Assembly: GCA_964635195.1 (NCBI GenBank)
Contig: CAZWNC010000002.1
Location: forward strand, 3,444 to 67,443
Length of the DNA: 64,000 nucleotides
Direction: 5' to 3'
Source of the DNA: an uncultured Candidatus Saccharibacteria bacterium
GTDB taxonomy: Bacteria; Patescibacteriota; Minisyncoccia; Phycocordibacterales; UBA12088
Below are positions 1 through 64,000 of this stretch, one piece after another (positions within the stretch are counted from its first letter, which is position 1; each line of letters starts with the position of its first letter). The notes beneath the pieces are model-generated. The model worked only from the letters and a program-made list of their open reading frames with translations. It did not search any database and was not told the DNA's origin. The translations under genes and the position numbers were made by a program.

Positions 1-416
1 AAAGGGATATCCAACCACCGAAGCAATACTTCACGCGCCTCGTGTTCCGTTAAAAAGCGGGCTCCGAGCGACAGTATGTTTGCATCATTATGTTCTCGCG
101 AAAGGCGTATCTCGTCTACGTCATTGAACACCGCTCCACGAGATTCTCCGTTGTACACCACCGCACGCACACCCGGAAAACGGTTCGCCACAATGGCCTC
201 ACCCTGACCCGAACCACCAAGGACGATGGCACGAGTTCCTGTCGGATCTTTGGAGACACGCTCTGCGGCGCGTGCAATGATGGCGGGATAATCGTCTTCA
301 GGCTCGTACACATAGGCACCCAAATCTGAAACGTCGTATGCAAGCGTACGCGCATACGCGACAAGCGCATTCTTTAACTCAAAACCCGCATGGTCGGAAG
401 CAAAAAGTAAATTCAT
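1..416 (-). CDS. rpiB: Ribose-5-phosphate isomerase B (RpiB/LacAB family), 3' end beyond window start
   Basis: Reverse-strand translation from ATG at 416-414 gives MNLLFASDHAGFELKNALVAYAR...IVLGGSGQGEAIVANRFPGVRAVV, the RpiB sugar-phosphate isomerase signature. The frame stays open to position 1. It is absent from the ORF track because it is partial. Confidence 0.8.
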   Translation of the reverse strand, partial: MNLLFASDHAGFELKNALVAYARTLAYDVSDLGAYVYEPEDDYPAIIARAAERVSKDPTGTRAIVLGGSGQGEAIVANRFPGVRAVVYNGESRGAVFNDVDEIRLSREHNDANILSLGARFLTEHEAREVLLRWLDIP

Positions 417-566
417 AGGATCTGACGGGGGTCGTGCACATACTCAAATCAGGAACAAGAGCTCGGACTTCACGCACCGGGAATGGTACGGCCTTTTTGA
501 AACAGCATCACATGCAGACATTTCACTTCTCGTGACTCGCTTCAACGCGAGATACCCGAGACCTGG

Positions 567-1604
567 CTACATCTTCTTCCCTACAGCACGAACATGCTCC
601 ACCAACGCACCGGTATACCCCATTTCGTTATCATACCATGCGCACACCTTCACAAGCGTACCATCGACAACACGAGTCATAGTGAGGTCTGCTATAGACG
701 CGACAGTACTTCCGACGATATCGCTGGACACGAGTTCTTCGCTCGATACCGTAAAGACCTTCGCCCATCGCACATCCTCTGCGGCAAGTCGTAAAATGCC
801 ATTCACCTCCTCAACCGACGTCGGTCGACGTGCGATGAAGGTGACGTCAGCGACCGATCCGGTGACTACGGGTACACGCATTGCAATACCGTCAAACTTG
901 CCTTTCAAGGCAGTCACCACTTCGGTGACTGCCTTTGCCGCACCGGTTGAGCTTGGCACGATGTTCTGCGCACCCGCACGCCCTCGTCGCCATTCGCTCG
1001 CGTCCGCCACATCAACGATCGCCTGCGTGGCCGTATAGGCATGAATGGTGTTGAGCATCGCCTTTTCAATACCGATCGTTTCTTGCAGTATCTCGATCAA
1101 TGGTGCCGCAGCGTTCGTAGTGCACGAACCGTTTGAGGTCAGCGTGCAACCCTCGAGCGCATCTTCGTTTATTCCCATAAGTACCGTCGCGGCTTTCCGT
1201 CCCACACTCGACGCATCTCCCTTTCCCGGCGCACTGAGCACTACGTGCTTGGCGCCGGCATCAAGATGTGCGCTTGCTTTGGCATAATCAGTAAACGCTC
1301 CGGAACACTCGACCACAATATCAACACCGAGGTCTCGCCACGGAAGCGCACTCGGACTCTTCTCTTTGTATACAGGAATTTCTTTTCCACCGACCACGAG
1401 TACGGTTCGCCAGTCTATCTTGCGTGTCGCAACTTCAAAAGACGCCTTGCCATATGCGGTATCGTATTTGAGGAGGTACGCAAGATTTTCAATCTCCCCG
1501 AGATCATTGATGGCCACCACCTCAATGTCGGCTTGCGACTGCACAACTCGAACAAATGCGCGACCTATGCGCCCGAACCCATTGATCGCAACTTTGATGG
1601 CCAT
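567..1604 (-). CDS. gap: Glyceraldehyde-3-phosphate dehydrogenase
   Basis: 345 aa with the N-terminal Rossmann motif INGFGRIGR and the catalytic region SNGSCTTN, a typical GAPDH. Confidence 0.95.
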   Translation of the reverse strand: MAIKVAINGFGRIGRAFVRVVQSQADIEVVAINDLGEIENLAYLLKYDTAYGKASFEVATRKIDWRTVLVVGGKEIPVYKEKSPSALPWRDLGVDIVVECSGAFTDYAKASAHLDAGAKHVVLSAPGKGDASSVGRKAATVLMGINEDALEGCTLTSNGSCTTNAAAPLIEILQETIGIEKAMLNTIHAYTATQAIVDVADASEWRRGRAGAQNIVPSSTGAAKAVTEVVTALKGKFDGIAMRVPVVTGSVADVTFIARRPTSVEEVNGILRLAAEDVRWAKVFTVSSEELVSSDIVGSTVASIADLTMTRVVDGTLVKVCAWYDNEMGYTGALVEHVRAVGKKM

Positions 1605-1815
1605 ATGTGTTAAAACAATGAACGAATAAGTACTCCAAGTATACCAAACACCGTCCTTCCGACATAAGGCGGGTTATCCACGCCGCCGGTTGCGAAGAGT
1701 CGAGACATTTGCTACTATCACCGTAATGCTCCTCCTGAATACGATGTCGTGCGACATGCACGATCGTGTATCTCCGGAAGCTCGCAACAAACGATACTAA
1801 ATATTACACACGCGT

Positions 1816-3876
1816 GTGCATGCTCTGCGTGCCACGCACATAACACGAATTATCATGCCTCAAGAACATGCGCGTTCTCATTCGCGCAGGACACCGCGTC
1901 GCGAACATACTCATATCCGAACGCTCGATGAACGACAAAGCGGAGCGCCCGCTTCGCAGCCGGTCTCACCGACAACGCAGCGCCCCGCACCGGGAACTAC
2001 CCCTGCGCGTAGAATACATACCGCGCGCCCACGTCGCGACACAGCTCCCGGGACCTCGCCACGAACACGCAACACCACGTCCCGAACACCTCAGCGAAGA
2101 ACGGAGACACTGCCCGCTCGCACCCGTTCTCGTTTGCCTGCACGTCGTAACCGAGATGCGGACTTACCGGCCTTGCAGGATGTTGTACCTATTCCACCCG
2201 TGCCCGAGAACGCGGTGCGCGTCATTCCTTTGGGTGGCGTTGAGGAGGTTGGCAAAAACATGGTCATTGTTGAAACACCGGAGGATATCATCATATCTGA
2301 TGTCGGTTTTCAATTCATTTCCGATGAGGAGCAACCCGGTGTCGACTACATACTTCCCAACACCAAGTACCTCGAAGATCGCACTGACAAAATTCGCGGC
2401 ATCATTATCACTCACGGACACCTCGATCACATAGGCGGTATTCCATTCATCATGGATCGCATCGGTAATCCTCCCATTTACTGCACCGAAGTGACCGCAC
2501 TGTTGATAAAAAAGCGCCAGGAGGAATTTCCAGACAAACCCGCACTCGATGTGCGCGTGGTTGAGCGTGAGGACAAAGTACTCATCGGTTCAACTCCGGT
2601 ACGCTTCTTCCCCGTCACTCACTCCATTTCCGATTCGTGTGGTGTTTCCATCGAAACAAAGTGGGGCAATGTCGTCATTTCGGGTGACTTGAAGCTCGAC
2701 CACGAAGACGGTATCCCGAGCTCGGGAGAACGTCGCGTATGGGGAGAGGTTGGCAAAGCAAACAACATCCTACTTTTTGCGGATAGCACCAATGCTGAAA
2801 AAGGCGGCTTCTCTATCCCCGAATCGGTAGTGCACCGAACCCTTGAGGAGATCATTACGAACGTCAAAGGTCGCGTCATCATTGGCACCTTCGCATCACA
2901 GTTCGAGCGACTGATTCATATCATTGCAGTGTGTGAACGACTCAATAAAAAAATCGTCACTGAGGGAAGGAGTATCAAGAATAACCTCGAGATCGCCAAA
3001 CTTGCAGGTAGGGTCAAAATTCGTCCCGACACAATCATACCTGCCGAAGAGATAGGTAGCTATCCCGCAGAGCGTATCGTTGTGCTCGCAACAGGCGCAC
3101 AAGGTGAAGAGTTCGCCGCACTCATGCGTATCGCAACCAAAAAGCATCGCACACTAACATTGAACGAACGCGACACAATCATTCTTTCAAGCTCGGTCAT
3201 ACCTGGAAACGAAATATCCGTACAGCGACTCAAAGATAACCTTTACCGTCATGGAGCACGCATCATCCACTACCGAGCGAGCGATGTCCACTCGACAGGC
3301 CATGGTAATACGGGTGAGCTCGTATGGATTCGCGAACAAGTGAAACCACGATTCTTCATGCCGGGGTACGGTTATCACTCCATGATCCGCTGCCACGCGC
3401 AAGCACACATTGACTCCGGCTTTCCAAAAGAGCATGTGTGCATTCCCGACAATGGCACTATCGTAGATTTCATCGAGGGTACCGAGATGGTTGTGCGAAA
3501 GGAAAAAGCGCCAAGCGGTCTTATGATGGTCGATGGCCTTTCGATTGGTGGCGTACAGGAAGTCGTCATACGAGATCGTCGTACCCTTGCCCAGGATGGT
3601 ATGTTCGTGATCATTGCGACCGTAAACGCCCGCACGGGTGAACTTCGAAAAAGTCCGGACATCATCTCACGTGGCTTCGTATACCTTCGTGAAAGTCAGG
3701 AACTTCTGGGAGAAGCACGCATCATTGTCAAAAAAGCGATATCAGACGCGACCAGAGGCACCAACCCAATCGATTTTGAGTATGTACGACGGAATATCGG
3801 CGACTCCGTATCTCGTTTCTTGTTGCAAAAAACGAACAAGCGACCGATAGTGATCCCTGTGGTTCTCGGGCTCTAA
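1816..3876 (+). CDS. rnj: Ribonuclease J (metallo-beta-lactamase/beta-CASP RNase) with an unusual ~130-aa Arg/Pro-rich N-terminal extension; start codon uncertain (GTG at 1816)
   Basis: Core VRVIPLGGVEEVGKNMVIVE ... IIITHGHLDHIGGIPF (HxHxDH motif) plus RNase J-type C-terminal regions. The N-terminal 130 codons are an open but low-complexity basic segment. Confidence 0.85.
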   Translation: MHALRATHITRIIMPQEHARSHSRRTPRREHTHIRTLDERQSGAPASQPVSPTTQRPAPGTTPARRIHTARPRRDTAPGTSPRTRNTTSRTPQRRTETLPARTRSRLPARRNRDADLPALQDVVPIPPVPENAVRVIPLGGVEEVGKNMVIVETPEDIIISDVGFQFISDEEQPGVDYILPNTKYLEDRTDKIRGIIITHGHLDHIGGIPFIMDRIGNPPIYCTEVTALLIKKRQEEFPDKPALDVRVVEREDKVLIGSTPVRFFPVTHSISDSCGVSIETKWGNVVISGDLKLDHEDGIPSSGERRVWGEVGKANNILLFADSTNAEKGGFSIPESVVHRTLEEIITNVKGRVIIGTFASQFERLIHIIAVCERLNKKIVTEGRSIKNNLEIAKLAGRVKIRPDTIIPAEEIGSYPAERIVVLATGAQGEEFAALMRIATKKHRTLTLNERDTIILSSSVIPGNEISVQRLKDNLYRHGARIIHYRASDVHSTGHGNTGELVWIREQVKPRFFMPGYGYHSMIRCHAQAHIDSGFPKEHVCIPDNGTIVDFIEGTEMVVRKEKAPSGLMMVDGLSIGGVQEVVIRDRRTLAQDGMFVIIATVNARTGELRKSPDIISRGFVYLRESQELLGEARIIVKKAISDATRGTNPIDFEYVRRNIGDSVSRFLLQKTNKRPIVIPVVLGL

Positions 3877-3973
3877 GTGACATTCAAAAAGCTGAAAGCG
3901 CGATGCGCCTGTGTACAAACAAACGTTTTGGAGATTGCACTTTCACGAGTACACACTACTCCCGCATAGATAA

Positions 3974-4011
3974 AAATTACAGTGCGAATACAAGTATTCG
4001 CACTGTAATTT
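3974..4011. promoter_or_regulatory. Perfect 18-bp-arm inverted repeat (AAATTACAGTGCGAATAC/GTATTCGCACTGTAATTT), a probable terminator or protein-binding palindrome between rnj and corA
   Basis: Arms 3974-3991 and 3994-4011 are exact reverse complements. A related palindrome occurs at 40946-40981. Confidence 0.6.
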
Positions 4012-4128
4012 ATGTGCGCTGCTACGTGCATTTGAAGTACATCACAGCATCCACAGGCAAACAGACGCGTCACCGACACCATATCACCCCTCTTTCCCCT
4101 TACACCTCTTCGTGGTACAACGTACACA

Positions 4129-5049
4129 ATGATTACTTACTACTTCCGTTCAATAAAGGAAGACTCGTTGCAAAAGATAGACAGCCTGCGCCCCGGAACG
4201 TGGGTGCATGCTGAAAACCCCACCCCCGAAGAACTTGATCTGCTGGTCGAGCGGTGTGGCATCGAGCGAGACCTCCTGCAAGATGCGATGGATCTTCATG
4301 AAGTACCCCGCTTTGAAACGTGGGAACAAGTCTCCTACTTCTACATTCGTTTCCCGCACGAAACGCAGAGCGACCTCGGCACCGTTCCCATACTGCTTGC
4401 AGTCACACCCCAAGCGGTGGTCACAGTCGCGCGCGCGCACCCTGCCTTCTTGAACGATTACATCAACAACAAGAAGCCGCTCTTCACCACCCAACGCACC
4501 AAACTCTTCCTGCATCTCGTTGAGGCAATCAATACCGCCTATCGCAGAAAACTGATCGAGATACGTCGTGAAGTGCAACGCAATCGCGTGAATCTCAATC
4601 GTATTAGAAATACAGATATCGCAAAGCTTGTCGCGCTCGAAACGACACTCAATGACTTCCTCAGTGCGCTCACTCCCACGTATGCCGCACTCCGCACCAT
4701 TCTCTCAGGAAAACACCTTGAACTCTACGAAGATGACCAAGACCTCGTTGAGGATATTCAGCTCGAAAATCAGCAAATCGTAGAGAGTGCAAAAGCGAAT
4801 CTCAAAACCATCCAAAACATTCGCAGCAGCTACACGGCAATCGTCACAAATAACCTGAACTCGGTCATTAAATTACTGACGTCTCTCACAATTATCATCA
4901 CGATTCCCACCATCATCGGGTCTTTCTTCGGCATGAACGTCACTCTTCCATTCGGGGATTACCCGCACGCCTTTGCACTCATCACGATTACCGCCATCAC
5001 AAGTATGGCGGGTGCGGCTTTTCTATTCAGAAAACGAGATTGGCTCTAA
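4129..5049 (+). CDS. corA: CorA-family Mg2+/Co2+ transporter
   Basis: 306 aa with a soluble N-terminal domain and two C-terminal TM helices containing the GMN motif (FFGMNVTLPF). Confidence 0.85.
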   Translation: MITYYFRSIKEDSLQKIDSLRPGTWVHAENPTPEELDLLVERCGIERDLLQDAMDLHEVPRFETWEQVSYFYIRFPHETQSDLGTVPILLAVTPQAVVTVARAHPAFLNDYINNKKPLFTTQRTKLFLHLVEAINTAYRRKLIEIRREVQRNRVNLNRIRNTDIAKLVALETTLNDFLSALTPTYAALRTILSGKHLELYEDDQDLVEDIQLENQQIVESAKANLKTIQNIRSSYTAIVTNNLNSVIKLLTSLTIIITIPTIIGSFFGMNVTLPFGDYPHAFALITITAITSMAGAAFLFRKRDWL

Positions 5050-5152
5050 CAATATTGTCTTGCGCACCTCCTCGTGGATATAAAGACAGCAAACGGCACG
5101 CTGTGTATACCTCAGTTCGCACTTTCATGCCACACCACGTATACTTGCACGC

Positions 5153-6334
5153 ATGGAGTTCATTTTGCACCAAGTGCACAAGGTACGCGCATTCGGATGG
5201 TTGTACCTTGCCAACCTCATGGTCGGCTTCCACTTCTACTCAGTCCAATTCATTCACTCAAACTTTCTTTCAACCTTCCTTGACACCACTTCGGTAGGAT
5301 TGCTCTACACAGTCGCATCAGCCCTCGGACTTCTCCTAGTTGGATCCGCGGGAGTGTTCCTTTCCATTCTTGGTAATGTTCGTACCGCGTTTATTTTCTC
5401 CGCACTTGATCTCTGCGCGATGCTGGTGCTTGCTACGGCCACAAGCCCGGCACTACTTGTAGTCGCATTTTGCCTACACACCTGCCTGGTACCGGTCGTA
5501 CTCTTTACACTTGACGTCTTCTTAGAACAAAAGACCACTGAAGAATCCACGACCGGGAACGTGCGTGGCCTATTCCTCTCGGTAGCAACCATCGCCGCAC
5601 TATTCGCACCAATGATTGCAGGATACCTTGCAGGCGAAGAGGGTGTGTATGCACATGTCTACCTTTTCAGTGCAATCTTCCTACTGCCACTCCTCTGTAT
5701 ACTCGGATTTCAACTTCGCTCCTTCACCGATCCACCCTATCGCATCTTCTCACCGATACGTACATTGCGTGCTGCCATACGAAACCCTGACATCTTACGC
5801 ATTGCAAGTGCCCAATTTTTAATGCGATTCTTTTTTGCATGGAATGTCATCTTTCTACCGGTCTACCTCCATACACAGATTGGATTTACCCTCCCTGAAA
5901 TAGGTACGGTACTTTTTATCATGTTACTTCCATACGTCTTTGTGGAACTTCCCGCAGGAATCATTGCTGATACGTGGCTTGGCGAAAAGGAGCTTTTGTT
6001 TGCAGGCTTCATTTTTGTCATTACAGGCACCGTAGGTATGTACTTTGTCACCACACCAAATGTTGCTCTGTGGGGCGGTGTCCTCTTCATATCTCGCATC
6101 GGTCTTGCACTCATTGAAAGCATGACCGAGACCTACTTCTTCAAAAAAATACGAAGTCGCGACACGGATTTACTTGCGCTCTTTCGCATACTTCGCCCAC
6201 TTGCGTACACCGTAGGACCGGTCATCGCAACCGGCATCCTTATGTTGACCGACCTCCGCCACCTCTGGCTCGTTCTTGCGGCTATTATGCTCATCGGCAT
6301 ATACCAAACGGCACGCCTCATCGACACAAAATGA
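5153..6334 (+). CDS. MFS-type polytopic membrane transporter
   Basis: 393 aa and about 12 predicted hydrophobic helices with a 6+6 arrangement. Confidence 0.65.
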   Translation: MEFILHQVHKVRAFGWLYLANLMVGFHFYSVQFIHSNFLSTFLDTTSVGLLYTVASALGLLLVGSAGVFLSILGNVRTAFIFSALDLCAMLVLATATSPALLVVAFCLHTCLVPVVLFTLDVFLEQKTTEESTTGNVRGLFLSVATIAALFAPMIAGYLAGEEGVYAHVYLFSAIFLLPLLCILGFQLRSFTDPPYRIFSPIRTLRAAIRNPDILRIASAQFLMRFFFAWNVIFLPVYLHTQIGFTLPEIGTVLFIMLLPYVFVELPAGIIADTWLGEKELLFAGFIFVITGTVGMYFVTTPNVALWGGVLFISRIGLALIESMTETYFFKKIRSRDTDLLALFRILRPLAYTVGPVIATGILMLTDLRHLWLVLAAIMLIGIYQTARLIDTK

Positions 6335-6393
6335 GCGCGCTACCAACTTGTTCAACGTAAGGACATTCTCTCATGGGGAGTCCCGTATCTGGT

Positions 6394-8118
6394 TTATCGA
6401 TCCGGAGGTATCTCGTAGTAGCTGATGAGGAAATCTACCAACTCCATAAATGGATTGGTGAGTGTTTCGCTTGCATACTCCGCACCCTGCGGCTCCGTGT
6501 GGAACAAAAAGATTAAGAATTTCGGATCATACGCCGGAAAGTACCCGAAGAACGAATGCAGGTAACGATCGTCGTAATATCCCCGCTCGCCATCTTTCGC
6601 CATTTGTGCCGTACCCGTTTTTGCCGCAATCGCGTAGTGCTCCTTCTTCACTGCACCGCCACGCAATGCTTCGTCAACGACATGTACAAGCATGCGGGTA
6701 ATATCTTCAGACGTCTTTTCGCTGAACACCTGCTCACGCTCATCAAGGGACACATTACCCACCCCACCCCGTTCGTAGTCTATCGACTGCACAAGGTGTG
6801 GGGTCACCAAGTACCCGCCGTTACCTAGTGCACAGAGTGCACGTGCCGTGGCTATGGGAGTGAGTGCAATACCCTGTCCGAATGCCGCAGTCGCATACTC
6901 AACCTCACGCGGACTTGTGAGGTTTGTTATCAATCCATGCGCCTCAAAAGGAAGATCAATACCGGTCTCTTCACCAAAACCAAGCTCCCGCATTCGCTCA
7001 CCCAATACTTTTCCACCCACACGCTTAGCAACATTTGCCATACCCACATTCAACGACTGATTGAGCACTTCTTGCATCGACACAACCCCGCGTGCACGAC
7101 CATCATAGTTGCGTATCGTATATCCATCGATCGTAATACTCCCGGTGTCATCATAGGTAGTCTCGGGTCGCACAGCTCCCTCATCGAGACCGATTGCCAT
7201 TGCAAGTGGTTTTATGATTGAACCCATTTCATACACATCTTCAACGAGTGGATTTTGGAATGCGCGCAGGTCTTTCTGTTCCGCATACGCGTTCAAGTCG
7301 TAAGAAGGTAGTGCTGCAAGTGCAATAACATCGCCTGTCTTTGGGTCAAGTACGATGCCTGCCAACTGCTTACTCTGCCACTCTTTTTGTGTGAACACAA
7401 GCGCATCTTCGAGCGCTCGTTGCACCGCCGGTTCAATCGATGTCACAACGTCCCCCTCTCGACTCAAACCCTCTTCTTTTGGATGCATAACATCCGCCAC
7501 ATTTGCAAACAGTTCCGCAAAGAAATTTACGTACAGTGCTTGGTCTTTACGCTGCAATACTGAGTCCCAGTACCGCTCGACACCATACAAACCACGTCGC
7601 TCGTGTCCATCCGGACCGTAGCCGACGAAACCCAGTGCGTGGGCTGCAAGTGATGCACCGGGATAGACACGCCACTGATCTCGATATACCGCAACACCCG
7701 GAATAGCAAGTGATTTTACGCGTTCACCGACTTCCCGACTCAACCGATATGCCACTTCTTCGTAGGGATCATCTTTTTTTGCCGCGTGCTCCAAAAAAAC
7801 CTCTTTATCGATATCTAGCACGGCCTTGAGTGAGTCGTAGGCTTGTGCAGTATCTTCAAGCTGCGGAGGGTGCAATGCCAACATAAATCCGGACACGACT
7901 GTTGCTGCTGCCACATGACTACCATCACGCTGGGTCAAGTACACATTTCCTCTATCAAAAATGTTTGAGGAGGTTCGGACATACTGCTGTGTCGCCGCCT
8001 CTCGATAGTCGGCACCATGCACCACTTGCAGTTGGTATAAACGCCACACCAAAAGCAAAAACAATACCAGGATGCCGGCAAACAGTAGTTGTATTCTGAA
8101 CTGCACTTTAGCACGCAT
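6394..8118 (-). CDS. ftsI: Penicillin-binding protein 2/FtsI (peptidoglycan D,D-transpeptidase)
   Basis: N-terminal TM anchor, SxxK (GSIIKP), SxN (SLN) and KTG (KTGTA) motifs. It lies downstream of mraZ-rsmH-ftsL. Confidence 0.9.
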   Translation of the reverse strand: MRAKVQFRIQLLFAGILVLFLLLVWRLYQLQVVHGADYREAATQQYVRTSSNIFDRGNVYLTQRDGSHVAAATVVSGFMLALHPPQLEDTAQAYDSLKAVLDIDKEVFLEHAAKKDDPYEEVAYRLSREVGERVKSLAIPGVAVYRDQWRVYPGASLAAHALGFVGYGPDGHERRGLYGVERYWDSVLQRKDQALYVNFFAELFANVADVMHPKEEGLSREGDVVTSIEPAVQRALEDALVFTQKEWQSKQLAGIVLDPKTGDVIALAALPSYDLNAYAEQKDLRAFQNPLVEDVYEMGSIIKPLAMAIGLDEGAVRPETTYDDTGSITIDGYTIRNYDGRARGVVSMQEVLNQSLNVGMANVAKRVGGKVLGERMRELGFGEETGIDLPFEAHGLITNLTSPREVEYATAAFGQGIALTPIATARALCALGNGGYLVTPHLVQSIDYERGGVGNVSLDEREQVFSEKTSEDITRMLVHVVDEALRGGAVKKEHYAIAAKTGTAQMAKDGERGYYDDRYLHSFFGYFPAYDPKFLIFLFHTEPQGAEYASETLTNPFMELVDFLISYYEIPPDR

Positions 8119-8174
8119 ATTCTTCTAAAAAATGTGACTCACGTAAGGTGTGTGCAGCAACAAACGCAAAAAGA

Positions 8175-8507
8175 CTAATCGACACGAGTCAAAGTGTTTT
8201 CCGCATCACCTACTGCCACGTACCCGGTCGAACGTACAGGCACCAGACCCATGTCAGTCGCGAGATCCTCCGACAGCAATGCAATCTTGGCGAGGTACTG
8301 TGTTTCAAGCTCACTTATCTTTGACTGTTCTTCATGCACAACAAGAGAAAGTTCCTCACGCAGCACCACGTGTGTAACGGAGAGGACTAGCAAATACGCA
8401 TACGCCGCAATCGAAACGGCGAGAAGGCACCACAACATGACTCGCATGATGCGAAATAACGGTATTCTACCAAGCAGTAGCGTAACGAACGGATGTACGT
8501 GGGTCAT
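8175..8507 (-). CDS. ftsL: FtsL-like cell-division protein (small bitopic membrane protein with coiled coil)
   Basis: 110 aa with one TM helix and a coiled-coil segment. It sits between rsmH and ftsI, the canonical dcw position. Confidence 0.5.
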   Translation of the reverse strand: MTHVHPFVTLLLGRIPLFRIMRVMLWCLLAVSIAAYAYLLVLSVTHVVLREELSLVVHEEQSKISELETQYLAKIALLSEDLATDMGLVPVRSTGYVAVGDAENTLTRVD

Positions 8508-8550
8508 AATCTAGGGGGCTAGATGTTAATAATATTTTTATGTCAAATCA

Positions 8551-9477
8551 TCAATCGGGTGCTTTTTTCTCAAAACAGCGTAACTTCGCGCTTCGTGCCC
8601 GAGGATTGGCGAGCACTTCAGAACGGTCAGCCACTGTCGGCTTTTTGGTCATGATTGCACCCTTTCCTTCCGCTTGCCATGCACGAAAAGTGCGCTTGAC
8701 TGCACCGTCCTCTAAGCTGTGGAATGATATCACCGCAACCCTACCTCCTTCAGAGAGCAAATTGTACGCATGAGCAAGTCCGGCTTCTAACGAGCCGAGT
8801 TCATCATTTACCGCCATGCGAATTGCCTGAAATGTTTTTGTTGCAGGATGAACTTTACTACGAAAGCGTCCATACGTACCCGACACCAGCTCTGCAAGTT
8901 GCGCGGTTGTGTCAATAGGGGCGATCTCGCGCGCGTCCACAATGGCTTTTGCAATCTTTCGTGCACGCGTCTCACCGCCAAAACCATATATGATGTCGGC
9001 GAGTGACATTTCACTCCACTCGTTTACCACGTGCCATGCAGTGAGTGTCTCCGATTCAGGCGATGCATCGAGCGTCATGATGAGCGGTTCATCACGAGTG
9101 AAGCTAAACCCCCGGCCCTCCGCGTCAAGCTGATCTGATGAAAGTCCGAGATCAAACAGAATACGATCGGCGGTTGATACACCCGCAGCCCGCACCAGCG
9201 ACTCAAGAGAACGAAAGTTGCCGACAACGGTAGTAAGTCGCGCGTCGTTTCCAAGACGGGTTCGCACGCGTTCAATCGCATGCAGGTCTGTATCGACGCC
9301 AACATATCGACCGCTCGACCCGAGACGTGCGAGCAAAGCCTCCGCATGCCCGCCACCGCCAAGCGTGCAGTCAACCACACACTGCCCTGCTTCAAGGGCA
9401 AGCACATCAATGACTTGTTGTAAAAGAACAGGTACGTGAATCGTTGTGCGTTGCTGTTCCATGGTCCTATATGACAC
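8551..9477 (-). CDS. rsmH: 16S rRNA (cytosine1402-N4)-methyltransferase RsmH/MraW
   Basis: 308 aa with a SAM-binding GGGGHAEALL motif. It overlaps the mraZ stop by 11 nt. Confidence 0.9.
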   Translation of the reverse strand: MSYRTMEQQRTTIHVPVLLQQVIDVLALEAGQCVVDCTLGGGGHAEALLARLGSSGRYVGVDTDLHAIERVRTRLGNDARLTTVVGNFRSLESLVRAAGVSTADRILFDLGLSSDQLDAEGRGFSFTRDEPLIMTLDASPESETLTAWHVVNEWSEMSLADIIYGFGGETRARKIAKAIVDAREIAPIDTTAQLAELVSGTYGRFRSKVHPATKTFQAIRMAVNDELGSLEAGLAHAYNLLSEGGRVAVISFHSLEDGAVKRTFRAWQAEGKGAIMTKKPTVADRSEVLANPRARSAKLRCFEKKAPD

Positions 9478-9901
9478 CTATCTCACCGAGCTTTTCCGCA
9501 ACACGATCGGCTTCTTTTTCGACCGAAGTACGGTAGCTGTCCCACACTTCCTCATTCCACATTTCACATCGGTCATTCACCCCAATGAGGACGGTGTTTC
9601 CGGTAAGTCCCGCATGTTCCGCTAATTCGGATGGAACCAATATCCGACCAAGCTGATCCACGTCTATCTCCGATGCACCTGCAAAGAAGTATCGTCCGAA
9701 CGCACGAGAATCGGCCTGCCCCATAGAGAGCTGGCTCAATTTCTCGACAATAGTCTGCCACTGCGTCGTGCTAAAGACGAAGAGACATGTGTCGAGCCCG
9801 CGCGTGATGACGAGAGACTTGCCGAGTGCTCGGCGAAACTTGGCTGGCAACGCGATCCTCCGCTTCTCATCGATTTTGTGACGAAATTCTCCGATGAGCA
9901 T
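9467..9901 (-). CDS. mraZ: Transcriptional regulator MraZ
   Basis: 144 aa starting MLIGEFRHKIDEKRRIALPAKFR, the duplicated MraZ/SpoVT-AbrB fold. Confidence 0.9.
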   Translation of the reverse strand: MLIGEFRHKIDEKRRIALPAKFRRALGKSLVITRGLDTCLFVFSTTQWQTIVEKLSQLSMGQADSRAFGRYFFAGASEIDVDQLGRILVPSELAEHAGLTGNTVLIGVNDRCEMWNEEVWDSYRTSVEKEADRVAEKLGEIGVI

Positions 9902-10127
9902 ACGATGGATCAGCAGTACTTGGTGATTCTGCTAATCTACCACTTCGCACCACTTACTAACACTATACTCCACTCGAATACCATCACATACACCGTTATC
10001 CACAGTACTGCGCGGGTCGCTGCGCCTATGACCGCTTACGCAACGACCCTAGGTGGGCACTGAACGGTTGCGCCACACAGACGCCACCTGTACACTCCCC
10101 AATAGATTCCAAAGACAGGAGAACATC

Positions 10128-10343
10128 ATGATCGACGGCATAACACTCATCACACTCGGTCTAGTACTCTTTGCGCTCGGCACGTTCATACTCGGCTGTT
10201 TGCGTTGCATCGGCTACGCACCAAAGCATATGTTGCAATACGTAGACCGAGCTGCGATAGTGCGCTATGCATTACGGTATAGTCGTAACTACAGCATTCT
10301 TATGCTGTGTATCGTCATTGCTCTCATACCGTTTTGCATATAA
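10128..10343 (+). CDS. Small hypothetical membrane protein (71 aa); start moved to the internal ATG preceded by AGGAGA
   Basis: A strong RBS (AGGAGA, 5 nt spacer) sits before ATG at 10128. There are two hydrophobic helices. An intrinsic terminator follows immediately. Confidence 0.5.
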   Translation: MIDGITLITLGLVLFALGTFILGCLRCIGYAPKHMLQYVDRAAIVRYALRYSRNYSILMLCIVIALIPFCI

Positions 10344-10348
10344 CAACC

Positions 10349-10373
10349 GCCCGGCATTTTGCCGGGCTTTTCC
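10349..10373 (+). terminator. Rho-independent terminator
   Basis: GCCCGGC-ATTTT-GCCGGGC stem-loop followed by TTTTCC. Confidence 0.7.
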
Positions 10374-10427
10374 GTTCGTACACACACCATCTTGCGTCTT
10401 ACCCTGTTTGGTCGCATAGTAGTCAGT

Positions 10428-11987
10428 ATGAACGATACACCCCTCACCATTCCGAATGCAGACGAACTTTTGTCACTCATGTCAAACCCAACGGAAGCCG
10501 ATAAGGCACTCGTCCGCAAAGCGTTCGCATTCGCTCAAGAAGCTCACAAGGAGCACAAACGCAATAGTGGTGAGCCATATTTTAACCACCTCTTTGCAAC
10601 CGCTGTCGCGCTCGCCGAACTCGACATGGACGCACCTACCGTAGCGGCCGGCCTCCTCCATGACACCGTCGAAGACACACCCGTCACACGTGCTGAGCTC
10701 GAAAAAGAATTCGGCGCAGAGGTTGGCACACTCGTTGACGGTGTCACAAAACTTGGCGAGCTCAAATACCGCGGTACAAGTCGCCACGTCGAAAGCCTCC
10801 GACGTCTCTTTGTTGCAACCAGTAAAGATATACGAGTCCTTATGGTCAAACTCATGGACCGACGACACAACATGCAGACGCTGGAACACGTCCCTGGACA
10901 CAAACGTGCGCGCATCGCACAAGAAACACTCACAATCTATGCACCGCTCGCCGATCGTTTGGGAATGGGTAGAATAAAAGGCGAACTTGAAGACCTTTCC
11001 TTTAAGTATGTCTACCCTGAAGAGTACGAGAAAATCAAGGATATCATGCGCCTAAACAAAATCGCGCGTGAACCGCAGCTTGAAAAGGTTACCAAAACGC
11101 TCAAACGCGCACTTGCGGAACATAATATCCAAGGATTCCGTACAGAGTCACGAATCAAAGGGCTCTATTCCCTTTTTACAAAACTCAGACGCAAAGATGG
11201 TGACCTTGATAAAATCCATGACCTGCTTGCAATACGTGTGATACTTACCTCGGTCGAGGACTGCTATCGGGCGCTCGGAGTCGTCCACACACTTTGGCAC
11301 CCACTCCCGGGCAAGATCAAGGACTATATCGCATTCCCAAAACCGAATGGATACCGCTCCATTCACACCACAGTCGTCACACCAGATGCAGGTCCTGTCG
11401 AAGTACAGCTCCGCACGGACAAGATGCACACCGATGCACAATACGGTTTCGCCTCACACCTTTCGTATAAGGAACAAGGTGAGTCGTCTGCCGACCGTGG
11501 TGAACAAAAACGCAACCGCCTGTGGTACAAGCAACTCATCCCCTCCCTCCTCAGGTCTCGTCCAGTGACTCCGACATCCCGCACCAAAGACGCTCCTCTT
11601 TGGGTCGAAGAACTTGCGGAGGCGCATAATTTCGACTCGATTGAACCCAACGATCTCTTCATGCAAGAAATTCGTGACGACTTCTTCAGTCACCGCATAT
11701 TTATTTTCACTCCAAAAGGCGACGTCATAGATCTGCCCGCGAACTCAAGCCCTATAGACTTCGCGTATGCAATCCATTCAGAGATTGGCGACCACATGTC
11801 CGGAGCAAAAGTAAACGGCAAACTCGTCGCGCTCGATACAGAACTAAAGAACGGTGACATTGTCGAAATTGACACCAAACCATCTGCGCGTCCAAGCAAG
11901 AAATGGCTCGAGTACGCTAGAACGACCATGGCCCGAAAGCATATCAACCAGTACATGGTACATAAAGAGCGTGATGCACATGCATAA
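10428..11987 (+). CDS. Short RelA/SpoT homolog (HD hydrolase + (p)ppGpp synthetase + TGS; no ACT/RRM C-terminal domain); start placed at MNDTPL
   Basis: HD motif LLHDTVEDT, synthetase region RIKGLYSLFTKLRRK...LAIRVI, and a TGS-like IFIFTPKGDVIDLP segment. It is only ~520 aa. Confidence 0.8.
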   Translation: MNDTPLTIPNADELLSLMSNPTEADKALVRKAFAFAQEAHKEHKRNSGEPYFNHLFATAVALAELDMDAPTVAAGLLHDTVEDTPVTRAELEKEFGAEVGTLVDGVTKLGELKYRGTSRHVESLRRLFVATSKDIRVLMVKLMDRRHNMQTLEHVPGHKRARIAQETLTIYAPLADRLGMGRIKGELEDLSFKYVYPEEYEKIKDIMRLNKIAREPQLEKVTKTLKRALAEHNIQGFRTESRIKGLYSLFTKLRRKDGDLDKIHDLLAIRVILTSVEDCYRALGVVHTLWHPLPGKIKDYIAFPKPNGYRSIHTTVVTPDAGPVEVQLRTDKMHTDAQYGFASHLSYKEQGESSADRGEQKRNRLWYKQLIPSLLRSRPVTPTSRTKDAPLWVEELAEAHNFDSIEPNDLFMQEIRDDFFSHRIFIFTPKGDVIDLPANSSPIDFAYAIHSEIGDHMSGAKVNGKLVALDTELKNGDIVEIDTKPSARPSKKWLEYARTTMARKHINQYMVHKERDAHA

Positions 11988-12032
11988 CGAACGCACCACG
12001 CACGGGTACCAACAACAATTTCAAGATTTGAT

Positions 12033-12482
12033 ATGAACATATGCATTTGCTCATCAATGGTGTTTTATCACCGATTCACTGAACTCAAAAAAACGCTCGA
12101 AGCGATGGGACACACCGTTTTCGCTCCTGAACTCGAATTTGAGACAACGAACGATGACACCTCTGTTGGAGGGTTCTTTGATCGAAATGGGGGTATGAAT
12201 GTATTCCCCCCTGACCATGAGGTTTGGAAAAAGAAAGGTAATGCAATACTCGCACACTTTAGAAAAATCGACCAAAGCGATTGCATTCTCGTCACTAATT
12301 ACGAAAAGAAAGGTATCCCGCATTACATCGGCGGCAATACGTTCCTTGAAATGGGGTACGCCTTTGGTGCCGGAAAGAAAATTTTTATCTTGGAAGAACT
12401 ACCGGACATTTCGGGGTATCTGGAGGAGATGCTCGGTATGCAACCGACGATCCTGAAGGGCGATGTACGGCACATGTGCTAA
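12033..12482 (+). CDS. Nucleoside 2-deoxyribosyltransferase-like small protein
   Basis: 149 aa with the pattern ICSSM...SDCILV...YIGGNTFLEMGYAFGAGKKIFIL, typical of the NDT/Rossmann-like fold family. Confidence 0.45.
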   Translation: MNICICSSMVFYHRFTELKKTLEAMGHTVFAPELEFETTNDDTSVGGFFDRNGGMNVFPPDHEVWKKKGNAILAHFRKIDQSDCILVTNYEKKGIPHYIGGNTFLEMGYAFGAGKKIFILEELPDISGYLEEMLGMQPTILKGDVRHMC

Positions 12483-12549
12483 CTTTTCAAAAAAAGACTG
12501 ACACAGTGTATTGAGACAACCCCATCCTGCAGGATAAAGATTCCAAGAA

Positions 12550-14055
12550 TCACGCAGCTGTCACTTTCTTTCCCTTGGTTGGACGAGCGCCGGTACGTCG
12601 AGAAAGGTCGAGCGTTTCGTCGATACGTATTTTTTCGACAAACTCCGGTACGTGCGACACGAGGAGCATGGTGCCGGCATACGCATCAAGCGCCCGCGCA
12701 ATCACCGGAATGTGTCGAAAGTTAATGTGGTTGGTCGGCTCATCAAGTATGAGGAGACCGGGACGCAAAAGCATCAAGCGCGCGAATGAGACCAGACCTT
12801 TCTGACCTTCAGAAAGTCGACCGATAGGGGTATTAATAATGTCTCCCGTGAGCAAAAAACCGGACGCAAGTGAGCGCATCTCCTCCGGACTCCCCTCCTC
12901 CATCGCCTCCATCAGACAGTCGTAAACCGTTTGATCCACATCAAGGTTGGAAAAATCTTGCCGATAGTATCCAATCTTTACCCCTTCGGCGATCTGTTCG
13001 CCTGTTGCGTGACCTGAAGCAAGTGACTCAAGCAACGTTGTCTTACCGATTCCGTTTGGCCCAACGATGTGCACATGATCCCCTCTTCGATACACGATAT
13101 CGCACGGCACGTCGGTCGGCACATGATCATTTATCACACGATACGACGTGAGAGTGAGTACTTCCATGGGAACGCCCTGTTGCACCGGTATCTCAAACGG
13201 ACGTATCGTCCGATCGTCTTTTCGTACATCGACTTTATTTTCTTCATACTCCTCCACTTTCTCACGCATCCGTTTCGCCACCATGCGCATACCACCTCCC
13301 TTGTTCGCAAAAAAGTTCGCTTTATCCTTATTTGCTTGAATCTCTTTCTCGAGCTGTGCATTCTTGCGCTTCTCACGCTCCACACGAGCGGCAATGTCGG
13401 CGACAACATCCAGGTAGTTCCCTTCATAACGTTCAATCGAACGAGTTTGCACGTTCATGTAGAGCACTCCGTGCGTGAATGCGTTCAAAAAATCCGCGTC
13501 ATGCGAGATGACGATTACGGTCTTACGATACTCTTGCAAAAACTTGGTCAGATGCTCTATACCTGCTTTGTCCAAATTATTCGTCGGCTCGTCAAGTAAC
13601 AGCACGTCCGGATTTCGTATCAGTGCGGAAGCGAGCAGTAAACGTGCTTGCTGTCCTCCGGAAAAACTCCCAACAGTACGTTCCTTGAACCCCTCGTTCT
13701 GTGGCAGATTGACAACCTCAAGTACGACATCGATCTTTGGGTCTATGTCGTACACCGTTTCAGAAAAACATGCAGCGAAGAAATCGCGCACCGTAAGCAA
13801 AAGTTCGGCACGCGGTATAACCTGTCGCGAAACAGCGATACTCGTTCGGGGAGCAATATTAATCATGCCGCTTGAAGGTGTGCACGTACCCATAATAAGC
13901 CCGAAAAGGGTACTCTTGCCCGCGCCATTCTGTCCCATCAGGGTCAATTTCGCACCACGTCGAACAGAAAAACTCGCAGTGGTGAGTATCGGGCGTGCAG
14001 GACCGTACTCAAAAGTTACGTCCTTGAAGGCGATAAGTCCAACATCATTTGACAT
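12550..14055 (-). CDS. ABC-F family ATPase (tandem ABC domains, no TMD; EttA/Uup-like translation factor)
   Basis: Two Walker A motifs (GQNGAGKST, GPNGIGKTT), two signature motifs (LSGGQ, LSEGQ) and two Walker B motifs (LLLDEPTN, LILDEPTN), with a charged linker between them. Confidence 0.9.
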   Translation of the reverse strand: MSNDVGLIAFKDVTFEYGPARPILTTASFSVRRGAKLTLMGQNGAGKSTLFGLIMGTCTPSSGMINIAPRTSIAVSRQVIPRAELLLTVRDFFAACFSETVYDIDPKIDVVLEVVNLPQNEGFKERTVGSFSGGQQARLLLASALIRNPDVLLLDEPTNNLDKAGIEHLTKFLQEYRKTVIVISHDADFLNAFTHGVLYMNVQTRSIERYEGNYLDVVADIAARVEREKRKNAQLEKEIQANKDKANFFANKGGGMRMVAKRMREKVEEYEENKVDVRKDDRTIRPFEIPVQQGVPMEVLTLTSYRVINDHVPTDVPCDIVYRRGDHVHIVGPNGIGKTTLLESLASGHATGEQIAEGVKIGYYRQDFSNLDVDQTVYDCLMEAMEEGSPEEMRSLASGFLLTGDIINTPIGRLSEGQKGLVSFARLMLLRPGLLILDEPTNHINFRHIPVIARALDAYAGTMLLVSHVPEFVEKIRIDETLDLSRRTGARPTKGKKVTAA

Positions 14056-14363
14056 GAATGTCTAGCGTACACCACAATCAGCACAAGAGCAACCGATCAA
14101 CGTGCAAAATCAGAGTTTATCACAGTCGATTGCCCGAATTAATGGTCGCGAAACGATGTCTACACCGACCAATTCCATGTAACCTTACGCAATGTCTGCC
14201 ACTTGCGTCGTGCGCTTCTCTTACATACATATTCCCGTTCGCCGCGCCTATAAGCCACCTGTCGCTATTTTTCGCCCCAAGACAAGGCGGGAAAACCACG
14301 TTATATAATAACATTTTTGCGATAACCTGCGTGAAGACGGTTAGTAGAAGGTGTGCGGTTACC

Positions 14364-14837
14364 TCAGCGCATACCTGGTGCTCTCACCGCGAGGGTCTGT
14401 GTGATAAAACGCACCCGATCGGACAAAAGTGTCCCGCGCCGGAAATGTTCAGCTATCACTTCCGGTCGCAGTCGGACGTCACTCCCGGGTTTCAACCATT
14501 CCATTGCGGCAATCTCGTATCCATGCGACGCTTCGGCAACGCGTGTATGCATAAAGTCGGAACCGTTTATAACTTCCATCAAAAACTCAAGGATTTGCAC
14601 ACCCTCCTCATCGAAGAACGTATGGACAAAAAGCAGTCTCCCGAGCTCCGCCTTTACTCCCAATTCCTCAAAAAGCTCTCTTTCAAGACACTCCGGCACC
14701 TCCTCTCCTTGTTCGAGGTGTCCTCCCGGCAATACCGCGAAACTCAAATCATGCGCATGACGCACCACCAGCAAACGACCTTCGTGGAGAATGACACCAC
14801 GGCAGCGAGCGAGAAAATGAGTGTGTTGTGTAGGCAT
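14364..14837 (-). CDS. NUDIX hydrolase
   Basis: The Nudix box GGHLEQGEEVPECLERELFEELG. Confidence 0.85.
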   Translation of the reverse strand: MPTQHTHFLARCRGVILHEGRLLVVRHAHDLSFAVLPGGHLEQGEEVPECLERELFEELGVKAELGRLLFVHTFFDEEGVQILEFLMEVINGSDFMHTRVAEASHGYEIAAMEWLKPGSDVRLRPEVIAEHFRRGTLLSDRVRFITQTLAVRAPGMR

Positions 14838-14935
14838 GCTGGAAGAAATTTCATTACGTACGGAAAACCTATAGCTTGCCCGTCAAACAAAGTACCGAGA
14901 CGCGGTCTAAGCACGTATTCCACCTTCAGTGACTG

Positions 14936-15358
14936 CTAGTGCAGTCGTTTCGGTGAATCTTCCAGGGACACCATGTTCGGCAGAGGTATGGCAAGCAAAT
15001 CCCGCATATTCTTTTCCATCTCTGCATGATCGTTCTGTATCTTTTCGAGCTTGGCCAGCAACTCCTCAATGTGTGCCGCCAAAGTATCACGCAGCGGATC
15101 ATCCGGTGCCGCATCACGAAGTGCCTTTTTCGCAAAGGTGATATGATCTGAGAACAGTTTTACACTCTCCTCGATTACCCTGAGAAGCTCCTGCATCTGC
15201 ACAATCGTATGTTCAAGTTTTTCGTATGAATTCCGTATTTTCGCAATTTCTTCCACGGGTATATGCACTGCATTGGCGCGCCATGCGGCTGCACCTGAGA
15301 GTGCACCATCGTACGGAATATGATTTTCGCCTGTATGTTTCATATCTTTTATATACAT
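14936..15358 (-). CDS. Hypothetical coiled-coil protein
   Basis: 140-aa ORF with no recognisable motif. Its coding-like composition and tight spacing with neighbours are the only support. Confidence 0.35.
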   Translation of the reverse strand: MYIKDMKHTGENHIPYDGALSGAAAWRANAVHIPVEEIAKIRNSYEKLEHTIVQMQELLRVIEESVKLFSDHITFAKKALRDAAPDDPLRDTLAAHIEELLAKLEKIQNDHAEMEKNMRDLLAIPLPNMVSLEDSPKRLH

Positions 15359-15408
15359 TACTACGCTCTCCTATGAAATATTCACTCTCCTAAACACTCT
15401 GTCATACA

Positions 15409-16299
15409 CTATCGTTCGTTACCCCTGCAGGTACATGATTTGCATCGTACCGCATCAGTATGTCTCTGCTGTACAAGCTCCATCGCCCCGTACAGCCCAC
15501 CAAAGTCACCCAACCCTGCCTGCTTGATCTCGGGTACACGCGGATACGAAAGTATTGAGCGAAGGTGTTCACTGATGCGCGCAACGGGTATTGCCGGGTC
15601 ACCAGTGATCATTGAACCTCCGAGCACAACCGCATCGGGCGACCAGTGCACGATTGTGTTGTTGAGCATGTACGCACACCATCGCGCGAGCTCTTCCCAT
15701 ACCGCGGGGTCATGTACCTCGTAGGGCTTCATACCAAATCGACGCTCGGTTGCCGTACCGGACGCATATCCTTCTATGGTAGCTCGCTCACAGGTAGGAA
15801 AGGCGCTCCTATCAAAATCGATATACTGCCGTCCCGGCTCAGTACTGATTCCTATCGATTCGATACGTTCTCGTACGATACGTGCCCCACCAATACCGGT
15901 GGATACGGTCATATAGGCAACCACCTCGTGTCCTCGCCCTGCCCCATGTACTGCTTCGCCAAGGCCGATTACAGCAGTATCGTTGTCAAGATACACCGGT
16001 ACCCCGAAAAACGAAGTGCACTCATCTACAAATGACTGTACGAACCACTCTTGCGGCAAGTGTGGCGCCGGACACAATGTTACTGTGCCGCCAGTCCGAT
16101 TCACCGGACAGGCAATACCGCCCCCCAAAGCCTCGATCGGAGCATCTCCACCAAGTTCATGTGCGACATTGCGTATGGTGGTAAGCAAAAGATTCAAATC
16201 CTTTGGTGTGTCGAACTTTTTGGGTGACACGAACTCCTTGCCATCATGTGAAATTGAGACGCGCGTCTTCGTGCCTCCTATATCAAAGTAGACGTACAT
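15409..16299 (-). CDS. ASKHA-superfamily sugar kinase (ROK/glucokinase-like)
   Basis: The N-terminal YVYFDIGGTKTRV phosphate-1 motif and a later TGIGGA. The ROK zinc motif was not seen, so the subfamily is uncertain. Confidence 0.6.
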   Translation of the reverse strand: MYVYFDIGGTKTRVSISHDGKEFVSPKKFDTPKDLNLLLTTIRNVAHELGGDAPIEALGGGIACPVNRTGGTVTLCPAPHLPQEWFVQSFVDECTSFFGVPVYLDNDTAVIGLGEAVHGAGRGHEVVAYMTVSTGIGGARIVRERIESIGISTEPGRQYIDFDRSAFPTCERATIEGYASGTATERRFGMKPYEVHDPAVWEELARWCAYMLNNTIVHWSPDAVVLGGSMITGDPAIPVARISEHLRSILSYPRVPEIKQAGLGDFGGLYGAMELVQQRHTDAVRCKSCTCRGNER

Positions 16300-16625
16300 G
16301 TTGTATTAATTTACTACTAACACCCGCGAGTTCATTTCGTGCGCCTGAAACGATACGAATGGTGCCTATACATAGTACCATTGTGTCGGATGAAAAAACA
16401 CAGGACAACAGCATTCGCACCATTTACACAAACTTCTTCCTAATGAATGCTGACGAACTCGTATGGTATACACGCAAACAAACGAGCGACATTGGAGAGT
16501 GACGAGAATTATCTTGGAAAAAGATAATTTCACAGCATACGCTTCACTTTACCTGAAAAAGGTGTGAATCATCAAAGCACCACTTCGATTGCACACATAA
16601 TTCATTGAAAGTTTACCCCGAGAGA

Positions 16626-16874
16626 TTATGTACGCTTCTTCCGAATCGTTCGCAAATACAGCCTCTCAACCTTATTTCGTGCCCAAGGCGTTTTGCGGAG
16701 AAAGGTAAGGCTTGATTGTATACTTGGCTCTATAGCAAAGCATTTTATGCGTATCTGTGCAGCAAGTTCCGTCCATCCATACTCAGCGACCAAATACTCG
16801 AGGATCGTCTTGAGGGTAATGCCATGCAAAGGATCTTTTGGATGCAGGTTCGAATCAGATTCGGTCATGGGCAT
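16626..16874 (-). CDS. Small conserved hypothetical protein (VF530/DUF2132-like); start moved to MPMTESD
   Basis: The segment LEYLVAEYGWTELAAQIRIKCF...LTFLRKTPWARNKVERLY resembles the DUF2132 family. Confidence 0.4.
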   Translation of the reverse strand: MPMTESDSNLHPKDPLHGITLKTILEYLVAEYGWTELAAQIRIKCFAIEPSIQSSLTFLRKTPWARNKVERLYLRTIRKKRT

Positions 16875-17086
16875 AGTATACACTTTAATTTCGTAGCCAC
16901 TCGTACATATCCGCCACAGCACATATGCTCAGGATATGGTGTGTCCCGAACGCCAATCACATGCGTCCCGCAACACACATGGATAATAGATGTAATGCAA
17001 CCCAAGATACCACGGCAGTATGCGTACCTATTCATGCGTGTACCCATTTCAAATGGATGTCACACAAATATATACGCTGTCACGAC

Positions 17087-17401
17087 TTACGCATCGATCT
17101 TCGCTGCAAGAATAAAATCATTTTCCGAAAGACCGCTTATCGAGTGAGTCGTAAGTGTGAGCGTCACAACGTTGTAGGTAATGGTAATATCGGGATGATG
17201 ACCTTCCTGCTCAGCAAGTGTCGCCACTTTATTTACAAAAAGCATCGCGTCTGCAAAGCTCGCGAAGCGATACGTGCGTGTCAGGTACGTATCCTGCAAG
17301 TCCCAGCCCGGCACTTGAAGCAAAAGCTCTTGTGCGTAATCCTTGAGCAAGGGTGGCACATTACCCTCGCACGGTATGCACTGTTTGTGTATCAAATTCA
17401 T
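17087..17401 (-). CDS. Pterin-4-alpha-carbinolamine dehydratase (PCD/DCoH)
   Basis: 104 aa with the EGHHPD motif and typical length. Confidence 0.85.
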   Translation of the reverse strand: MNLIHKQCIPCEGNVPPLLKDYAQELLLQVPGWDLQDTYLTRTYRFASFADAMLFVNKVATLAEQEGHHPDITITYNVVTLTLTTHSISGLSENDFILAAKIDA

Positions 17402-17713
17402 TGTAGACAGTGTACCACGGAAGTAGACCGCGGTCAGTTACCATCGGTAGATCTCCGAAAAAAACCGGTGGTAATTTTTTCACCACTATTCGCTACCACA
17501 AGCTACTCACATCTTTCGATGCGGGCACCCCGCCAACAGCAGGGGCGGCGCTTCCTCCCTTACGGTCGGCGACATGGCCGTCGCACCGCTCTGGGACCAC
17601 GACTACCACCTCGCGCCTGAAGTGCCATTACCATACAAACTCACTTACCTTAACGCGTGTGGCAGAGATATACGATACCGTGTGGATTCCAGGAAGTGTG
17701 TACACAATTACCA

Positions 17714-18791
17714 GGCGAATTCGACTTCCTAACCGAACACTTATCCGTTTAAGTGTTCACTAATGAAGAAACGACAAAGAACCTATACTCGCATGAGCGA
17801 CACGGAACTCGACCGTGTCGCTGAATTACGTGCACAAGGTGTGAGCGTATCCGATATCGCTCGCGATCTCAACAGAGCAAAGTCGAGCATTTCGGAGTTA
17901 CTCGCGTCTAACAGTGACAAACGCGGTGCAGGTGGTGGCACGTTCCGTGCAGCGCTTGCGGTACATCGCAGGGCGGAGCGGAAGAAACGTCAACGCAAGC
18001 ATGTGAAGCTTGAGTGCAACGAAGATTTACTTCTTGAGTTGTATGTCCGCTTAGTGTTCCTTCACCACTCACCGGAACAAATTGCCTCACGACTGCAAAA
18101 AGAGTACCCTCAAGATACGACCATGCACCTAACCGCCGAGACTATCTACGAGTATGTGTTTGTACGCGCACGTGGCACTCTTCGAGACGACCTTGTTGCA
18201 TCCTTGCGACACCCACAACGTCACCAAGGACAACGTAGAAGAAGGGCTACGTTGCAAGGTAAATTACCCAACATCCTTTCAATTGATGAGCGGCCGGAAG
18301 GAGTACTCACGAGGCGCATACCCGGTCACTGGGAAAGCGACCTCATTGTGGGAAAAGAACATCATTCAGCGCTCATCTCGCTTGTCGAGCGGAAGTTCCG
18401 GTACCTCATCCTCATTCGTATCACCGCACTTGATGCCGAAACGTTCGCGACCAAGGTAGCAGACGCACTCAACACCCTTCCGAAGAAACTGCGCCGTACT
18501 ATGACTCATGATAACGGTAAGGAGATTGCTAAGGCGTTCGACATCGAAACAAAGACCGGTATTCGCGTGTATGTTGCACACCCGCACTCCCCTTGGGAGC
18601 GAGGTACGAACGAGAATACTAACGGTCTCGTGCGAGAGTTCTTTCCGAAAGGTACCGACTTTAGAGAGGTGACCGATGAGGATGTGTTCTATGTCCAAGA
18701 GCTCATCAATAGTAGACCAAGGAAAGCGCTTGACTGGGCGACGCCCACCGAGGCATTATTAGCATCGTTCGGTTAGGAAGTTGAATTCGCC
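17714..18791 (+). mobile_element. Complete IS30-family insertion sequence (1,078 bp) with 25-bp terminal inverted repeats and a 3-bp CCA target-site duplication
   Basis: IRL GGCGAATTCGACTTCCTAACCGAAC (17714-17738). The reverse complement of IRR (18767-18791) is GGCGAATTCAACTTCCTAACCGAAC, a 24/25 match. CCA flanks both ends at 17711-17713 and 18792-18794. One internal transposase ORF ends inside IRR. Confidence 0.85.
17763..18776 (+). CDS. IS30-family DDE transposase
   Basis: 337 aa with an N-terminal HTH and a C-terminal integrase core carrying HWESDLIVGK ... THDNGKE ... ERGTNENTNGLVREFFPKGTDF, the IS30 signature. Confidence 0.9.
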   Translation: MKKRQRTYTRMSDTELDRVAELRAQGVSVSDIARDLNRAKSSISELLASNSDKRGAGGGTFRAALAVHRRAERKKRQRKHVKLECNEDLLLELYVRLVFLHHSPEQIASRLQKEYPQDTTMHLTAETIYEYVFVRARGTLRDDLVASLRHPQRHQGQRRRRATLQGKLPNILSIDERPEGVLTRRIPGHWESDLIVGKEHHSALISLVERKFRYLILIRITALDAETFATKVADALNTLPKKLRRTMTHDNGKEIAKAFDIETKTGIRVYVAHPHSPWERGTNENTNGLVREFFPKGTDFREVTDEDVFYVQELINSRPRKALDWATPTEALLASFG

Positions 18792-18882
18792 CCACCTGTG
18801 ATTGACATTTGTATATATTATGCTATAATGACAAAAGTGATGCAGGCATGTCGTCTGCACACCGTACCTTGAGAGGTTTGAG

Positions 18883-19419
18883 ATGCAGAAATTTTTTGTT
18901 TCATTGGCCCTGCTGTGCTCAGTTTTCACGGCCGCCGAGGCCGCCGTTTCGATCGGCAACACCCAACGGGTGCTGCCGAACTATGAAATGCGTATGTGGG
19001 GCGGAATCACGCTCCAGGACGTGCGACTCCTTGAAATCAGGAACGCACTGAATGGTGCCGTGCAGGAGTACCAGCTGACCGTGCTGAAGAAGCCGGCGGG
19101 TTGTGTACAACTTGGTCAGGGCTGCGGTGCAGCGCTGGCGTTCTACGCACCCGCAGTGGTCAACGAGGAGTGCGCACTCAGAGTGCGCGTTCTCGCTTCG
19201 GGAGGGAAATGGAAGATGGAGCTGGTGCAAACGACACCAGACAAGACCTTTCTTGCCGGCAAGGAGCTGCACGTAAGCGGCGCACATCAAAATGTTATCG
19301 ACCTCACCAAGGTCGTGTACGTTGATGCGCCCGACGCAAAGCTGGTCGGCGTATTGGTCAACCCCTACGAAGTGGGTAAGACCACACGAGCGGCAGGCTT
19401 GGGCGCAGTTTGCCAATAA
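18883..19419 (+). CDS. Secreted hypothetical protein (signal peptide, 4 Cys)
   Basis: N-terminal MQKFFVSLALLCSVFTAAEA signal. It is followed by an intrinsic terminator. Confidence 0.5.
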   Translation: MQKFFVSLALLCSVFTAAEAAVSIGNTQRVLPNYEMRMWGGITLQDVRLLEIRNALNGAVQEYQLTVLKKPAGCVQLGQGCGAALAFYAPAVVNEECALRVRVLASGGKWKMELVQTTPDKTFLAGKELHVSGAHQNVIDLTKVVYVDAPDAKLVGVLVNPYEVGKTTRAAGLGAVCQ

Positions 19420-19458
19420 ACAACTAAGCTTAAGGGAGTGGTACCCTGTAAATTGCCA

Positions 19459-19488
19459 CACCCCGAGTCACAAGCTCGGGGTTTTTGT
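19459..19488. terminator. Bidirectional rho-independent terminator between convergent genes
   Basis: ACCCCGAG-TCACAAG-CTCGGGGT followed by TTTTTG. Confidence 0.7.
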
Positions 19489-19508
19489 ATTCCACACTAC
19501 ATTGCATG

Positions 19509-20192
19509 CTACAACAGATCATACACAAATTGATCGAACGCCATGGTGAGCGAATCACGCTGTGCGACAAAAGAGGTATAGTGCGCTTCAAGTTCCGCAT
19601 GACGTGTTTCGGCCTCCGTGGTAATCGCATTAATCGAGCGTTTATGTTCATCAGTCAACTCACCTCCGTCTTCGAGCACTCGTGTGATGATGGCGTACGT
19701 ATGCTCATGTGTTTCCGAAAGGTTAGCAATAATTCGTGCCGACGTTTCGGCACACGCGCGCGCAAGCGACACAAGATTGTGTGCCTGCTCGCGCGCACGC
19801 ATGCCCGTAAAAATACGTGACATGGTATCGAGATTTTGAATGTTTAAGTACAGTTCGTCTTGTGCGACCGCGGCGTCCGCTATTCCCTTCTGAATCGAAT
19901 CGAGATGCGTAAACGCGACACGCGCGAGTGCCTCACGCTCACCACTCGTTAGCGTGCCGGTCAGAATGTCTTGCAGCAACGCAAGGAGTTCACTTCTATC
20001 GGAGTTCTTTTCGGTACTGGGACTGTGTACGAGAGCTGCGACCCGCGTTGCCGACACGTCGTAGGTGCTGTACGCATCGATGAATCCTACGACACTCGAC
20101 CGCTCACCCTCAAACCCGCCATAGTAGAGCCACGCGTAGGCACCACCACCCCCAAGCATGAGTGCGCAGAGTAGTGTCAAAAAAATTCGCAT
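19509..20192 (-). CDS. Secreted or membrane-anchored hypothetical protein
   Basis: N-terminal MRIFLTLLCALMLGGGGAYA signal. It lies 50 nt downstream of the giant ORF on the same strand. Confidence 0.5.
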   Translation of the reverse strand: MRIFLTLLCALMLGGGGAYAWLYYGGFEGERSSVVGFIDAYSTYDVSATRVAALVHSPSTEKNSDRSELLALLQDILTGTLTSGEREALARVAFTHLDSIQKGIADAAVAQDELYLNIQNLDTMSRIFTGMRAREQAHNLVSLARACAETSARIIANLSETHEHTYAIITRVLEDGGELTDEHKRSINAITTEAETRHAELEAHYTSFVAQRDSLTMAFDQFVYDLL

Positions 20193-20241
20193 AGTACGTT
20201 GTTATCCTGTAAATGGGAGGTCTCTATGCCCCACGCACCAT

Positions 20242-23200
20242 CTAATCTCCTACCGCATAGAATGTTGTCTGCCCCCGATGTGTTGCTCCCGAAACACCGG
20301 TTGTAGGAATATAAATGCCCCAATACAACACGTCCGTCACCGGTGTTTCCGCCGCCATCGCCTTGGGCAGGTCAACCTCAAGCGTACTAGCGGTTCCTGA
20401 AAGTGCGCCACAAATGACACACGCGGAGTACGTAAATGAGGACGTGGAGAACTTTTGGTTGCCCACAGGAATGGTCGAGGCACCGCTTGTAAGATCCGTA
20501 CCCTCAAGCTCGAGATCGACCGCTATATTACCGGTATTCTGAATGGTCGAAGATGCGTTTGTTTGTGCCGTAGTGCTTGCACCCATCTCAAGCGCCCCAT
20601 ACGCAATATCACCACTCACAACTGACATGGCGAGCATGCTCCCCACCTCCGCACCGTCCGAGGTCGAACTTGCCTCATTCAAGGTATCGTCCATTATGAA
20701 CAGCCTCGCTTCCCATGTCTCAGCACTATAGTCTCCCCAATCGGTTGGATCGGCAAAGTACTGTATGTCTGCGGTGCAGGTCACTTCACACGTCGTACCT
20801 GAAGGTGCACACGTGAGCGGACACTCGAGTGAGTTTAGCTGGTAGCAATTATTTGGATTTGCAGCACAATCCGGACCGACGTCGGTTCTGTAGAAGGTCG
20901 AGGTGGCATAGAGAAGTGTTTCGCCTCCATTCAAATCAGACACGGTACCTGTTGCCACGATGGATGTCGTTTCACCCTCCATAAGCACGATCGGATTCGG
21001 ATCCATGACCGTCGAACCGTTGAATACCCATTCATTGATTTGTGGCCCATAATTTGCCGTCACTTCTGCAAGTGTCTGGTAGGAGTCAAGCTCAGAATCA
21101 CCATCAGAAACGCGCATGCAGTACGCATTGGATATGGCGTCTGCCGTCAACTCGACCGCGTACTCCACCTCGGTCGTGTATCCTTGCGGTAGAGTGGTCG
21201 AGGCGGTTTGATTACTATCGGCTTCAATGAGACGGCCGGCTGTGAACGGGAGGAGCGTAGTCGGTACCAAAAGCGCCTGTGTCTGACCTTGATCGACGTA
21301 CCCGGACGTTGTGGTCATACACACGGGACTGTCACTTCCCGCACATGCCGCCGACGTACCCGGTACAGTATCGAAGTTGACCGAGGGTACCGCATTACAG
21401 GTACCATACCCTGTCTTGTCCGCATACTGCAGTCGCCACTCTTTTCCCCATTCCTGTGGTCCGGAATTTTCTATGGAGAATCGTACCCGGAATGGTTGTC
21501 CCTGATCCACGGTCACTGAAGTATCCTGGGCCGCTTTCCAACTGGCACCCCCTTTCTCTTGCTCAAGCCCAACCCACACGGTGGGCTCATTCGCAAGGTA
21601 CGGTCGCGCCGTATAAAAATCCCAAGCTCCGTGTTGTGTCCAAAAGGAGAAGCCGGAACCACCTGCCGAAGTGTGCGAGAGATCACTTGCCGTTGTTGTT
21701 GCAAAGAGAGCGCCGACACTGTCGTACACCGATGCGTACAGTGTGCCACCGGAAAGCCAGTCCACCTCGACGGTATACCAACCACTAGTCCACGTGACCG
21801 TCGTACTTGCGAGGGTGAGTGCTGCCGTGGCGCGATTGGTCACATCTTCCGCGATTACCAATCGATCAGATGGATACTGTGTCAAACATACCGCGTAATT
21901 GGAGCCAGACCCACCGACTCCAAAGAGTGTACAGGGTTGATCCTCATAATTCTCATCCACATACTGCAAAAAACGAATGGTACTCCCTGGACCGAAGGTG
22001 GTCGTCGTTTGATACAGTCCACCGGTGGTAAAGTTTTCCTCTTGTCCCGATGCGGCATGGAGCGTGTATGCACCTTCGCCACCACTCTCCGCAATCGCAT
22101 CAAACTGAGTTGTGTTGCCGGTGTACCCTGTAAGGTCGTCATCCTCAAAATCATCAAAGAACGTAAACGTGTTCGAACCGCTTTCGGCATTTGCGGCGAA
22201 ATCATTGTCATAGTACAGGTATATGAATCCCGTATCGTTTGCCGAAACACTCGGAATCTTAACCCAAACCGTCGCGGTTGCTGCGGTATATGATTCGATG
22301 AAGTGCGGAAGTGAGGTGGTGCCGGAGTTATCGGTGAAGCGCAAGTCATTCCAACTCGTTTGCATGTCACCAACTTCGTACGCAACCTCAAATCGTACTG
22401 CGGTGTTTGTAAGTGCACCCGCGTTTGGATTCGTCACGTGCACGCGCTTGCGTTTATTCCAGTTGGAATCGTACCATTCACTATCGGGTGCCCCGTCCGT
22501 ACCATCATCATTCCTAAATCTGAAATGTGTCTGCGAAAACTCAAGACACGTGCTGTCGTCCCAACGAATGGAACCACAGGCATCGATACCATCATCATCA
22601 TATGCTTCACCATCTATTTCACCCATATGGTTTCGAAAATCCCAGAAATTCGCATTAGTCGACGTGCCGTTTCGTTTAATGTTCGCTACTCCTGAAACGC
22701 CCGTCGTAGTACCGAACCGTACGCTGGCGATTACCTTGGTCGGATTTTGATCGATGGTGGTCGAGGCGACCTGCAAAAGGTACCCACCGGATTCCGCCCG
22801 CTCAAAATCACCATACGAGAGTGAGGTCACGGTAAGTGCATTGGTCAGCACAAGGCCTGACGCATTTAGATTGCGGAACGAATAGTACTGGGCATTCAAG
22901 GTACCACCCGACTTAGCAAACGCGTAGGTACCCGTTCCTGCAACCGCAATCGTCGTGGTAGCCGACTCGGTACCGACAATTTCGAGTGTCCCTCCCGTAA
23001 ACGACAGTGATGAACTTGACGCGATGCGTACGTCCACCTGTCGCGACCCACCAATCGGTGCCCCTCCCTCAAAGTCGGTTGCATAGCTCCAGTAATCACT
23101 GCCGGTACTCCTTACGTACTCACCCCAGATAAACAGATCTCCGCTCGTGCCACCATGATCCATTGAATAGAGCGAGCCTGTCGAGGGCACCGTTGTGGTT

Positions 23201-26200
23201 GCAGCGGCACTATCCCACATGCGCACATCCGTATTCGCACCGAGAGTAAGGTACGCGTAGGTATCCCCACCCGTATTTCTCGTGTTTACCGTATAAGCGG
23301 TACCGGATGCGTTGAGGTACAGGGTACTGTTAGTCCAATCCGTCGTAGTGCTTGCAAACGCATTTTCAAAGACTCCACCCACTTCAAGCATGGTAGAACT
23401 TGCTAGTGTGAAAGATGCTCCTTGTTGCAAGCGCCACATGCCACTCGTGGTCGCACTGCCGGTCACTGTCCAGCCACCACCAACGCCTCGCAATACCACA
23501 TTCGAGAACAGTGAGCTGCTTGCCGTGATTGTCTGTCCGGTCGTGGTGGCATAGAGGTATAGGAGTCCCGCATTACTATTGAACGTGCCGGTATTCACGA
23601 ACGATCCACCGACCGCGAAGGTACCGGCAGGTGCGGTCAAGCCACCGGAAGAAATCGTCGTAGTGCCGGTGGTGGTTGCGTGGGTATCTGCAAACGCCCA
23701 TGAACCGGTACCTGCGATAGCGAGATGCCGAGCCGCTGACGCGCCAAAACGAAGCGTCTGGGTAGTGAGTGTCCCATACATGCGCAAGGTGCCACTATGG
23801 GAAAATGTTCCGCCTTGCGCACTGAAACCGTTCGCTATCGCAAACGTTCCGGAAGGTAGTGCGACGCTTCCTGCAGTGATCGATACTGAGCCGGTCGACG
23901 TCGCTTGCGTGTCGGTCATGGTATGTGCGCCGGCGCCTGCAAAGGTGAGTGACCCGACCGCATACCCCCCAAAGGCCACTGTTTGTGCCTGTGCGGAACT
24001 GAAGCGAATACTGGTCGAAGCTGCCGACATCGTAGCACTGTTCACAAAGGAACCACCGACCGAGAGGGTCGAGGTGCCGAGTGTGACATTTCCTGCACTG
24101 ATTGTGAAATGACGTGTCGTAGTCGCATCACGATCAGTAAAAGTCCACACACCACCCGACCCGTTGAACGTAAGGTTATTGAACGCACTGCTGTTAGGAC
24201 TCACGAGTTTGCCCGAAGTGGTCGCGGTAAAGGTAACGGTCGACGTGCCTGCGGTAAAGGTTGCCCCCGTGCCGGTAAGCCAGCTCCCGCCTATAGTGAT
24301 TGCCTGCGCCACTGTGGGCGACGATATGTACGACGCATTGTCGCGCAACTCAAGAGTACCATCATACTCAGTACCGGTACCCCCCGAGTTCAGAGTGACA
24401 TCACCGCCCGGAGTAAACGTTTTACCAGTCCACACAATGAGCTTGTGATTTGCAGATACGGTGAGCGTGTCTGAAACACCGTCGTTTGCATCAAAAGGTA
24501 TGTCTGTGTCGTCGCTCGAATCGTATGTTGCCATATGTGCGATTGTAACTGGGTTTACATCTTCATGCCGAACCACCACCCTGTTTTCGTAGAGGTGCAT
24601 GTCGGTAAGCGTGAGGACGGGATCTACCAGCACATGCGCCGCTTTTCCGGCAACACCATCCAGGTACACTGTCACAACCGAGACCGGCATGGAAATGTTT
24701 GTAAAGGAATATGCGCCGGTTCCGGGAGCACACGACGTAGTCTGTGGACTTACACCATCGAGCACCAACGTAACGACCGATGCGCCGGTGCAAAGACTTG
24801 ATACTGAGCCGGACTCATTACTGTAGACATTGCCGGATATGGTTATCTGCGAATTACTATCATCCCAGATAAGGTATCCGGGGTCTGGATCAGGAGCTGA
24901 GTCGCCGTCATGCATTTCTCCGTAGTAGTTGCCCAGCGCGGGAGTAAAGCGCCAGAAGCTGGTGCTCACGCCGGTTGTGGAGGCGTTGTACCCCGATGCA
25001 ATACCGGTCGAAGTTGCGAAGGAAATACGATCCCACCGTTTGATAGGGTTTGCAGAGATCACCGACCCCGCGACCGTCAGCATAGTACCGCCTTGTATGG
25101 AGAGTTCGAGATCGCCGTCCGAAAGCTGACTCACTGTTGGGCTTCCCGAAAACTCAAGACCTGTGGCGGATATATCACGAATCTTATAGTATTGTGCGTT
25201 GAATGTGCCACCGGTTACCCGAAGCGCATACGTTCCACCACCCTGTGTCGCGATACTTGTTGTCGACATCGTTGACGTACCGACGATGTTCCACGTACCA
25301 CCCGTAAGTGTGGTCGTAGCGTTTGGTGCCAACCGCACCTGTACGGTACGCGGACTTCCACCAAGTGCAGTGCCGTCAAAGTCGGTTTCGTACGACCAGT
25401 ACTCATTGCCACTTGCGCGCACATAGTCACCCCAAATGTACAGCGCACCGTCCTCACCATCATGATCTTGCGAGTACAGTGAGCCGGTACGATCGACCGT
25501 GTACACGGTCGAGGTTGAATTCCACATGTTCACATCGGTGTTCGCACCGACACGAAGTGTCCCATACACATCACCCCCCGCGGTCTTGGTGTTCATTGGG
25601 TATGCGGTGCCACTCTGGAGGTAGAGCGTCGAACCATCCCATGTGGTCGCACCTCCTCCCACTGTGTTCGTAAAGACCCCCTGGACACTGAGTGTGGTAC
25701 CGGAAGTTTGCGTATACGCCGCAGCTGAGGTCAGTAAGAAGTTTCCAGTCGTAGTTGCGCTACCGAGCATAGTCCACCCGCCACCCACGCCATTCAAAGT
25801 AAGATGATGGAACGACGATAGACCCGGGGTGATTGTCTTGCCGGTTTCAGTCGCATTAAAGACCACGCCACCACCGTTACTGGTGAAGGTACCCTGATTC
25901 ACGTACGAACCACCAATCAAAAGGTCATTGGTATTTGCGGCACTATAGGTTGCGTTTGCTCTGATCCACACCATGCCGGATACCGTCAAGAGCGGGTTAG
26001 ATGCCGTTACGTTCACTGTGACAGGGTTCGTACCGTTACCAACGGAAAGTGTCGCCGCGCTTGGTGTACCCCCGGACAACGTATAAGTCGGACTTCCCGC
26101 ACCACTTGGCGCAAGTACCAGATGATGATAGGCAAGTGCCGGAACGGTCATCGCACTCGTGCCGGCAAATGTCGTCGTAGACGTATTTGCGGTAAAGGTG

Positions 26201-29200
26201 CCGGCAACCGAAAGTACCGCACCCGCGCCGTTCAGAGTCCAATTGACCGAGCCTGCGTCAAGTACGTGTGTTGCCGCTACCGTCAGCACCCCTGTCACAA
26301 GCACGTTTCCATTGCCATTTTTCGTCGTCGTATATGCAGTGCCGTCACCCAACGTCAAATTATTGAACGTCCAATCGTTTGCGCCACCAAATGTGCCGCC
26401 CTTACCGACCGTCACAGTGCCCGCAGAAAACGCAAGCGTACCATCGCCCGATAGAGCACCGTTTTGTACATTCAGATTCACAGCACCGGAGACAGTACCG
26501 TCCGACACGGTCATCGCATTTCCAACCGTCGTCGATGACGCGATTGTCCATGCACCGTCCGCACCCGAGAATGTCAGATTGTAAAAACTCGACGAAGGTG
26601 CAACCGTTTTGCCTGTTGTGGTCGCGTTCAACGTGACAGTTGACTGTGCCGCAGTAAAGGTCGCACTTGCGTCGGCAATAAAACTCCCGCCAATGCTGTG
26701 CGACTCACTTCCAACTGCAGTAAATGTACTTCCACTGGCAAGTCGCAGAGTACCGTCATACCCAGCGCCCGAGCCGCCACTCTGAAGTGTGACATTTCCA
26801 CCTGGCGCAAATGTTTTACCAGTCCACACGTGAAGCGAGGTTTCCGGAGAAACGGTGAGCATGCCACTCTCTGCGTCAAATGGTACATCCGCGTGCTGGT
26901 CACTGTCATACGGCATCATGTTCGCGATTGTAAGTGCGTCAACGCTTTCGTGACGAACAATCACTCGATGTTCATACAGATCGAATCCGGTGATGTCAGA
27001 CTGCGGCGAACGTGAGACAACCGCCGCTTTGGTTGTTGTACCAAACACAAACGCAACGAGGGACACGTCTCCGCTATACGTTACATCATTGAAGGTGAAT
27101 GTGCCGGTTCCGGCATCGCAATGCGTGTCATAGGTGGCACCACCCGAAACCACGAGACGAAGCACCTGTGTCGAACCGTTACAGGTCGCCGGTGCGCCAC
27201 CTATACCTTCACCTGCGTACACTGTTCCCGAAACATCGATCGTAAAGCCGGAGTCATCCCATCGCAGTGATCCGGCGCCAACTACAGGGTCTGAGTCGTA
27301 ATCTTCACCATCATAATTGCCGTTGTGATTTCGAAACCACCAGTACGAACTTGCTGTGCCCGACGCTGTAACGTTATACCCTTCCGTGATACCGGTCGAG
27401 GTACTGAACGCAACACGCTGAATTTGAAACATTGGGTTTGCATCGATGGTGGTCGAAGACACGGTGAGCATCGTACTGCTTGCACCGACCGCGGTGAGAG
27501 TATACACACCGTCTGAAAGCGAGGTTACCGTCGAACTTCCAAGTATGGAGAAGCCATGCGTGTCCATGTCGGTCATACTGTAGTACTGCGCCGTAACCGT
27601 ACCGTTCTCGACCGACAAACCGTAGCTCCCCGAACCCTGATTGCTGATTGTGGTCGAAGCACTCGCACCACCCACCACATGAAGTGTCGCATTACTGAAA
27701 CGTGCGGCTGCGCCGGACGCAAAGCGAACGTCGACCTGTCTCGGACTTCCACCGATGCCTGTGCCGTCAAAATCGGTTGCATGCGACCAGTAGTCGGCAC
27801 CGCTCGTACGTTCGTACGTACCATATATATACAAATCGCCATCCTGCGCAGCATGATCTTGGCTGTAGAGTGAGCCGGTTTGTTCAACCACAGCACCGGT
27901 CGAACTCGCTTGCCACATGCGAATATCGGTGTTTGCACCAATGCGCAGGGTACCATACCCTTCGGCATTCTGTGTTTTAGTACCGACTGTGTAACCGGTG
28001 CCCGAATTGAGGTAGAGAGCGGAACCGTCCCAAGTGGTCGCAGACGGCGCACTGTTCGTAAAGGTACCGAGTACCTCGATCGTTACCCCGCTTCCTGCGG
28101 TAAAGCTTGCCGCGTTCGCAATCGTCCACGCACCGGTCGAGGTGGCGTTGCTACTTACTGTCCATCCACCTGAAGCATTGTTAAATGTCACCTGATTGAA
28201 CGCGTTTTGTCCGGGATTGATAGTGTGACCTGTCGCGGACGAGTTGAAAAATACCGCACCGTTCCCATGCGCCCAGGTACCCCCCGTAGTCAGGAAACTA
28301 CCTCCCACCGTGAAGGTGCCGGAAGGAAGTGTCGTTGTGCCTTGCACAAAACGTACGGTGCCACTTGCGGAAAGATTGGTATCGGCGAGCGTGAAGGTGC
28401 CACCCGCACCGTCAAACAGCACTGTGTGAAGGTTCGATCCGTTGGTGCGTATGGTTTCTGCGATATACGACGTAAAACGAAGCGTGCCGCTATTATGCGC
28501 AATGGTACCGCCCGTATTGATGAGCGACTTACCGATTGCAAAAGTCCCCGAAGGCAATGTGAGTGTGCCATTACCCACGCGTACCGTTCCGGATGTGGTT
28601 GCATTGGTGTCTGTCCATGACCAACTGCCCGTACCGGATACCGTAATATTTTGAAGCGGTGATCCGTTCTGATATATCGTTTTTGCGCCGGCACCGGCCA
28701 ACTCTACCGTCCCACCGTTGTGCTGAAGTACGCCACCCGTATTAGTGAGATTCCCCGACACTGTGGTCGTGCCGAGTGCCAGCGTAAGCGTACCGGTTGC
28801 AACGGTAAGTGTATTCCCAATCGTGACCGTCGGTTGTTCGAAGTACCAGTTGCCCCCAACGCCGTTTGCGGTCAGATTCCAAAACGATGAGGCGCCCGGG
28901 TAAATGGGGTTACTTGTCGAGGTTGCGGTGAATGTCACCGTACCCGCACGCGCTCCGAAGCTTCCGTAGTTACGGAAGTATCCGCGCACTTCGAGTGGAT
29001 AGTTCAGTGCAGACACATCGAACGAATTTGCGGTCGCGATCGTAAGATCTGTCAACTTGACCGCACTCTGCAAAGCGACACTTTTTGAACTACCGTTCAC
29101 ATGCACCGCACCGAGATCTTGCTTACTCGCAGTCGAGTCAGTGATAGTGACCGGCGTCGTTGCGCCGTCAAACGTCGTGGTGCCGGTACCCTTCACAAAC

Positions 29201-32200
29201 GTCGTACCGAGTGCAAACGAGAGATTCCCCCCGATTATCATATCTGAAGCTGATACGGAAAGTGTCCCGTATGTCACAGTGAGATTTTTGTTCACATCCA
29301 GCAGACTTGCAAGTGTCCATGTCGCGGTACCGCTCTGTCCAAACGTAAGGGTATTGAACGCGTACTCACTCGCACCCGAGGAGTCAATAGTTTCAAGCGA
29401 GGACGTCGCAGTGAATACGACCGTGCCGTTCCCTGCCGCAAAAATACCGGTATTATTCCAGCTTCCATGTACGTAAAAGGTGTTACTGTCTGCGGTCGTA
29501 GTCCCTCGTATAACGACATCATGCGCATACAGGGTGCCGGAGTTTGCGCTGTCGGGACGATACGTGCTTGAGCTGGCTACATACAGTTTTGTATCGTAGT
29601 ACCCCGCTGAACTGGTGGCGACATATAGGTCGTTCCCCGTGTCAACGTCAAAGAAGAGATCTTCATCACCCGACGACGTGTAGTCGTAGAGGGCTATGTT
29701 TGCATTGCTTGTGGTTGTGGCATCCTGTGACCCGATGGTCAGGTGTCGCTCAAAGAGCTCGACACCCGTCATGTTTCCAAACCCGTCATAACGTGTGACC
29801 GCCGCCGCCTCCTGTGAGTCACCCACCCCGTCTATAAAGACCGTAATCACATCACTCGGGAACATGGTGACGTTTGCGATAGACCACGTTCCGCCTGAAA
29901 TAGTGCCGATTTTCCCGGCCTGAAGCACGCCGTTTACCGCGACACGCACATCACCCCCCGAAGCGACCGGAGTACTCTCGTCATATTGTTTGATAGTCCC
30001 GGAGATAGTGATACCCTCCGACCACGAAATAGTCCAGTCGTGCAAGACGGGGCAATCGCCCGATACACAGACGAAATTCGCGACGTAGCGGATTGTGCCG
30101 TACGTTGCATACGAAACGTTTGTAAGGTCGATACGGTTACTCGTCGTCCCCACCCCATTGCCGGGAAGCGCTTCGTCGGGAATGAGCGCCCATGTCTCAC
30201 CTGCATCGTTCGAGTATTCGATTTGATACAATATATATCCATCGTCAGTGGTGTCGGTCGAACTGGCAATACCCCACCGCGGGCCGGTGCCGTCAGTAAA
30301 TACAACAGGATCTGAAACTATGGAGCCGGACGTGTAGGCGGTATAGCGACGCGCCACCAGGTGGAGTGGCTCTCGACGCACAGCCTGCGTATTACCATCA
30401 CTCTCGAGCTGTTGCGCTACCGACCATTGTGCACCATTCCAGTAGGAGAAGAAGTAATCGTCCGCATCATCGTCGTAGTACAACCCAAGAATGTTTCCAT
30501 CGCCGGTCCGAGCAGTGAAGGCGCTATACGCCTCACCAAGCGTACTCACGTTTTGCGCAATTGTCACCGGTGTCGTCCGATCAAGCACGCGATACTGCTC
30601 GGTCGTCACCACCCCATCACCGTACGTGAAGAGTACATTGCCTTCACGGCCGGCCGTAGTCTCGTACTGACACGACACTTGATTGTTGATCTCATTTACG
30701 CCATCCACCTCCAGCTCAGTCGACGCGCCCCATGCATTCGTCGTGCCATCCCATTCGGCATAGCCAATGTCGGTATCTTCATCGGTATACACGACCGTGA
30801 TACGATCCGTTCCAAGGTCGCGACACATCGACGCTTTGTTGTGATCATTACCGATCGCGGTCGTCGTCGTTGCTTGCCATGACCCGTTCCAGCGCTTAGA
30901 AGCAAAGTTATTGTTGGTACCATTACTAAAGACAATCACCGCATCGGTACCAGAATCTTCATACATAACCGCCATACCCTCGTCGGTCGCTGCACCGGCG
31001 TTTCCGACCAAGGTCGAGTTGCTCCACGTACCACTTCCATTCCACACCTGCGCTTCATAATCTGCGGTGCCAGCATTGTTGAAACGCGCCATCAAAATAA
31101 TCTCGTTTGAGTCCGTGTCTGCTGCGAGCTGTATCCATTCACAGTTTTGTGCAATGGTAAGATTGATCGTACTCGTACCACTCCAGTCCGTACCATCCCA
31201 CGTACGATACACGGCATCCTGCCCGCTACACGCGACAACCATCGCCCGCCCCGAAAGACTTTCGTATGTAATATCGTACCCTCGATATGCCACATTCGAA
31301 ACGGTTGGCACCATTGTCACCAGGTCAGACCAACTTGCAGTATCACCGTCATACACTTGCGCCACCACCTTCCCCGAAGCACCCTCGGTCGCCATGAGGT
31401 ACTCATTTCGAGTCGGCGCGGCGTCGACCCGCACCCAATCAATACGTTCACTCACGTTCTGGGCGCTTTTTTCCGTCCCCCACGCTTGTCCGTTCCAAAT
31501 ACGGTAGCGGGGTGTTTGGATGTTACCCTCCACGTATGCCGTCATCGCTTCGCGAATCGTTGAGGTGATACGAACCTCATCAGACCCATAGGTTTCCGTA
31601 CTGTTGAGTAGCGCGGTGTCGAACTGCTCGTCAGTGGTCTGATACCATGTCGAAACGAGTACCGATGTGTCCACCGTAAAGCTCCTCACCGGTGAATACA
31701 CACTCCACGCATCACCTCCCCCTATATCGGAATCGATTGCACGCACGCGCCACCAGTATGTTGCACCATTCGTAAGCGCGTCTGCGCTTTGTATCGTAAA
31801 CTGAATCGTGTCTCCTTCAACAAATTGTGAGGTATCGGTTGAGCTTGCGGTATTCACAAACCCGGCATGCACCCCCGACCTGCGCGTAGTTGACGCGGCA
31901 AAGTCAGGCGTCGACGACCACTGAAACTCATACTGCAAATTATCACCCTGCGGGTCGGTGGAGTAGAATGTGAACGACGGTGTCGTCGTGCCGACCTTTT
32001 CATTGTCGAACAGGGTATCGAGTGTTGGTTGCTCTACTGCAAGACCCCACGAAATAGTCCAGCTATTGAGGCGCGGTTTCGCTCCTCCGAGGTCTCGAAA
32101 ATTTGCCCGCACCCGTATTTTGCTATACACACTTGGATCAAGCGACAAGAGCGATATCGGTTGCGTCACATCATGTCCGGCTACGTTGTCCGGCAATGCT

Positions 32201-35200
32201 GAGTCCGGTATGAGTGCCCACGCACCGGTCGCTTCCGTATAGTATTCGAGATGATACTTGATATCGCCGGCATTTTCAGCATCAGCCCAATCGAGTGTTC
32301 CCCATGCATTACCGGTCGTCCGCCAATCAAAGTCGATCATGGGACTCGTGCTGGTGCCCTCGGTCAAGGGTGGCGTGAGCACGATATCGTTCGTCGACGT
32401 CGCCTCGGTCGATTCGAGATCGTCCTGCTCAAATTGCTCAAAGGTGGTCTGGTGCCAGGTAGAAATAGTGATAGACGAGCTCGCGGTAAAGCTCCACGGG
32501 AGAGACCATTCACCCCACTCACCACTGCCGTTGGTATCCTTTGCTCGCACACGCCACCAGTAGGTACCGTCCGCAAGCGACGTCGTGGGGACAAAACGCA
32601 CGGTTTCCCCGCTATTAAACGGCGCGAGGTCGTTGGTTGATATGATATTTTTAAACTCACTGTTATCGTTTTCACTCGTACTCTCTATCTCCTGCGATCC
32701 AAACGTATAGTCATCGTCAACCTCGATTTGATAATCAAGTACGTCCCCCTTGCCGTCTTCCGCCACAAAAGTAAACCAGGGGGAGGACGAAGCAAGCGCT
32801 TCGTAGGTAAAGGGTGTCGCGAGTGTCGGTGCAACGGGTGGTGCATTGGTAACAAGTTGCGGGTACCGATCGTAGTCGTTCAGTGTCGTACCGTCAGCAT
32901 TGACGAGGCGGAAACAGTAGTTGGTGCTGGAGGTTGCGTTGTGTTGGAGCACAAAATCAAGCTCGGCCTCTTCACCATCAGCAATCGCGCTTGTGTTCGT
33001 CGCGGTATTATTCTCTTCCTCGTACGACAAAAGCACATCAGTGGTCGAGAGGGTGGTGGTCGAGAGGGTGGTGCCATCTGCAGGCGCGTTGTTATACCCC
33101 CGCCAAGGCTCACTACTCCCTATCGCACCAACCTGTTGCCAGGAAAGTGACGCCGAACACTGCGCACCCTCCGCCCACTGCAGTGACCACATCGCAGTAG
33201 TGGCGGCAAGCGTTACGTTGGTGTCCTCAATCGCTAGACGAAGCCGCAACACCTCGCCACTGCTCGGAGCATGACTTGCACCTATTGCTTCATCCTCGAT
33301 CAGATTGTACGCACCGGATGGGTACGCATCGGTCGGCGTGATACCGCTGGTATTTGCAAACCACTTGTAATGCGTCTGCGTGAGGTACGGCTGCCGCTCC
33401 CATGATATTGTCCAATCGTCCAACGTCGGTGACTCGTTTGTATTTGACGTGAGTGTCGCTTTGAGACAGAGTCGATTGTAATCAGTGGTGGTTGCGATTC
33501 CGGAAAGATCCAGTGGGGACGAGGTTGCCGCAAAACCATCTTCATTACCGGGAAGCACGCCGTTCGGTACCACCGCGGTACAGGTGGATGATGCGGCGGC
33601 AGCCCACAGTACCTGCACCTCAACGCTCGTATTACTTGGCTCGGTTGCACTCCACAGCGCTTCACCCCATGACGACTGTCCAACGACGAGGTCGAAATCA
33701 ACGATCGGAGACACGATATTTCCTACTGACGCTTGGTACCGTTGCGGTGCGAGTGCGATCGGCTCCGCATAGGGTGATGTATCATCCGGCATCGAGGTTT
33801 CAAGTGTCTCACGCGAAGACCACCCGCTCCCGTTCCAATAGGAGAAGTCGAAGCGATCATTCGTATCATCCCGAAAAACCGCAAGGATTTTGCCGTCACC
33901 GGTCCGCACTGAACCGGCAGTCCACGAGTCCTCAATCGTCGTGATGCTTTGCTCGGTAGCAGCAAAACTTGAGCCCGTCCACACACGATAGCGTGCGTTC
34001 GTTTCATCACTGTACGGTATCATCAGGTAGCCATCACGGCCGGTCGTCGTTTCGTACTGGCAAGAAATCGGTCGTGCATGATAGGTCGCACTTCCTTTTC
34101 CATCGTTGTCGACCTGTGTCGTACCCGCCACATACGTATCCCATGCATTTGTCGCACCGTTCCAATACGCAATCTGCACCTGCGCATCTTCGTCGATATA
34201 ACACAGTCCAAGGTTGTTGGTACCATCATCCGCCACTAGCTCACCCCACTCGAAGTCGTCCTGAGTATTGCGACTGGTATACGCAGTCCACGTTTCCGCC
34301 GCACTGTTCCACACTGCACCCACAATACCGGGTGTTTGCCCACCGCCGTTTCCAAGGGCAACGACGGCTTCTTCACCCGATTCTTCCCACTCAACTGCCA
34401 TACGCTCGAACATCTCCTCACCAAGTGTATTGGCACCACCCGTGTACGAAGTAATGTTCCACTTCGTTGTTTCATCCCTATAGACTTGCACCTCGAAATC
34501 AGATGTCGTGTTCGCGGAATCCGCCTGTGCCACCATTACGATTTCGTCAGAACTCGGGCTTGCCGCAAGCTTGATCCAGCTGCAGGGTGCGTTGAACTGC
34601 AAATCGATGGTCGAAGTGGCCGACCAATTGGTGCCGTTCCACACCGAGTAACTTGCCTCATAGTTGGTACCGGAATTGTAACAAAAGACCGCAACCGCGT
34701 TGCCGGACAACGATTGATACGCGATATCGAAACCGCGACGATCGATACTCGTCTGATTCGGATTAAGCTCGGTTGCAGTACTCCATGTTCCCGCTGTGCC
34801 ATTGTACACCTGTACATTGACATCACTGTTCACATCCTGTGTCCCCAGCACATACTCATTGCGAGTAGGCGATGACTCGAGCACCGTCCAGCTGATCCGC
34901 CCACCCACGTCCTGCGCAGAGCCCTCGCTCGACCACGCAGTCCCGCTCCATGTGCGATACCGTGGCGTGGTACCCGCGCCCTCGCCGTACGCGACCATTG
35001 CACCGACAGGCGGTGTGGTTGCGATACGCACCTTGTTTTCGCCGTAGGTTTCAGTACTTATAAGTGTCCCATCGTCAAACTGCGCATCTTCGCTCTGATA
35101 CCACGCCTTCGGGTCGGTACCGGAGACGTACGTAAAGCTCTGCACCGCTGACCACTCACCAAAACTGTTTGAACCGCTCGTATCCTTGGCACGTACCCGC

Positions 35201-38200
35201 CAATAGTAGGTGGTGCCGGTCGTAAGAGCAGTTTGTACCGAGAAACGAATGCGATTACCTTCGGTAAAGGGTGAGGTATCCCCACCGGACGTCACATTGG
35301 TAAAGCAATTTGGCGAGCACCCCGTTTCGTTATCTGATGTGCGATCGGCAAGTGGCGAGGTGTCGAGATCTGCGTCATCATCATACTGTACCTGGTAGAC
35401 CAAGTCGGACGTGCCATCCAGATCGGTCGCGCTAAAATCGAGGTACGGGGTCGATGAACCGGTCTTCTCATTATTGAATGGCACATCATACATAGTCGGC
35501 ATTTCCGGCGAGAGGTTGAACGCCTTCCAGTACCCCAACAACCGATACTCATCAGCGGTCGTCGACTCCGCGTAGTATTCGATGGTGGCACTTGCGGTGT
35601 TGTCCGCCTGCACATGCATGCGTCCCATATTGAAGCCGGTCCCCGCACCGTCCGAGTATGCAAAATCGAGCGTGCGTCCCACCGCCGAACCGTTCGCATG
35701 CACACCGAGCACGTTCGACCCACTGGTGTTTGTGGAGTACGCAAGCAACACTTCGGCGATATTGTTCTTGTACGCGCCGTACCCGTCGAGTGCGCGATCC
35801 TGCCATACCGTCGCCGAGGTCGGTCCCGTGAAATCATCCAACCGCTCCTGATAGGTCAACTCGTCCGGCAACGTGGACCAGTACCCAAGCAAGTAGTAAT
35901 CGACCGAAGCGGCAGCCGCACCCTCGACCTGCGCATACCCCTGTATGGTAGCGTTCGACGTCGAGGCAAGTACGTTCATGGTGATGAAGTTGGCACCACC
36001 GTTTGCGCTCTGGTGTATTTTAACCAAGCGACTGAGCGTTGGTGCGGAGCTGTACCAACGCACACCCGCGTCATAGTCGGTACCTGCGGCAAAATTGGCG
36101 AGTGCCATTTCAACCACGTCTGCATCACCCACTCCGTATCCGGAAAGGTTGATGTTATTCCATGTCGCATCATTCGTGGTACCCAGATTTGGGTCGATGT
36201 TTACTAATCGCTCCACATAGGTACCACTCGTCCAATACCCAAGGATGGTGAAGGTTACTTCCGCCGCCACATCAGAGTACACCTGAATGGAAGAAGTCGC
36301 CGACGCCTGCACGTGCATCGTAACGGTTGACAAGCCGCCGGTCACGCCGGATTCATGGAGCAAAAGGTACCGGTTCAGTGTTGAGGTGGCGGTCGAGCGC
36401 ACACCACCATACCGTTCACGGTTGTTACGACTGTTGGTAATGGCGACTTCAACAATCGCATTAGCCGGTACTCCATAGCCTGCGAGGCTTACCGTTCCCC
36501 ATGTGTCATCACTGGCTGCACTGAATGTCTGGTACATCTCGGTATAGACCGCGAGTGCGTCCGACGCAAGCTTCCACTGGCGCGCCTCGACAAATGGCAA
36601 TCCACTGCCCGAACGTACTTCCGCAGGACCGAGGAGGTAGAGATACGGGGAAACATCCGGTGCGTCGTACTCGTAGGAAAAGGTCTGTGTCTCACCGGCT
36701 GTAAGGTCGACGGTCCAGGTAAGGCGTTTTGCGCCGCCCCACACACTCGTCTCTGCGCCACCTGCGTGCACCAGCACAAAATTTTCCGGTACCGCCTCAA
36801 CGAATTGTCCCGTGAAGTCGCTCGTCGCAGTAAGCTCTAGCTCCATCACGTACGATGCCTTGGGCCAGATACGTGTCGCACCACTGCGACGAATGGTGAA
36901 CGGCACCGACTCACGTACTTCAAACGCGTCACTCACCCGGTGCACCACCTCTCCATTTAGGTTTACGTGCGTCAATTGCAAAGTGTATGTCCCCACCGTA
37001 CGCGGGCGGTACCACGCAAGGTAATCGGGGTCATCGGTGACATTGTTTGCTCCACACGTACCCTGTGGTTCCACCCCCACTTCCTCGGCGTTACCCTCAG
37101 GATCCGTCACGGTCAGATGCAGTTCTGCGTTACAGATCGTATCACCCTTGTCGTCGAGGGCCGCCATATGAAATTCAATGGAATCGTCGGGCAGATAGAT
37201 GGATTGTGGCGTATTGATCGCAAGTACCCCCCAGTAGAAATCAAACGAATCGGTAAAAACGGTGCCGAGCTCATCGACACTGATCTCGAGGGTATAGAGA
37301 CCCGGTTGAATAGCTCGCGGCATCTCGGTCATACGTATCGTCCACTGCCCCTCGGTGCCATAGATGACCTCGAACCGCGCATCCTCAACGCGTACTCCGC
37401 CATGCAGGAGGTGTACCTCACCAACCTGCGCCAAGCGCTCACGGAATAGCCCCCGGAAGAAACGATTCACGACACCCTTTTGCGCACGGTACTGCAACGC
37501 AAACTCCGGTCGATCACCAAGCTCAAAATCGCGAAGCGCTTCGCGAAATGCGTGGAAGCGGGGGTCACGTAACTCTCGCATATACGCAATCCCTTGGAAG
37601 AGGTCCGGTCGAGCAAGTGGTTCATACACCGACACCGCGGGTATCGGAAGTTCCTCCAATACACCAAACACAAAGGTAGATGACGCGAGACGATATCGTT
37701 CAAACAATGTGGACACGCGTCCGTCCGCCAAGCGTGTTTCGGTCGTGTGCATATCTTCGGGGAGTACAAATGAAAGCGTGCGGACTCCCGCGGCATACTC
37801 ACTCAAAGCGGGGGTAAGTGAGATAGGTCCGCGCGCAGAGAGTCGCTCAGCGGCATGTGGTATGAATACGTCACGTGACGCACCAAAGGAAAGTGGTGAC
37901 ACGTCAGCATCATCGGAAAGCGTGACACTATTTTCGTCTCGTTCACTCACCACGGACACGACCGCACCTTCCTCCGGCTCCGCAAGACCCAAATACTCGA
38001 TGGGCGAAGCAGTCAACGCAGGCGCATGAAGCCGTGCAGCCTCGTCGACCTGCTCGTTACCAAAGTAAGCGTACAGCGATGTTGTACCGCGCGATCCGCC
38101 ATCAGATAGTTCGACGGCATACTGCGCTTCCTGATCGACGTACGTATACCTGAACTCTTTGACCGGAATCTCCGTTCGTGTACCTGCGTCAAAAAAACGT

Positions 38201-40593
38201 ATATCCCTGCCGTCGAGTGCCGCGTGTGTAAAAAGGTCTGCGAGTGTGCGGTCGACACTCACTTCATACAGCGTCGGTATGTCGCCCTCATTCACATCAC
38301 CATGCGGAATAAGGGTGAGAGGCATGCGATACTTGAAAGCGCTTCGCCACCACACACTGCGCGTCGCATCACCCTCGTCACTGCGCGCCTCGATCAGCAA
38401 TTCCCCTGCTCGCTGAACCGGAAAGGAAAGGTCGATCGCAAAAAACCGAGTTTCATTGGCCATGAGCGCAAACTCCTCATCGGTCGCATACCCGTTTGAG
38501 AGATTGGGAGCAACCACCACCTCAGGTGCACCACCAAACAATCGAGCGAGTATACTCCCTCCTTCTGCGCGTTCCGCTGCAAGAGGAGATATCGCCACCT
38601 CCTGCCACGCACTCTCATAGGCGAGTGCTGCATCGACTGACACGCGCTCGTTACCGACAATACAGTTGGTCTTGTCCGCATTGAAACTGTTACACACCTC
38701 TGTCTCACCCGTCGCCTTGCACGTGTACGTTGTTGAGAGTGAAAGAGCGGCATCGTACGCAGCATCATCAAAAGCGGCGCTATCCTGGGGCGATACCGTG
38801 TTATCTCCAGATTCTTGTGTTCCCGAAGTTGCCCCTTCGTTCGAAACGACGGTATCGCTTGTCACCTCACCTGCATCATTGTTCGGCACATCCACTCCGT
38901 CTTGGGTATCCTGTCCCGCTACTTCCGCATTCGGCATAGCCTCAGACTGAGCATCGTCAACAGGTGGTACGGCATCACCGGTCGGAACGAAGGCCTCGTC
39001 ACGTGCCACTTCGTCACTCTCATCTGTCTCCCCACTTTCAACCGCGGTCTGCGAAACGGTCACATCACTCGCCATGGCGTCTGTAGCAGATGTCTCCTCA
39101 CCATCACCTAGCTTCCACCCGCTTTCACAGAAGTACGCCACTTCACTGTAACTTGGTGTCATGTGTGTTTGCGCGACATCTTCAACCCGCTCCAGGACGC
39201 GCACGACCTCGGCCTGTCGACCGAGGTGTGTGACCAAACTGAAGGATGTGTCTTCATCGGAACTGTTGGTCACGGCAATATATGCACGAGCTGAAGTGAG
39301 GCCGTCATATATGTCGGCATCGCTTCGAAGTACCAACTGTTCCCCGAGCGTCTCTTCGGTTTCCGTAAGTTCAATGCGCTTGTTATCCGCAACGAGCAAG
39401 TCCGGCCGCGCAGAATCTTCCAACACCGCGAGCTCCTCCACGATATTGTCTGCAACAGGAAGGGCTTCGTCTGCGGACGCAACCTCATACAGCGTGTCAA
39501 CCCACACACTATCCAAGAACACTTCGGTACGAACGGTGCTATTGCGCACAAACTCCACCTCCACCTTGAAGTCCTGCAGTGCGTCCCATGCCGCAAGGTC
39601 GGGAAGCGGAAAGGAAAGGTGACCACCGCCGTTCGCATTTGAGAGTTCGCGATCGATATACACCTGCCCCGCGATACGCCACTCACCTCGGTAGTGATAG
39701 CGCACCACGATGGAATCCGGTGTGAACGGCTCCCCGAACGTGCGCGCGGCAAGCGAAAGGCGGAGTGTATACCCTTTAATCGTATGCTCAGAAAGCACGC
39801 TTCCAATATCAAACCGTTCAAAGAGGAGCGTATGGCATTCTTTACCGAGTACCGTACAGCTTCGCATATCCTCTTCGGGACTCCGTGCAAACGAACGTGA
39901 CTCTTCGATGTCCACCGTATCCGCATCGCTCGAATCCGTATCATCACCCTCTTGTGACACTACGGTATCGATCGCTTCAGGCGCACTTTCTGTGACCATT
40001 TCAGTATCAGAGTCCGAAACGCCCTCACCTACTGAAACATCCTGATTAAACATGACGGCAGTACCTTCATCTTCAGCACGTACCGTGCGACCGACAAATC
40101 CCCGAAGCGTGTCAAAAAGATACGCAGACGGTGAGACATCCGGAATCGGAGTCGTGGTGTCCTCTTCGACAGGTGCAACCGCGTCAACAGGCTCTGCGCC
40201 CTCCTCCGACGCGGCCTCATCCTGTACTTCCGCATCACCCCACTCACCCTGTGTCGGTGTGGGAGTATCGACGAGATCCTGTTGTACGCCTGTCGTACGA
40301 TCGCCGGTGTCACCCTCGGTCACTATTACAAATGCACCATTATCGCGCGTGAAGTCATCAAAGGTTGCGCGTTCACCCAGCGCCTGCTCCAGTGCATGAT
40401 TCTCCTTCTCCCATCCTTCACCCACTACTGAAACAGGAAACACATGTATCAAACGCTCCTCGATACCCGCAAACGCGGAAACAACGTACATGGCACAAAG
40501 TGCAAGGAGAAAAAACACACCGCGTGTTTTGTATCGTGTGAATACTTTGCGATGCATGCCCATACCAGAAAAAACGGCGTTCGCCGGCCTCAT
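20242..40593 (-). CDS. Giant 6,783-aa modular cell-surface protein. N-terminal signal-anchor, acidic linker, duplicated FN3-like plus beta-propeller-like supermodules, three ~790-aa beta-helix-like tandem repeats, DUF2341-like and LamG-like jelly-rolls, and a Cys-rich C-terminus
   Basis: A single stop-free frame runs 20,352 nt. A hydrophobic segment GVFFLLALCAMYVVSAFAG sits near the N-terminus. Motifs recur with divergent sequence, including YYWRVRAKD...GEWS three times and LYS[QM]DH..GDL[YF]I[YW]G.Y.R.SG..YWS..TDF[DE]G three times. Near the C-terminus is a DUF2341-like stretch SWNDLRFTDNSG..LPHFIES...ATVWVKIP...IYLYYDND. No catalytic motif was seen. Confidence 0.9.
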   Translation of the reverse strand: MRPANAVFSGMGMHRKVFTRYKTRGVFFLLALCAMYVVSAFAGIEERLIHVFPVSVVGEGWEKENHALEQALGERATFDDFTRDNGAFVIVTEGDTGDRTTGVQQDLVDTPTPTQGEWGDAEVQDEAASEEGAEPVDAVAPVEEDTTTPIPDVSPSAYLFDTLRGFVGRTVRAEDEGTAVMFNQDVSVGEGVSDSDTEMVTESAPEAIDTVVSQEGDDTDSSDADTVDIEESRSFARSPEEDMRSCTVLGKECHTLLFERFDIGSVLSEHTIKGYTLRLSLAARTFGEPFTPDSIVVRYHYRGEWRIAGQVYIDRELSNANGGGHLSFPLPDLAAWDALQDFKVEVEFVRNSTVRTEVFLDSVWVDTLYEVASADEALPVADNIVEELAVLEDSARPDLLVADNKRIELTETEETLGEQLVLRSDADIYDGLTSARAYIAVTNSSDEDTSFSLVTHLGRQAEVVRVLERVEDVAQTHMTPSYSEVAYFCESGWKLGDGEETSATDAMASDVTVSQTAVESGETDESDEVARDEAFVPTGDAVPPVDDAQSEAMPNAEVAGQDTQDGVDVPNNDAGEVTSDTVVSNEGATSGTQESGDNTVSPQDSAAFDDAAYDAALSLSTTYTCKATGETEVCNSFNADKTNCIVGNERVSVDAALAYESAWQEVAISPLAAERAEGGSILARLFGGAPEVVVAPNLSNGYATDEEFALMANETRFFAIDLSFPVQRAGELLIEARSDEGDATRSVWWRSAFKYRMPLTLIPHGDVNEGDIPTLYEVSVDRTLADLFTHAALDGRDIRFFDAGTRTEIPVKEFRYTYVDQEAQYAVELSDGGSRGTTSLYAYFGNEQVDEAARLHAPALTASPIEYLGLAEPEEGAVVSVVSERDENSVTLSDDADVSPLSFGASRDVFIPHAAERLSARGPISLTPALSEYAAGVRTLSFVLPEDMHTTETRLADGRVSTLFERYRLASSTFVFGVLEELPIPAVSVYEPLARPDLFQGIAYMRELRDPRFHAFREALRDFELGDRPEFALQYRAQKGVVNRFFRGLFRERLAQVGEVHLLHGGVRVEDARFEVIYGTEGQWTIRMTEMPRAIQPGLYTLEISVDELGTVFTDSFDFYWGVLAINTPQSIYLPDDSIEFHMAALDDKGDTICNAELHLTVTDPEGNAEEVGVEPQGTCGANNVTDDPDYLAWYRPRTVGTYTLQLTHVNLNGEVVHRVSDAFEVRESVPFTIRRSGATRIWPKASYVMELELTATSDFTGQFVEAVPENFVLVHAGGAETSVWGGAKRLTWTVDLTAGETQTFSYEYDAPDVSPYLYLLGPAEVRSGSGLPFVEARQWKLASDALAVYTEMYQTFSAASDDTWGTVSLAGYGVPANAIVEVAITNSRNNRERYGGVRSTATSTLNRYLLLHESGVTGGLSTVTMHVQASATSSIQVYSDVAAEVTFTILGYWTSGTYVERLVNIDPNLGTTNDATWNNINLSGYGVGDADVVEMALANFAAGTDYDAGVRWYSSAPTLSRLVKIHQSANGGANFITMNVLASTSNATIQGYAQVEGAAAASVDYYLLGYWSTLPDELTYQERLDDFTGPTSATVWQDRALDGYGAYKNNIAEVLLAYSTNTSGSNVLGVHANGSAVGRTLDFAYSDGAGTGFNMGRMHVQADNTASATIEYYAESTTADEYRLLGYWKAFNLSPEMPTMYDVPFNNEKTGSSTPYLDFSATDLDGTSDLVYQVQYDDDADLDTSPLADRTSDNETGCSPNCFTNVTSGGDTSPFTEGNRIRFSVQTALTTGTTYYWRVRAKDTSGSNSFGEWSAVQSFTYVSGTDPKAWYQSEDAQFDDGTLISTETYGENKVRIATTPPVGAMVAYGEGAGTTPRYRTWSGTAWSSEGSAQDVGGRISWTVLESSPTRNEYVLGTQDVNSDVNVQVYNGTAGTWSTATELNPNQTSIDRRGFDIAYQSLSGNAVAVFCYNSGTNYEASYSVWNGTNWSATSTIDLQFNAPCSWIKLAASPSSDEIVMVAQADSANTTSDFEVQVYRDETTKWNITSYTGGANTLGEEMFERMAVEWEESGEEAVVALGNGGGQTPGIVGAVWNSAAETWTAYTSRNTQDDFEWGELVADDGTNNLGLCYIDEDAQVQIAYWNGATNAWDTYVAGTTQVDNDGKGSATYHARPISCQYETTTGRDGYLMIPYSDETNARYRVWTGSSFAATEQSITTIEDSWTAGSVRTGDGKILAVFRDDTNDRFDFSYWNGSGWSSRETLETSMPDDTSPYAEPIALAPQRYQASVGNIVSPIVDFDLVVGQSSWGEALWSATEPSNTSVEVQVLWAAAASSTCTAVVPNGVLPGNEDGFAATSSPLDLSGIATTTDYNRLCLKATLTSNTNESPTLDDWTISWERQPYLTQTHYKWFANTSGITPTDAYPSGAYNLIEDEAIGASHAPSSGEVLRLRLAIEDTNVTLAATTAMWSLQWAEGAQCSASLSWQQVGAIGSSEPWRGYNNAPADGTTLSTTTLSTTDVLLSYEEENNTATNTSAIADGEEAELDFVLQHNATSSTNYCFRLVNADGTTLNDYDRYPQLVTNAPPVAPTLATPFTYEALASSSPWFTFVAEDGKGDVLDYQIEVDDDYTFGSQEIESTSENDNSEFKNIISTNDLAPFNSGETVRFVPTTSLADGTYWWRVRAKDTNGSGEWGEWSLPWSFTASSSITISTWHQTTFEQFEQDDLESTEATSTNDIVLTPPLTEGTSTSPMIDFDWRTTGNAWGTLDWADAENAGDIKYHLEYYTEATGAWALIPDSALPDNVAGHDVTQPISLLSLDPSVYSKIRVRANFRDLGGAKPRLNSWTISWGLAVEQPTLDTLFDNEKVGTTTPSFTFYSTDPQGDNLQYEFQWSSTPDFAASTTRRSGVHAGFVNTASSTDTSQFVEGDTIQFTIQSADALTNGATYWWRVRAIDSDIGGGDAWSVYSPVRSFTVDTSVLVSTWYQTTDEQFDTALLNSTETYGSDEVRITSTIREAMTAYVEGNIQTPRYRIWNGQAWGTEKSAQNVSERIDWVRVDAAPTRNEYLMATEGASGKVVAQVYDGDTASWSDLVTMVPTVSNVAYRGYDITYESLSGRAMVVACSGQDAVYRTWDGTDWSGTSTINLTIAQNCEWIQLAADTDSNEIILMARFNNAGTADYEAQVWNGSGTWSNSTLVGNAGAATDEGMAVMYEDSGTDAVIVFSNGTNNNFASKRWNGSWQATTTTAIGNDHNKASMCRDLGTDRITVVYTDEDTDIGYAEWDGTTNAWGASTELEVDGVNEINNQVSCQYETTAGREGNVLFTYGDGVVTTEQYRVLDRTTPVTIAQNVSTLGEAYSAFTARTGDGNILGLYYDDDADDYFFSYWNGAQWSVAQQLESDGNTQAVRREPLHLVARRYTAYTSGSIVSDPVVFTDGTGPRWGIASSTDTTDDGYILYQIEYSNDAGETWALIPDEALPGNGVGTTSNRIDLTNVSYATYGTIRYVANFVCVSGDCPVLHDWTISWSEGITISGTIKQYDESTPVASGGDVRVAVNGVLQAGKIGTISGGTWSIANVTMFPSDVITVFIDGVGDSQEAAAVTRYDGFGNMTGVELFERHLTIGSQDATTTSNANIALYDYTSSGDEDLFFDVDTGNDLYVATSSAGYYDTKLYVASSSTYRPDSANSGTLYAHDVVIRGTTTADSNTFYVHGSWNNTGIFAAGNGTVVFTATSSLETIDSSGASEYAFNTLTFGQSGTATWTLASLLDVNKNLTVTYGTLSVSASDMIIGGNLSFALGTTFVKGTGTTTFDGATTPVTITDSTASKQDLGAVHVNGSSKSVALQSAVKLTDLTIATANSFDVSALNYPLEVRGYFRNYGSFGARAGTVTFTATSTSNPIYPGASSFWNLTANGVGGNWYFEQPTVTIGNTLTVATGTLTLALGTTTVSGNLTNTGGVLQHNGGTVELAGAGAKTIYQNGSPLQNITVSGTGSWSWTDTNATTSGTVRVGNGTLTLPSGTFAIGKSLINTGGTIAHNSGTLRFTSYIAETIRTNGSNLHTVLFDGAGGTFTLADTNLSASGTVRFVQGTTTLPSGTFTVGGSFLTTGGTWAHGNGAVFFNSSATGHTINPGQNAFNQVTFNNASGGWTVSSNATSTGAWTIANAASFTAGSGVTIEVLGTFTNSAPSATTWDGSALYLNSGTGYTVGTKTQNAEGYGTLRIGANTDIRMWQASSTGAVVEQTGSLYSQDHAAQDGDLYIYGTYERTSGADYWSHATDFDGTGIGGSPRQVDVRFASGAAARFSNATLHVVGGASASTTISNQGSGSYGLSVENGTVTAQYYSMTDMDTHGFSILGSSTVTSLSDGVYTLTAVGASSTMLTVSSTTIDANPMFQIQRVAFSTSTGITEGYNVTASGTASSYWWFRNHNGNYDGEDYDSDPVVGAGSLRWDDSGFTIDVSGTVYAGEGIGGAPATCNGSTQVLRLVVSGGATYDTHCDAGTGTFTFNDVTYSGDVSLVAFVFGTTTKAAVVSRSPQSDITGFDLYEHRVIVRHESVDALTIANMMPYDSDQHADVPFDAESGMLTVSPETSLHVWTGKTFAPGGNVTLQSGGSGAGYDGTLRLASGSTFTAVGSESHSIGGSFIADASATFTAAQSTVTLNATTTGKTVAPSSSFYNLTFSGADGAWTIASSTTVGNAMTVSDGTVSGAVNLNVQNGALSGDGTLAFSAGTVTVGKGGTFGGANDWTFNNLTLGDGTAYTTTKNGNGNVLVTGVLTVAATHVLDAGSVNWTLNGAGAVLSVAGTFTANTSTTTFAGTSAMTVPALAYHHLVLAPSGAGSPTYTLSGGTPSAATLSVGNGTNPVTVNVTASNPLLTVSGMVWIRANATYSAANTNDLLIGGSYVNQGTFTSNGGGVVFNATETGKTITPGLSSFHHLTLNGVGGGWTMLGSATTTGNFLLTSAAAYTQTSGTTLSVQGVFTNTVGGGATTWDGSTLYLQSGTAYPMNTKTAGGDVYGTLRVGANTDVNMWNSTSTVYTVDRTGSLYSQDHDGEDGALYIWGDYVRASGNEYWSYETDFDGTALGGSPRTVQVRLAPNATTTLTGGTWNIVGTSTMSTTSIATQGGGTYALRVTGGTFNAQYYKIRDISATGLEFSGSPTVSQLSDGDLELSIQGGTMLTVAGSVISANPIKRWDRISFATSTGIASGYNASTTGVSTSFWRFTPALGNYYGEMHDGDSAPDPDPGYLIWDDSNSQITISGNVYSNESGSVSSLCTGASVVTLVLDGVSPQTTSCAPGTGAYSFTNISMPVSVVTVYLDGVAGKAAHVLVDPVLTLTDMHLYENRVVVRHEDVNPVTIAHMATYDSSDDTDIPFDANDGVSDTLTVSANHKLIVWTGKTFTPGGDVTLNSGGTGTEYDGTLELRDNASYISSPTVAQAITIGGSWLTGTGATFTAGTSTVTFTATTSGKLVSPNSSAFNNLTFNGSGGVWTFTDRDATTTRHFTISAGNVTLGTSTLSVGGSFVNSATMSAASTSIRFSSAQAQTVAFGGYAVGSLTFAGAGAHTMTDTQATSTGSVSITAGSVALPSGTFAIANGFSAQGGTFSHSGTLRMYGTLTTQTLRFGASAARHLAIAGTGSWAFADTHATTTGTTTISSGGLTAPAGTFAVGGSFVNTGTFNSNAGLLYLYATTTGQTITASSSLFSNVVLRGVGGGWTVTGSATTSGMWRLQQGASFTLASSTMLEVGGVFENAFASTTTDWTNSTLYLNASGTAYTVNTRNTGGDTYAYLTLGANTDVRMWDSAAATTTVPSTGSLYSMDHGGTSGDLFIWGEYVRSTGSDYWSYATDFEGGAPIGGSRQVDVRIASSSSLSFTGGTLEIVGTESATTTIAVAGTGTYAFAKSGGTLNAQYYSFRNLNASGLVLTNALTVTSLSYGDFERAESGGYLLQVASTTIDQNPTKVIASVRFGTTTGVSGVANIKRNGTSTNANFWDFRNHMGEIDGEAYDDDGIDACGSIRWDDSTCLEFSQTHFRFRNDDGTDGAPDSEWYDSNWNKRKRVHVTNPNAGALTNTAVRFEVAYEVGDMQTSWNDLRFTDNSGTTSLPHFIESYTAATATVWVKIPSVSANDTGFIYLYYDNDFAANAESGSNTFTFFDDFEDDDLTGYTGNTTQFDAIAESGGEGAYTLHAASGQEENFTTGGLYQTTTTFGPGSTIRFLQYVDENYEDQPCTLFGVGGSGSNYAVCLTQYPSDRLVIAEDVTNRATAALTLASTTVTWTSGWYTVEVDWLSGGTLYASVYDSVGALFATTTASDLSHTSAGGSGFSFWTQHGAWDFYTARPYLANEPTVWVGLEQEKGGASWKAAQDTSVTVDQGQPFRVRFSIENSGPQEWGKEWRLQYADKTGYGTCNAVPSVNFDTVPGTSAACAGSDSPVCMTTTSGYVDQGQTQALLVPTTLLPFTAGRLIEADSNQTASTTLPQGYTTEVEYAVELTADAISNAYCMRVSDGDSELDSYQTLAEVTANYGPQINEWVFNGSTVMDPNPIVLMEGETTSIVATGTVSDLNGGETLLYATSTFYRTDVGPDCAANPNNCYQLNSLECPLTCAPSGTTCEVTCTADIQYFADPTDWGDYSAETWEARLFIMDDTLNEASSTSDGAEVGSMLAMSVVSGDIAYGALEMGASTTAQTNASSTIQNTGNIAVDLELEGTDLTSGASTIPVGNQKFSTSSFTYSACVICGALSGTASTLEVDLPKAMAAETPVTDVLYWGIYIPTTGVSGATHRGQTTFYAVGD
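22510..24180 (-). repeat. Beta-helix-like tandem repeat unit 3 of 3 (C-terminally truncated; approximate bounds)
   Basis: Anchor LYSMDHGGTSGDLFIWG is encoded near 23158. The unit starts VTFTATTSGKLV. Confidence 0.5.
24180..26760 (-). repeat. Beta-helix-like tandem repeat unit 2 of 3 (approximate bounds)
   Basis: Anchor LYSQDHDGEDGALYIWG is encoded near 25470. The unit starts VTLNATTTGKTV. Confidence 0.5.
26760..28940 (-). repeat. Beta-helix-like tandem repeat unit 1 of 3 inside the giant ORF (approximate bounds)
   Basis: Anchor LYSQDHAAQDGDLYIYG is encoded near 27860. Upstream of it are GGT-rich ~44-aa mini-repeats. Confidence 0.5.
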
Positions 40594-40945
40594 CTGTAAC
40601 TACAGTATCGCACATTTTGCGTTCAAATTTCACGTTTTTTTAGGCATCTAGGGGAGTATTCTGTGGATAGCACACGAATGAACTGCTTACATACAGCATA
40701 CTTGTGGCACACACCGCTCACCCCACCCCAGGAGGTCTCAGGGCGTCTAAGGACGTGAGTTTTTATCCGGTGACACGTCCCCCCACAAGAAGCCCGCCAC
40801 ACGTGCAAACAAAGCGCGCGTGGCGTGTCGTACGCGCTTTGCCGACACCAACTGGCAAAAAAGGAAACGAATTTGGAGAACACGCAAGAGCGTACCTGAT
40901 GCGTCCTTACCTGTTGTATACGATGCTACCGGTAGTCACGTGAAG

Positions 40946-40981
40946 AATTACAATACTAATACCTGTATTGGTACTGTAATT
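40946..40981. promoter_or_regulatory. Imperfect palindromic hairpin (AATTACAATACTAATAC-CTG-TATTGGTACTGTAATTT) between the cohesin-gene stop and the giant-gene leader
   Basis: 16-bp stem with one mismatch and one G-T wobble. It shares the AATTACA...TGTAATTT ends with the 3974-4011 palindrome. Confidence 0.5.
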
Positions 40982-40987
40982 TAATAC

Positions 40988-42502
40988 CTATTTCAACAAC
41001 TTGCGCACATCCTCGATCTCTTTGTCGATGAGTTCCTCTGAAATATCGAGTGCGTCTTTGAGTGACTCAAGTATGTTACGCTCGTTATCGGTCATGTTCG
41101 GCTTATGGGAAAGCGCGAGCACCTTTTCTTCGATTTCGTCGCGAAGTACACCGAAAATGTTGATGAGTTTGTCGCCCGCTTCTGCCGCTTCACGCTTGAT
41201 GCGATCCTTCTCTTCGGTATGTCGCCGTCTATCTTGAATGAGAATCGTCACAACGACCGCGAGACACGCCATGAACAGAAGTGATACCCAATATATGGCG
41301 CTAAACCCACTTGTCTTTACCTCGGTGGTCTCCACCTGCTTACTCACACCCGTCACCTCAACCTCCACTGAAGCATCACGTGTGTTACCAGCACGATCGC
41401 GCGCAATGACCTGTATGATATGTTTACCCGGCTCGAGGTTCGCCACAGTAAACGCCCCTCCGACAAGCTCAGAGGGCTGTACATCCCGGGGACGCCCGCC
41501 GTCGATAACAAGCTGGTACAGGTCAAGGCCGGAAAGTGTGTCGACCGCCTCAAACCTCGCTTGCGCGGTATTGTCACCTCCGACACCTGTGACAGTAAAT
41601 TCTTCGGGGGGTGTGGTGTCAATACGAATTGCGTAGTGTGTTGAGGAGCTCCAACCGCCACGATTCTTGTAAGAGATATGAAAATACCACACGCCATCAG
41701 TAATTCCGCTCTTTTTCCATGACGCTATTGGCGGTTCGTGCGCTTCTGCCGGTTCGCTTTCTGGCACATCATCAAAGCCGGCCTTCATTCCGGTCACACC
41801 GTAGGGAATATCCCATGCAAGCACCGCCTCCGTGAGGTTATACCAGACAGCCTGGTCGGGGTGCGAGGTACTCTTCACCACCGGTGCGTCCGGCGCGGGA
41901 ATATTGACCTGTCGTTCCTTGGGTGCGGCCTTGGGTGGCGTCACAGGGGCTGGTGCGGCAGGTGCGGCAGGAGTAATAGTGAACGATCCCCCTGCAGGAG
42001 TACCGGTCAGTTTGTTCGCTCCCCCAACAAGGAGCTGCGGGGCTTTAAAAGAAATCTGTGCAGTCCCCTCTTTTTTCGCACGAAATGTGATTGTAAAGAT
42101 AGTGGCACGCCCGCTTGCGGAACCCGTCGTACCGCACCCAAACTCAATCGTTCCTGCTGTATTGTTGGGTGTGGGTTCCGGAGTACACAAGCTAAACGCG
42201 GCATCTTTTGTTGCCGAAACAACAGTGAGCAGTGCCGGATCGAACGTCACACTTCCGCCGGTCGTGAGTCCCCGTAGCGACTCTCCGGCTGTATCGGCGG
42301 CCACTTTTACCTGAAACGACTGTCCAACCGAGTATGAACCGCTTGCGGGCGTAAGCTCATACGTCGCGGCATGTGTTTGAACAAACGACACCAAACATGC
42401 GGCTAACAAAAACGATACCCGCAGTAGTAGGGTCAGAATCGCTGAATACGGCCGTGTACCTGTCGCATTCGTAGTGTAGTGTGGTGTGCATTGCTCGCTC
42501 AT
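40988..42502 (-). CDS. Membrane-anchored cohesin-domain protein (signal/TM, cohesin-like domain, Pro-rich linker, beta-sandwich domain, C-terminal TM, cytoplasmic coiled coil); start moved to MSEQCT
   Basis: A cohesin-like stretch GSVTFDPALLTVVSATKDAAF...AGTIEFGCGTT...RATIFTITFRAKKEGTAQISF. Linker PAAPAAPAPVTPPKAAP. C-terminal TM FSAIYWVSLLFMACLAVVVTIL followed by a KE-rich coiled coil. The ORF-track N-terminal extension would overlap hsp20. Confidence 0.7.
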   Translation of the reverse strand: MSEQCTPHYTTNATGTRPYSAILTLLLRVSFLLAACLVSFVQTHAATYELTPASGSYSVGQSFQVKVAADTAGESLRGLTTGGSVTFDPALLTVVSATKDAAFSLCTPEPTPNNTAGTIEFGCGTTGSASGRATIFTITFRAKKEGTAQISFKAPQLLVGGANKLTGTPAGGSFTITPAAPAAPAPVTPPKAAPKERQVNIPAPDAPVVKSTSHPDQAVWYNLTEAVLAWDIPYGVTGMKAGFDDVPESEPAEAHEPPIASWKKSGITDGVWYFHISYKNRGGWSSSTHYAIRIDTTPPEEFTVTGVGGDNTAQARFEAVDTLSGLDLYQLVIDGGRPRDVQPSELVGGAFTVANLEPGKHIIQVIARDRAGNTRDASVEVEVTGVSKQVETTEVKTSGFSAIYWVSLLFMACLAVVVTILIQDRRRHTEEKDRIKREAAEAGDKLINIFGVLRDEIEEKVLALSHKPNMTDNERNILESLKDALDISEELIDKEIEDVRKLLK

Positions 42503-42519
42503 AGCAAGGAGCGAGTGAT

Positions 42520-43014
42520 TTACTCGCGTGAGTGTTGCTCGTCGACCCGCACCACGTTGAGGCGCAGACCCTTTGATGCCCGGCCGACAAGCGGTAAGCG
42601 CAGTGCGAGTACCCCGTCTTTTGTTTTTGCTTCGGCACGCTCCGGATCGATCTGGTCGGGAAGAATAATCTGACGATAAAAGTCGCCCCAATGACACTCC
42701 TCGAGAGTGTAGTCGCCATTTTGTGTGCTGTGGACTTCGTGCATCAGACTCTCTGGACGCGCTGCTGAGCCTTGAATGTTCACGACGTCGTTCTCACCCG
42801 AAATAGAAACATCGAGCGTACGCATATCCATGCCGGCAAGCTGCGCATAGATAATGATTTCATCGTCGGACTGAAACACGTCAACGGGAAGCTGGAGTGC
42901 GTGTTCGGGCACGACTTCTTGCGAACCACCGTGCTGCGTCGACGCACCTTCAGTCGGTCTGCCGCTTTGATCGACCAGACCTTTGCCTTTGAGTTTATCC
43001 ATGAATGTACCCAT
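42520..43014 (-). CDS. Hsp20/alpha-crystallin family small heat-shock protein
   Basis: 164 aa with an ACD core VDVFQSDDEIIIYAQLAGMDMRTLDVSISGENDVVNIQGS...GDFYRQIILPDQIDPERAEAKTKDGVLALRLP. Confidence 0.9.
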   Translation of the reverse strand: MGTFMDKLKGKGLVDQSGRPTEGASTQHGGSQEVVPEHALQLPVDVFQSDDEIIIYAQLAGMDMRTLDVSISGENDVVNIQGSAARPESLMHEVHSTQNGDYTLEECHWGDFYRQIILPDQIDPERAEAKTKDGVLALRLPLVGRASKGLRLNVVRVDEQHSRE

Positions 43015-43177
43015 AAGAAATAATGAACTTAGACACTAATGAACATGCGTGACGGTCTGACGCCCGGGAGACGTGAGATCGTTGATGTGATAAGTATAGC
43101 ACGACACCTGCATGCGGCAGCTGGAAAACAACCGGACTACGTGTGGATAAACCTTAAAACCTACATGAGAAACATAC

Positions 43178-45064
43178 TTACCCCGTCCAATGGTACAGCA
43201 TGATGGAGAAGTCGGGCAACGAGACAAGACCGTCTCCGTTGATGTCTGCCGCCGTACTTGCCGTGTTCCAATTGAAGAGCAGTATCGAAAAATCGACCAG
43301 GTTCACAAATCCGTCACAATCAAGGTCGCCCTTTCCGATACAGCCGGTATCGGCAACTTCCACCCCAATACCAATCGTCAATCGCGCACTCTTGTCACTC
43401 TCTATACCACTTTCCATTTTAGCCTGAGCAACCAACTCGTAGGTTCCTTGCGAAAGACCGGTCGAAGGTAGGGTGAGTGTCCACGCACCATTCGTTGCTG
43501 CGGTCGTCGTGGCCAGTATGTCACCTACCGACACCTGCGCAAGGCGTGGGCGAAGCCATACGCTGATGTTCGCGCGCGGCACCGAAAAGCCGGAAACCGG
43601 CACGGTCGATCCGGGCTCAATCGAACGATTTGCCACCGTGACGGTAGGTGGAAGGAGTACGTTGGCGAGAGTGGTCACCGTATCGGAACGGATCCAAAGC
43701 GTGGTCGTGTACGAGGCGCCTCGCACCCCTGTTGAGTCCGTGCCCGATACTGCGTAGGTGTACGACCCGCGATCCATTTGCTCGCTGGTATAATTGAATG
43801 AACCGTCACTTCCCGCATTGATGTCACGCGCGAGGGTGCCATCACGCACAATCGACACCACCCCGTTCGGATACCCCCAACCCGTTACGCGCACACCCGC
43901 CTGTGGTAGTTTGGTGCCTACATCCGAACTACTGCCACCCCCTCCTCCACTTCCACTCCCCGACCCGTCTCCACCGCTTGCACTGGAACCGGAGCCAGAA
44001 CCAGAGGCACCGGTTCCGGAGCCCGAACCGGTGCCTATGCAGTCAACGCCAACACAAGTCGACGAAGCGGTTGTCGAAGCGATGCCGGTACCAACCGCGG
44101 TACCGGTCGACGTGGATGTGGTTGTGGCGCTTCCCGGTGGAATACCTATCGTAAAAGTGAGTTCGTAGGCGGGGTCGATGATGTTCATGCGGTAGTCGCG
44201 ACATCGGACAAAAAACGTGTAGGTCAAGGCGTTCTCAAGCCCCGTTTCAATCGCAAAATGCCACGCCGAGTAGCCGGTGGTAGTAGTAGATACGAATGAA
44301 TACGGCATATCGAGATAATCCACGCTCGAGGTGGCGTAGCGACAAATCGCTTGCTCATTAGTCCGCACGAACATCTGGACACCCTGCGTACCCGCTTGCA
44401 GCAAACCGGAGGGCATGGACTCAAGTATGATCGGCGCCTCCTGGTCAGTCGTGTCTGCGGGACCGGCAGTCACTTGTGACACCACCGCGATCATCGTACG
44501 CCCGTAATCTATCTCAGCCGCTCCGTTTGCGGTGTATGTGGTGATGGTCACAGGATACGAACCGGTGGCGTGGGTCAGTACCATGTTACTATTACCACTC
44601 CCCACTGCAGTCGTCCCGATACGCACTTCAACCTCGTAACCCGCTCCGATGCCCACACTCGTATTAAGGTCAAAACGTATCATACCGTTCGTTCCGGTAG
44701 TTACCGACACACCGTCGGTTGCGGCGTTGCGAGTGGCGGAAAGTGGACGTGAGGTAAACGAAACGGTCGAGGTACTTCGAAAGCTCAGATCGATATCGGC
44801 ATAATTGAAGCCGCTTGCGGGAACCGTAAAACCACCGCCGGTAAAGTCCAGCACAATTCGCCCCCCCGCGGGGATTGCCTGATTTGTTCGGAAGGTGATG
44901 GTCTGCGCGGCAGACGCACTCGGTGCACTGGTCGACAGCAAGTCACGCACGTACGAAAGGTACACCGTCGCACTGACCTGTGTTCCTACATATAGAAGCG
45001 CACACATTCCGACACCAAAAAAACTGGCGACTGTTGCGGTGCGATGGGAAACAATCTTTTTCAT
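43178..45064 (-). CDS. Secreted multidomain protein with a C-terminal dockerin-like module (signal peptide, N-terminal beta-rich domain, Gly/Ser linker, two Ig-like domains, dockerin)
   Basis: Signal MKKIVSHRTATVASFFGVGMCALLYVGTQVSA. Linker GSGSGTGASGSGSGSSASGGDGSGSGSGGGGG. C-terminus GDLDCDGFVNLVDFSILLFNW...ADINGDGLVSLPDFSIMLYHW, which is two Ca-binding dockerin repeats. Confidence 0.75.
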   Translation of the reverse strand: MKKIVSHRTATVASFFGVGMCALLYVGTQVSATVYLSYVRDLLSTSAPSASAAQTITFRTNQAIPAGGRIVLDFTGGGFTVPASGFNYADIDLSFRSTSTVSFTSRPLSATRNAATDGVSVTTGTNGMIRFDLNTSVGIGAGYEVEVRIGTTAVGSGNSNMVLTHATGSYPVTITTYTANGAAEIDYGRTMIAVVSQVTAGPADTTDQEAPIILESMPSGLLQAGTQGVQMFVRTNEQAICRYATSSVDYLDMPYSFVSTTTTGYSAWHFAIETGLENALTYTFFVRCRDYRMNIIDPAYELTFTIGIPPGSATTTSTSTGTAVGTGIASTTASSTCVGVDCIGTGSGSGTGASGSGSGSSASGGDGSGSGSGGGGGSSSDVGTKLPQAGVRVTGWGYPNGVVSIVRDGTLARDINAGSDGSFNYTSEQMDRGSYTYAVSGTDSTGVRGASYTTTLWIRSDTVTTLANVLLPPTVTVANRSIEPGSTVPVSGFSVPRANISVWLRPRLAQVSVGDILATTTAATNGAWTLTLPSTGLSQGTYELVAQAKMESGIESDKSARLTIGIGVEVADTGCIGKGDLDCDGFVNLVDFSILLFNWNTASTAADINGDGLVSLPDFSIMLYHWTG

Positions 45065-45095
45065 ACCAAAACTCGTACCTACAGAGGCCTCTTTG

Positions 45096-45452
45096 TCACT
45101 TCATCGATCTCCTTCGCACATGATCAAGATAGAAGTTGAGCAGTATGAGACCTAAAAGCACGCTTCCAATGATACTCACGATGAGCATCGTACGCGTATC
45201 GGGTCGACTTTTAACCTCACGTAAGGCCGCTTCCCGCGATTCAAGCTCACGAGCGCGAGCCTCGAGCTGTGCCGCGGTCGCACTGTACTCGTTTTCTGGA
45301 ACACTCGCAAACACACCGATAGTCTGTGCGCGTTGCTCCTCCTTGTGAAGGTCGCGCACATCGGTACCTATGAGGAGCGCGTACGCCGAAAAAACCAACA
45401 ACGTCGCAAGCAACAATATCTTGCTATCCCCGCGAGAATACCGCCAAAACAT
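45096..45452 (-). CDS. Small membrane protein (two TM helices flanking a coiled coil); start moved to MFWRYS
   Basis: Hydrophobic N- and C-terminal helices flank AAQLEARARELESREAALREVK. Confidence 0.4.
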   Translation of the reverse strand: MFWRYSRGDSKILLLATLLVFSAYALLIGTDVRDLHKEEQRAQTIGVFASVPENEYSATAAQLEARARELESREAALREVKSRPDTRTMLIVSIIGSVLLGLILLNFYLDHVRRRSMK

Positions 45453-45720
45453 ACCCACAGTATACCGTATAAACGCTCGATACCGAGCACCACACGAGTG
45501 GATAAACAGTATAGGACTTACGCATTTGGCACATTTCTTTGTCGTCTGCGTCGCAAACCGGCTCACAATATATCTCGATATCGCTCGCCGGTATTGCTCC
45601 CTGACTTCGCGAACTTCATCCACATGCGCAAGTCCTACAATACCATCATCAACAACCAGACTTTCAATCTAGCACCACACGGCGAAGCGCTAAACCGTTC
45701 AGTACATGTAATATAGCTCA

Positions 45721-46944
45721 CTACTGGAAAAAAACGATAGTACCGAGCGATATCAGCACCAGTACCACAATAAGCCACAGTAGGACACGAGATACCCTGC
45801 GAGCAAACGTCATATCTTGTCCGACTGCACGCTTCGAAGGTGCAGTATGTCCCGCACGTTTGAGTTCGCGACGAATGTATGAGCGCAATACTCCAAAGGC
45901 GAGTGCCACAAGAGCCGCACAGGCACCGGCAACCACCCCTATTTCCTTCCACGGAAAGATCCAAAAGGTAAGTTCGTCTTTCAACGTCTTTTGCGCCGTA
46001 TCACCATACCCGACGTTTAAGAGTGCGGTGTACCTGCCGAATGCAAAAGAATCAACAGTCCATGCGGCTTCAAACGCACGTTCGGAACGGGGTAAAATGG
46101 CGTTTTGTTGTTTCTCATTGAATACAATCTGACCCACCTCTTTACCCAGCATGTTTTTGACAACAATAACTCCACGTGGTTTCTGATGTATGGTACCGGT
46201 GTTTTCGACGCGTGTGGTAAACAGTATGCTGGGTTCGGTATAGAGAGAACGATTGGTGAAAAACTCGTGCAGGATCATGTCATCGATCACCTCTCCACTA
46301 ACCCGTAAGTTCACGAGCGTACCGACATTAAAACCCACCCCTGCACCGTTTTCCGCAGTGCCCTCAGCCTCCCGCATGACAAAAATAGCAGCTGCGTGGG
46401 TACCGGGAGAAGCATCCCCCGGCACAGTAATACGATACGGTACCTCTGCAGATCCTCCGACCTCTATCGTCACTGAATCTTGAAGCGGCATAATCCATGA
46501 AGCCAAGCGAAGCGAATCAGGCTCCGTTTCTCGCGAAAAAACAGGACGGCCGTTCTGCTCCATGGTGTCTATATTGCGAACATCGATCCGGTAGGTTTGC
46601 GTGCCTCCATTTTCGTTTGTTACCACAATCGAACCTTCGATAGTGGCACCCGGGTCGACACTCTCTTCTACAACGCTTGGCTGCACTTTCACTGATATCC
46701 CATCGGTCGCGTACGTATACACAGGAAACAGTAAGAGCAGTGCGGAAAACAGGGCAAGGTATCGTGTGTGTGTGTGAGTAGTACTAGCATATCCAACTAA
46801 CCCGGAGACTGCTCCACTGATATGCGTCACAAGAGACTGCTCCAAGGGCGCTTTTCGGGTCTTATTCTCTTGTGTGACGCACCGGCTTCGCTCACAGTCG
46901 TACTCCTTGTGGTTATTTGGGGATGGTATAATACAGGTATTCAT
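45721..46944 (-). CDS. Secreted, C-terminally TM-anchored surface protein, paralog 1 of 3 (CscA/DUF916-DUF3324-like architecture)
   Basis: Signal-like RYLALFSALLLLFPVYTYA, a conserved PGDASPGTHAAAIFV block, and a C-terminal YTFWIFPWKEIGVVAGACAALVALAFGVL anchor. It is homologous to the ORFs at 48390 and 49760. Confidence 0.6.
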   Translation of the reverse strand: MNTCIIPSPNNHKEYDCERSRCVTQENKTRKAPLEQSLVTHISGAVSGLVGYASTTHTHTRYLALFSALLLLFPVYTYATDGISVKVQPSVVEESVDPGATIEGSIVVTNENGGTQTYRIDVRNIDTMEQNGRPVFSRETEPDSLRLASWIMPLQDSVTIEVGGSAEVPYRITVPGDASPGTHAAAIFVMREAEGTAENGAGVGFNVGTLVNLRVSGEVIDDMILHEFFTNRSLYTEPSILFTTRVENTGTIHQKPRGVIVVKNMLGKEVGQIVFNEKQQNAILPRSERAFEAAWTVDSFAFGRYTALLNVGYGDTAQKTLKDELTFWIFPWKEIGVVAGACAALVALAFGVLRSYIRRELKRAGHTAPSKRAVGQDMTFARRVSRVLLWLIVVLVLISLGTIVFFQ

Positions 46945-47022
46945 GACTCACAATGGTTAACTACAAGCCCCCGCACACACTATGCACGAGGGCTTGGCCA
47001 CAGCATTCTCTAATAAGTATCT

Positions 47023-48180
47023 TTAGAAGACCGGAGTCGCTACGTAGGTCAAGGTTGCCGTGTAGTCTTTGGCAGCTTCCTGCAGCTCCATGATCTCAGC
47101 CTTGTAGGCAACCGTGGTGGTGCCGATACCTTGTCCTGCGCTCTCCACGACCGCGGTACCATGGTAGAAGACCTCAACCGGGTTGCCGACGAAGTTACCC
47201 ACATACCCCGCTGCGTTGAAGAAGTCGCCGGAAGCAACCGCAGCATCGTCCGAGGTCAAACCCCAGTGACCGTACGTGTCCAACTGCGAGAAGGTGCCTG
47301 CAGGACCCTGCCATGCGGTGGACACCGCCGTGTCAAGACCATCAATAAATGTGTCGATCGTCGCGGTATTGCCCGCGGTAAGGGTTTGATCGGCCTCAAC
47401 CGTGACTGCAAAGCCGTTGTACGCGTTTGTGTTTACCCGCAACTCCTGCGCAATAACACGTGCTGGCTCGGCCGGCGAAATGATGCCGAAAGGCACCGAG
47501 GTGGCGGTCGAAGTGCCGGTGGTGGTATCAACACCATCCACAATCACACCGTTATTGACAGGATTGATGGAAAATTCAAAAACGGTATTTACCTCTGCGG
47601 TCACCGTGACATCGTCGATGATGTAGACACGGGTGTCACCTTCATCGGTAATAGGAGTCGCACCAGTACCCTGGAGACTGATGACAAAGCCGGAAAGATC
47701 TTCCGCAGCGGGATTGTTCACAAAGTTGACCGCACCCACCTGTATAGTAATCACGCCAGCAGCGACTGTGTCACCCGTGCAGACATTTCCAACGATGTAA
47801 TCTCCCGCACCCACCGAAAGCTCTATTTCGGATGCGGTACCGCTACAGTTGCCCGGAGTGACCGCAGTAAAACCAGCTTCACCGCTCTGCAAGTCAGAAT
47901 CAACGAGACCGGTAAAATTAAATCGGTCTGATCCTTCGTCAAAGTAAATTCGAAAATCCTGACCGGTCGTCATGGCATTTGCCGTCGTGAAGGTAATGGT
48001 GTGCATGGCGTCGGCATTGATGTCCGAATCTGTAATCGTGTCACTAAAATCTTGCACGTTCGCGGCTCGTGCTTGCGAAACCCATGAGGGCAAGCCGAAT
48101 GCCCACGCCAAAAGTGCGAGCATCGTTACCAGTGCGACACTCCTCGGCATCGGAAGTGTGAATGCTGTGTTCGTGTTCAT
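47023..48180 (-). CDS. Secreted WxL-like surface protein
   Basis: It has a signal peptide. The C-terminal region has HWGL and ends DYTATLTYVATPVF, resembling the second WxL motif of Firmicute WxL domains (..LTWTL..P). The N-terminal domain resembles that of the dockerin protein. Confidence 0.5.
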   Translation of the reverse strand: MNTNTAFTLPMPRSVALVTMLALLAWAFGLPSWVSQARAANVQDFSDTITDSDINADAMHTITFTTANAMTTGQDFRIYFDEGSDRFNFTGLVDSDLQSGEAGFTAVTPGNCSGTASEIELSVGAGDYIVGNVCTGDTVAAGVITIQVGAVNFVNNPAAEDLSGFVISLQGTGATPITDEGDTRVYIIDDVTVTAEVNTVFEFSINPVNNGVIVDGVDTTTGTSTATSVPFGIISPAEPARVIAQELRVNTNAYNGFAVTVEADQTLTAGNTATIDTFIDGLDTAVSTAWQGPAGTFSQLDTYGHWGLTSDDAAVASGDFFNAAGYVGNFVGNPVEVFYHGTAVVESAGQGIGTTTVAYKAEIMELQEAAKDYTATLTYVATPVF

Positions 48181-48389
48181 AGACGTTTAATTATTAAGCT
48201 TACTAAATAAGGGGGCTAATAATACAATGTTGCAAAAACCTCACGCCCGCAAAGTGCATTGCGCGCGGTGTGATGGTTGGACGGCTCATGTACACATACG
48301 TGTTGTGTCATATATCCGTCACAGTCAAGTATACCGCACAGCAAGTATCTCACCTACGAATGTGTTGTGGATAACGGAGTACGCTGCAT

Positions 48390-49763
48390 TTAAGGCTGCG
48401 GAATCGGCATCTCTATCTGGTCACCTGTAGCACGTTCTTCTGTTGCTCGAAACGGCCGCTCGGTGGTGAGTACGTCGGAAAAATAGGCGTGCAACGCGAG
48501 TATGCACAATACCCCGAAGCACACGAAGAGGAAGAATGAACGATAGGTGCGTATGAACGTGCGCATTTCCATGGGGTGTACCGCATGTGTGTCGTGAGGG
48601 GTCGAAACGCCACCAACCCGCCGCAAATCGACCATACTCGCGCGTATCGGTCGTACAAGCGTTTTTAATCGCAATGCCTGACCGGTGTCGATGTCGTACG
48701 TTCGAGTAGCTGATGTCGTGTCACCGGAAACCGCAGGGTTTACGACTGCACTCACCTGCTCGGCACTCGAAACACGCTCAAGCGCAAGAGCCCGTCGGAC
48801 ATATGCGCGTATCGCCCACGCAATGAAGCGAAACACCAAAAAAGCCGCTACAGAGAGTTCGATGAGCGGTATCAAGGGCAGCACCCAGAAGTACGTGGTC
48901 GAGTGCGCAAACTGCTTACTCGTAAGTCCGTACCCAAGAGTCACTTCTGCACGGTATCTGCCGATGTCCCAAACGCCCGCGTCCGAATCCCACGTAAACG
49001 CGTACGAACGGATACTGTTTGGAAGCACATTACCAAAGCCGTTTGTTTGGTTAACGGCTATTTCGCCGCGTTTCTTGCCAAACATGTTGTATATCGTTAT
49101 CGCTCCTTGCGGCTGTAGATGGACATTTCCGAGATTTTCAAACCGGAGCGAGAGTCGTGCACTCGCACGTTCATACAAAGAACGTTCCGTTACAAACTCA
49201 CGCACCCTCCCCCGCTCTACCACGTCACCCGAGACTCGCATAAGCACAAGTGAGGCGATGGCACTGGTTACCGCCACAGTCCCCTCTTCGCGAGCACTGT
49301 CATCCGGTGGACGATTTCCGATAAGCATGGCCGCGTAGTGCCCGCCCGGTGCAGCGTCACTTGGCACCGTGAGTGTAAAGGGGATCTTCAAAGTACCCTC
49401 ACGCACTATCAATTGACCCTCGGCCGGCGCGGTAATCCATGATGCGGACGTGCCTTTTTCAAATACCGGCACACCGCTACTTGCACGTGTTGCATGTATA
49501 AAACGAGGACGGCCGCTTTCCCCGGTCGGCTCAAAACCAACCGGCTCCGCATACACCGTCATATCGTACGGATTACTGTTAACAACGGTTATTTCACTCG
49601 ACCAGGTCTCCCCGGGTGCGATGGATATCTGGAAGAGAGGTGGCGTCACCGTGAATGTCATAGATCCAGCACTACCGGCGTGGGCAAACGGGGCAACACA
49701 CAGGAACAAACAAGAGACGCCGGTCAGCACCAACACATGAGCAAGAAAGAGACGAAAGATCAT
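48390..49763 (-). CDS. Secreted, C-terminally TM-anchored surface protein, paralog 2 of 3
   Basis: Signal MIFRLFLAHVLVLTGVSCLFLCVAPFAHA, block PSDAAPGGHYAAMLIG, C-terminal YFWVLPLIPLIELSVAAFLVFRFIAW anchor. Its start overlaps the stop of the upstream paralog (ATGA-type coupling). Confidence 0.6.
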   Translation of the reverse strand: MIFRLFLAHVLVLTGVSCLFLCVAPFAHAGSAGSMTFTVTPPLFQISIAPGETWSSEITVVNSNPYDMTVYAEPVGFEPTGESGRPRFIHATRASSGVPVFEKGTSASWITAPAEGQLIVREGTLKIPFTLTVPSDAAPGGHYAAMLIGNRPPDDSAREEGTVAVTSAIASLVLMRVSGDVVERGRVREFVTERSLYERASARLSLRFENLGNVHLQPQGAITIYNMFGKKRGEIAVNQTNGFGNVLPNSIRSYAFTWDSDAGVWDIGRYRAEVTLGYGLTSKQFAHSTTYFWVLPLIPLIELSVAAFLVFRFIAWAIRAYVRRALALERVSSAEQVSAVVNPAVSGDTTSATRTYDIDTGQALRLKTLVRPIRASMVDLRRVGGVSTPHDTHAVHPMEMRTFIRTYRSFFLFVCFGVLCILALHAYFSDVLTTERPFRATEERATGDQIEMPIPQP

Positions 49764-51115
49764 ACACGTCTTCGCGAGGAAAGTTGTATCGAACCCCCTT
49801 CAGTAGTTGTCGCTTGTGGTCTACGAGGAACCGTGCCAAGTTGGACCGCCTTACCTTTCGTGACAACATCTTCACTCACCCGAGAAAGTCGAGGAATAGA
49901 TGGTGCATGCGTACTAAGGAGTACAGCGTCAGAGTTTTGTGCCACCGATCGTGATACCCTTGCTATTCGTGGTGGTGGCGGTGGTGAATGATTGTCGAGT
50001 GCGGAATGATGCTCCTCGCTCACAGTCACTACAGCGTGCATGGGACGAGCAACTGCGCGCATATGGACGATGTACGTGCCAATAATCGCGAGGACAAGCA
50101 CGCCACCCAGGGAGACGAGTATCTCTTTCCATGGGAATATCCAAAAGTAGACAGTGTCCTGCACACTCGCAAGCTGATCCTCGCCGTACTCGAGATCCAA
50201 GAACGCTTTATATTTCCCGAAACGACCGCTTGCAGTCCATGCGGCCGCAAGTTCTCGCCTACTCTCGGGAGTAATCTCTTCACCGTCTGCGTTGAGCGGT
50301 ACACTACCCACTTCTTCACCACGACGATTGAAAATTCGAATCGATCCTCTAGGTTGCACCAGCCTGTTACCGACGTTCTCCAGCATGTATGAGAAGTTGA
50401 CCACATCACTCACAACAATCGGATCCTCGGACATGAAACCGCCAAGCTGCAGTCGTTCATTGGCATCATCTTCAACTTCAAGGTTCAAAATGAGCTCCGC
50501 AACCGCTTGTGCTGCTTCAGCCTTGGCGCGGTTTTGACCCTGGTGAAAAGAAATGCGCGCAAAGTATGCCGCGGGTTTTGCACTCAAATTGACGTGAACA
50601 AGATACGGCACCTTTCTGCTTTCGCCGGCCTCAAGCTCAATAACACCGCGTGTTATTTCGACCCAATTCGCAAGTGAGGTCGAAAGATCCGCTTCAAGCG
50701 GGCTCACGGCGATTTGGTCACCCGACATCGGATCGATATTGCTCACCGTAATGTACACACTTACGTGTTGTTCGGTATTGTTCGTAAGGAGTAGTTCTTT
50801 CTTGATAATATCACGCGGTTTCGCTTTTTCATTTGCAACCACCGGGAGCACGGTCACACCTTCAGCCTTTTGAGCTGGTTCTTCTTGCGCACCGACTTCC
50901 GTTTTTACGACATCAGGCAGATCGCCGCCTTCCATACGTGGTTCCACGACTGCGTCACCCTCCTCAGAAACTACACCTTCTTCATCAGACACAATCGAGG
51001 GAGCGTCCGATTCTTCAACTTGCGCGTAGAGCGGCATACACAACACACTTGGAGCGATTACAACGCCAAAAAACAAAGCCACGCTAACGGCTATCCGCAA
51101 CGAGTTGGTATGCAT
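49760..51115 (-). CDS. Secreted, C-terminally TM-anchored surface protein, paralog 3 of 3; start moved to MHTNSLRIAV
   Basis: Signal LRIAVSVALFFGVVIAPSVLC, an acidic segment, and a C-terminal VYFWIFPWKEILVSLGGVLVLAIIGTYIV anchor. The ORF-track N-terminal extension would overlap the next gene. Confidence 0.6.
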   Translation of the reverse strand: MHTNSLRIAVSVALFFGVVIAPSVLCMPLYAQVEESDAPSIVSDEEGVVSEEGDAVVEPRMEGGDLPDVVKTEVGAQEEPAQKAEGVTVLPVVANEKAKPRDIIKKELLLTNNTEQHVSVYITVSNIDPMSGDQIAVSPLEADLSTSLANWVEITRGVIELEAGESRKVPYLVHVNLSAKPAAYFARISFHQGQNRAKAEAAQAVAELILNLEVEDDANERLQLGGFMSEDPIVVSDVVNFSYMLENVGNRLVQPRGSIRIFNRRGEEVGSVPLNADGEEITPESRRELAAAWTASGRFGKYKAFLDLEYGEDQLASVQDTVYFWIFPWKEILVSLGGVLVLAIIGTYIVHMRAVARPMHAVVTVSEEHHSALDNHSPPPPPRIARVSRSVAQNSDAVLLSTHAPSIPRLSRVSEDVVTKGKAVQLGTVPRRPQATTTEGGSIQLSSRRRV

Positions 51116-51176
51116 ATCTCCATTGTAGCGCACTCCCGGGACTCGCGTGAGTAAACGATACCGCGAGGTGGGGATA

Positions 51177-51767
51177 TCACAACACAAAGAGCATGTACGC
51201 TCCCGTAAGTACCGGGAGGAAGAAATTATCTGAACCTCGATGTGCCACCGCTTCAACGACTGCAAGCAGTACACCTCCCAGTAGGGCCATCGGTACATCA
51301 ATGCCGAAGAGCCACAGCAGTGCTGCCGAAATGAAAAACGCAGCGCAGGACCCCTCCCATGTTCTCAATTCACCCAACACTCGATATTCGTGTATCCCCC
51401 AGAGCCCCCCAACGAGTGCAGCACCCGTGTCCGCACAGCCAAGCACAAGCATAGCGGCCAAAAAGGCATGCTGCTGCTCAGGAACATATAGAAATACACT
51501 TACCCCAACGCCCAAGGCGAAGTAGAGGTCACCCGCACTTCGCGCATGCACCATGCGCAAGCGTTCGAACGAGTGCATACTTCGCGCAACGAGAAAACTG
51601 ATGAAAAGCACCCCTGCCGCTGCCGCAAGCGGGTACCGGAGGTCGAGCCCGTGCGTAGCACCATAGTACGACACTCCCGCGAAAGCGAGGGCCAAGACAA
51701 AGTGAATGAACTTGCGAAGACTTTTCACCATACATACACAGTTCGTACGCAAAACGAGCCGCAACAC
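51177..51767 (-). CDS. Polyprenol (dolichol/phytol) kinase-like CTP-dependent membrane kinase (CdsA superfamily)
   Basis: Polytopic, with the motif CADTGAALVGGLWGIHEYRVLGELRTWEGS and a downstream DN, as in dolichol/phytol kinases. Confidence 0.5.
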   Translation of the reverse strand: MLRLVLRTNCVCMVKSLRKFIHFVLALAFAGVSYYGATHGLDLRYPLAAAAGVLFISFLVARSMHSFERLRMVHARSAGDLYFALGVGVSVFLYVPEQQHAFLAAMLVLGCADTGAALVGGLWGIHEYRVLGELRTWEGSCAAFFISAALLWLFGIDVPMALLGGVLLAVVEAVAHRGSDNFFLPVLTGAYMLFVL

Positions 51768-53162
51768 CTATCGTACCTGCTCTTCTTCCAGGAGTCGAAC
51801 CAACAACCGAACAGGAGCTCCCGCGGCACCATCGGCAAGATGATCACTCTTGTCACTGGTCATCCGGGGCGCCATGTCAATATGCACCCACGGCCTTTCC
51901 ACGAACTCCGCCAGAAACATCCCACCCCCGATGGTACCCGCATAGCGTGCATTTCCAATCGGCACGTTCGCAATATCCCCAAAACGACCCTTGATCATCT
52001 CCTTGTACTCGTCCCACAACGGTAATGGCCAACAATAATCGCCACTTGTCTCGCCGAGCGTATGAAAACGCCACGAAAGCTCATCATCTTTACTCATAAC
52101 CGCACTCGCTTTCGTACCGAACGTCACAAGCGCCGCTCCGGTAAGCGTGGCAACGTCGACAATGAGTGACGGCTTGTACCGCTTCGCATAGGTGAGCGCA
52201 TCGGCGAGCAGCACCCTGCCTTCCGCGTCGGTGTTCAAAATATCGATCGTTTTCCCACTCATACTAGTCAGTACGTCGCCCGGACGGTAACTTTCGTGCC
52301 CTATCGCATTTTCGGCTGCGGGAACGAGTGCGATTGCATTTACCTGTAACCCAAGGCGCGCAGCCGCAATGACAGCGTGTGCCACCGCCGCTCCCCCCGA
52401 CATGTCGAGGTGCATATCAAGCATGGAGTCTGCGAGTTTCAGTGAAAGTCCGCCCGTATCGAATGTCACACCCTTACCGACAAGTACCACCGGTGCAACA
52501 CTCTTTCCGGCCCCGTAGTACTCGACAATGATGAACCGTGGCGCCTCCTTTGCACCTCGTCCCACACCGAGAATAGCACCCATTTTAAGACGTTTCATCT
52601 CCGCAACACCCAATACCCGCACGACTGCCTTTGTTCCCTGTGCACTCTTTTTGATTCGTTGTGCAAGAAGGGCCGGTGTCATGTCTCCACCGGGCATATT
52701 GGCGAGGTCTCGAGCCGCGTTTGTTTCCTCGGCGACCACCTCGCCAAAACGTAACGCATGCTTTTCCTCCTTGGTGAATACCCCAACAAGTGCAAGCTCG
52801 TCAAGAAAAGGTCGGTCACCCACATTTTTATCTTTTTTATACGCAACGAACTCGTAGTTCGCCATGTGCGCGTTTTCACCAAAAAGGCGGAGCATATCCG
52901 CTCGCTCGCAGGGTACATCAGGCAACAATGCAACATCGACCGCAATACGGTGCATTTTTCTCTCTCGCGCCTCGGCTACCATCCGTCGCATGAGCCCCAT
53001 GGTTCTACGTCGCGTGAGCGGTGTGTTACTCTCTACCCCGAGAGAAAGATAGATCTTGCCATCACGTTCGATACGCGAAGTACCGGTGGAGGCGGTATCA
53101 AATATGATCTGAGTGATGTTTTCGGGACACGCGTCGTGCAAAGTAATCTTCATACCGAACAA
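51768..53162 (-). CDS. pepA: Leucyl aminopeptidase, M17 family
   Basis: NTDAEGRVLLADAL signature plus the Mn/Zn-binding region VGKGVTFDTGG. Confidence 0.9.
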   Translation of the reverse strand: MFGMKITLHDACPENITQIIFDTASTGTSRIERDGKIYLSLGVESNTPLTRRRTMGLMRRMVAEARERKMHRIAVDVALLPDVPCERADMLRLFGENAHMANYEFVAYKKDKNVGDRPFLDELALVGVFTKEEKHALRFGEVVAEETNAARDLANMPGGDMTPALLAQRIKKSAQGTKAVVRVLGVAEMKRLKMGAILGVGRGAKEAPRFIIVEYYGAGKSVAPVVLVGKGVTFDTGGLSLKLADSMLDMHLDMSGGAAVAHAVIAAARLGLQVNAIALVPAAENAIGHESYRPGDVLTSMSGKTIDILNTDAEGRVLLADALTYAKRYKPSLIVDVATLTGAALVTFGTKASAVMSKDDELSWRFHTLGETSGDYCWPLPLWDEYKEMIKGRFGDIANVPIGNARYAGTIGGGMFLAEFVERPWVHIDMAPRMTSDKSDHLADGAAGAPVRLLVRLLEEEQVR

Positions 53163-53258
53163 GTATACGTCAGATCACTAAAACGAGCCACTTCATTCTC
53201 GGGATTCGTATACGCAATCCGTCATTCGAACCCCGGATACGGTAAAAAGACCCTCGAA

Positions 53259-54569
53259 CTATTGTTTTCCCTCGGAACGTACGTACTGAGTGACGCATGC
53301 AGCAATGGTCGCAAGCATGTCCTTGAACGTAGGCATATCCGGTTCAAGAAGTGTGAGTCGAAAACCATTGCGGTGACTATTCATGCCCGAAAGCGGCACC
53401 ACTGTGATACCGGTCGCACCCATCAGGTAGTACACGAAGCGCTTATCCTTAGCAACCTGCTGGGTCAGTGCCTCAATGCGTGCACGGACTGCAGAGTCGG
53501 CGATAGGTAATGTTTGCCCATTGGTCAAAACACCTTCCTGAAAAACCACCGACGCATAGAATGCTCCTTGCGGCTTGTTGACAATGAGGCCTGGCACCGC
53601 TTTAAAAGCCTCGGCAAAAAGATCGGCCTTTCTTCCGAATTCTAGAGCGATCTCACGAAGATGCGGCTGGTACCGAGCATCACTCATAATCCGAGGCAAC
53701 GCTTTTTGCGGGAGTGTGGTCGAACAGACCTCGAGCATCTTTGCGAGTACCAATGATTTAATATAGCGATCAAAGACCGGGTCGTTTTCTCTATTGTAGA
53801 CCTCTATCCACCCACACCGTGCACCCGGCCACGGCACTTCTTTGGAAAGTCCCTTGAATGCGATACCGGGAACAGTGCCGACGACCTGAGAAAGCGGCAC
53901 CATCGCTCCACCATAGACGATGTTACTGTATATCTCATCGCTCATGACAAAAAGATCATACCGTCGTGCGATATCGACCATACCAGCAAGTGTGTCGCGG
54001 GTATACACCGTACCGGTCGGATTGTCCGGATTGATGATCAGTATGCCACCTATCTCTGGATTGTACTTAACCTTATTCTCGATATCCGCAAGATCGGGCT
54101 GCCAGTGTCGTTCGGGCACAAGATCGTACGTCAAATGTCGTGCATCCGCATGTGCACCCTCCGCTGAAGAGTACGTCGGGTAGGCCGGATCCGGCCCAAG
54201 TATGCGACACCGGGGGTGCAAGTACAAAAAGGAAGTCTGTATCGCATCACCAAGGCCGTTGAAAAAAAGGATGTCGTCCGGGGTGATAGCAGCACCACCT
54301 TCCACATTGCGCATAGTGGCAATAAACTCTCGGGTTGTGAGTATGCCACGCGTTGGCGAGTAACCATACGAAGAATCATCGTGCTGAACCAAGTCCGCCA
54401 CGATATCTTTTATCCAGGGTGGTATTGTACGCCCTTTTGCGATCGGATCACCAATGTTTTCCCAGTATATAGGGACACCCATCCGCTTGAGCTCTTCACC
54501 TACCGCAACAATTTCACGAATCTCATAGGTGAGCTCGTCGGCACCCGGGTGTACGATGTCGTTTCGCAT
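53259..54569 (-). CDS. PLP-dependent aminotransferase class I/II (alanine-aminotransferase-like)
   Basis: 436 aa with N-terminal YEIREIV and the overall pattern of fold-type I aminotransferases. Confidence 0.8.
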   Translation of the reverse strand: MRNDIVHPGADELTYEIREIVAVGEELKRMGVPIYWENIGDPIAKGRTIPPWIKDIVADLVQHDDSSYGYSPTRGILTTREFIATMRNVEGGAAITPDDILFFNGLGDAIQTSFLYLHPRCRILGPDPAYPTYSSAEGAHADARHLTYDLVPERHWQPDLADIENKVKYNPEIGGILIINPDNPTGTVYTRDTLAGMVDIARRYDLFVMSDEIYSNIVYGGAMVPLSQVVGTVPGIAFKGLSKEVPWPGARCGWIEVYNRENDPVFDRYIKSLVLAKMLEVCSTTLPQKALPRIMSDARYQPHLREIALEFGRKADLFAEAFKAVPGLIVNKPQGAFYASVVFQEGVLTNGQTLPIADSAVRARIEALTQQVAKDKRFVYYLMGATGITVVPLSGMNSHRNGFRLTLLEPDMPTFKDMLATIAACVTQYVRSEGKQ

Positions 54570-54611
54570 ACCTACAAAATACTCCCGAATGCATGTAAAC
54601 GCAAAAAACTA

Positions 54612-54941
54612 TCACCCAGCCACTTCGGTATGCACCTCCTCGTACACCCTGCGCAGAGTAGCCGCCTCCTCGTTCACAAACCGATCGAAATCGGGAACGT
54701 GCTCTGCGAGAAATGAAAAAATAGCTTCCTGTTTCTCGGTACTTTCGGAATCTTCAGTACTCGCCTCAAAAAGGCCAAGCAACTTGTCCTGAGCGGTATA
54801 GTCAAGGGTATACCACACTCGCTGGATGACGCGAGAAAAGAGATGCTCACCTGTTTCCGCCAGGAGTTCTTCCCGTTCATCAACCGGAAGCGCGTCAAGG
54901 TTTATTTGCGAGCTTGGATTGAGCGAATCATGTTGTTCCAT
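54612..54941 (-). CDS. Acidic hypothetical protein
   Basis: 109 aa with no motif. It is tightly packed between flanking genes on the same strand. Confidence 0.35.
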   Translation of the reverse strand: MEQHDSLNPSSQINLDALPVDEREELLAETGEHLFSRVIQRVWYTLDYTAQDKLLGLFEASTEDSESTEKQEAIFSFLAEHVPDFDRFVNEEAATLRRVYEEVHTEVAG

Positions 54942-54961
54942 ACCTTCAATATTCTAAACTC

Positions 54962-57900
54962 TTAATGCTTTGTCTGCAGCGCCGCAATGTCACTCATCAA
55001 CTCACCCAGTGTTTCTCCACTCTTTGCCGCACGATCGATACAGTTTCCAATATCGACCCTTAGCTGTCCTTGCTCAGCAAATTGCACACGACTCAAGATG
55101 TCCTTCAGCACCTCCTCTGTATGTGAGGAAAAATTGATGGCGATTCCTCCGAGGTCGTACTGCAAACCCGGTGTCGGATCATACAGATCACCAACTTTGA
55201 GAAACGCAAGTGGTTCCCAGCTGTCTTTCAGGACCTGCGGAAGCGTTTCGGGCATCTCAGCTACTATCTTCGGGTTCTCAAATACGACCGACTGGAATGC
55301 CCCTTTTGTCAATTCAGGTAGTGAACCATCACGAGGAAATTCGCCTCCCGAATCAAGTAGGTGATCGACTTTTGCATCAAATCCCGCAAGCTCGCTTGTA
55401 ACCTGGTTTACGTAGGGAAAGTCTCCCCATGCGACCGTCTGTTGGTAGCGGTTCTTAAACGCTTCCACCTGGTCGACCTGTATGGGGCCGTCCGAGCTTT
55501 CCGGTACTTGTTGTGTACGTGGAGTGTCTTCACTTCCCTGTTGCGCAGTATGCGGCTCTTGCGTGTCACCGGTAGCCGGTGACGGTTCGTGTCCTTCTAC
55601 AGTATTCGGCGCATGGGTGGGAGCGCCTCCTTGCACACCACCGCTAGCCACAGACTCCTCGAGACCGTACTTTGCAGCATACTCATCGGGTACGGCAATA
55701 GTAAGGTGTGCGCCCGCGCGTATGTTATCGACATTCATTATCTCTTTACCATCCACGGTCGCCACGTGCGAATCGTTTTCCATACGTTCCAGAAGCACAC
55801 GTTGCGCCTCGGGAAGCTGCTCTGCGGAGACCCCCTCATTGGTAAGGTGCTCGCCAACGATACCTGAAAGTGTCACTCCTTCCGGTATGGTGAGCGACAC
55901 ATCGGCAGTGGCCGACAAAGGTGGACGCACCAGCGCATAGATTCGCTGCATGTGATCATCGGGAATGGAGAAATCAAATGCTTCCTTCGCGTATATTCTG
56001 TTCACGTCACCACCTTTCACCACACTATGGTCTTTTACATACTCGAGCATGTTCCCCACCACACGCATTTGCTCTCCTTTACTCAACTCTTTGTACCATG
56101 CGGTATCCTCCACAGATCGACGGAGCACACCCCACACTGTATCGCCTCGTGCAAATGTTCCCTCCGTGTGCACACCGGACACAAGATGCTCGGGGCTCAC
56201 AGGTGTGTCGGGCAACTGTTCTGCGGCATCAGGAGCAGTATCCACTGTCACAACGTCTTCATGGGGAGTGTCAGGTACTGTCAAGTCAGTATCCTGCCCA
56301 AACTTCACACGTGCTGCAGTGAGTCGTGCCTCCTCCATGTCCTTCGCATTGTTAGCAGACGCTTGCCCCTTCGCAAGCTCATCAGAGCTTGGTGTCTGGT
56401 CGATTGTAGGGATCGGCTCATGCGGGACTTCTCTCACAGTGGGTGCTGTATCTTTCGCGTCAATATCGCTCAATGGGTCTGGCAGCAATGTCGACAGCGG
56501 TTCCGGTATGACACCGACCTCAAAGGTCGGTGTGGAATCTGAAACAGGGGTTTGCAACACCTCGTCAATGAGTTGCTGAATATCGAGGGAATCCAACGAC
56601 TCATCCGGTGGTAGCACAACGGGTACTCCTTGCTCCGTGACCGACACCACGTCAGGCACAGCGGCCTCCTCCAGCACCGCAGTTCCAGTTGAAGCGCTCG
56701 GTGGCGTAGGTAGACCCTCCTCTCCAGGAAGTCCGATATGTTTATTGAAATCTTCCACAACCCCGAGAACACCCGGTGACACTTGTGGTAGGGGTGGGGT
56801 TTCTGCTACTGAAGAAACTCCATCAATTACGTCAACGCCGGCATCTAAGCCGGACTGGACAGCACTTGCAGCACCCGCACCCGTGGCATACGCTACCGCT
56901 CCCACAGCACCGATGGCAGCAACAGTCGTCGCGCCTTTTTTTACTCTTTCTGTTCGCTCAATCTTGTCAAGATCATTACGAAGCACTGATAGACGCATAG
57001 TGCCCGCCTCACCGGTAAGCCCCTCGAGCGCGAGATTTGTTTTTTGCTCAGTATCCTTTTTGATAACCTCATGTATCTTGGGTACCACTTTTCCAAACAC
57101 ACCTCCGGCTACGGCACTCGAAACACCCGTTGCAACAAGTTTTCGTCCTGCACCAATACCGCCCGCCGCAAGAATTGAAAGTGCCCCACCTCCTGCAAAC
57201 AGCGCAACCCCACCTGCAAGTGCCGCGCCGATTGCTACTTTTTGGGTAAGTGTTCTGCCTCCAAACCACTTACCGACTTTCGCCAAACGTGCGAGCGTAG
57301 GGTTTTCTTTCCCGCCCGTAGTTTCTTTGGCAGACTCGATTGCTTTTCTGTCCTCCATGGTCGTGAGGTACGCCGTAGCTATATAAAAAGCCTCCATTTT
57401 GGTTTCATCCAAAACACCTCCTCCTGAATCACGCTTCTTTGCACGCGATTCTACGAGAGCCTTGAGTGCACTCTTGCGCGCTTCAATGAGGTTCGCAGAC
57501 GTATCCAAGTACGTGTCATATTCCCGGAGCGCTTTCGTATATACCTCATCCTTTTGGTCAGGCTTCACCGTTTTAAGGAATTTGCTAAACATACCGCTCT
57601 GTGCACGATCTTCTGTACGTTCTTTGAGTTTTTCGAGAAAATGAACACGAGCGTGCGCTAGACGTTCCTTATTCTCAATATATGCAACGCGAGCCTGATG
57701 ATACCCCTCCAAAGATGCATCGGCCTCGCCCTTCTTAACAAGCTCCTGCACAACCGCAAGCTTCGCAACCGCCTTTGTTAGTGGTGCACTCTTCTCTTCC
57801 TCAATTTCCGCCACTTTTTCAGTGGGTGTACCTGCTTCAAGACTTCTGTCGAGTTGCGGCTTCTTGTAGTACATGTCGCGGACCTCCTGAAGCGCTATAC

Positions 57901-59011
57901 CCCGCAACTCGGCACGATGTGCCGTAAGCATATTTTTCTTCGCGTCACTCGGCACACCTTCATCCTTTTGCATCGCTTTTAACTGCCTCCGAACCTCCAC
58001 CCTGCGCTCCCCCAACTCCGTCCGAGGAGCGTTTTTCACCTGCAGAACATCCGCAGATTCGGGTGTGTGCACTGTGTCGGAACCCTGTTGCAACGAAGCC
58101 AAAATCTCTACCTCATTGCTTGTTTTACGTACATCGACATGCTGATGCTGTGTTACTTCAGAGGGGGTCATCTCCACCGCAGAAGCGACAGTCCCATGGC
58201 CCTGCGTGATTGACAATAAAGCACCTGACTCAGGTATGGACTGTTCCGCAAGGAGAAACTTTTCCCAGTTTTTCTGCGCTTCCGTGGTTCGCGCTGCGGC
58301 AGGAGATGGGGCCGGTTGTGCTGTGATCCCAATCTTCTGCACTTCCAAAGGCAGCGGTGCAATAGGAGGGCAGACGGCCTGCTTGTTCGTCACCTCCTCC
58401 GAACCTAATGTGCTGTCCGGTACCGGAACTGCTTTCCGGACAGTTACCGGAATGACGACTTCCTGTTTCTTTTGCTCAACAGGCTCCGTATCCTTCGCAC
58501 CCTCTTGCGGTACGTCCATCATACCCTGCAATCGCTCTTTAATAGTACGAGGCAGACTGACCTTTTCAAGCGCAACCGCAAGCTCCTTGCGTGCCGAATT
58601 GTCTCCCTTATTCATACGTCGACATATCGCACGAAGTTCCTCCAAACTTGCGATGAGCGACTCGCGTCCCACCACTTCAGTTCCGATTGTGAGATGTTCC
58701 TTTTTTTCTTGACCGAGCAAATCACACATATTCATCAACGACAGTCGCATGTCGTCATCCAGGATAGCCGCATTCAGTGTATACACTACTTCCTCCTCCG
58801 TGAGCGCAGTAACGTTATGTTCTTGATTGTTCGAACGTCTATTGTTTTGAAACCGATTGGGGGAACCGGATAGTGTCTGAACCTTTTCCAAAGTATGTGT
58901 TTCCTGCCTCAACTGCGACTTCGCGGACTGCATGCCTTGCTCATAAGGACGGAGCTGTACTCGATGGCTATCTGGTATCGGTACTGTTTCAGTTCTTCGC
59001 CCTTTAAACAT
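54962..59011 (-). CDS. Large (1,349 aa) hypothetical membrane protein with Gly/Ala-rich TM hairpins and long coiled-coil and acidic regions
   Basis: A central AIGAALAGGVALFAGGGALSILAAGGIGAG and a second AAIGAVGAVAYATGAGAASAV hydrophobic pair, with extensive K/E-rich helices. No catalytic motif. Confidence 0.55.
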   Translation of the reverse strand: MFKGRRTETVPIPDSHRVQLRPYEQGMQSAKSQLRQETHTLEKVQTLSGSPNRFQNNRRSNNQEHNVTALTEEEVVYTLNAAILDDDMRLSLMNMCDLLGQEKKEHLTIGTEVVGRESLIASLEELRAICRRMNKGDNSARKELAVALEKVSLPRTIKERLQGMMDVPQEGAKDTEPVEQKKQEVVIPVTVRKAVPVPDSTLGSEEVTNKQAVCPPIAPLPLEVQKIGITAQPAPSPAAARTTEAQKNWEKFLLAEQSIPESGALLSITQGHGTVASAVEMTPSEVTQHQHVDVRKTSNEVEILASLQQGSDTVHTPESADVLQVKNAPRTELGERRVEVRRQLKAMQKDEGVPSDAKKNMLTAHRAELRGIALQEVRDMYYKKPQLDRSLEAGTPTEKVAEIEEEKSAPLTKAVAKLAVVQELVKKGEADASLEGYHQARVAYIENKERLAHARVHFLEKLKERTEDRAQSGMFSKFLKTVKPDQKDEVYTKALREYDTYLDTSANLIEARKSALKALVESRAKKRDSGGGVLDETKMEAFYIATAYLTTMEDRKAIESAKETTGGKENPTLARLAKVGKWFGGRTLTQKVAIGAALAGGVALFAGGGALSILAAGGIGAGRKLVATGVSSAVAGGVFGKVVPKIHEVIKKDTEQKTNLALEGLTGEAGTMRLSVLRNDLDKIERTERVKKGATTVAAIGAVGAVAYATGAGAASAVQSGLDAGVDVIDGVSSVAETPPLPQVSPGVLGVVEDFNKHIGLPGEEGLPTPPSASTGTAVLEEAAVPDVVSVTEQGVPVVLPPDESLDSLDIQQLIDEVLQTPVSDSTPTFEVGVIPEPLSTLLPDPLSDIDAKDTAPTVREVPHEPIPTIDQTPSSDELAKGQASANNAKDMEEARLTAARVKFGQDTDLTVPDTPHEDVVTVDTAPDAAEQLPDTPVSPEHLVSGVHTEGTFARGDTVWGVLRRSVEDTAWYKELSKGEQMRVVGNMLEYVKDHSVVKGGDVNRIYAKEAFDFSIPDDHMQRIYALVRPPLSATADVSLTIPEGVTLSGIVGEHLTNEGVSAEQLPEAQRVLLERMENDSHVATVDGKEIMNVDNIRAGAHLTIAVPDEYAAKYGLEESVASGGVQGGAPTHAPNTVEGHEPSPATGDTQEPHTAQQGSEDTPRTQQVPESSDGPIQVDQVEAFKNRYQQTVAWGDFPYVNQVTSELAGFDAKVDHLLDSGGEFPRDGSLPELTKGAFQSVVFENPKIVAEMPETLPQVLKDSWEPLAFLKVGDLYDPTPGLQYDLGGIAINFSSHTEEVLKDILSRVQFAEQGQLRVDIGNCIDRAAKSGETLGELMSDIAALQTKH

Positions 59012-59112
59012 ATGACATAGTGTACCGCACTACGCCCGCGAATCGCAAACAGACCCCAAACGCAAGAAATCCACGATACCCCGCAACACACCAAGCGACT
59101 TTCACCCGATTG

Positions 59113-62100
59113 CTAGAATACTGGTACAACGATATACACCAGCTTACTCTCGTACAGACCTGCCGCTTGGCCGATATTTGCTCGAATGCGGTACACGATA
59201 TCAGTCGACTCCGCGGGAACAGGCCCGCCACTGTACGCCACCTCGGCAGCTGCATTGGAAAGAGCGGCAAACGTATCGGGCGCCAAAAAGCGTGTCGAAC
59301 CACCGGCGAGCGTGTTGTCCCCCGCATGGTAACCAAAGCAACTGGGAGCGAGCACTGCACATCCGCTACTCCAGCCTACCGGAGCGGCGTTGGTGCCGGT
59401 GATACCCTGTATGGTCTGGCCGGCACCTGCGGTCAACGGTTGTCGCTCGTAGGCGAACACCTGGTAGCCATTACTCGCATTGGTCGAAACCGTCAAACGC
59501 TGTGCGGCATTGAGGTCCGTCCCAAGGGAAAGAGACCCAAACGGAATAGAGAGTGCGGTCGTTGTAACGTCCATCACCACCCCTTCGGTCGAAGACCCGC
59601 TTGCAACACCACTTACCGTGAAAGTCACCTCACCGCTTGCAGACACAATCGACGGATAACTCCCGGGCACAGTCGAAGTACTGACCGGCGCGTCCGCGTT
59701 CACGTCATACACCCGGAAGTAGTAGACCTGCCCAACCGCAGCGTCCTTGTGCATCAACGTAAACTCATGTTCCTGTACCGCACCTGCAGGGAAAGAAACT
59801 CCGCTTGCGCCCCCACGATACAGAACGCCACTCGAGGTACCGAACGCAAAGTATCCCACCCCTTCATTTCCATGCGAACGCTCGCCATCATCTCGCTCAT
59901 CGATTGCAAAGAGAGTACTTTCACTCATGACCTCATCGTAGCGCACCCAACCACCCTCGGCACCATTGCGGGTCTGTTTACTTGCCACGAGACCCGGTAC
60001 ACGGGTAAACCAGTCGAAAGGAAACAGCTCTTGATACCACGGGGTGTTTGACCAACCCGAAACAACCACTCCGGTCGTCGTTGCGACGATAGGGGTACCG
60101 TTATTCTTGAACGCACCCCCCTCGATCGCCACCCAGCCATACGTTTCCGGCATCGTCGGCTCGTTTGTTTCGCCGTCGGGTACCTCCATTGAGCACGCGA
60201 AGTCGTTTGCTGTCACAAGCGCCTGCGACGCCGTGAGAAAGTCGGGGGTTCCCGTATTATTGTCTGTTTGGAGTGAGGTCAAGAGGATGGGTGCATCAGA
60301 GAATGTCTGCGTGAAGCTACAAGTATCGTCGGAAGCGCCTGAGACATCGCTCCCGTAGTAGTGCATGGTATCACGCGTTCCCACGTCCACACGCCTCCCG
60401 TCCGGCAAGAGGTGTGCTCCCCGTTCCATCACAACATACCCGACCGTCTCAGGTCCGTGTGAACCCACCTCATTGTCAGGCCGTATAATACGCACGGTCA
60501 CACTGTTCGTCGAAGTACCGGTAATACTTGCAACAGCCGGCCGATTACCTGCACCACCGCCACTATCGCCGGAAATAGCTTCGACGATAAACACCGGGTC
60601 ATCGTAGGTGTGCAAAAGTGAAATAGTGGTACCTGTGCCATCCACAGAAGTGGTGCCCACTTCTCCGATCACATCGGGCGAATACGTGTACTCGGTGTGT
60701 GTACCGCAGCCATCACCCACACCACCACTGCATGCATTGGCGGTAAGGACAACGTCTTGCACGGGCTCCCCTTCTTCACCCGCACCATTTGCCATACACC
60801 ACCGCGAGCCATACACACAGGTGTCTTGGTCGACCACATCGTACGCAACACTGAAATCAGACAGGGTCGAGTACTGGAGCTTGAACTTCACATTTGTCCC
60901 CGTTTTGCCCGCCACCTCAGCAAGGGTAACACGTAGCTTGAACACGTCACCCGGCCCCACTCCCGAAGGAGCCGTGTTCGTTGCAGCGAGGGGACTAACG
61001 GGAGTGAGTGATGTCTCGTCGTCAAAGAAACGCCAGTTGCCCTGTGTCACTTCGAAACCTGCCGTTGTAAGCGTTGGGTGGTAGGTGTACGTTGCAAACT
61101 CGCTCAAATCATCATTCACCATACGGAAACAGTACGCGGTCTTATCTGCCACACCGTTCGGGGTAAGCACCCAATCATACTCAACATCATCATTTATCCT
61201 CAGCTTGTAAGGATTCAATGATGTTCGTCCCGACTCCTCGTAGGTGCCCGCACGGTCCGCTACCGAAAGATTGAGATCGCCTCCGGTGGGGGGGTCGCCG
61301 GAGAGCGCTGTACCGGCAAGAGGTGAGGCGTTGTAACCGCGCCATATTGTGGTTGAAGCGCTGTCACCCACCTCATGCCATTCAGTGATGGCCCCGCACA
61401 CAGTAGTACGCACACCGTACTGTAGTCTAAAACGCTTCGTCTCACGCGAGACACTCGAGCCATGTACCAAAACGGACATGCGCAGACGCAATACGTCACC
61501 TTCGGTGGGAGGATCGTCGGAAAGTGTAATCGGCGCATATTCTCCCAAATTCCCCGCACCCGGTGGCCACGCGTCGGTGGGATCAAGCGCATCGTTGTTG
61601 TCGTACCATTGGTAAAAATTTTGTTCGAACGCAAGCTCGGCGGTCGGCCACTCCACCACTTCGGTCCGGTACGAACGAGCGGAACCGGTATCGGATATCC
61701 ACAATTCGTAGTGCGTCGTCGAGGCAATGGTCGCACCCATGATGGCTCGCGGGTGTGCAGTAGTGTTGCCGAGACCGATCATGTTCATAAAAATCGAGCT
61801 GTTCGAAAGTGCGGAAAGGGTGGTGCCAATCGGAATGGAATAAGTTGACGGTTCGACACCACCCGATGCTTGTGGGTTATTACTTCGCGTGACCTTCAGC
61901 GGACTCCCGTTCGTTTGGGTATTTTCGATCACCCACGCAACATGCACGTGGGTGTTCGCAGAGGCAGCGGTCGAAGGAATGTAGTACGACACCTGCCCCA
62001 CCGACGAAAGCCACACTTCGTGACCGAACTCATCAACCTGATTCACCCCAACACGCTTTTGAGTGTGTAGAAACGCGCGTGAAGCATCATTGACGGCCGT

Positions 62101-64000
62101 AATATTCTCCACCTCGGTGTTACCGGCGGTTGCGTGGGCGTGCTCCTTACGCTGTATCTTCCAGTTCGAGCCGGTAAATTCAACGACCGCATAACTCACG
62201 ACACTTGCAACCGATCCGGTGGTACCCCGCGTAAAAGTAGTGGTATCATCACCCGCATTCCACACAGCAGTGGAAATACCCGCATTGTAGTTTGTCGTAT
62301 TTGCAGCAGGGTTACGTTGTCCCGTGATGAACACCACAACATCCGCATCATCTACGACATCGGAAGCCGCTGACGTTGTTGCATAGAGCGACGTCGAAGT
62401 GTATGCGAGTGCTTCCTGCGCGCGGACCTTCATTTCATTGTCTCCGCCCGAAGGCCCAATATACTCCACAACCTCCCAGTACACACGCGTATTGTTTGTT
62501 GTCCCCGCTCGTGCAAATGTTACTCCGGTCATGAGGTCGCTCGGGTTCACGATGCTGACCGTTACATTACTCGCGTTTTGCGCACCACCACCACTGTTGG
62601 CACCCGCTCCCGTATACATGGCGTTCGTAATACGCACAAAGGCACTGGTGCTTGCTTTTGGTGCGACGTATTCGGCACCTGCGGTGATATTCACGGTAGA
62701 CGCGCCCGCTCCTATCGTACTTACTCCTCGTTGAATATAAAAATCCTGATTGGTGCGAACGGTCGCTTGTGGGTATGCATCATACGTTTCGAGCGGTGAG
62801 CCACCTGCCGTCAAACGGAAACAGTATGTCCCTCCGAACGCGGCATTTCCGGTCGGTTCAAGTGCATACTCAAGCTCGAGAAAATTCGTCGACAAAAGTG
62901 TGAGGGCTGAGGTCGTTGCAGTTGTATCGCGCACCCCGCCGTTTGGTGTCTTAAACGTTGTGTTTGAGTCGGTGACGCCACCCGTACCGACCCCAATGTT
63001 CGTCGTATCCGCACCATTAGTGAGGTAGGATGAGTCCGAGAGCGTCCATGCACCATTTACTGTTTCAATAGGTAACCATGCTCCTATCGCATCGCAGGTA
63101 CTTACCCGTTCAGCATACTCAAGCCCAAAAGAAGTGGGGAGACTTGGTGAGGAACCACCCTTTGATGCTTCGATGCGCAAGCGAATTGGCTCATTATGCA
63201 CCACACCGGATACGGGTGTGTCCTCAACCCCTCCCGTCGCTGAGGTGGCACCCGACTCACTTCCGTCGTCATTACGCCAGTGGTAGTGCGTCTGCGAGAT
63301 AAGTGCTTTCTCGATTGTGGTAGAACCGGTAATGGCAACTGGGGTGTTCGGATTGACCGTACCTGCGGACACCACCACTTCGCTACCCGGATTTGAAATT
63401 TCAACATCAATCGTGTCATTAGCAGATGCGCTCGTGTCCACATCAACAACCGCATACACACACATCGCGGACGTGGTCGAAATGCCAACCGAACCGCCAA
63501 AGTATGCCGAACCATCTGCACCCGAAAAGCTTGAGGAGGCGCTGCCGTACTGCGCTTCGTCACCACCATACGACACATCCGAACAATCGTACGGTGTCGT
63601 GGTACTCATCTCATACAAAAGGCGAACATTCGACAGATCGTTTTGCGCGTCCACCGACCCGTTCTCGGTAAGCGTGATGGCTGTCACGTTGCGTGAAGCC
63701 ACTTGATCCTCAATGAGGAACGCGCCACCAAGGTACTGACTGACCCCGGGCGACACAGCGGTTGTTGCTTGCGTTCCAACGGCGCTCACCATCACCGCCG
63801 CAGTCATCGTAGATTCACCATATATATTGTATGCAGGTAACGGGGTACCGGCATCCGTGACACGAAAACAGTAGGTCGTACCGTCGGTTGCTCCGGAGAG
63901 CGCCCGTATCGCATACTCGATCTCGACGAACTCCGTTTCGGCAAGCGTCACCCCTCCTGTCTGTGATGAGGTGTCCTTTACGGCGCCATTTGGTGTTTTG
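59113..64000 (-). CDS. Second giant modular surface protein, 5' end beyond the window (at least 1,628 aa visible)
   Basis: The frame is open from the window edge; the ORF-track start at 63951 is a GTG inside a longer open frame. It has repeated ~150-aa modules ([HF]Y.W(R).DDG ... LRLR ... LQY ... YCFR) that also occur in the 6,783-aa protein. Confidence 0.75.
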   Translation of the reverse strand, partial: KTPNGAVKDTSSQTGGVTLAETEFVEIEYAIRALSGATDGTTYCFRVTDAGTPLPAYNIYGESTMTAAVMVSAVGTQATTAVSPGVSQYLGGAFLIEDQVASRNVTAITLTENGSVDAQNDLSNVRLLYEMSTTTPYDCSDVSYGGDEAQYGSASSSFSGADGSAYFGGSVGISTTSAMCVYAVVDVDTSASANDTIDVEISNPGSEVVVSAGTVNPNTPVAITGSTTIEKALISQTHYHWRNDDGSESGATSATGGVEDTPVSGVVHNEPIRLRIEASKGGSSPSLPTSFGLEYAERVSTCDAIGAWLPIETVNGAWTLSDSSYLTNGADTTNIGVGTGGVTDSNTTFKTPNGGVRDTTATTSALTLLSTNFLELEYALEPTGNAAFGGTYCFRLTAGGSPLETYDAYPQATVRTNQDFYIQRGVSTIGAGASTVNITAGAEYVAPKASTSAFVRITNAMYTGAGANSGGGAQNASNVTVSIVNPSDLMTGVTFARAGTTNNTRVYWEVVEYIGPSGGDNEMKVRAQEALAYTSTSLYATTSAASDVVDDADVVVFITGQRNPAANTTNYNAGISTAVWNAGDDTTTFTRGTTGSVASVVSYAVVEFTGSNWKIQRKEHAHATAGNTEVENITAVNDASRAFLHTQKRVGVNQVDEFGHEVWLSSVGQVSYYIPSTAASANTHVHVAWVIENTQTNGSPLKVTRSNNPQASGGVEPSTYSIPIGTTLSALSNSSIFMNMIGLGNTTAHPRAIMGATIASTTHYELWISDTGSARSYRTEVVEWPTAELAFEQNFYQWYDNNDALDPTDAWPPGAGNLGEYAPITLSDDPPTEGDVLRLRMSVLVHGSSVSRETKRFRLQYGVRTTVCGAITEWHEVGDSASTTIWRGYNASPLAGTALSGDPPTGGDLNLSVADRAGTYEESGRTSLNPYKLRINDDVEYDWVLTPNGVADKTAYCFRMVNDDLSEFATYTYHPTLTTAGFEVTQGNWRFFDDETSLTPVSPLAATNTAPSGVGPGDVFKLRVTLAEVAGKTGTNVKFKLQYSTLSDFSVAYDVVDQDTCVYGSRWCMANGAGEEGEPVQDVVLTANACSGGVGDGCGTHTEYTYSPDVIGEVGTTSVDGTGTTISLLHTYDDPVFIVEAISGDSGGGAGNRPAVASITGTSTNSVTVRIIRPDNEVGSHGPETVGYVVMERGAHLLPDGRRVDVGTRDTMHYYGSDVSGASDDTCSFTQTFSDAPILLTSLQTDNNTGTPDFLTASQALVTANDFACSMEVPDGETNEPTMPETYGWVAIEGGAFKNNGTPIVATTTGVVVSGWSNTPWYQELFPFDWFTRVPGLVASKQTRNGAEGGWVRYDEVMSESTLFAIDERDDGERSHGNEGVGYFAFGTSSGVLYRGGASGVSFPAGAVQEHEFTLMHKDAAVGQVYYFRVYDVNADAPVSTSTVPGSYPSIVSASGEVTFTVSGVASGSSTEGVVMDVTTTALSIPFGSLSLGTDLNAAQRLTVSTNASNGYQVFAYERQPLTAGAGQTIQGITGTNAAPVGWSSGCAVLAPSCFGYHAGDNTLAGGSTRFLAPDTFAALSNAAAEVAYSGGPVPAESTDIVYRIRANIGQAAGLYESKLVYIVVPVF

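Follow-up and report, generated by a model that had tools for sequence, protein, structure and literature searches.

A gene cluster conserved across Patescibacteria encodes WxLIP-like membrane proteins and a candidate non-covalently assembled surface complex

Introduction

In the Csc clusters of Lactobacillales and Listeria, CscA corresponds to the WxLIP (DUF916 plus DUF3324), CscB to the small WxL protein, CscC to the large WxL protein and CscD to an LPXTG protein. A large part of bacterial diversity belongs to the Patescibacteria, whose cultivated members live attached to other cells. On the Paceibacteria/Parcubacteria side, we know of no attachment structure that has been tied to genes.

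The Firmicute WxL cluster has been defined as the association of a small WxL protein, a large WxL protein and a WxLIP (PMC10599100), and more than 91% of the known WxL proteins belong to Firmicutes (PMC9772566). Giant putative adhesins of the DUF2341/FhaB type have been pointed out in Patescibacterium danicum, and 82 further proteins of Patescibacteria belong to this class (PMC11809585). Our literature search returned no paper linking WxL or WxLIP to Patescibacteria, and the gene cluster presented here has not been described in this phylum. It was found in the window, i.e. the whole stretch of 64,000 nucleotides that was analyzed, which derives from a Patescibacteria genome of the Paceibacteria type.

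Results

From position 19509 to the end of the window, 16 consecutive ORFs (g1 to g16) are carried by the minus strand; in the first 19 kb, gene orientation switches repeatedly. Hydropathy analysis detected an N-terminal signal or anchor and/or a transmembrane (TM) segment in 11 of these genes (g1, g2, g3, g5 to g11 and g15). The ORF listing and the hydropathy data agree with a sequence-only reading made earlier on this DNA, which had counted 16 minus-strand genes from 19.5 kb onward, 11 of them with a signal peptide or TM segment. The two giant proteins that it announced are g2 (6,783 aa) and g16 (more than 1,628 aa), and its hsp20, M17 aminopeptidase and aminotransferase were recovered by matches to PF00011, PF00883 and PF00155, respectively. 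GC skew is uniformly negative over the whole window, and intergenic gaps of 163-394 bp occur within the cluster. Neither an LPXTG signal nor another covalent anchor was found near any C-terminus in the cluster.

A relative of g9 is encoded in at least 373 GTDB species genomes. The cluster was compared with 81 related Patescibacteria loci, in which tblastn segments were scored for strand and order. All homologous segments (548/548) were located on the strand of g9 and were essentially collinear with the window, and order and orientation persisted in remote members of the phylum, in which g9 identity falls to 34-40%. The homologues are therefore clustered and not scattered, and the gene cluster is real, with an order and a direction shared by hundreds of ultra-small Patescibacteria. 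Its conserved core consists of g16, g10, g9, g8, g7, g6 and g5, which are then followed in a subset of loci by g4, g3 and g2. g10 was present in 80 of the 81 loci. Long-form loci contain g7 (32/32) and g8 (31/32), both of which are absent from the short-form loci (n=28). In addition, g5 was found in every long-form locus having at least 7 kb downstream (28/28), and g6 (45096..45452, minus strand; longest ORF to 45623), a small protein in which two TM segments enclose a coiled coil, was detected 3' of g7 in 18 loci.

Three genes of the core encode membrane proteins of one family, designated WxLIP-like 1, 2 and 3. The first, g10 (49760..51115, minus strand; longest ORF reaching 51301), starts with a signal peptide and continues with a pair of Ig-like domains, one TM helix and a cytoplasmic tail. 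In the second, g9 (48390..49763, minus strand), a signal peptide precedes two beta-sandwich domains and two TM helices separated by a conserved basic cytoplasmic loop, and the third, g7 (45721..46944, minus strand), combines a pair of Ig-like domains with two TM helices at the C-terminus. g10 is paralogous to g7 and g9 (E 1e-32 and 1e-16, respectively), as is g7 to g9 (E 1e-41), and the family HMM matched g10 over aa 85-328 (E 1e-86). PF06030 was matched by 12 of 30 family members, with an E value of 0.025 for g7. When the whole PDB was searched with the family profile, EfmWxLIP1 was the top match (E 2.3e-5). Furthermore, hhalign comparison with six authentic DUF916+DUF3324 proteins gave probabilities of 97.4-97.8% and E values of 1e-11 to 1e-12 over both domains. 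The elements that define a full-length WxLIP (signal peptide, DUF916/PGBD, DUF3324/HBD and C-terminal TM; Hassan, Chaudhuri & Williamson 2023) are all present. The NQIDKxxxYFDLK motif at the start of the PGBD is absent; in the hhalign alignment, a gap stands opposite nQiD...sy and the following strand is kept. These comparisons show g10, g9 and g7 to be remote homologues of the Firmicute WxLIP.

The products of g8 and g16 have a C-terminal domain in common (C-dom). g8 (47023..48180, minus strand) encodes a secreted protein of 385 aa, very acidic and highly conserved, in which an N-terminal Ig/cohesin-like domain precedes the C-dom and which ends with DYTATLTYVATPVF; its predicted model is that of a complete two-domain protein (pLDDT 82). 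g16 (59113..64000, minus strand) encodes a large secreted modular protein. As its frame is open up to base 64000, g16 is truncated by the window and its N-terminus lies beyond it. Its C-dom corresponds to the last ~190 aa (59113-59691, minus strand) and was matched by the C-dom HMM at aa 1433-1612 (E 6e-63), and alignment of the g8 and g16 C-domains by hhalign gave an E value of 2e-70. The C-dom is always C-terminal and is joined to varying passenger regions of 440-2,500 aa. In 59 of 72 loci, a g16 homologue (440-2,500 aa) immediately precedes g10, and aa 722-963 of g16 form a module which is also present in g2. Per locus, C-dom genes and WxLIP-like genes are in a ratio of 1:2 in 35 loci and of 2:3 in 30 loci.

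The C-dom occupies the position of a WxL domain and terminates in a WxL-like motif, so that g8 and g16 are two C-dom proteins at the positions expected for WxL proteins. In the clusters delineated by Hassan, Chaudhuri & Williamson (2023), at least two PF13731 proteins are found within four genes of the WxLIP. Such proteins were not found here, and none of 33 g8 homologues matched PF13731 at E<=1. Comparison of the C-dom with authentic small or large WxL domains by hhalign was not significant (P 0.04-0.25); the positive control, small against large WxL, gave an E value of 6e-8. Likewise, the conserved strands LRVDTNAxNGFxVTV and DYTATLTYVATPVF depart from the WxL motif rule, as they contain F-x-V and Y-x-A, with the R/D displaced by one position. 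The terminal strand resembles the authentic WxL sequences YTTTLTWNLGATP and LKATINYQLYNTP, and the second W is replaced by Y in some authentic WxL proteins too; this likeness of motif is suggestive only. As the likeness between the C-dom and authentic WxL domains falls short of significance, an interaction between WxLIP-like proteins and the C-dom would be proposed by analogy and not from homology shown for both partners. Thus, of the Csc/WxL-like cassette put forward by the sequence-only reading, the CscA/WxLIP-like half was confirmed; the WxL-like half consists of an architecture and a terminal motif, with a similarity that is not significant.

If the WxLIP-like proteins acted as PapD-like chaperones or platforms, g8 could be the major subunit of a donor-strand-complemented filament, comparable to chaperone-usher pilins or to TasA-like fibres, with g16 as the tip adhesin. 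We consider such a fibre quite unlikely. In structure, g9 is matched best by WxLIP and not by a chaperone, the match to TasA-like proteins is weak, and the complete g8 model is not obviously strand-deficient. Moreover, the cluster contains no usher, sortase or SipW-type peptidase, and the set that makes up a chaperone-usher system (PapD-like periplasmic chaperone, outer-membrane usher and strand-lacking pilins) was not found in it.

Cryo-TEM has revealed S-layer-like envelopes on CPR cells, and the proteins of these envelopes have, to our knowledge, not been identified. g8 is conserved, acidic and constant in size and has no anchor of its own, which would fit a two-dimensional lattice of g8 tied to the membrane by the WxLIP-like proteins, the large proteins being embedded in this coat as spikes. 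In that case, about one third of the sampled loci (the 28 short-form loci, devoid of g8 and g7) would belong to lineages lacking the lattice protein. Furthermore, profile searches revealed neither an SLH domain nor any known S-layer domain, and a coat of this kind appears very improbable.

Downstream of g6, g5 (43178..45064, minus strand) encodes a secreted protein made of an Ig domain, a Gly/Ser linker, a Big_13 domain (33.5 bits) and a probable C-terminal dockerin. The dockerin scored 22.7 bits against PF00404, just under the cut-off of 22.9, and E 4e-4 against the NCBIfam dockerin_GC profile, below its cut-off. Two canonical D-x-D/N-x-D-G loops, DLDCDGFVNLVDF and DINGDGLVSLPDF, could be read in it. 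Short-form loci are also accompanied by a dockerin protein, which passes the cut-off with 31.6 bits in L045. In g3 (40988..42505, minus strand; longest ORF reaching 42697), a signal peptide is followed by a cohesin and an Ig-like domain, and then by a TM helix (placed by hydropathy at aa 404-422 of the trimmed protein) and a cytoplasmic coiled coil. Its cohesin (aa 120-219 of the long ORF) scored 30.0 bits against PF00963, for a cut-off of 24.1. Cohesin and dockerin partners had been claimed from the sequence; the g3 cohesin, above cut-off, upholds this claim, and the g5 dockerin, marginally below it, is compatible with the claim through its two canonical loops. Between them, g4 (42520..43014, minus strand) encodes an Hsp20 without signal peptide (PF00011, 40 bits). 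This intermediate position is retained in 11 loci; the cohesin gene was found in 13 loci in total, 3' of hsp20 in 11 of them.

The giant surface protein g2 (ORF 20242..40593, minus strand; N-terminal TM 26-44) begins with a signal/anchor, after which come an acidic region, a series of Ig-like repeats and two super-repeats of ~1,150 aa. These are followed by three Thr/Gly/Ser-rich super-repeats of ~800 aa, a DUF2341 domain (70 bits) and C-terminal Ig-like modules. A match to Ig_Rha78A-like was weak and sub-threshold, with no significant stretch, and the C-dom HMM indicated that the g2 C-terminus is not a C-dom. Segments homologous to g2 were found downstream of the cohesin gene in 6 loci.

The presence of both a cohesin and a probable dockerin could point to a cellulosome-like complex for the capture or degradation of polysaccharides, and Lactobacillus Csc clusters were reportedly first proposed for carbohydrate utilisation (PMC1534035). 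In a cellulosome, a multi-cohesin scaffoldin receives dockerin-bearing enzymes. Here, a single cohesin and no such scaffoldin were found, and profile searches of the 16 proteins returned no family of glycoside hydrolases, lyases, esterases or CBMs. We regard this explanation as extremely improbable. The polysaccharide-capture machine of the sequence-only reading is without support, because no carbohydrate-active enzyme domain was found in the 16 proteins.

The remaining genes have a narrower distribution. Between g16 and g10, g11, g14 and g15 form a clade-specific insert. g15 (54962..59011, minus strand) is a fast-evolving protein of 1,349 aa with a central Gly/Ala-rich hydrophobic region (hydrophobic segment 596-614, by hydropathy) and without Pfam or NCBIfam match. 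Its positional homologues in L004, L006, L007 and L010 count 977-1,632 aa and are ~25% identical, and at the same position L009 has an ORF of 1,477 aa with no detectable similarity. g14 (54612..54941, minus strand), a small acidic cytoplasmic protein present in 7 close loci, matched DUF5663 (PF18908) weakly (E 0.0013, below cut-off). g11 (51177..51767, minus strand) is a small polytopic membrane protein with at least three hydrophobic segments, located immediately upstream of g10 in 9 close loci. It had been read as polyprenol-kinase-like. Neither g11 nor six orthologues matched a Pfam or NCBIfam family, and its assignment as a polyprenol/dolichol kinase has no support. By eye, a kinase resemblance at the motif level can be seen (AD..AALVG...G.H.Y...RTxEGS).

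The M17 leucyl aminopeptidase g12 (pepA; 51768..53162, minus strand; PF00883, 362 bits) occurs in only 7 loci and the class I/II aminotransferase g13 (53259..54569, minus strand; PF00155, 126 bits) in only 5 close relatives. Both are lineage-specific passengers and are not part of the conserved machine. g11, g14, g15 and g1 are probably outside it as well; none of the 81 loci has a homologue of g1 (19509..20192, minus strand), a small coiled-coil protein anchored at its N-terminus (TM 3-21). In this way, the idea that the whole 44 kb forms one unit had to be given up, since pepA and the aminotransferase are confined to close relatives, g11, g14 and g15 are clade-specific and g1 is not conserved.

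A mosaic origin could explain such a distribution. Only the C-dom and WxLIP-like cassette would then be functional, the other genes being independent envelope or housekeeping genes kept adjacent and in one direction by replication-strand bias and by the rarity of rearrangements in very small genomes. In favour of this explanation, pepA and the aminotransferase are clearly gained or lost among loci, the gaps between genes suggest several transcription units, and the negative GC skew extends over the window. In L001, AhpC, MFS and gyrB, and not a cohesin gene, come after the dockerin gene. Of the 25 long-form loci with 10 kb downstream, only 11 have hsp20, cohesin and the giant gene within that distance, which also counts against the explanation that we favour, as does the fact that streamlined genomes keep gene order for non-functional reasons too. 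On the other hand, g5 comes after g7/g6 in each of the 28 long-form loci mentioned above, a dockerin protein flanks short-form loci too, the order of hsp20, cohesin and giant gene is unchanged in L027, L044, L063 and L065, where g9 identity is 35-40%, and the neighbouring 19 kb of the window are of mixed orientation. A mosaic is regarded as unlikely.

Discussion

On balance, the cluster is probably a phylum-wide conserved gene set for a non-covalently assembled cell-surface complex, a variant of the WxL/Csc type to which a candidate cohesin-dockerin pair and giant adhesins are added. The core of the sequence-only reading, that of a coherent and undescribed surface apparatus, survives in this form, with order and orientation kept at low g9 identity. 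We infer an attachment function for this complex, and attachment to a host is plausible.

Given the signal peptides, every component except Hsp20 would be exported by Sec. g10, g9 and g7 would be held in the membrane by their C-terminal TM helices, with their two Ig-like domains exposed. g16 and g8, which have no anchor of their own, may be captured at the surface by the WxLIP-like proteins through their shared C-terminal beta-domain. Beta-strand complementation, as predicted for WxLIP-WxL, would be the likely means, the fold resembling that of PapD-type chaperones. This capture step is deduced from the fold, from gene adjacency and from the strict co-occurrence of 'C-dom gene, WxLIP-like, WxLIP-like' and of 'g8, g7'. 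From module co-occurrence, the candidate pairs are g7 with g8, and g10/g9 with g16. In parallel, the dockerin of g5 would bind the membrane-anchored cohesin of g3. The variable N-terminal parts of g16, together with g2, would point outward as adhesins, most plausibly towards a host cell or substrate.

A bolder proposal, which we advance tentatively, is that of an unrecognised phylum-wide envelope apparatus of Paceibacteria-type Patescibacteria. The WxLIP/PapD-like proteins would assemble or tether the abundant g8 and the lineage-variable giant adhesins, and the cohesin-dockerin link and the conserved cytoplasmic segments would couple them to the cell interior. If true, this apparatus would underlie, in structural terms, host attachment or the enigmatic surface layer of the largest radiation of uncultivated bacteria, and would have a common ancient origin with the Firmicute WxL system.

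The cluster offers a defined and testable gene set, found in at least 373 species-level genomes, whose proteins are now all annotated 'hypothetical', and links it to WxLIP, a protein family whose structure was solved recently. In this way, a principle of surface anchoring that was considered nearly confined to Bacilli is extended to a very distant phylum. The 'WxL' partner may be replaced by, or have diverged into, a domain missed by current profiles, which matters for surface-proteome annotation.

Compared with the chaperones of chaperone-usher systems (PapD/FimC/CsuC), the present proteins are membrane-anchored in a cell without outer membrane or usher and show no sequence similarity to them, WxLIP being the better match. 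As in cohesin-dockerin systems, a cohesin (g3) is anchored in the membrane and a probable dockerin with two Ca-binding loops ends g5, two genes apart; however, there is a single cohesin, no scaffoldin, no enzyme-borne dockerin or CAZyme module, and hsp20 lies between the partners. Like the giants of the DUF2341/FhaB type, g2 exceeds 4,000 aa and contains DUF2341, but it closes a conserved multi-gene cluster which is not described in PMC11809585.

From the WxL/Csc systems, the locus differs by a C-dom that is not detectably PF13731, with F-x-V and Y-x-A instead of W-x-L, and by the number of WxLIP paralogues, which is two or three in each locus where one is usual. NQIDKxxxYFDLK is missing from these paralogues, two of which, g9 and g7, possess a further TM helix and a conserved cytoplasmic loop. 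In the 'small' protein, an Ig/cohesin-like domain is added at the N-terminus. The locus has no LPXTG protein or sortase, and the conserved small neighbour g6, of TM/coiled-coil/TM type, is not the small LPXTG protein (CscD) of the csc cluster (Siezen 2006); the phylum, too, is another one, Patescibacteria. In both, nevertheless, the genes are all co-directional, membrane-anchored proteins with two Ig-like domains adjoin one small and one large secreted protein with a common C-terminal domain, and the anchors of the present locus are remote WxLIP homologues over both domains, followed by a TM helix.

Gene content of the minus-strand island

Sixteen consecutive minus-strand ORFs, numbered g16 to g1 along transcription, fill the window from position 19,509 onwards. 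The reading frame of g16, which encodes a large secreted protein, was open up to base 64,000, and this gene is therefore truncated by the window. The first 19 kb contain housekeeping genes of mixed orientation (GAPDH, RNase J, CorA, FtsI, RsmH, MraZ, RelA/SpoT, ABC-F, ROK kinase and others) and an IS element. This element (17714-18791), compact and apparently intact, is located about 700 bp past the downstream end of the island; it is bounded by terminal inverted repeats of 25 nt (17714-17738 and 18767-18791; 96% complementary) and encodes on the plus strand a transposase of 337 aa (17763-18776) with an IS30-type HTH_38 domain. A plus-strand ORF of 178 aa (18883-19419), situated between this element and the island, matched no family, but its signal peptide is clear (MQKFFVSLALLCSVFTAAEAA), so that the bias towards envelope proteins reaches slightly past the co-directional block. 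No tRNA or Rfam family was detected within the window, and a consensus scan for promoters and terminators was uninformative, with fewer promoter-like sites than in shuffled sequences.

A hydropathy scan revealed an N-terminal signal or anchor and/or transmembrane (TM) segments in g1, g2, g3, g5, g6, g7, g8, g9, g10, g11 and g15, the same number of proteins, 11, as had been counted in the sequence-only reading. Pfam searches identified a cohesin in g3 (30.0 bits, cut-off 24.1), Hsp20 in g4, an M17 aminopeptidase (pepA) in g12, a class I/II aminotransferase in g13 and DUF2341 in the 6,783-aa g2 protein. The g5 product was a borderline dockerin (22.7 bits, cut-off 22.9), in which two canonical Ca-binding loops were seen in the sequence. 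The same searches gave no significant family match for g7 to g10, g15 and g16, and an LPXTG-type sorting signal was present in no island protein. The proposal that g11 encodes a polyprenol kinase was abandoned, since neither Pfam nor NCBIfam profiles supported it for g11 itself or for six orthologues. A cellulosome-like glycan machine, an extremely improbable reading, was rejected for lack of enzymes, none having been found.

Several island proteins are related to one another. The g7, g9 and g10 products are mutually paralogous (about 30% identity, E-values from 1e-41 to 1e-14), and the final ~190 residues of g8, a 385-aa secreted protein, and g16 form one and the same domain (C-dom; blastp E 1e-6, profile-profile E 2e-70). 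In addition, a module of ~240 aa is common to g16 and g2, the latter being built of nested super-repeats; HMM and hhalign comparisons ruled out that g2 ends in C-dom.

Conservation of the gene order and extent of the unit

More than 900 homologues of g9 were retrieved, all of them unnamed Patescibacteria proteins without Pfam domains, together with 879 homologues of g8 of nearly constant length. Beyond near-identical genomes, the closest relatives of g8 were ~62% identical, versus ~50-55% for g9. When one genome per GTDB species was scanned, g9 relatives were encoded at 373 loci, 80 of which, plus one metagenomic contig, were analyzed with flanks of up to 10 kb on each side. Three of these loci (L049, L076 and L080) carry the cluster, yet their MAG records are labelled Patiriisocius, Azotimanducaceae and Acidimicrobiales; these labels probably reflect binning contamination rather than a real occurrence outside Patescibacteria. 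Many other loci are labelled 'uncultured Candidatus Saccharibacteria', even though the nearest relatives with a name are, for these, Paceibacteria/Parcubacteria.

The comparison of gene order suggested in the sequence-only reading was carried out by searching the 81 loci by tblastn with all 16 proteins of the window. None of the 548 resulting segments was on the opposite strand, and their order was that of the window, with cross-hits of shared modules as the sole exceptions. Two forms of the cluster were observed. The long form (48 loci) comprises a C-dom protein followed by g10, g9, g8, g7, optionally the small TM protein g6, and the dockerin protein g5; where the flank was sufficient, g7 was found in 32/32 loci, g8 in 31/32 and g5 in 28/28. 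Among the 25 long-form loci having 10 kb downstream, 11 continued with hsp20 and then the cohesin gene, an arrangement also kept where g9 is merely 35-40% identical, and g2-like segments followed the cohesin gene in six of these 11. The short form (28 loci) consists of a small dockerin protein, a ~540-aa protein, a ~2,050-aa C-dom protein, a g10-like and a g9-like protein, and then housekeeping genes.

The hsp20 gene of the window (42520-43014) encodes a cytoplasmic protein without signal peptide. In 11 loci that are only distantly related (L002, L003, L006, L007, L010, L011, L027, L033, L044, L063 and L065), its place is fixed between the dockerin gene and the cohesin gene, which is odd within an otherwise extracytoplasmic cluster.

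An HMM census gave ratios of C-dom genes to WxLIP-like genes (the g7, g9 and g10 type) of 1:2 in 35 loci, 2:3 in 30, 1:3 in eight, where the upstream gene was out of range, and 3:3 in two. The locus forms and this census thus define two building blocks, namely a C-dom protein gene followed by two WxLIP-like genes, and an optional g8-g7 pair. Since the upstream C-dom proteins range from 440 to 2,500 aa, C-dom is a portable C-terminal module. In L008, L027 and L044, the g8-type gene is present in two tandem copies ahead of g7; L027 and L044 are the two 3:3 loci.

Within the cluster, the pepA and aminotransferase genes (51768-54569) were confined to the window and to its closest relatives (both in L002, L003 and L008-L010; pepA alone in L011 and L025), a distribution that marks these metabolic genes as recently inserted. 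Between g16 and g10, g11, g14 and the fast-evolving g15 form a clade-specific insert, and no homologue of g1, a small anchored coiled-coil protein, was found in the 81 loci. The coherent unit is therefore g16, g10-g5 and, optionally, g4-g2, rather than the whole 44-kb island; pepA, the aminotransferase, g11, g14, g15 and g1 lie outside it. A mosaic, made of a small cassette and unrelated envelope genes, is an unlikely description of this locus.

Relationship of g7, g9 and g10 to WxLIP proteins

The Pfam family WxLIP_PGBD (PF06030) was matched by 12 of 30 family members (best E 6e-6), and by g7 with an E-value of 0.025. Searched separately, the g8 and g9 family profiles and g7 alone retrieved nothing useful from PDB sequences. 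Only after 24 diverse ectodomains, drawn from all three paralogue families, had been merged into one profile was EfmWxLIP1 reached; it gave the top two matches among all PDB sequences (E 2.3e-5). Finally, an hhalign comparison with six authentic DUF916+DUF3324 proteins, encoded on Lactobacillales plasmids, yielded probabilities of 97.4-97.8% (E 1e-11 to 1e-12), the alignment spanning both domains in 225 columns. On the basis of these sequence matches, g7, g9 and g10 are regarded as remote WxLIP homologues. In PDB entry 9i25, which has several chains, EfmWxLIP1 is chain C; this hints that a complex, perhaps with a WxL protein as partner, has already been determined experimentally.

In the AF2 model of g9 (pLDDT 80.6), a signal helix precedes two beta-sandwich domains, which are followed by a long TM helix, a basic loop and a second TM helix; the sequence matches agree with this architecture. 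The loop is disordered in the model, yet conserved in sequence: in aa 316-413 of g9 (gene at 48390-49763), W316, R319, Y321, R323, R324, P372, D379-L380-R381, Y407, F410, F411 and F413 are invariant or near-invariant among 30 homologues. This conservation suggests a cytoplasmic interaction that Firmicute WxLIPs lack.

The C-terminal domain of g8 and g16

C-dom, whose terminal residues are DYTATLTYVATPVF, was compared with authentic WxL C-termini, including YTTTLTWNLGATP, FKGTLSWTLTSAP and LKATINYQLYNTP. None of 33 g8 homologues matched PF13731. Whereas the literal W-x-L motifs characterize WxL domains, their counterparts in C-dom are F-x-V and Y-x-A. Alignment by hhalign with authentic small and large WxL families gave P values of 0.04-0.25, the aligned part being either the terminal strand or the region of the first motif, versus an E-value of 6e-8 when authentic small and large WxL were aligned with each other as a positive control. 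The g8 model (pLDDT 81.6) shows two beta-sandwich domains, and Foldseek matched it in the PDB only to generic two-Ig-domain adhesins and integrins (TM ~0.2), which offers no basis for a family assignment. As homology to WxL is not demonstrable from these sequences, C-dom was classed as a functional analogue of WxL or, at most, an unproven and very distant relative.

The signal-peptide region of g8 (aa 13-40; gene at 47023-48180) is unusually conserved (…LALLAW..GLP.W…A.A|A), as is the mature N-terminus that follows (DTLSDSDLG.xA.H.I.F). These features could point to a donor strand or to a specialised processing step. A donor-strand fibre composed of g8 subunits is quite improbable.

Proposed assembly and comparison with known systems

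Export signals are present in the cluster; the WxLIP-like and cohesin proteins are membrane-anchored, g8, g16 and g5 are devoid of any anchor, C-dom is a portable domain common to several proteins, and the modules strictly co-occur. An S-layer is a very unlikely interpretation of this set. In the surface complex favoured here, C-dom would be captured by the WxLIP-like ectodomains, by analogy with the predicted WxLIP strand insertion into WxL and with PapD-like chaperones. The g7 protein would serve g8, g10/g9 would serve the large protein, the g5 dockerin would bind the g3 cohesin, and g16 and g2 may act as adhesins through their long N-terminal regions. Epibiotic growth in Saccharibacteria was found to depend on a dockerin-domain protein (PMC10633639), and Patescibacteria have giant DUF2341 proteins that were noted as possible adhesins (PMC11809585); the cluster is described in neither paper. 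A function in attachment is plausible.

Literature searches combining WxL, dockerin, cohesin or DUF2341 with Patescibacteria or CPR returned no description of the cluster, and no paper tying Patescibacteria to WxL or WxLIP was found; Firmicutes account for more than 91% of known WxL proteins (PMC9772566). The Firmicute cluster encodes one WxLIP, a small WxL and a large WxL protein, the WxL domain being always C-terminal (PMC10599100, PMC9772566), and the Patescibacteria layout mirrors this arrangement. However, two or three WxLIP-like paralogues are present at each Patescibacteria locus, g7, g9 and g10 lack the NQIDKxxxYFDLK motif of Firmicute WxLIP, and g9 and g7 differ from it by a second TM helix and a conserved cytoplasmic loop. 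The system is of a known kind, a WxL/Csc-type non-covalent surface complex combined with cohesin-dockerin. Its new features are its occurrence in the phylum Patescibacteria, a WxL partner domain that has been replaced or has diverged extremely, WxLIP-like anchors that have been multiplied and elaborated, and a fixed link to a dockerin protein, to which many lineages add hsp20, a cohesin anchor and a giant protein.

Follow-up and report, generated by a model that had tools for sequence, protein, structure and literature searches.

How much of a very long open reading frame is real, and what would a small-genome bacterium do with its product? The question is raised by a single minus-strand frame of 6,783 codons (20242–40593) in the 64-kb stretch of DNA analyzed here (the window). 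Parcubacteria, Paceibacterota included, rank among the most abundant bacteria not yet in culture, and a life in attachment to other cells is presumed for them.

A single gene conserved across independent assemblies

The frame opens with an ATG, and in its translation the terminal stop is the only one. Given the base composition of the region itself (stop codon probability of 0.0425), a stop-free run of 6,783 codons has a probability of ~1e-128, and the remaining five frames carry 112–391 stops with a longest open stretch of 257 codons, which bears out the claim of the first-pass annotation that the ORF did not arise by chance. Orthologue alignments begin at aa 10–11 and orthologue starts correspond to M11 or M13, so the true start (nt 40563 or 40557) is probably 30–36 nt downstream, giving a protein of ~6,771–6,773 aa.

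Comparison with relatives showed the ORF to be a real single gene, conserved end to end across independent assemblies. One orthologue, at locus L006, aligned with aa 10–4699 of the giant protein in a single unbroken frame (53.8% identity), and another (P0088; 7,456 aa) was collinear with it from the start through the common …FYAVGD end (50–61% identity). Each module junction was covered in one or more orthologues from independent assemblies. Over the C-terminal 687 codons, dN/dS was 0.03–0.04 (three assemblies; 90% nucleotide and 95–97% amino-acid identity), showing strong purifying selection on the ORF as measured over this portion. Full-length collinear orthologues and the low dN/dS together upheld the initial single-gene call.

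An assembly artefact, i.e. a chimeric contig or neighboring genes read as one ORF, retains next to no probability: frameshifts do split the orthologues in several MAGs and contigs of close relatives end within the giant gene, but these breaks fall at differing positions and the true frame runs on past them, while L006, P0088, P0237 and more than 20 other representatives are uninterrupted ORFs of 5–7.6 kaa with the same module order. The minute chance probability of the ORF likewise speaks against an artefact, as does the gene's lack of direct repeats longer than 25 nt; meaningful tandem repeats were not found in it either. Giant loci of this type account for the frequent breaks of CPR assemblies there.

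Domain architecture and protein family

The gene product is acidic, with ~6,770 residues and a mass of ~0.7 MDa. It was split in three pieces for homology searches, and its internal repeats were found by tiled self-comparison, a whole-protein BLAST self-search having returned the identity match alone. The architecture is all-beta, and about one third of it (aa 1–1000, 1350–1700, 2400–2600 and 3540–3880) is without an assigned fold. NCBIfam gave zero matches on the giant protein, and PDB sequence searches yielded nothing significant, whether made with the two family profiles or with the N-terminal region, the 115-aa repeats and the solenoid. All domains and genes located below are, like the giant gene itself, on the minus strand.

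Toward the N-terminus, a conserved domain (aa 240–400; 39394–39876) is present in 84 of the 150 listed family representatives, has no Pfam or PDB match and is bordered by acidic low-complexity linkers (aa ~95–235 and ~495–620). The adjoining conserved region (aa 620–1000; 37594–38736) carries a Cys motif, YTCKATGETEVCNSFNADKTNCIVGN, as well as a divergent stretch resembling DUF2341 (aa ~750–870), which aligns weakly with the C-terminal DUF2341 in pairwise comparison (E = 0.002); the region has invariant alignment columns and cross-matches with DUF2341 cassettes among family representatives. An MG2-like beta-sandwich module (aa 1000–1350; 36544–37596), delineated by profile matches of family representatives, defines the family. 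Pfam MG2 matches the giant protein weakly (E = 2.8e-4, below cut-off) and occurs in eight of nine relatives, above cut-off in one. Three lineage-specific tandem repeats of ~115 aa (aa 1361–1708; 35470–36513) were then revealed by self-comparison; three of the 150 listed representatives have them, and PDB and Pfam searches with these repeats were without match.

Super-repeat A1 (aa 1700–2410; 33364–35496) combines an FN3-like domain, a beta-propeller (aa ~1860–2290) and a beta-sandwich. This order recurs in super-repeat A2 (aa 2855–3540; 29974–32031), which is 38–55% identical to A1 in the tiled self-comparison and holds a second propeller (aa ~3010–3420) with its blade motifs. Between the two lie a HY[KR]W-type beta module (aa 2410–2590) and an extra FN3-like/sandwich stretch (aa 2590–2850; together 32044–33366), modeled with low confidence. 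FN3-like and beta-propeller modules had both been named in the first-pass annotation, and both were recovered: Pfam Ig_Rha78A_N matched at E = 1.8e-9, along with three internal copies, and the propeller, predicted by AlphaFold with a pLDDT of 80–94, aligned in Foldseek with the seven-bladed PLL/PHL lectins (TM 0.65–0.69). Eight W-x-G-x-x-W blade motifs are seen in the sequence of the first propeller.

The solenoid region (22534–29976) is made up of a pre-helix module (aa 3540–3880) and three T/S/G/A-rich super-repeats of ~800 aa, B1–B3 (aa ~3880–4650, 4650–5465 and 5465–6020), with self-similarity of up to 66%; three such copies are found in ~18 of 23 giant relatives. Of the beta-helix-like modules named in the first-pass annotation, a solenoid-like series of short strands in the model (pLDDT 70–85) and a ~75-aa periodicity (z 4.3–5.7) were recovered here, but a fold match was not. 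This medium-confidence model and the periodicity suggest a solenoid fold for the B region.

The DUF2341 domain that follows (aa ~6036–6155; 22129–22488) had been anticipated and was matched by Pfam PF10102 with E = 2.4e-19 (70 bits vs. a cut-off of 23.4). Next to it, a ConA-like/LamG-like lectin jelly roll (aa ~6160–6350; 21544–22116) forms a beta-sandwich of jelly-roll type that superimposes on ConA-like lectins and carbohydrate-binding modules (CBMs). The C-terminal region (aa 6350–6783; 20245–21546) consists of a beta module, a Cys-rich Ig-like domain (aa ~6520–6620) and a beta-sandwich, and ends in …YWGIYIPTTGVSGATHRGQTTFYAVGD, an end motif common to the family; 11 full-coverage homologues were found for it, at 42–60% identity. 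The Cys-rich tail spotted at first reading is real, with eight cysteines in aa 6501–6750 and the conserved pattern CxxxxNNCYQxxxxxCxxxxCxGxxCxxxC.

A profile search retrieved 2,039 cluster representatives, 1,186 of them at E ≤ 1e-30. All 150 representatives listed, of the 2,039, matched the MG2-like module, and 26 of these best 150 comprise at least 5,000 aa, with many of 5,500–7,600 aa. A common domain order was shared by ~18 of 23 giant representatives: signal, N-domain, MG2-like module, FN3-like/propeller/sandwich units, three solenoid super-repeats, DUF2341 with the ConA-like domain, and a C-terminal domain ending in WGIxVPxGxxxxxHxGxxxFxAxGD. The giant protein possesses the N-terminal signal followed by xEERxIH(V/I)FP, the MG2-like module, the B repeats with DUF2341/ConA-like domains, and this C-terminal end. 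At the level of sequence, it is shown to belong to a large uncharacterized Paceibacterota family of 5,500–7,600 aa, and is not a one-off.

Named relatives with the giant architecture are labeled Paceibacterota, Pacebacteria, Parcubacteria or Minisyncoccia, with one exception (L007, Candidatus Saccharibacteria), and family fragments carry the NCBI labels 'DUF2341 domain-containing protein' or 'LamG domain-containing protein' (Ca. Paceibacterota). The expectation of a small-genome host was correct, the source being a MAG of an ultra-small CPR bacterium (Ca. Paceibacterota). With 6.8 kaa, the protein falls below the literature's limits of at least 10,000 aa for 'large' and at least 30,000 aa for 'giant' (bioRxiv 10.1101/2023.11.21.568195).

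Export, anchoring and gene neighborhood

The N-terminus (aa 1–43; 40465–40593) comprises a basic n-region, 17–19 hydrophobic residues, and A-F-A followed by G-IEERLIHVFP. Its hydrophobic segment, GVFFLLALCAMYVVSAFAG (aa 25–43, or aa 23–41 by another delimitation), is the sole TM-like segment of the giant protein, and the pattern (A/V)FA plus xEERxIH(V/I)FP is kept in P0088, L002, L003, L006 and many family members. A signal anchor had been claimed here. The basic stretch and the hydrophobic segment are indeed present, but the segment leads into a conserved (A/V)-F-A site of the signal-peptidase type and so may instead be a cleaved signal peptide; as judged from its sequence, the N-terminus may be either a Sec signal peptide or a signal anchor. 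A scan of the giant protein agreed with the earlier statement that LPXTG and a second TM segment are lacking: the features of a sortase substrate (C-terminal LPXTG, hydrophobic segment and basic tail) were not found, and no cell-wall anchor was identified in it.

The gene immediately upstream encodes a membrane-anchored cohesin protein (40988–42505) with a signal, cohesin, Big_13-like domain, TM and charged tail (Pfam Cohesin, E = 5.7e-7), and occupied this position in all six loci (the window, L002, L006, L007, L011 and L012). It is preceded by genes for an HSP20/alpha-crystallin small heat-shock protein (42520–43014; Pfam HSP20, E = 4.4e-10), 76–79% identical to its relatives in L002, L006 and L007 and 42% in L011 and L012, and for a secreted protein with Big_13 and a C-terminal dockerin (43178–45064; assigned by Pfam), which has orthologues in L006, L011 and L012. 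The cluster order of dockerin protein, HSP20, membrane-anchored cohesin protein and giant gene is conserved in six of six loci. Three more conserved cluster genes, g175, g407 and g385, occupy 45096–48180. The g407 product has a C-terminal TM and a weak WxLIP_PGBD match (E = 0.025), that of g385 a signal peptide and the end …YVATPVF. For g385 and g1612, Pfam gave no support to a WxL domain even at E ≤ 5. Within the giant protein itself, Pfam and a scan for dockerin-like Ca-binding motifs detected no dockerin or cohesin module, so that it is gene neighborhood that points to a possible link with the adjoining cohesin.

Downstream, 49 nt past the giant stop, g227 (19509–20192) encodes a protein of 227 aa that has a hydrophobic segment at its N-terminus and is found, 98% identical, at the equivalent position in L008–L010. 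A terminator-like hairpin lies at 19460–19482, and g227 is probably co-transcribed with the giant gene. Promoter and terminator scans at the ends of the giant gene were uninformative, and tRNA and Rfam scans across the 64-kb window found nothing.

Proposed function and known counterparts

On balance, the giant protein is probably a Sec-exported fibrillar, glycan-binding surface adhesin, for which we infer a role in attachment. Exported via the Sec pathway by its N-terminal signal, it would form a long multi-domain fiber outside the cell, with a stalk of solenoid, Ig, FN3 and MG modules and, as predicted glycan-binding heads, the pair of beta-propellers resembling PLL lectins together with the ConA-like/DUF2341 unit. 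Stalk and heads might jointly let the tiny cell hold on to a host or partner cell by that cell's envelope polysaccharides, or to some other surface rich in glycans, and the fiber could be kept on its producer by an uncleaved N-terminal anchor or via the neighboring cohesin/dockerin surface proteins. At ~10% sequence identity, the fold matches are evidence of fold and not of sugar specificity. An adhesin role has been proposed for large DUF2341/FhaB proteins in Patescibacteria (PMC11809585), and epibiotic growth of a saccharibacterium requires dockerin-, FN3- and lectin-like envelope proteins (PMC10633639).

Taking up ~2% of a ~1-Mb genome (a size inferred from typical CPR genomes) and being under strong purifying selection, the gene clearly matters to the cell. 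The fixed architecture, the lectin-like modules and the cohesin/dockerin/HSP20 neighborhood provide concrete, testable candidates for host recognition. A broader proposal, which we consider doubtful, is that the giant protein and its invariably linked neighbors are a previously undescribed Paceibacterota attachment apparatus and the main determinant of episymbiont host recognition. The parts would be the membrane-anchored cohesin protein, the dockerin protein, the highly conserved HSP20 and the WxLIP-like/TM-anchored proteins, with the small heat-shock protein as a dedicated holdase keeping the ~0.7-MDa lectin-bearing fiber export-competent and a cellulosome-style cohesin module mooring it to the cell.

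It is unlikely that the protein is instead a structural envelope component (S-layer-like coat, spacer or scaffold) without specific adhesion, whose lectin-like domains bind the cell's own wall polymers as a hold. Such a role would be compatible with how well the architecture is conserved and with the very strong purifying selection, as it would with the clustering with membrane- or wall-associated proteins (the cohesin-TM protein and g407 with its weak WxLIP_PGBD match) and the lack of a dedicated anchor motif, given which self-glycan binding could serve as anchor. However, S-layer proteins are usually much smaller and have no stalk-plus-head layout, there is no sign of lattice formation in these data, and the propeller module occurs also in small stand-alone secreted proteins, fitting a ligand-binding role.

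Right-handed beta-helices are a frequent fold of polysaccharide lyases and hydrolases, and the beta-helix regions might conceal cryptic lyase or hydrolase domains of a secreted polysaccharide- or cell-wall-degrading enzyme, with the lectin modules as CBMs. We regard this as improbable. It would parallel a proposal for the giant proteins of predatory Omnitrophota, where cell-wall degradation has been tied to giant genes (bioRxiv 10.1101/2023.11.21.568195), and it gains from the matches of the ConA-like fold to GH16 enzymes and PL14 alginate lyase and from distant DUF2341 relatives bearing Pec_lyase, GH127 and C5-epimerase domains. Yet the closest matches of the ConA-like domain are non-catalytic CBMs and lectins, and the solenoid is built of low-charge T/S/G/A-rich repeats typical of stalks. 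The first-pass annotation had seen no enzymatic motif, and indeed neither Pfam and NCBIfam (E ≤ 0.1) nor PDB sequence searches found a catalytic family in the giant protein.

DUF2341 proteins in archaeal T4P loci were proposed to be pilus-tip adhesins (PMC4858521), an annotation repeated elsewhere (PMC11809585), and the DUF2341 of the giant protein could be taken to indicate a PilY1-like tip adhesin associated with a type IV pilus. Such a role is very unlikely: no pilus genes were found in the 64-kb window and six related loci, the N-terminus is of Sec type and shows no class III prepilin G/hydrophobic/E+5 pattern (orthologues are without the G), and 0.7 MDa is far above known tip adhesins. 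Least credible among the functional alternatives is FhaB/CDI-like or polymorphic-toxin delivery, in which a filament of beta-helix would display a toxin at its C-terminus, with g227 providing immunity; the long solenoid and a small gene so close downstream would suit it, but Pfam and NCBIfam revealed no TPS domain, toxin domain or pre-toxin motif in the giant protein and no match to Haemagg_act, Fil_haemagg or Autotransporter, the C-terminal 764 aa are family-conserved with the same terminal motif and under purifying selection rather than polymorphic, and CPR cells are not known to have an outer-membrane TpsB partner. Five readings of the giant protein (polymorphic toxin, pilus tip, RTX, TpsA and sortase substrate) were rejected because it lacks their defining features.

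Several known systems resemble the proposed adhesin in part. RTX giant adhesins (LapA, SiiE, MpIBP) are megadalton extracellular proteins in which extender regions are combined with modules that bind sugars or proteins and lie toward one end. The giant protein would share with them its very large extracellular size, extender regions and binding modules near one end, but Pfam matched neither RTX repeats (HemolysinCabind or related) nor a T1SS C-terminal signal, a Sec signal stands at the N-terminus in place of a retention module, and the extender chemistry is another. In cellulosomes, surface assemblies are held together by cohesin–dockerin pairs. Here, a membrane-anchored cohesin protein and a secreted dockerin protein are encoded beside the giant gene, whereas there are no glycoside hydrolases, and neither a dockerin nor a cohesin was detected in the giant protein.

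Among individual domains, the Photorhabdus PLL/PHL lectins (PDB 5c9l, 5mxe and 8q7u) are the best structural match of the propellers (TM 0.65–0.69, probability 1.0), and both have a repeated Trp-containing blade motif. Identity is nevertheless ~10%, the sequence suggests about eight blade motifs as against seven, and Kelch-type propellers match too (TM ~0.5). Fibrillar adhesins consist of a stalk and adhesive domains, e.g. staphylococcal SraP and Aap with L-type lectin modules (PMC8286594). Compared to these, the giant protein has no LPXTG or known anchor, its putative adhesive modules lie internally or at the C-terminus, its stalk is mostly solenoid rather than tandem Ig, and it is ~3–10 times the typical size.

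The giant proteins of Omnitrophota likewise stem from very long genes of ultra-small bacteria that depend on hosts, are associated with dockerins and, as here, have attachment- or carbohydrate-related domains found mainly through structure prediction (bioRxiv 10.1101/2023.11.21.568195). These proteins (Archaeovorins, dockerin-type) reach at least 30,000 aa, with many TM regions, SecA-like domains, and dockerins and enzymes of their own (bioRxiv 10.1101/2023.11.21.568195), whereas the present protein has 6.8 kaa, one hydrophobic segment and no SecA match, with dockerin and cohesin encoded in adjoining genes.

Large proteins (>4,000 aa) with DUF2341 and/or FhaB domains in Patescibacteria (PMC11809585) come from the same superphylum, fall in the same size class, have DUF2341 and FN3-like domains and have a proposed function in adhesion or host interaction. 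Very large DUF2341/FN3 surface proteins of Patescibacteria have been reported earlier, and current views are not overturned by the present one, in which no FhaB/TPS domain was detected. For the proteins of Patescibacterium danicum, full-length homologues were not found and rapid domain shuffling was suggested (PMC11809585); the family described here, in contrast, keeps its architecture from end to end as well as its synteny, with relatives at 30–60% identity.

A single gene of 6,783 codons

The giant ORF (20242–40593, minus strand) runs for 6,783 codons from an ATG to a sole, terminal stop. Given a stop-codon frequency of 0.0425, expected from the base composition of the region itself, the probability of such a run is ~1e-128; the remaining five frames of the same DNA contain 112–391 stops each, with a longest open run of 257 codons. 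The encoded protein begins with a basic stretch followed by GVFFLLALCAMYVVSAFAG, its only TM-like segment, and LPXTG was not found in it—all as described in the first-pass annotation, which had reported an uninterrupted ORF, a hydrophobic N-terminal segment and neither LPXTG nor a second TM segment. All orthologues begin at the equivalent of M11 or M13, one of which is probably the real start. The N-terminal signal is of the Sec type with a conserved (A/V)FA site, and the protein is acidic (D+E 11.6%, K+R 4.7%) and abundant in Thr, Ser, Gly and Ala.

Four independent lines of evidence establish the ORF as one real gene. DNA repeats >25 nt or meaningful tandem repeats are absent from the gene, and the internal protein repeats are diverged and old (≤66% amino-acid identity in a tiled self-comparison), making a collapsed or repeat-driven chimeric assembly unlikely. 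Second come collinear independent assemblies. A related locus from Parcubacteria GW2011_GWD2_42_14 (L006) aligned with aa 10–4699 in one frame and a single HSP (53.8% identity), stopping where the retrieved locus ends. P0088, a 7,456-aa relative on a 201-kb JGI contig with a cluster mate of 7,469 aa from an independent Logan assembly, is collinear at 50–61% identity from its own first residue, at M11, to an identical C-terminal ...FYAVGD; it differs solely by two DUF2341 + LamG cassettes, inserted at points that L006 spans. Thirdly, three assemblies of ~90% nucleotide identity (L008–L010) match the last 184–687 codons at 95–97% amino-acid identity with a dN/dS of 0.03–0.04, revealing strong purifying selection on these 3′-terminal codons. 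Collinear orthologues, lack of repeats and low dN/dS together confirm the earlier one-gene reading, and an artefact or a set of several cistrons is extremely improbable.

As a fourth line, the orthologues that are split in MAGs are broken at different places: at aa ~370 and ~2470 in L002 (locus positions ~3840 and ~10160–10220), at aa ~1300 in L003 (~4200–4270) and near aa 4250–4630 in L011 (~16469) and L012 (~22759), each by 1–2 frameshifts or small deletions, so that gene callers return two to three 'proteins'. Across every break the homologous reading carries on in a different frame; the breaks are frameshifts or deletions peculiar to a lineage or an assembly and do not mark conserved boundaries between cistrons. 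Public annotations of the family are mostly fragments. Contigs of close relatives stop inside the gene, which thus commonly breaks assemblies.

Modular architecture and protein family

The body of the protein is all-beta and modular, with long solenoid-like and Ig-type spacer regions. Pfam matches were limited to the FN3-like Ig_Rha78A_N (E = 1.8e-9), DUF2341 (E = 2.4e-19) and a weak MG2; the NCBIfam search gave no matches, and PDB sequence searches with regions of the protein came back empty. Tiled self-comparison revealed three ~115-aa repeats (aa 1361–1708), two copies of a ~700-aa super-repeat A (aa ~1700–2410 and 2855–3540) plus a partial one, and three of a ~800-aa super-repeat B (aa ~3880–6020). 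In an AlphaFold2 model of aa 1690–2600, residues ~1860–2290 were confidently predicted (pLDDT 80–94) as a beta-propeller, whose best single-domain Foldseek matches were the seven-bladed PLL/PHL lectins of Photorhabdus (target-normalised TM 0.65–0.69), followed by Kelch propellers (TM ~0.5). W-x-G-x-x-W-type blade motifs number eight per propeller copy in the sequence, and the closest solved structures of both propellers are lectins. One ConA-like lectin/CBM fold adjoins DUF2341; further likenesses are to ERGIC-53, to the lectin modules that Aap and SraP, both adhesins, contain, and to phage receptor-binding CBMs. A conserved motif of six Cys residues and a closing sandwich fall within the last ~270 residues. 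The FN3-like, propeller-like and DUF2341 modules and the Cys-rich tail of the first-pass annotation are thereby recovered, and its remark that no enzymatic motif was visible holds, as neither Pfam nor NCBIfam detected a catalytic domain anywhere in the protein.

The propeller module also occurs in stand-alone small proteins of 480–570 aa (P0032, P0033, P0036–P0038, P0043, P0047), in one case joined to a cohesin domain (P0046) and in another beside a VCBS/FG-GAP-type repeat (P0039). Such a distribution would fit a ligand-binding module that is mobile.

An exhaustive search of 1.84 billion cluster representatives with a profile of aa 401–1350 retrieved 2,039 proteins at E ≤ 1e-3 (1,186 at E ≤ 1e-30). 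Among the best 150 of these 2,039, all share the module at aa ~1000–1350, rated MG2-like by Pfam in eight of nine relatives tested; 26 are at least 5,000 aa long (cluster mates counted), 15 at least 6,000 aa, and the largest is 7,622 aa. Mapping fourteen segments of the window protein onto 23 representatives of at least 5,000 aa revealed the same module order in ~18: signal and EERxIHVFP motif, N-domain, MG2-like module, HY[KR]W/FN3/sandwich units, three solenoid super-repeats, DUF2341/ConA-like unit, and a C-terminal domain ending in WGIxVPxGxxxxxHxGxxxFxAxGD. Propellers lie within the HY[KR]W/FN3/sandwich units of six of the 23. The C-terminal 764 aa have 11 full-coverage homologues, every one a contig-end fragment. 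The window gene thus typifies a widespread, uncharacterised family of Paceibacterota, in which it is unusually complete; that it is a real single gene of this family with an exported product we regard as highly probable. Whole DUF2341 + LamG cassettes were gained or lost at module boundaries (P0088 aa 2505–2848 and 4405–4751; L002 9987–10710), and, orthologues differing mainly by them, the family appears to evolve by gaining and losing cassettes while its scaffold stays fixed.

Gene neighbourhood and genomic context

Upstream gene order is identical in all six loci with a visible upstream region (the window, L002, L006, L007, L011 and L012). In loci that extend far enough, the cluster (40988–48180, minus strand) comprises g385, secreted and ending ...YVATPVF; g407, with a C-terminal TM anchor and weakly matching WxLIP_PGBD (E = 0.025); g175; a secreted protein with Big_13 and dockerin; a cytoplasmic-type HSP20 small heat-shock protein (42520–43014, minus strand); and, as the giant gene's immediate upstream neighbour, a type-I membrane protein that displays a cohesin domain. 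HSP20 is the best-conserved member (76–79% identity for the L002, L006 and L007 orthologues vs. ~50–55% for the other cluster proteins); one could speculate that it acts on the giant pre-protein as a holdase. No dockerin-like motif was found in the giant protein. A 227-aa membrane or secreted protein is encoded 49 nt 3′ of the giant gene, followed by a terminator-like hairpin. Three paralogues (45721–46944, 48390–49763 and 49760–51301, minus strand), ~30% identical to each other's orthologue in L006, each combine an N-terminal signal with a TM segment at the C-terminus. One of them has a sub-threshold match to a WxL-interacting-protein peptidoglycan-binding domain (E = 0.025), a hint at a possible Firmicutes-like WxL/Csc-type surface complex. 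The giant gene is under strong selective constraint and in fixed linkage to surface-display genes.

Around the giant gene lie housekeeping genes of the usual bacterial kind (GAPDH, RNase J, CorA, PBP2, MraW, RelA/SpoT, an ABC-F protein, PepA and an aminotransferase); the clusters they fall into at 90% identity bear the label Candidatus Pacebacteria/Paceibacterota. Of the giant protein's named relatives, all but one carry the label Parcubacteria, Paceibacterota or Minisyncoccia; the exception, L007, is recorded as Candidatus Saccharibacteria. The first-pass assignment to an episymbiotic small-genome lineage was right on the taxon, since neighbour clusters and relatives carry CPR labels; the episymbiotic lifestyle is general knowledge on CPR bacteria.

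Synteny with L008–L010 stops exactly at 18802, next to an HTH_38 (IS30/Tc3-type) transposase-like ORF (17763–18776, plus strand), and beyond the equivalent point these relatives carry an fn3 protein and a MacB-type ABC transporter instead, suggesting an IS-associated rearrangement in the window genome. Two large minus-strand ORFs of 1,349 aa (54962–59011) and 1,612 aa (59113–63951) lack Pfam matches. The latter contains modules of the giant family (35–43% identity to parts of the L002, L006 and L007 orthologues) and a C-terminal domain (...LVYIVVPVF) common to g385 and the giant proteins P0132, P0138 and P0124; as it begins mid-domain, a longer gene or a frameshift is possible. Long plus-strand ORFs at 14058–14939 and 16925–17620, in a region of lower GC (0.48–0.50), have odd Cys/His/Arg-rich translations without family matches and are probably non-coding or wrong-frame.

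Proposed function and known surface proteins

We propose that the giant protein is a CPR episymbiont's version of a fibrillar adhesin (sensu PMC8286594); the overall interpretation of the first-pass annotation is supported. The protein would be exported and make a long fibre, with solenoid, FN3, MG and sandwich modules as the stalk and propeller and ConA-like modules binding glycans of a partner cell or surface. We favour this glycan-binding function with modest confidence. Candidate means of retention on the producer are an uncleaved N-terminal anchor and mooring via the adjacent cohesin/dockerin proteins. Two papers describe parallels: epibiotic growth of a genetically tractable saccharibacterium requires envelope proteins that bear dockerin, FN3 and lectin-like VCBS domains (PMC10633639), and an adhesin role has been suggested for Patescibacterial proteins >4,000 aa that contain DUF2341/FhaB domains (PMC11809585).

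A purely structural envelope or coat protein is a rather unlikely alternative. Less likely still is a cryptic polysaccharide- or cell-wall-degrading enzyme, as no catalytic family was found by Pfam, NCBIfam or PDB sequence searches and the best ConA-like matches are non-catalytic. By analogy with archaeal DUF2341 proteins (PMC4858521) the protein might sit at a pilus tip, which is improbable given that no pilus genes were found in the window or the related loci and that the protein lacks a prepilin signal. An FhaB/CDI-like toxin carrier is highly improbable, its C-terminus being conserved, not polymorphic, and a TPS domain missing.

While large DUF2341 proteins in Patescibacteria and NCBI names on fragments of this family were already known, we found in the literature searched no description of its end-to-end architecture or of the dockerin/HSP20/cohesin neighbourhood invariant beside it. 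This pairing of conserved architecture and neighbourhood is the most interesting lead; the gene is biologically important and experimentally attractive, if no surprise to a CPR specialist.

Among known classes, sortase-anchored (no LPXTG), RTX/T1SS, TpsA/autotransporter, cellulosomal and Omnitrophota 'giant protein' types were rejected, their defining features being absent from the window protein. At 6.8 kaa, it also falls under the thresholds for 'large' (≥10,000 aa) and 'giant' (≥30,000 aa) proteins (bioRxiv 10.1101/2023.11.21.568195). In function, the proposed adhesin would resemble the fibrillar or giant adhesins of other bacteria.

What the first reader, a model, noticed from the sequence alone, without database searches (positions are those of the whole stretch)
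22510..28940. Three divergent ~790-aa tandem repeats (period ~2.3-2.4 kb) inside the giant ORF
The anchor motif LYS[QM]DH..GDL[YF]I[YW]G.Y.R.SG..YWS..TDF[DE]G.....PR.V.VR recurs at DNA ~27860, ~25470 and ~23158. The flanking blocks are collinear (GGT-rich 44-aa mini-repeats, AQYY, FW.F(R)N..G.YDGE, WDDS, LYE.RVV.RHE, VWTGKTF.PGG.VTL.SGG). The copies are only about 40-50% identical at protein level. DNA similarity is low, so the triplication is old and kept in frame. The mini-repeats look like parallel beta-helix rungs, meaning a long rigid stalk.
Basis: seen in the sequence. Interest (0 to 1): 0.55.

Follow-up and report, generated by a model that had tools for sequence, protein, structure and literature searches.

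The report
Triplicated beta-solenoid module in giant surface protein
A 6,783-residue secreted protein of an ultrasmall (CPR/Parcubacteria) bacterium contains three ancient, diverged copies of a ~800-residue all-beta module that probably forms a fixed-length stalk. The pattern is real and conserved in many relatives, but it is a fairly ordinary way to build a giant surface protein, and its function has not been tested.

Summary
The giant ORF (window 20242-40593, minus strand, 6,783 aa) holds three collinear copies of a ~770-920 aa unit (aa 3526-4446, 4447-5246, 5247-6014). The LYS[QM]DH motif sits at aa 4242, 5039 and 5808, giving offsets of 797 and 769 aa. Self-BLAST E-values reach 1e-105, with 37-43% global identity. 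DNA identity is 47-50%, and third codon positions are saturated at 29-34%.

Orthologues in five other CPR assemblies, and 31 database cluster representatives plus the window protein itself, carry the same three units. Their unit lengths are almost invariant (~800 and ~768 aa, then a ~764 aa tail), so the triplication is old and its length is constrained.

AlphaFold2 (pLDDT 87) predicts each unit as a small beta-sandwich, a long run of short strands typical of a beta-solenoid, and a terminal cap. No Pfam, NCBIfam or PDB match is significant. The weak fold hits are nearly all beta-helix adhesins, tailspikes and lyases.

The 44-aa mini-repeat is not supported. The sub-periods are ~75-78 aa and ~21-22 aa. 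The cap, not the stalk, is the most conserved part and has near-invariant Asp, Arg and Glu residues.

Best reading: an N-terminally anchored or secreted surface fibre that presents a DUF2341-containing tip. Adhesion is inferred, not shown.

The parts
20242..40593 (-). Giant ORF, 6,783 aa, that contains the repeats
   Evidence: Full-length orthologues in L002/L003, and the C-terminal two-thirds in L001.
40459..40593 (-). N-terminus (aa 1-45): a basic stretch followed by the only hydrophobic segment of the protein (aa ~25-43). This is a Sec signal peptide or an N-terminal membrane anchor.
   Evidence: Kyte-Doolittle scan. No LPXTG, RTX or prepilin motif.
27256..30018 (-). Repeat unit 1 (aa 3526-4446, 921 aa): beta-sandwich link, a longer solenoid with extra ~76-aa sub-repeats, and a cap
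24856..27255 (-). Repeat unit 2 (aa 4447-5246, 800 aa). This is the unit that was modelled: beta-sandwich at residues 1-100, solenoid at ~125-540, cap at ~540-800.
22552..24855 (-). Repeat unit 3 (aa 5247-6014, 768 aa). It ends at WDDS and abuts the DUF2341 region.
27718..27870 (-). Anchor motif, copy A (LYSQDH...YWSHATDFDG...PRQVDVR)
25327..25479 (-). Anchor motif, copy B. It includes the family-wide near-invariant residues W5066, D5071, F5072, D5073, G5074 and R5082.
23020..23172 (-). Anchor motif, copy C (LYSMDH...YWSYATDFEG...SRQVDVR)
20245..22551 (-). C-terminal 769-aa 'tip' region after the last cap. It contains DUF2341 (aa 6082-6154, DNA 22132-22350). Its length is conserved at 755-777 aa in the 32 three-unit proteins (31 database representatives plus the window protein).
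30022..35544 (-). A separate, upstream super-repeat in the same protein: aa 1684-2398 vs 2841-3524 (offset ~1150 aa, 35-43% identity), plus a partial copy at aa 2519-2849. It is not part of the triplication but shows the protein is modular throughout.

Best explanation
The window comes from a CPR/Patescibacteria (Parcubacteria/Paceibacteria-type) genome.

The giant gene encodes a Sec-exported protein that is either N-terminally anchored or released. Its C-terminal ~3,250 aa form a conserved cassette: three paralogous ~770-920 aa modules followed by a ~765 aa tip that contains DUF2341. Each module is predicted to be:
- a ~100-aa beta-sandwich, with one conserved Cys pair in units 2 and 3 (not in unit 1);
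- a ~20-coil beta-solenoid made of short strands;
- a conserved cap that ends in WDDS.

Placed end to end, the three modules would make a stiff rod. My estimate is a few tens of nm, which is an inference. The rod would hold the tip away from the tiny cell, most plausibly to contact a host cell or polymer.

The cap of every unit carries near-invariant acidic, basic and aromatic residues (TDFDG, R, GE..D.D, WDDS). I interpret this as a repeated ion-binding or ligand-binding site. It could rigidify the junction between units or add binding sites along the rod.

Shown: the repeats, their age, the fixed lengths, the purifying selection, the predicted all-beta solenoid-like fold, the N-terminal export signal and the CPR origin.
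Inferred: the rod geometry, the surface location, the adhesion role and the role of the cap site.
For: Repeats and their statistics.

Conservation of the three-unit plan:
- L001, L002, L003 and L006 all have three units.
- The tree of units shows orthologous B and A clades.
- The 32 three-cap proteins (31 cluster representatives plus the window protein) have unit 2 at 795-805 aa in 28 of 32, unit 3 at 763-777 aa in 30 of 32, and a tail of 755-777 aa. Total length ranges from 3.1 to 7.7 kaa.

Purifying selection against the L001 orthologue: the units are 70-73% identical in protein, with only 37-38% identity at third codon positions. They are more conserved than the flanking regions, which are 61-62% identical.

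Fold:
- AF2 gives pLDDT 87 and pTM 0.77, all beta.
- Strand spacing is ~7.9 aa with a 21-22 aa period.
- The weak Foldseek lists are dominated by Ag43, Hbp, EtpA, HMW1, tailspikes and pectate or alginate lyases.

Export: there is a single N-terminal hydrophobic segment.

Tip: DUF2341, E 2e-19.

Host organism: homologues of the unit are named Kaiserbacteria, Minisyncoccia and Doudnabacteria. The neighbouring PBP2 is closest to proteins named Pacebacteria and Parcubacteria.

Literature:
- Giant (>4,000 aa) Patescibacteria proteins with FhaB and/or DUF2341 domains are proposed to be adhesion or host-interaction exoproteins (PMC11809585).
- Epibiotic growth of a cultivated Patescibacterium needs multiple adhesins (PMC10633639).
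- DUF2341 proteins have been proposed as pilus-tip adhesins (PMC4858521).

Gene context: the neighbouring genes on the same strand encode cohesin-, dockerin- and Ig-like-domain proteins, that is, extracellular proteins.
Against: - There is no experimental or expression evidence.
- No fold match reaches significance (best E 0.005-0.08, TM <= 0.3). No Pfam, NCBIfam or PDB-sequence match covers the unit.
- Model coordinates could not be inspected, so handedness, coil count, straightness and the position of the conserved residues are unknown. The junction between one cap and the next link was not modelled.
- The strict conservation of charged cap residues would also fit a catalytic site.
- Fixed copy number and length are unusual for adhesin stalks, which often vary in repeat number.
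- No cell-wall anchor motif was found.
Confidence: 0.55

Rival explanations
1. Each unit is an enzyme rather than a spacer. It would be a beta-helix polysaccharide lyase or hydrolase, like pectate or alginate lyases and phage tailspike depolymerases. The active site would be the conserved Asp/Asp/Arg/Glu/Asp cluster of the cap. The giant protein would then be a three-site depolymerase that opens the host envelope or capsule.
For: - Near-invariant D5071, D5073, R5082, E5226 and D5229 across ~190-220 cap instances. All three paralogous copies keep them, except that copy C has Glu at the position of D5073.
- The weak Foldseek hits of the cap model are almost all beta-helix carbohydrate-active enzymes and tailspikes: dextranase, PL6 and PL3 lyases, pectin methylesterase.
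- From established knowledge, Ca2+-dependent pectate lyases use an Asp cluster plus a catalytic Arg on a beta-helix.
- Giant genes of predatory Omnitrophota have been linked to cell-wall degradation (bioRxiv 10.1101/2023.11.21.568195).
Against: - All these fold matches have E >= 0.9 and TM <= 0.3.
- There is no Pfam hit to Beta_helix, NosD, Pectate_lyase or any glycoside hydrolase family, even at E <= 5.
- The profile search against PDB sequences found nothing.
- Conserved acidic clusters are equally typical of structural Ca2+ sites in extracellular rods.
Confidence: 0.15
2. The protein is a structural envelope or fibre component with no specific ligand. It would act as a fixed-length spacer or 'ruler' that sets the thickness of a surface layer or the distance between the symbiont and its host.
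For: Unit and tail lengths are conserved to about +/-1% across the 32 three-unit proteins, while the N-terminal part varies by thousands of residues. The units are more conserved than the tip.
Against: The C-terminal DUF2341-containing tip and the upstream propeller-like super-repeats look like binding modules. The tip evolves faster than the stalk (61% vs 70-73% identity), as expected for a ligand-contacting end. One copy per genome locus does not suggest a lattice-forming S-layer protein.
Confidence: 0.15
3. The protein is a type IV pilus-associated tip adhesin (PilY1-like), delivered on a pilus rather than anchored by itself.
For: DUF2341 is present. PMC4858521 proposes DUF2341 proteins as pilus-tip adhesins. 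PMC11809585 cites the domain as a predicted component of a T4P-like system.
Against: None of the neighbouring ORFs scanned in the window (25 ORFs of 175 aa or more, chosen as likely genes) matched a pilus gene family (PilB, PilC, PilT or pilins). The N-terminus lacks a prepilin G/FTLxE motif. At 6,783 aa it is far larger than known PilY1 proteins.
Confidence: 0.05
4. The repeats are an artefact: an assembly duplication, or a non-coding or low-complexity ORF.
For: The sequence comes from a metagenome, and the region is rich in G, T and S.
Against: The copies are only 47-50% identical in DNA, so they are not an assembly duplicate. The same architecture appears in independent assemblies under purifying selection.
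Confidence: 0.01

Closest known systems
Giant (>4,000 aa) Patescibacteria exoproteins with FhaB and/or DUF2341 domains (described in PMC11809585)
   Same: CPR origin, size class, presence of DUF2341, lack of other annotation, and a proposed role in adhesion or host interaction.
   Different: That paper reports no full-length homologues and suggests rapid domain reshuffling. Here the C-terminal cassette (three units plus tip) is conserved in order, number and length in 31 cluster representatives besides the window protein. The ~800-aa unit itself has not been described and has no Pfam or NCBIfam model. I did not test an FhaB/COG3210 match directly. The Pfam and NCBIfam scans of the whole protein returned only DUF2341 and three weak, unrelated Ig/MG2-type matches in the N-terminal half.
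Beta-helical passenger domains of autotransporter and two-partner-secretion adhesins (Ag43, Hbp, EtpA, HMW1, FHA)
   Same: Predicted long beta-solenoid built of ~20-aa coils, an extracellular rod, and the top (non-significant) Foldseek matches.
   Different: There is no beta-barrel translocator or TPS domain. The N-terminus has a signal or anchor only. The rod is interrupted by beta-sandwich and cap domains into three ~800-aa paralogous modules. There is no significant sequence or structure similarity.
Right-handed parallel beta-helix carbohydrate-active enzymes and phage tailspikes (pectate lyase superfamily)
   Same: Solenoid-type strand pattern. The cap model's weak matches come from this class. 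A conserved Asp/Arg cluster is reminiscent of Ca2+-dependent lyase sites.
   Different: No Pfam Beta_helix, NosD or Pectate_lyase match at E <= 5. Fold E-values are >= 0.9 for the cap. Nothing indicates a trimer.
Repetitive giant adhesins rigidified by Ca2+ (RTX/BIg adhesins such as SiiE, LapA, MpIBP; recalled from my own knowledge)
   Same: A giant surface protein built from tandem modules, with possible acidic inter-module sites (the WDDS/GE..D.D motifs at the cap-to-link boundary).
   Different: Those proteins use tens of ~100-aa Ig-like repeats, often nearly identical and variable in number, plus RTX nonapeptides and type I secretion. Here there are three ~800-aa composite units, ~40% identical and fixed in number, with no GGxGxD motif.

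Membership tests
Right-handed parallel beta-helix (pectate-lyase-like) fold class | Stacked coils of about three short beta-strands, ~20-25 residues per coil | tested here: met
   AF2 model of unit 2 (pLDDT 87): 53 strands between residues 125 and 540, mean spacing 7.9 aa, DSSP autocorrelation peaks at 7-8 and 21-22 aa. This rests on a predicted structure read only through its DSSP string.
Right-handed parallel beta-helix (pectate-lyase-like) fold class | Significant structural similarity to a solved beta-helix | tested here: inconclusive
Right-handed parallel beta-helix (pectate-lyase-like) fold class | Sequence-profile match to Beta_helix/NosD/Pectate_lyase families | tested here: not met
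   Pfam at E <= 5 and NCBIfam at E <= 0.1 return nothing relevant for any of the three units. The profile search against PDB sequences found nothing.
Right-handed parallel beta-helix (pectate-lyase-like) fold class | Right-handed coiling, parallel strand stacking | not testable with these tools
Only the DSSP string and pLDDT are returned.
Autotransporter / two-partner-secretion beta-helical adhesins | C-terminal beta-barrel translocator or N-terminal TPS secretion domain | tested here: not met
   The Pfam scan of the whole protein shows only DUF2341 plus weak Ig-like and MG2 hits. The only hydrophobic segment is at aa 25-43.
Giant DUF2341-containing Patescibacteria exoproteins (PMC11809585) | More than 4,000 aa, DUF2341 domain, Patescibacteria genome | tested here: met
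   6,783 aa. DUF2341 E 2e-19, 70 bits vs cut-off 23.4. Homologues and neighbouring genes point to Parcubacteria, Kaiserbacteria and Pacebacteria.
RTX / BIg repetitive adhesins | RTX nonapeptide repeats (GGxGxD) and tandem ~100-aa Ig-like repeats | tested here: not met
   No GGxGxD motif in the protein. The repeat unit is ~800 aa and present in three copies.
PilY1-like type IV pilus tip adhesins | Genetic linkage to T4P genes and/or a pilin-like N-terminus | tested here: not met
   No T4P Pfam families among the 25 neighbouring ORFs scanned. No prepilin motif. Linkage elsewhere in the genome cannot be tested from this window.

The most novel reading that the evidence does not exclude
The three-unit cassette could be a previously unrecognised, family-defining 'molecular ruler with active caps'. 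In this reading it is a fixed-length beta-solenoid rod, widespread in CPR bacteria: the unit profile matches 2,181 clusters at 50% identity, although the three-unit cassette itself was seen in only 31 of them, and taxonomy was checked for only a few. Each module would end in a conserved Asp/Arg/Glu site that either cuts or specifically grips a host cell-wall polymer. The protein would then be a core, possibly enzymatic, part of the episymbiont-host attachment or feeding apparatus rather than a generic adhesin.
Probability: 0.12. Interest if true: 0.7.

Novelty: new variant of a known kind. Interest (0 to 1): 0.38.

Why it matters
How CPR/Patescibacteria recognise and hold on to their hosts is largely unknown outside a few Saccharibacteria. 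Their giant genes are mostly unannotated.

This work defines a concrete module that can be modelled with confidence. It has no Pfam, NCBIfam or PDB relative. It is widespread: 2,181 clusters at 50% identity match it at E <= 1e-3. In one large subfamily it is always present in three copies of nearly invariant length, upstream of a DUF2341-containing tip.

That gives annotators a new domain family to define. It gives experimentalists a tractable ~800-aa construct, with named candidate site residues, to test for Ca2+, glycan or catalytic function.

It remains an example of a common theme: a giant surface protein built from duplicated beta-rich modules.

Tried and rejected
- Self-BLAST of the whole protein against itself returned only the identity hit. 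Chunked queries were needed.
- Pfam at a relaxed threshold, NCBIfam and a nine-unit profile against PDB sequences found nothing in the units.
- Rfam and tRNA scans of the window were empty.
- The 44-aa mini-repeat was rejected. There is no BLAST diagonal or autocorrelation peak near 44 aa, only weak z ~2.3-2.4 at 42, 43 and 49 aa.
- P0005 at first looked like a single-unit DUF2341 protein. Its locus shows it is the C-terminal piece of a frameshifted giant gene with three units. Genuine single-unit proteins do exist elsewhere in the family.
- Rejected after motif and Pfam checks: an RTX adhesin, a sortase-anchored protein and a prepilin-like protein.
- An assembly artefact was rejected.
- Cluster look-up of ten giant homologues gave no informative names.


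Full report
**1. Observation**

The window carries one giant ORF on the minus strand, 20242..40593, encoding 6,783 aa. I cut the protein into overlapping 400-aa pieces and ran BLASTP against the whole protein. This gave strong off-diagonal alignments:

| Offset (aa) | Segments aligned | Identity | E-value |
|---|---|---|---|
| +797 | 4096-4702 vs 4893-5504 | 45-50% | down to 2e-105 |
| +768/769 | 4891-5246 vs 5659-6014 | 47-51% | 3e-78 |
| +1566 | 3897-4448 vs 5464-6014 | 37-46% | 1e-77 |

The anchor motif begins at aa 4242, 5039 and 5808, which is DNA 27870, 25479 and 23172.

Two corrections are needed.
- **Extent.** A weaker first 'link' segment at aa 3528-3800 aligns with the link parts of units 2 and 3 at 27-29% identity. 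The array is therefore aa 3526-6014 (DNA 22552-30018), made of units of 921, 800 and 768 aa.
- **Mini-repeat.** The 44-aa period is not seen. The internal diagonals lie at 76 and 78 aa (E 6e-25 and 2e-12). Sequence autocorrelation peaks at 75-76, 20 and 7 aa.

**2. Age and selection**

Codon-aligned DNA identity between copies is 47-50%, with only 29-34% at third positions. Synonymous sites are therefore saturated.

A scan of one genome per species found close and distant orthologues:
- L001, a Parcubacteria MAG, 73% identical over unit 2.
- L002 and L003, 52% identical. All three carry three anchors, spaced 794/768 aa (L001) and 815/774 aa (L002, L003).
- The Kaiserbacteria genome CP064968.1 (L006) also has three units, although the gene is split by a frameshift in the third link.

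In a neighbour-joining tree of the units, the copy-B units of all lineages cluster together, and so do most copy-A units. At least the split of B from A/C therefore predates these lineages.

Between the window and L001, the units are 70-73% identical in protein but only 37-38% identical at third codon positions. They are more conserved than the flanking propeller-like region (62%) and the C-terminal tip (61%).

**3. Size and regularity of the family**

An HMM of the three window units, searched against 1.84 billion cluster representatives, found 2,181 proteins at E <= 1e-3 and 618 at E <= 1e-30. Many are 5,000-7,700 aa long.

I re-scanned the retrieved sequences locally. Thirty-two proteins, 31 representatives plus the window protein itself, have exactly three caps:
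- Unit 2 is 795-805 aa in 28 of 32.
- Unit 3 is 763-777 aa in 30 of 32.
- The tail after the last cap is 755-777 aa in all 32.
- Total length ranges from about 3.1 kaa (fragments) to 7.7 kaa.

The C-terminal cassette is thus fixed in copy number and length, and the N-terminal part is the variable one. Single-unit proteins, and proteins with many partial link/solenoid copies, also exist.

**4. What a unit is**

Pfam sees only DUF2341 (aa 6082-6154) in the C-terminal half and nothing inside the units, even at E <= 5. NCBIfam and a nine-unit profile against PDB sequences also find nothing.

AlphaFold2 on unit 2, with 25 aligned sequences, gives pLDDT 87 and pTM 0.77. The model shows:
- a seven-strand beta-sandwich at residues 1-100;
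- 53 short strands between residues 125 and 540, spaced ~7.9 aa apart, with a 21-22 aa periodicity, which is the signature of a three-sided beta-solenoid;
- a cap at ~540-800 with more solenoid-like coils and a long hairpin.

Foldseek against PDB and BFVD gives no hit at E <= 1e-3. The lists are nevertheless dominated by beta-helix adhesins (Ag43, Hbp, EtpA, HMW1), tailspikes, and pectate or alginate lyases. The N-terminal sandwich matches small Ig-like or DUF3823-type domains. I therefore accept 'beta-solenoid' as the fold class on the strength of the model. I do not assign membership of any known beta-helix family. Handedness could not be checked.

**5. The cap is the conserved part**

Across about 190-220 cap instances from the family, the most conserved columns are Y5040, S5041, W5066, D5071, F5072, D5073, G5074, R5082, E5226, D5229, W5243, D5245 and S5246, at 90-100% conservation. 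Mean conservation is highest in unit positions 526-650 and 776-800.

All three paralogous copies in the window keep these residues, with one exception: copy C has Glu at the D5073 position, TDFEG. A pure spacer would not need invariant Asp, Arg and Glu. This argues for a metal- or ligand-binding site, or less likely a catalytic site, repeated once per unit.

**6. Context**

- The protein has one hydrophobic segment, at aa ~25-43 after a basic stretch. It has no LPXTG, RTX or prepilin motif.
- Upstream genes on the same strand encode cohesin-, dockerin- and Big_13-domain proteins. A paralogous trio of unknown proteins and two further large unknown ORFs follow.
- The 227-aa gene just downstream is weakly conserved in the same position in L002 and L003.
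- Housekeeping neighbours include GAPDH, RNase J, PBP2, MraW and RelA.
- The PBP2 search points to Parcubacteria or 'Pacebacteria'. Homologues of the unit are named Kaiserbacteria, Minisyncoccia and Doudnabacteria.

**7. Mechanism**

*Shown:* an exported giant protein with three ancient, selectively maintained, fixed-length all-beta modules and a DUF2341-containing tail.

*Inferred:* the modules stack into a stiff rod that projects the tip from the cell. At ~4.8 A per coil and ~20-26 coils per unit, the rod would be a few tens of nm long. The tip would contact a host or polymer. The cap sites would either bind Ca2+ to stiffen the junctions between units or add binding sites along the rod.

Literature supports the general picture but does not cover this protein.
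- Giant Patescibacteria proteins with FhaB and/or DUF2341 domains are proposed to act in adhesion or host interaction (PMC11809585).
- Epibiotic growth of a cultivated Patescibacterium needs multiple adhesins (PMC10633639).
- DUF2341 proteins have been proposed as pilus-tip adhesins (PMC4858521).

Rivals are a three-site polysaccharide-degrading enzyme, a ligand-less structural ruler, a pilus-tip adhesin and an artefact. They are weighed in the rival section. The enzyme reading is the one most worth testing.

**8. Novelty and verdict**

Tandem duplication of beta-rich modules in giant surface proteins is a familiar design, and giant DUF2341 proteins of Patescibacteria have been noted before.

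New here:
- the definition of an unannotated ~800-aa composite module;
- its ancient triplication, with near-invariant unit lengths, across many lineages;
- a conserved charged site in each cap.

I rate it a new variant of a known kind, of moderate interest (0.38). Function is still inferred.

Noticed in passing
window 30022-35544 (-), aa 1684-3524 of the giant ORF: A second, independent super-repeat. aa 1684-2398 aligns with 2841-3524 (offset ~1150 aa, 35-43% identity, E to 1e-77). A partial third copy lies at aa 2519-2849. Each copy has a 'YWWRVRA.D' FN3/Ig-like domain followed by about eight 'WNG..W' blades, which looks like a propeller. Pfam gives only weak Ig_Rha78A_N hits.
   Followed up: partly
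window 35518-36513 (-), aa 1361-1692: A tandem ~113-aa repeat (aa 1361-1575 vs 1474-1692, 33% identity, E 2e-19) with a 'LLGYW' motif, just upstream of the super-repeat.
   Followed up: no
window 40988-45064 (-): The two genes immediately upstream on the same strand carry a cohesin domain (40988-42697) and Big_13 plus a type I dockerin domain (43178-45064). This may be a cohesin-dockerin surface-assembly pair next to the giant gene.
   Followed up: no
window 45721-46944, 48390-49763, 49760-51301 (-): Three paralogous proteins with no Pfam match (25-32% identity to each other, E to 6e-42), apparently with signal peptides. They form a small family of unknown secreted proteins in the same gene cluster.
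   Followed up: no
window 59113-63951 (-) and 54962-59011 (-): Two more large ORFs (1,612 and 1,349 aa) without Pfam hits. The first shares a domain with giant-protein aa 2361-2582 (32% identity, E 1e-25).
   Followed up: no
window 19509-20192 (-); L002 18163-18876; L003 17044-17757: A 227-aa helical protein with an N-terminal hydrophobic segment lies directly downstream of the giant gene. It is weakly conserved (24-25% identity) in the same position in the L002 and L003 orthologous loci, so it may be a partner or accessory protein.
   Followed up: partly
L006 (CP064968.1, Kaiserbacteria) ~9929-10094: In this 1.05-Mb contig (probably a complete genome), the orthologous giant gene is split by a frameshift inside the link domain of unit 3 (5,626-aa and 994-aa products that overlap). 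This is either a sequencing error or a pseudogene or phase variant.
   Followed up: partly
L002/L003 units A and C: In the L002/L003 lineage, copy C is closer to copy A of the same protein (55-56%) than to the window's copy C (44-45%). In the window and L001, A and C are 40-42% identical. This may reflect gene conversion or an independent re-duplication in that lineage.
   Followed up: no
P0066, P0069, P0071 (homologues): Three three-unit homologues have a second unit of ~1,245 aa instead of ~800 aa. This is a ~450-aa insertion in an otherwise length-invariant cassette.
   Followed up: no
window 17763-18776 (+): An ORF with HTH_38 and Tc3-type transposase HTH hits lies ~1.5 kb downstream of the giant gene's stop codon (20242). 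It may be an IS element remnant.
   Followed up: no
window 1-64000: No tRNA genes and no Rfam matches at gathering threshold in 64 kb. GC skew is negative throughout.
   Followed up: no

Follow-up and report, generated by a model that had tools for sequence, protein, structure and literature searches.

A conserved cohesin-dockerin gene pair around hsp20 in Patescibacteria, a candidate surface-anchoring module that is not a cellulosome

Genes and features of the locus

Within the window (the whole 64-kb stretch of DNA analysed here), three neighboring genes on the minus strand encode a secreted protein ending in a dockerin (dock628), a small heat-shock protein (hsp20) and a membrane protein carrying a cohesin (coh504), in the arrangement and at the positions that an earlier reading of the sequence alone (hereafter the sequence-only reading) had reported. 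The trio is embedded in a larger conserved cluster of surface-protein genes, which usually closes with the gene of a giant protein. This giant gene, also correctly placed beside the trio by the sequence-only reading, lies directly downstream of coh504 and is the usual downstream neighbor of the cohesin gene in related loci. Listed from upstream to downstream, the features are as follows.

48390..49763, minus strand: p457, first gene of the conserved cluster, a p407 paralog
47023..48180, minus strand: p385, secreted and beta-rich, a conserved cluster member
45721..46944, minus strand: p407, two-beta-domain surface protein with C-terminal membrane helices, a conserved cluster member
45096..45452, minus strand: p118, small membrane protein in which a coiled coil lies between an N-terminal and a C-terminal membrane helix
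43178..45064, minus strand: dock628, secreted protein of 628 aa
43181..43333, minus strand: dockerin module of dock628 (aa 578-628), with two 12-residue Ca-loop motifs, D580-D591 and D607-D618
43015..43177, minus strand: dock628-hsp20 intergenic region, 163 nt (160-650 nt in relatives)
42520..43014, minus strand: hsp20, cytoplasmic small heat-shock protein (164 aa, alpha-crystallin domain)
40988..42502, minus strand: coh504, type I membrane protein of 504 aa
41969..42370, minus strand: cohesin module of coh504 (aa 45-178)
41348..41887, minus strand: stalk of coh504, FN3-like (aa 206-296) and Ig-like Big_13 (aa 297-385)
40991..41302, minus strand: membrane helix of coh504 (aa 401-423) followed by its cytoplasmic tail of 81 aa and two helices (aa 424-504)
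20242..40593, minus strand: giant gene, encoding a surface protein of 6783 aa that has a DUF2341 domain and, at its N-terminus, a membrane or signal segment

The paralogy of p457 and p407 is seen from their alignment (32% identity, E=2e-42). The gene p118, whose conserved start is probably M58 of a 175-aa ORF, is the conserved upstream neighbor of dock628. For the intergenic region 43015..43177 we infer a probable role as promoter and 5′ UTR of a transcript that spans hsp20 and the cohesin gene; an extended -10-like box (TGcTATACT) was spotted there by eye, a consensus scan found neither a sigma-70 site nor a terminator, and a comparison with Rfam gave no match.

The membrane-anchored cohesin protein

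The 504-aa start assigned to coh504 agrees with an identical NCBI protein and with the conserved 'MSE' start of its orthologs. The protein is composed, in this order, of a signal peptide, a cohesin, a Pro-rich linker, an FN3-like domain, an Ig-like domain, a membrane helix and a cytoplasmic tail. The cohesin that had been recognized by eye in this ORF is confirmed by the Pfam Cohesin model PF00963, which matches aa 55-154 with 30.3 bits (E=5.6e-7; curated cut-off 24.1 bits) and has precomputed matches in most of the 97 coh504 orthologs. In the AF2 model (mean pLDDT 89), the module is predicted to form a nine-stranded beta-sandwich of the jelly-roll type, which can be superposed on solved cohesins. 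The modeled elements comprise an N-terminal helix (18-38), this beta-sandwich (46-177) and two more beta domains (209-384), after which come one long helix (402-465) and a final one (472-503), and the only hydrophobic segments found by hydropathy analysis are aa 18-43 and 398-426.

The stalk, assigned from the AF2 model, Pfam Big_13 and a PDB profile match to SiiE Ig domains, is common to coh504 and to its cohesin-less relatives, a family of shorter proteins that align to coh504 from aa 204-207 through 504. The tail is the most conserved region of the protein (63% mean pairwise identity vs 44-50% in the ectodomains), and it is C-terminal in all 172 matches obtained among 1.84 billion representatives.

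The secreted dockerin protein

The protein dock628 begins with a signal peptide (aa 1-32) and two beta domains (33-310); a Gly/Ser/Thr-rich linker without ordered structure (311-384) then leads to a pair of Ig-like (Big_13) domains (385-568), and the dockerin forms the C-terminus. A single hydrophobic segment is present, at the N-terminus, and the AF2 model (pLDDT 85) is disordered at 311-384. The topology proposed by the sequence-only reading fits both proteins: the dockerin protein is secreted, and the cohesin is borne by a protein that crosses the membrane once and has a helical tail in the cytoplasm.

Both dockerin repeats quoted in that reading are present in the ORF: DLDCDGFVNLVD, which continues into FSILLFNW, and DINGDGLVSLPD, which continues into FSIMLYHW. 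Each EF-hand-like Ca loop has D or N at positions 1, 3 and 5 and D at position 12 and runs into a helix of the form DFSI[LM]L..W; the protein ends in WTG, and the modeled helices span 589-597 and 616-627. Pfam Dockerin_1 (PF00404) matches aa 578-622 with 22.7 bits (E=1.1e-4), 0.2 bits under its cut-off of 22.9. PF00404 also has precomputed matches in many dock628 orthologs, and NCBIfam dockerin_GC matches dock628 weakly. Both module identifications of the sequence-only reading hold: the HMM search that had been suggested as a check returned matches to the cohesin and the dockerin models, so that the outcome named there as a refutation, an absence of HMM hits, did not occur. A six-frame translation of the window contains exactly two copies of the loop motif D.[DN].[DNS]G.{5}D, both at the dock628 C-terminus, and a pair of such motifs 20-45 aa apart was obtained in none of 200 shuffles.

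The 111 full-length orthologs of dock628 (533-657 aa) carry the dockerin at their extreme C-terminus without exception; at least one strict Ca loop is found in 110 of them and both loops in 84. The dockerin is also the best conserved part of the protein (73% mean pairwise identity vs 41-47% elsewhere), which implies a conserved protein partner.

Cohesins and dockerins are the defining modules of cellulosomes, and the pair could for this reason be taken for a miniature cellulosome or another polysaccharide-degrading complex. The domain content of the cluster already contradicts such an identity, which we consider very improbable. No glycoside hydrolase, other enzyme or carbohydrate-binding domain was found in dock628 or in any other cluster protein searched, so that the locus is not a cellulosome and the sequence-only reading was right to call its context non-cellulolytic. 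A scaffoldin is absent as well: coh504 has one cohesin and no CBM, and the other large ORFs of the window are devoid of cohesins. The sole dockerin in the window belongs to dock628, whose model is all Ig-like and finds its best PDB match in an archaeal S-layer glycoprotein; a motif scan of the giant 6783-aa protein detected no dockerin motif.

Conservation of gene order and the question of partnership

The order dock, hsp20, coh is kept in 17 of the 19 distinct cohesin-bearing Patescibacteria loci (16 related loci plus the window), spanning Paceibacterota, Parcubacteria, Kaiserbacteria and Falkowbacteria genomes with identities down to about 32-33%. The adjacency of cohesin and dockerin, noted previously from one locus, is thus a conserved trait, and a cognate pair is much likelier than that one locus could indicate. 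In the two exceptions, L016 and L028, the hsp20-coh pair is present and the dockerin gene is not nearby. No dockerin gene lies near the cohesin-less relatives of coh504 (5 loci), and the resulting comparison, 17/19 vs 0/5, corresponds to a Fisher p of ~0.006 for loci that are not phylogenetically independent. Neither in the window nor in the flanks of related loci was another cohesin or dockerin detected, and across ~518 kb of related loci double dockerin motifs are limited to dock628 orthologs and one unrelated ORF in L025.

It is also conceivable that both modules are real and yet not partners, their adjacency reflecting membership of a common surface-protein cluster and not a lock-and-key fit. 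The dockerin would then bind another cohesin, a wall polymer, or only Ca for its own stability, and the cohesin would have other ligands. A mirror-tree test is in keeping with this possibility, as it revealed no excess correlation between cohesin and dockerin (partial r = -0.16 after removal of the phylogenetic background), and in the window's own clade the cohesin has diverged (N79L, W106C, G123C) while the dockerin is unchanged. The two genes, moreover, are separated in three loci: in L016, in L028, where two cohesin proteins occur with no dockerin within 12 kb, and in L027, where the dockerin gene stays with p385-p407-p118 and hsp20-coh is missing downstream. The dockerin gene belongs more closely to this upstream module, which it follows more faithfully than it follows coh504. 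Nevertheless, the dockerin gene directly upstream in nearly all cohesin-bearing loci, its absence beside cohesin-less relatives, the lack of any second candidate partner in the window or in the flanks of related loci and the strong conservation of the dockerin itself all speak for a pair, and we judge the non-partner explanation unlikely.

Hsp20 and the cytoplasmic tail

The hsp20 product matches Pfam HSP20 (PF00011) with 40.0 bits (cut-off 20.8, E=4.4e-10) and, weakly, the NCBIfam Hsp20, Hsp14 and Hsp18 models; hydropathy analysis gave no hydrophobic segment. Its gene lies 17 nt upstream of coh504, and most of the loci in which this spacing was read have 16-19 nt. In all cohesin-bearing loci hsp20 adjoins the cohesin gene, down to ~32% identity and even where the genes on both sides change (e.g., L005, L016 and L028). 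It also directly precedes cohesin-less proteins with the same tail in two of five loci (L030, L031). In addition, a natural fusion from a groundwater lineage (P0312) joins HSP20, cohesin, Big_13, membrane helix and tail in one polypeptide, with a topology in which Hsp20 and the tail both face the cytoplasm; being found in one lineage, this fusion counts as one evolutionary event.

The sequence-only reading stands for its module identities, topology, adjacency and non-cellulolytic context. It needs modifying for the dockerin gene, which goes more closely with the p385-p407-p118 module, and for hsp20, which it had regarded as wedged between the pair: no other gene is tied as closely to the cohesin gene as hsp20, whose product seems to be a true partner of the membrane cohesin protein. 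Alternatively, Hsp20 could be an ordinary stress chaperone, functionally unrelated to its neighbors, that sits where it does through gene order inherited in small, highly syntenic genomes, with the tail binding some other cytoplasmic partner. Its appearance as a standard alpha-crystallin protein, its presence upstream of just two of the five cohesin-less tail proteins and the restriction of the fusion to one population would all suit this alternative. Invariable adjacency despite changing flanks, the short gap and the common cytoplasmic side of Hsp20 and tail in the fusion protein argue for a specific tie, and we lean against an unrelated Hsp20 while granting it considerable weight.

A possible surface-anchoring mechanism

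Patescibacteria are ultra-small, mostly uncultured bacteria, many of which are thought to live attached to other cells; to our knowledge, how they build their surface and hold their hosts is largely unknown. We favor, with a probability of roughly 0.6, the reading that the locus encodes a conserved, non-cellulosomal surface-anchoring module of Patescibacteria (Paceibacterota/Parcubacteria) working as a cohesin-dockerin plug and socket. The exported coh504 would lose its signal peptide by cleavage at an A-x-A site and would be kept in the cytoplasmic membrane by its one C-terminal helix, with the Pro-rich linker and the FN3-like and Ig-like domains spacing the N-terminal cohesin off the membrane. 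The secreted Ig-like chain of dock628, free of enzyme domains and probably glycosylated along its Gly/Ser/Thr linker, would plug its Ca-dependent C-terminal dockerin into this cohesin and thereby be retained on the cell surface. It may serve there as a surface-layer or adhesin-like component, alongside p457, p385, p407, p118 and the giant protein, in the envelope or in host attachment. On the inner side, the 81-residue tail would engage a conserved cytoplasmic partner, most likely the presumably co-transcribed Hsp20.

A bolder proposal, which we hold to be doubtful, sees the locus as an undescribed transmembrane coupling device, in which a single-pass, receptor-like protein, co-transcribed with Hsp20 and fused to it in one lineage, would use its ultra-conserved tail as a dedicated sHsp docking site, and one large subfamily would have acquired a cohesin to hold a dockerin-tagged surface-layer or adhesin protein. 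If so, the state of the cell surface or attachment to the host would be physically linked to a cytoplasmic chaperone, or the reverse, and coh504 would be without precedent among cohesin anchors in being embedded in the membrane and having a partner in the cytoplasm.

Under the favored plug-and-socket reading, a conserved pair of one cohesin and one dockerin, both easy to express, provides a candidate mechanism of surface anchoring and would add to cohesin-dockerin biology a membrane-helix anchor unconnected with polysaccharide degradation. The Hsp20-tail link, tight and once fused, was unexpected and points to a specific membrane client or an sHsp docking site. The cohesin-dockerin pair might also serve protein engineering as a compact orthogonal affinity pair.

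Comparison with known systems

Cellulosomes have their own surface anchors, namely the type II cohesins of C. thermocellum SdbA, OlpB and Orf2p with SLH modules, and the sortase-anchored ScaE of R. flavefaciens. Differently from these, coh504 uses a membrane helix and a cytoplasmic tail instead of SLH or LPXTG, the dockerin resembles type I and consists of two repeats in a short, symmetric module, and there is no scaffoldin, multiple cohesins, X-module, CBM or enzymes.

The WxL/Csc clusters of lactobacilli and enterococci combine DUF916/WxLIP proteins, which have a C-terminal membrane anchor, with WxL proteins. Similarly, p407 and p457 are membrane-anchored two-domain surface proteins, and the locus is a multi-gene surface cluster in a single-membrane cell. 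The two give weak matches to WxLIP_PGBD (DUF916) in the window and in two distant orthologs, that of p407 lying below cut-off (E=0.025), and the Pfam WxL domain was found in none of 11 p385 orthologs, so that the likeness to Csc comes down to the weak DUF916 matches and an assignment to this class was rejected. Csc clusters, moreover, are not known to carry cohesins, dockerins or hsp20.

In a Foldseek comparison, the dock628 model matched best to the S-layer glycoprotein csg of Haloferax volcanii (PDB 7ptp, E=2.4e-12), with a TM-score of ~0.14 that indicates generic multi-Ig similarity. Both are secreted Ig-like chains with Thr/Ser-rich linkers whose C-terminus holds them at the cell surface; however, csg is lipid-anchored by an archaeosortase and not by a dockerin, and lattice formation by dock628 would be pure conjecture.

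No published description of this cohesin-dockerin-hsp20 module was found in the literature searched. Nearest to it are the non-cellulosomal cohesin-dockerin pairs, a class surveyed by Peer et al. (2009), as cited in PMC9012536, such as the Clostridium perfringens GH84C and GH33 cohesins with toxin-borne dockerins and the Archaeoglobus fulgidus cohesin (2xdh). These pairs and the present locus have in common a single cohesin, a single dockerin and proteins unrelated to cellulose breakdown. Here, in contrast, the protein that bears the cohesin crosses the membrane once and has a cytoplasmic tail of high conservation, the dockerin cargo is devoid of enzyme and toxin domains, and the genes keep a fixed order around hsp20 that holds over a large part of the Patescibacteria.

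Organization and conservation of the locus

Three genes between positions 40988 and 45064, all read in the same direction on the minus strand, encode a 628-aa dockerin protein (dock628), an Hsp20 protein and a 504-aa cohesin membrane protein (coh504). The window, which also carries genes for GAPDH, RNase J, CorA, PBP2, MraW and RelA/SpoT, is a bacterial chromosome segment; among genome records a MAG of Candidatus Paceibacterota comes nearest (76% protein identity), and the relatives all belong to the Patescibacteria (Paceibacterota, Parcubacteria, Kaiserbacteria and Falkowbacteria).

Features of the locus and its surroundings
20242-40593 (-), giant ORF of 6783 aa with an N-terminal hydrophobic segment
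40988-42502 (-), coh504
42520-43014 (-), hsp20
43015-43177 (-), 163-nt gap upstream of hsp20 with an extended -10-like box, TGcTATACT
43178-45064 (-), dock628
45721-46944 (-), p407, surface-cluster gene, C-terminal membrane helices
48390-49763 (-), p457, paralog of p407 (32% identity, E=2e-42), C-terminal membrane helices
54962-59011 (-), large ORF of 1349 aa upstream of the cluster
59113-63951 (-), large ORF of 1612 aa upstream of the cluster

The order dock628-hsp20-coh504 recurs in every locus fetched with enough upstream flank except two (L016 and L028). Besides the window, 16 distinct loci share it, the most distant at 32-33% identity. It forms part of a larger conserved block in the order p457, p385, p407, p118, dock628, hsp20, coh504, after which a giant DUF2341 protein usually follows. 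In most of the loci for which the gap was read, hsp20 and the cohesin gene lie 16-19 nt apart; the dockerin gene and hsp20 are 160-650 nt apart. In L027, whose dock628 ortholog is distant, p385/p407/p118-like genes are present upstream and no hsp20-cohesin pair follows downstream, while L016 keeps hsp20, cohesin and giant genes without the upstream ones. These separations, together with the gap sizes, indicate two units, [p385-p407-p118-dock628] and [hsp20-coh504], which can come apart but in most cases lie side by side.

The cohesin protein

The sequence-only reading had recognized a cohesin in the protein encoded at 40988-42502, and Pfam agrees, the Cohesin match scoring 30.3 bits against a curated threshold of 24.1 (E=5.6e-7), accompanied by a weak Big_13 match. 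Since sequence and profile searches of PDB sequences reached cohesins only at E=0.3-0.7, a fold comparison was needed for confirmation: the AF2 model, built with 88 homologs, is confident (mean pLDDT 89), and its best Foldseek match is the Clostridium perfringens cohesin-FN3 construct 2w1n. The topology proposed earlier, with a signal segment, an outer cohesin, a C-terminal membrane helix and an inner helical tail, is likewise recovered by hydropathy and the model.

Layout of coh504 predicted from hydropathy and the AF2 model
Signal peptide with an A-x-A site
aa 45-178, window 41969-42370 (-), cohesin
Pro-rich linker between the cohesin and the FN3-like domain
aa 206-385, FN3-like and Ig-like domains
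about aa 401-423, membrane helix
aa 424-504, two-helix cytoplasmic tail

Orthologs of coh504 (97 matches) are uniform in length. In the clade of the window, the cohesin has L, C and C at positions 79, 106 and 123 in place of the family-wide N79, W106 and G123, and a 2-residue insertion at 77-78; judging from these substitutions, C106 and C123 may form a new disulfide that replaces Trp-Gly packing.

The dockerin protein

Both of the Ca-loop and helix repeats ascribed to the protein at 43178-45064 were found, although its Pfam Dockerin_1 score lies 0.2 bits below the cut-off. A six-frame translation of the 64 kb has no further copy of the loop motif, and dockerin-loop pairs arose by chance in 0/200 shuffles. 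Dock628 is an enzyme-free chain consisting of a signal peptide, four beta domains that are Ig-like, a disordered Gly/Ser/Thr linker and the C-terminal dockerin. Its best PDB match is the Haloferax volcanii S-layer glycoprotein, a likeness that is generic multi-Ig only. The 113 ortholog matches are uniform in length, and 110 of 111 orthologs retain the dockerin, which without exception forms the very end of the protein. The dockerin is also the best conserved region of the family (73% mean pairwise identity versus 41-47% for the others), which argues for a conserved protein partner of the dockerin. A dockerin-only query for other cargo proteins in a database of 5.8 billion proteins returned two short fragments and nothing else.

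Across about 518 kb of related loci, double dockerin motifs were found, besides the dock628 orthologs, only in one unrelated ORF of L025 (Candidatus Nealsonbacteria CP179889.1). This 232-aa ORF, at 2170-2868 (-) and about 8 kb from an ORF resembling the coh504 tail, ends in a different two-repeat dockerin.

Proposed pairing of dockerin and cohesin

Strict synteny, one-to-one pairing and the lack of a dockerin gene near cohesin-less relatives (shorter proteins with the same stalk, membrane helix and tail) favour the dock628 dockerin and the coh504 cohesin as a cognate pair, to which we assign a probability of about 0.6. A dockerin gene lies nearby in 17/19 cohesin-bearing loci versus 0/5 cohesin-less relatives; restricted to the cohesin-less loci counted as informative (0/3 versus 17/19), a Fisher test gives p of about 0.006, calculated on loci that are phylogenetically non-independent. 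Three observations weigh against pairing or lend it no support. A mirror-tree comparison of 34 pairs gave r=0.50 between the distance matrices of cohesin and dockerin, the lowest value of all region pairs, and a partial correlation of -0.16 once the background was removed; this comparison is uninformative because the dockerin hardly varies. The dockerin paired with the altered cohesin of the window clade (N79L, W106C, G123C) shows no change, and the two units are separated in L016 and L027.

Hsp20 and the conserved cytoplasmic tail

Hsp20, encoded at 42520-43014, is of the ordinary kind and lacks hydrophobic segments. The sequence-only reading saw its gene as wedged between a cognate pair; it is instead probably a partner of coh504, as indicated by the 16-19 nt gap, by a natural fusion and by the presence of hsp20 directly upstream of the cohesin-less form in 2/5 loci sampled. 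The fusion protein (P0312, 778 aa) joins an HSP20 domain to cohesin, Big_13, membrane helix and tail, a layout that places Hsp20 and tail on the same, cytoplasmic, side. It was found on three contigs from a single groundwater population.

Fusion gene
L028 7258-9594, also in L029, encoding P0312/P0363, groundwater metagenome SRR1534154

Upstream of the fusion, at a distance of 0.8 kb, the 12-kb contig encodes another cohesin protein (581 aa); no dockerin was found on it.

Within the coh504 family, conservation is highest in the tail (63% mean pairwise identity versus 44-50% for the ectodomains). Used alone to query 1.84 billion representatives, it matched 172 proteins and was C-terminal in all. 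Among the 148 listed matches with retrieved sequences there are two main size classes: the cohesin form (about 460-620 aa) and a form of about 330-400 aa without cohesin, which keeps the FN3-like and Ig domains, the membrane helix and the tail. Tail conservation, the fusion and the hsp20 genes preceding cohesin-less forms argue for a conserved cytoplasmic partner of the tail, for which Hsp20 would, on these comparative grounds, be the obvious candidate. In L025, a 41-aa ORF at 10016-10141 (+) closely resembles the last 40 tail residues and may be a remnant or a mini-protein.

The 5' leader of hsp20 is about 75 nt long, with a U-rich stretch just before the ATG, and could be heat-responsive; Rfam gave no match of any kind over the whole window, hence no known RNA thermometer upstream of hsp20, and a promoter and terminator scan did no better on the real sequence than on shuffles.

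The surrounding surface cluster

No catalytic or carbohydrate-binding domain was found among the cluster proteins searched, which bears out the non-cellulolytic surface-protein context suggested earlier, and a cellulosome was rejected for lack of enzymes, CBM and scaffoldin. NCBIfam named no family among the cluster proteins apart from weak dockerin and Hsp20 matches. Repeated weak WxLIP_PGBD/DUF916 matches of p407 and p457 may point to remote kinship with the Csc/WxL surface clusters of Gram-positive bacteria. The idea that p385 is a WxL protein, prompted by its C-terminal 'DYTATLTYVATPVF', was dropped (Pfam WxL matches in 0/11 orthologs), and by BLASTP p385 shows no resemblance to the dock628 N-terminal domain. 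Pfam matches in the giant protein are DUF2341 and Ig_Rha78A_N, with no others; in most related loci a homolog comes immediately after the cohesin gene, the two called having at least 5997 and at least 6622 aa where the loci end. Neither large upstream ORF (1349 and 1612 aa) has a Pfam match at E<0.01.

In L003/L004 and L026, the gene for the small membrane protein is separated from the dockerin gene by one to three genes of the FGE-sulfatase (formylglycine-generating enzyme-like) type, and in L026 an ABC exporter is also inserted upstream of the dockerin gene; these insertions hint at post-translational modification or export tied to the cluster.

Proposed mechanism and comparison with known systems

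We propose that coh504 would act as a type I membrane anchor holding its cohesin out on a stalk, that dock628 would be kept on the cell via Ca-dependent docking, and that the small heat shock protein, expressed together with coh504, would attach to the conserved tail on the cytoplasmic side. Together with the giant protein, the complex may serve envelope architecture or host attachment.

Non-cellulosomal cohesin and dockerin modules are known and widespread, and binding has been shown for archaeal pairs (Peer 2009, Bayer 1999 and Haimovitz 2008, as cited in PMC9012536). We found no description of the present arrangement in the literature on cohesin or dockerin in CPR, Patescibacteria, Parcubacteria or Paceibacter. 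Three elements are new compared with the known non-cellulosomal modules: anchoring by a membrane helix that continues into a highly conserved tail in the cytoplasm, a fixed trio of genes in which hsp20 takes part and is once fused, and wide conservation in Patescibacteria.
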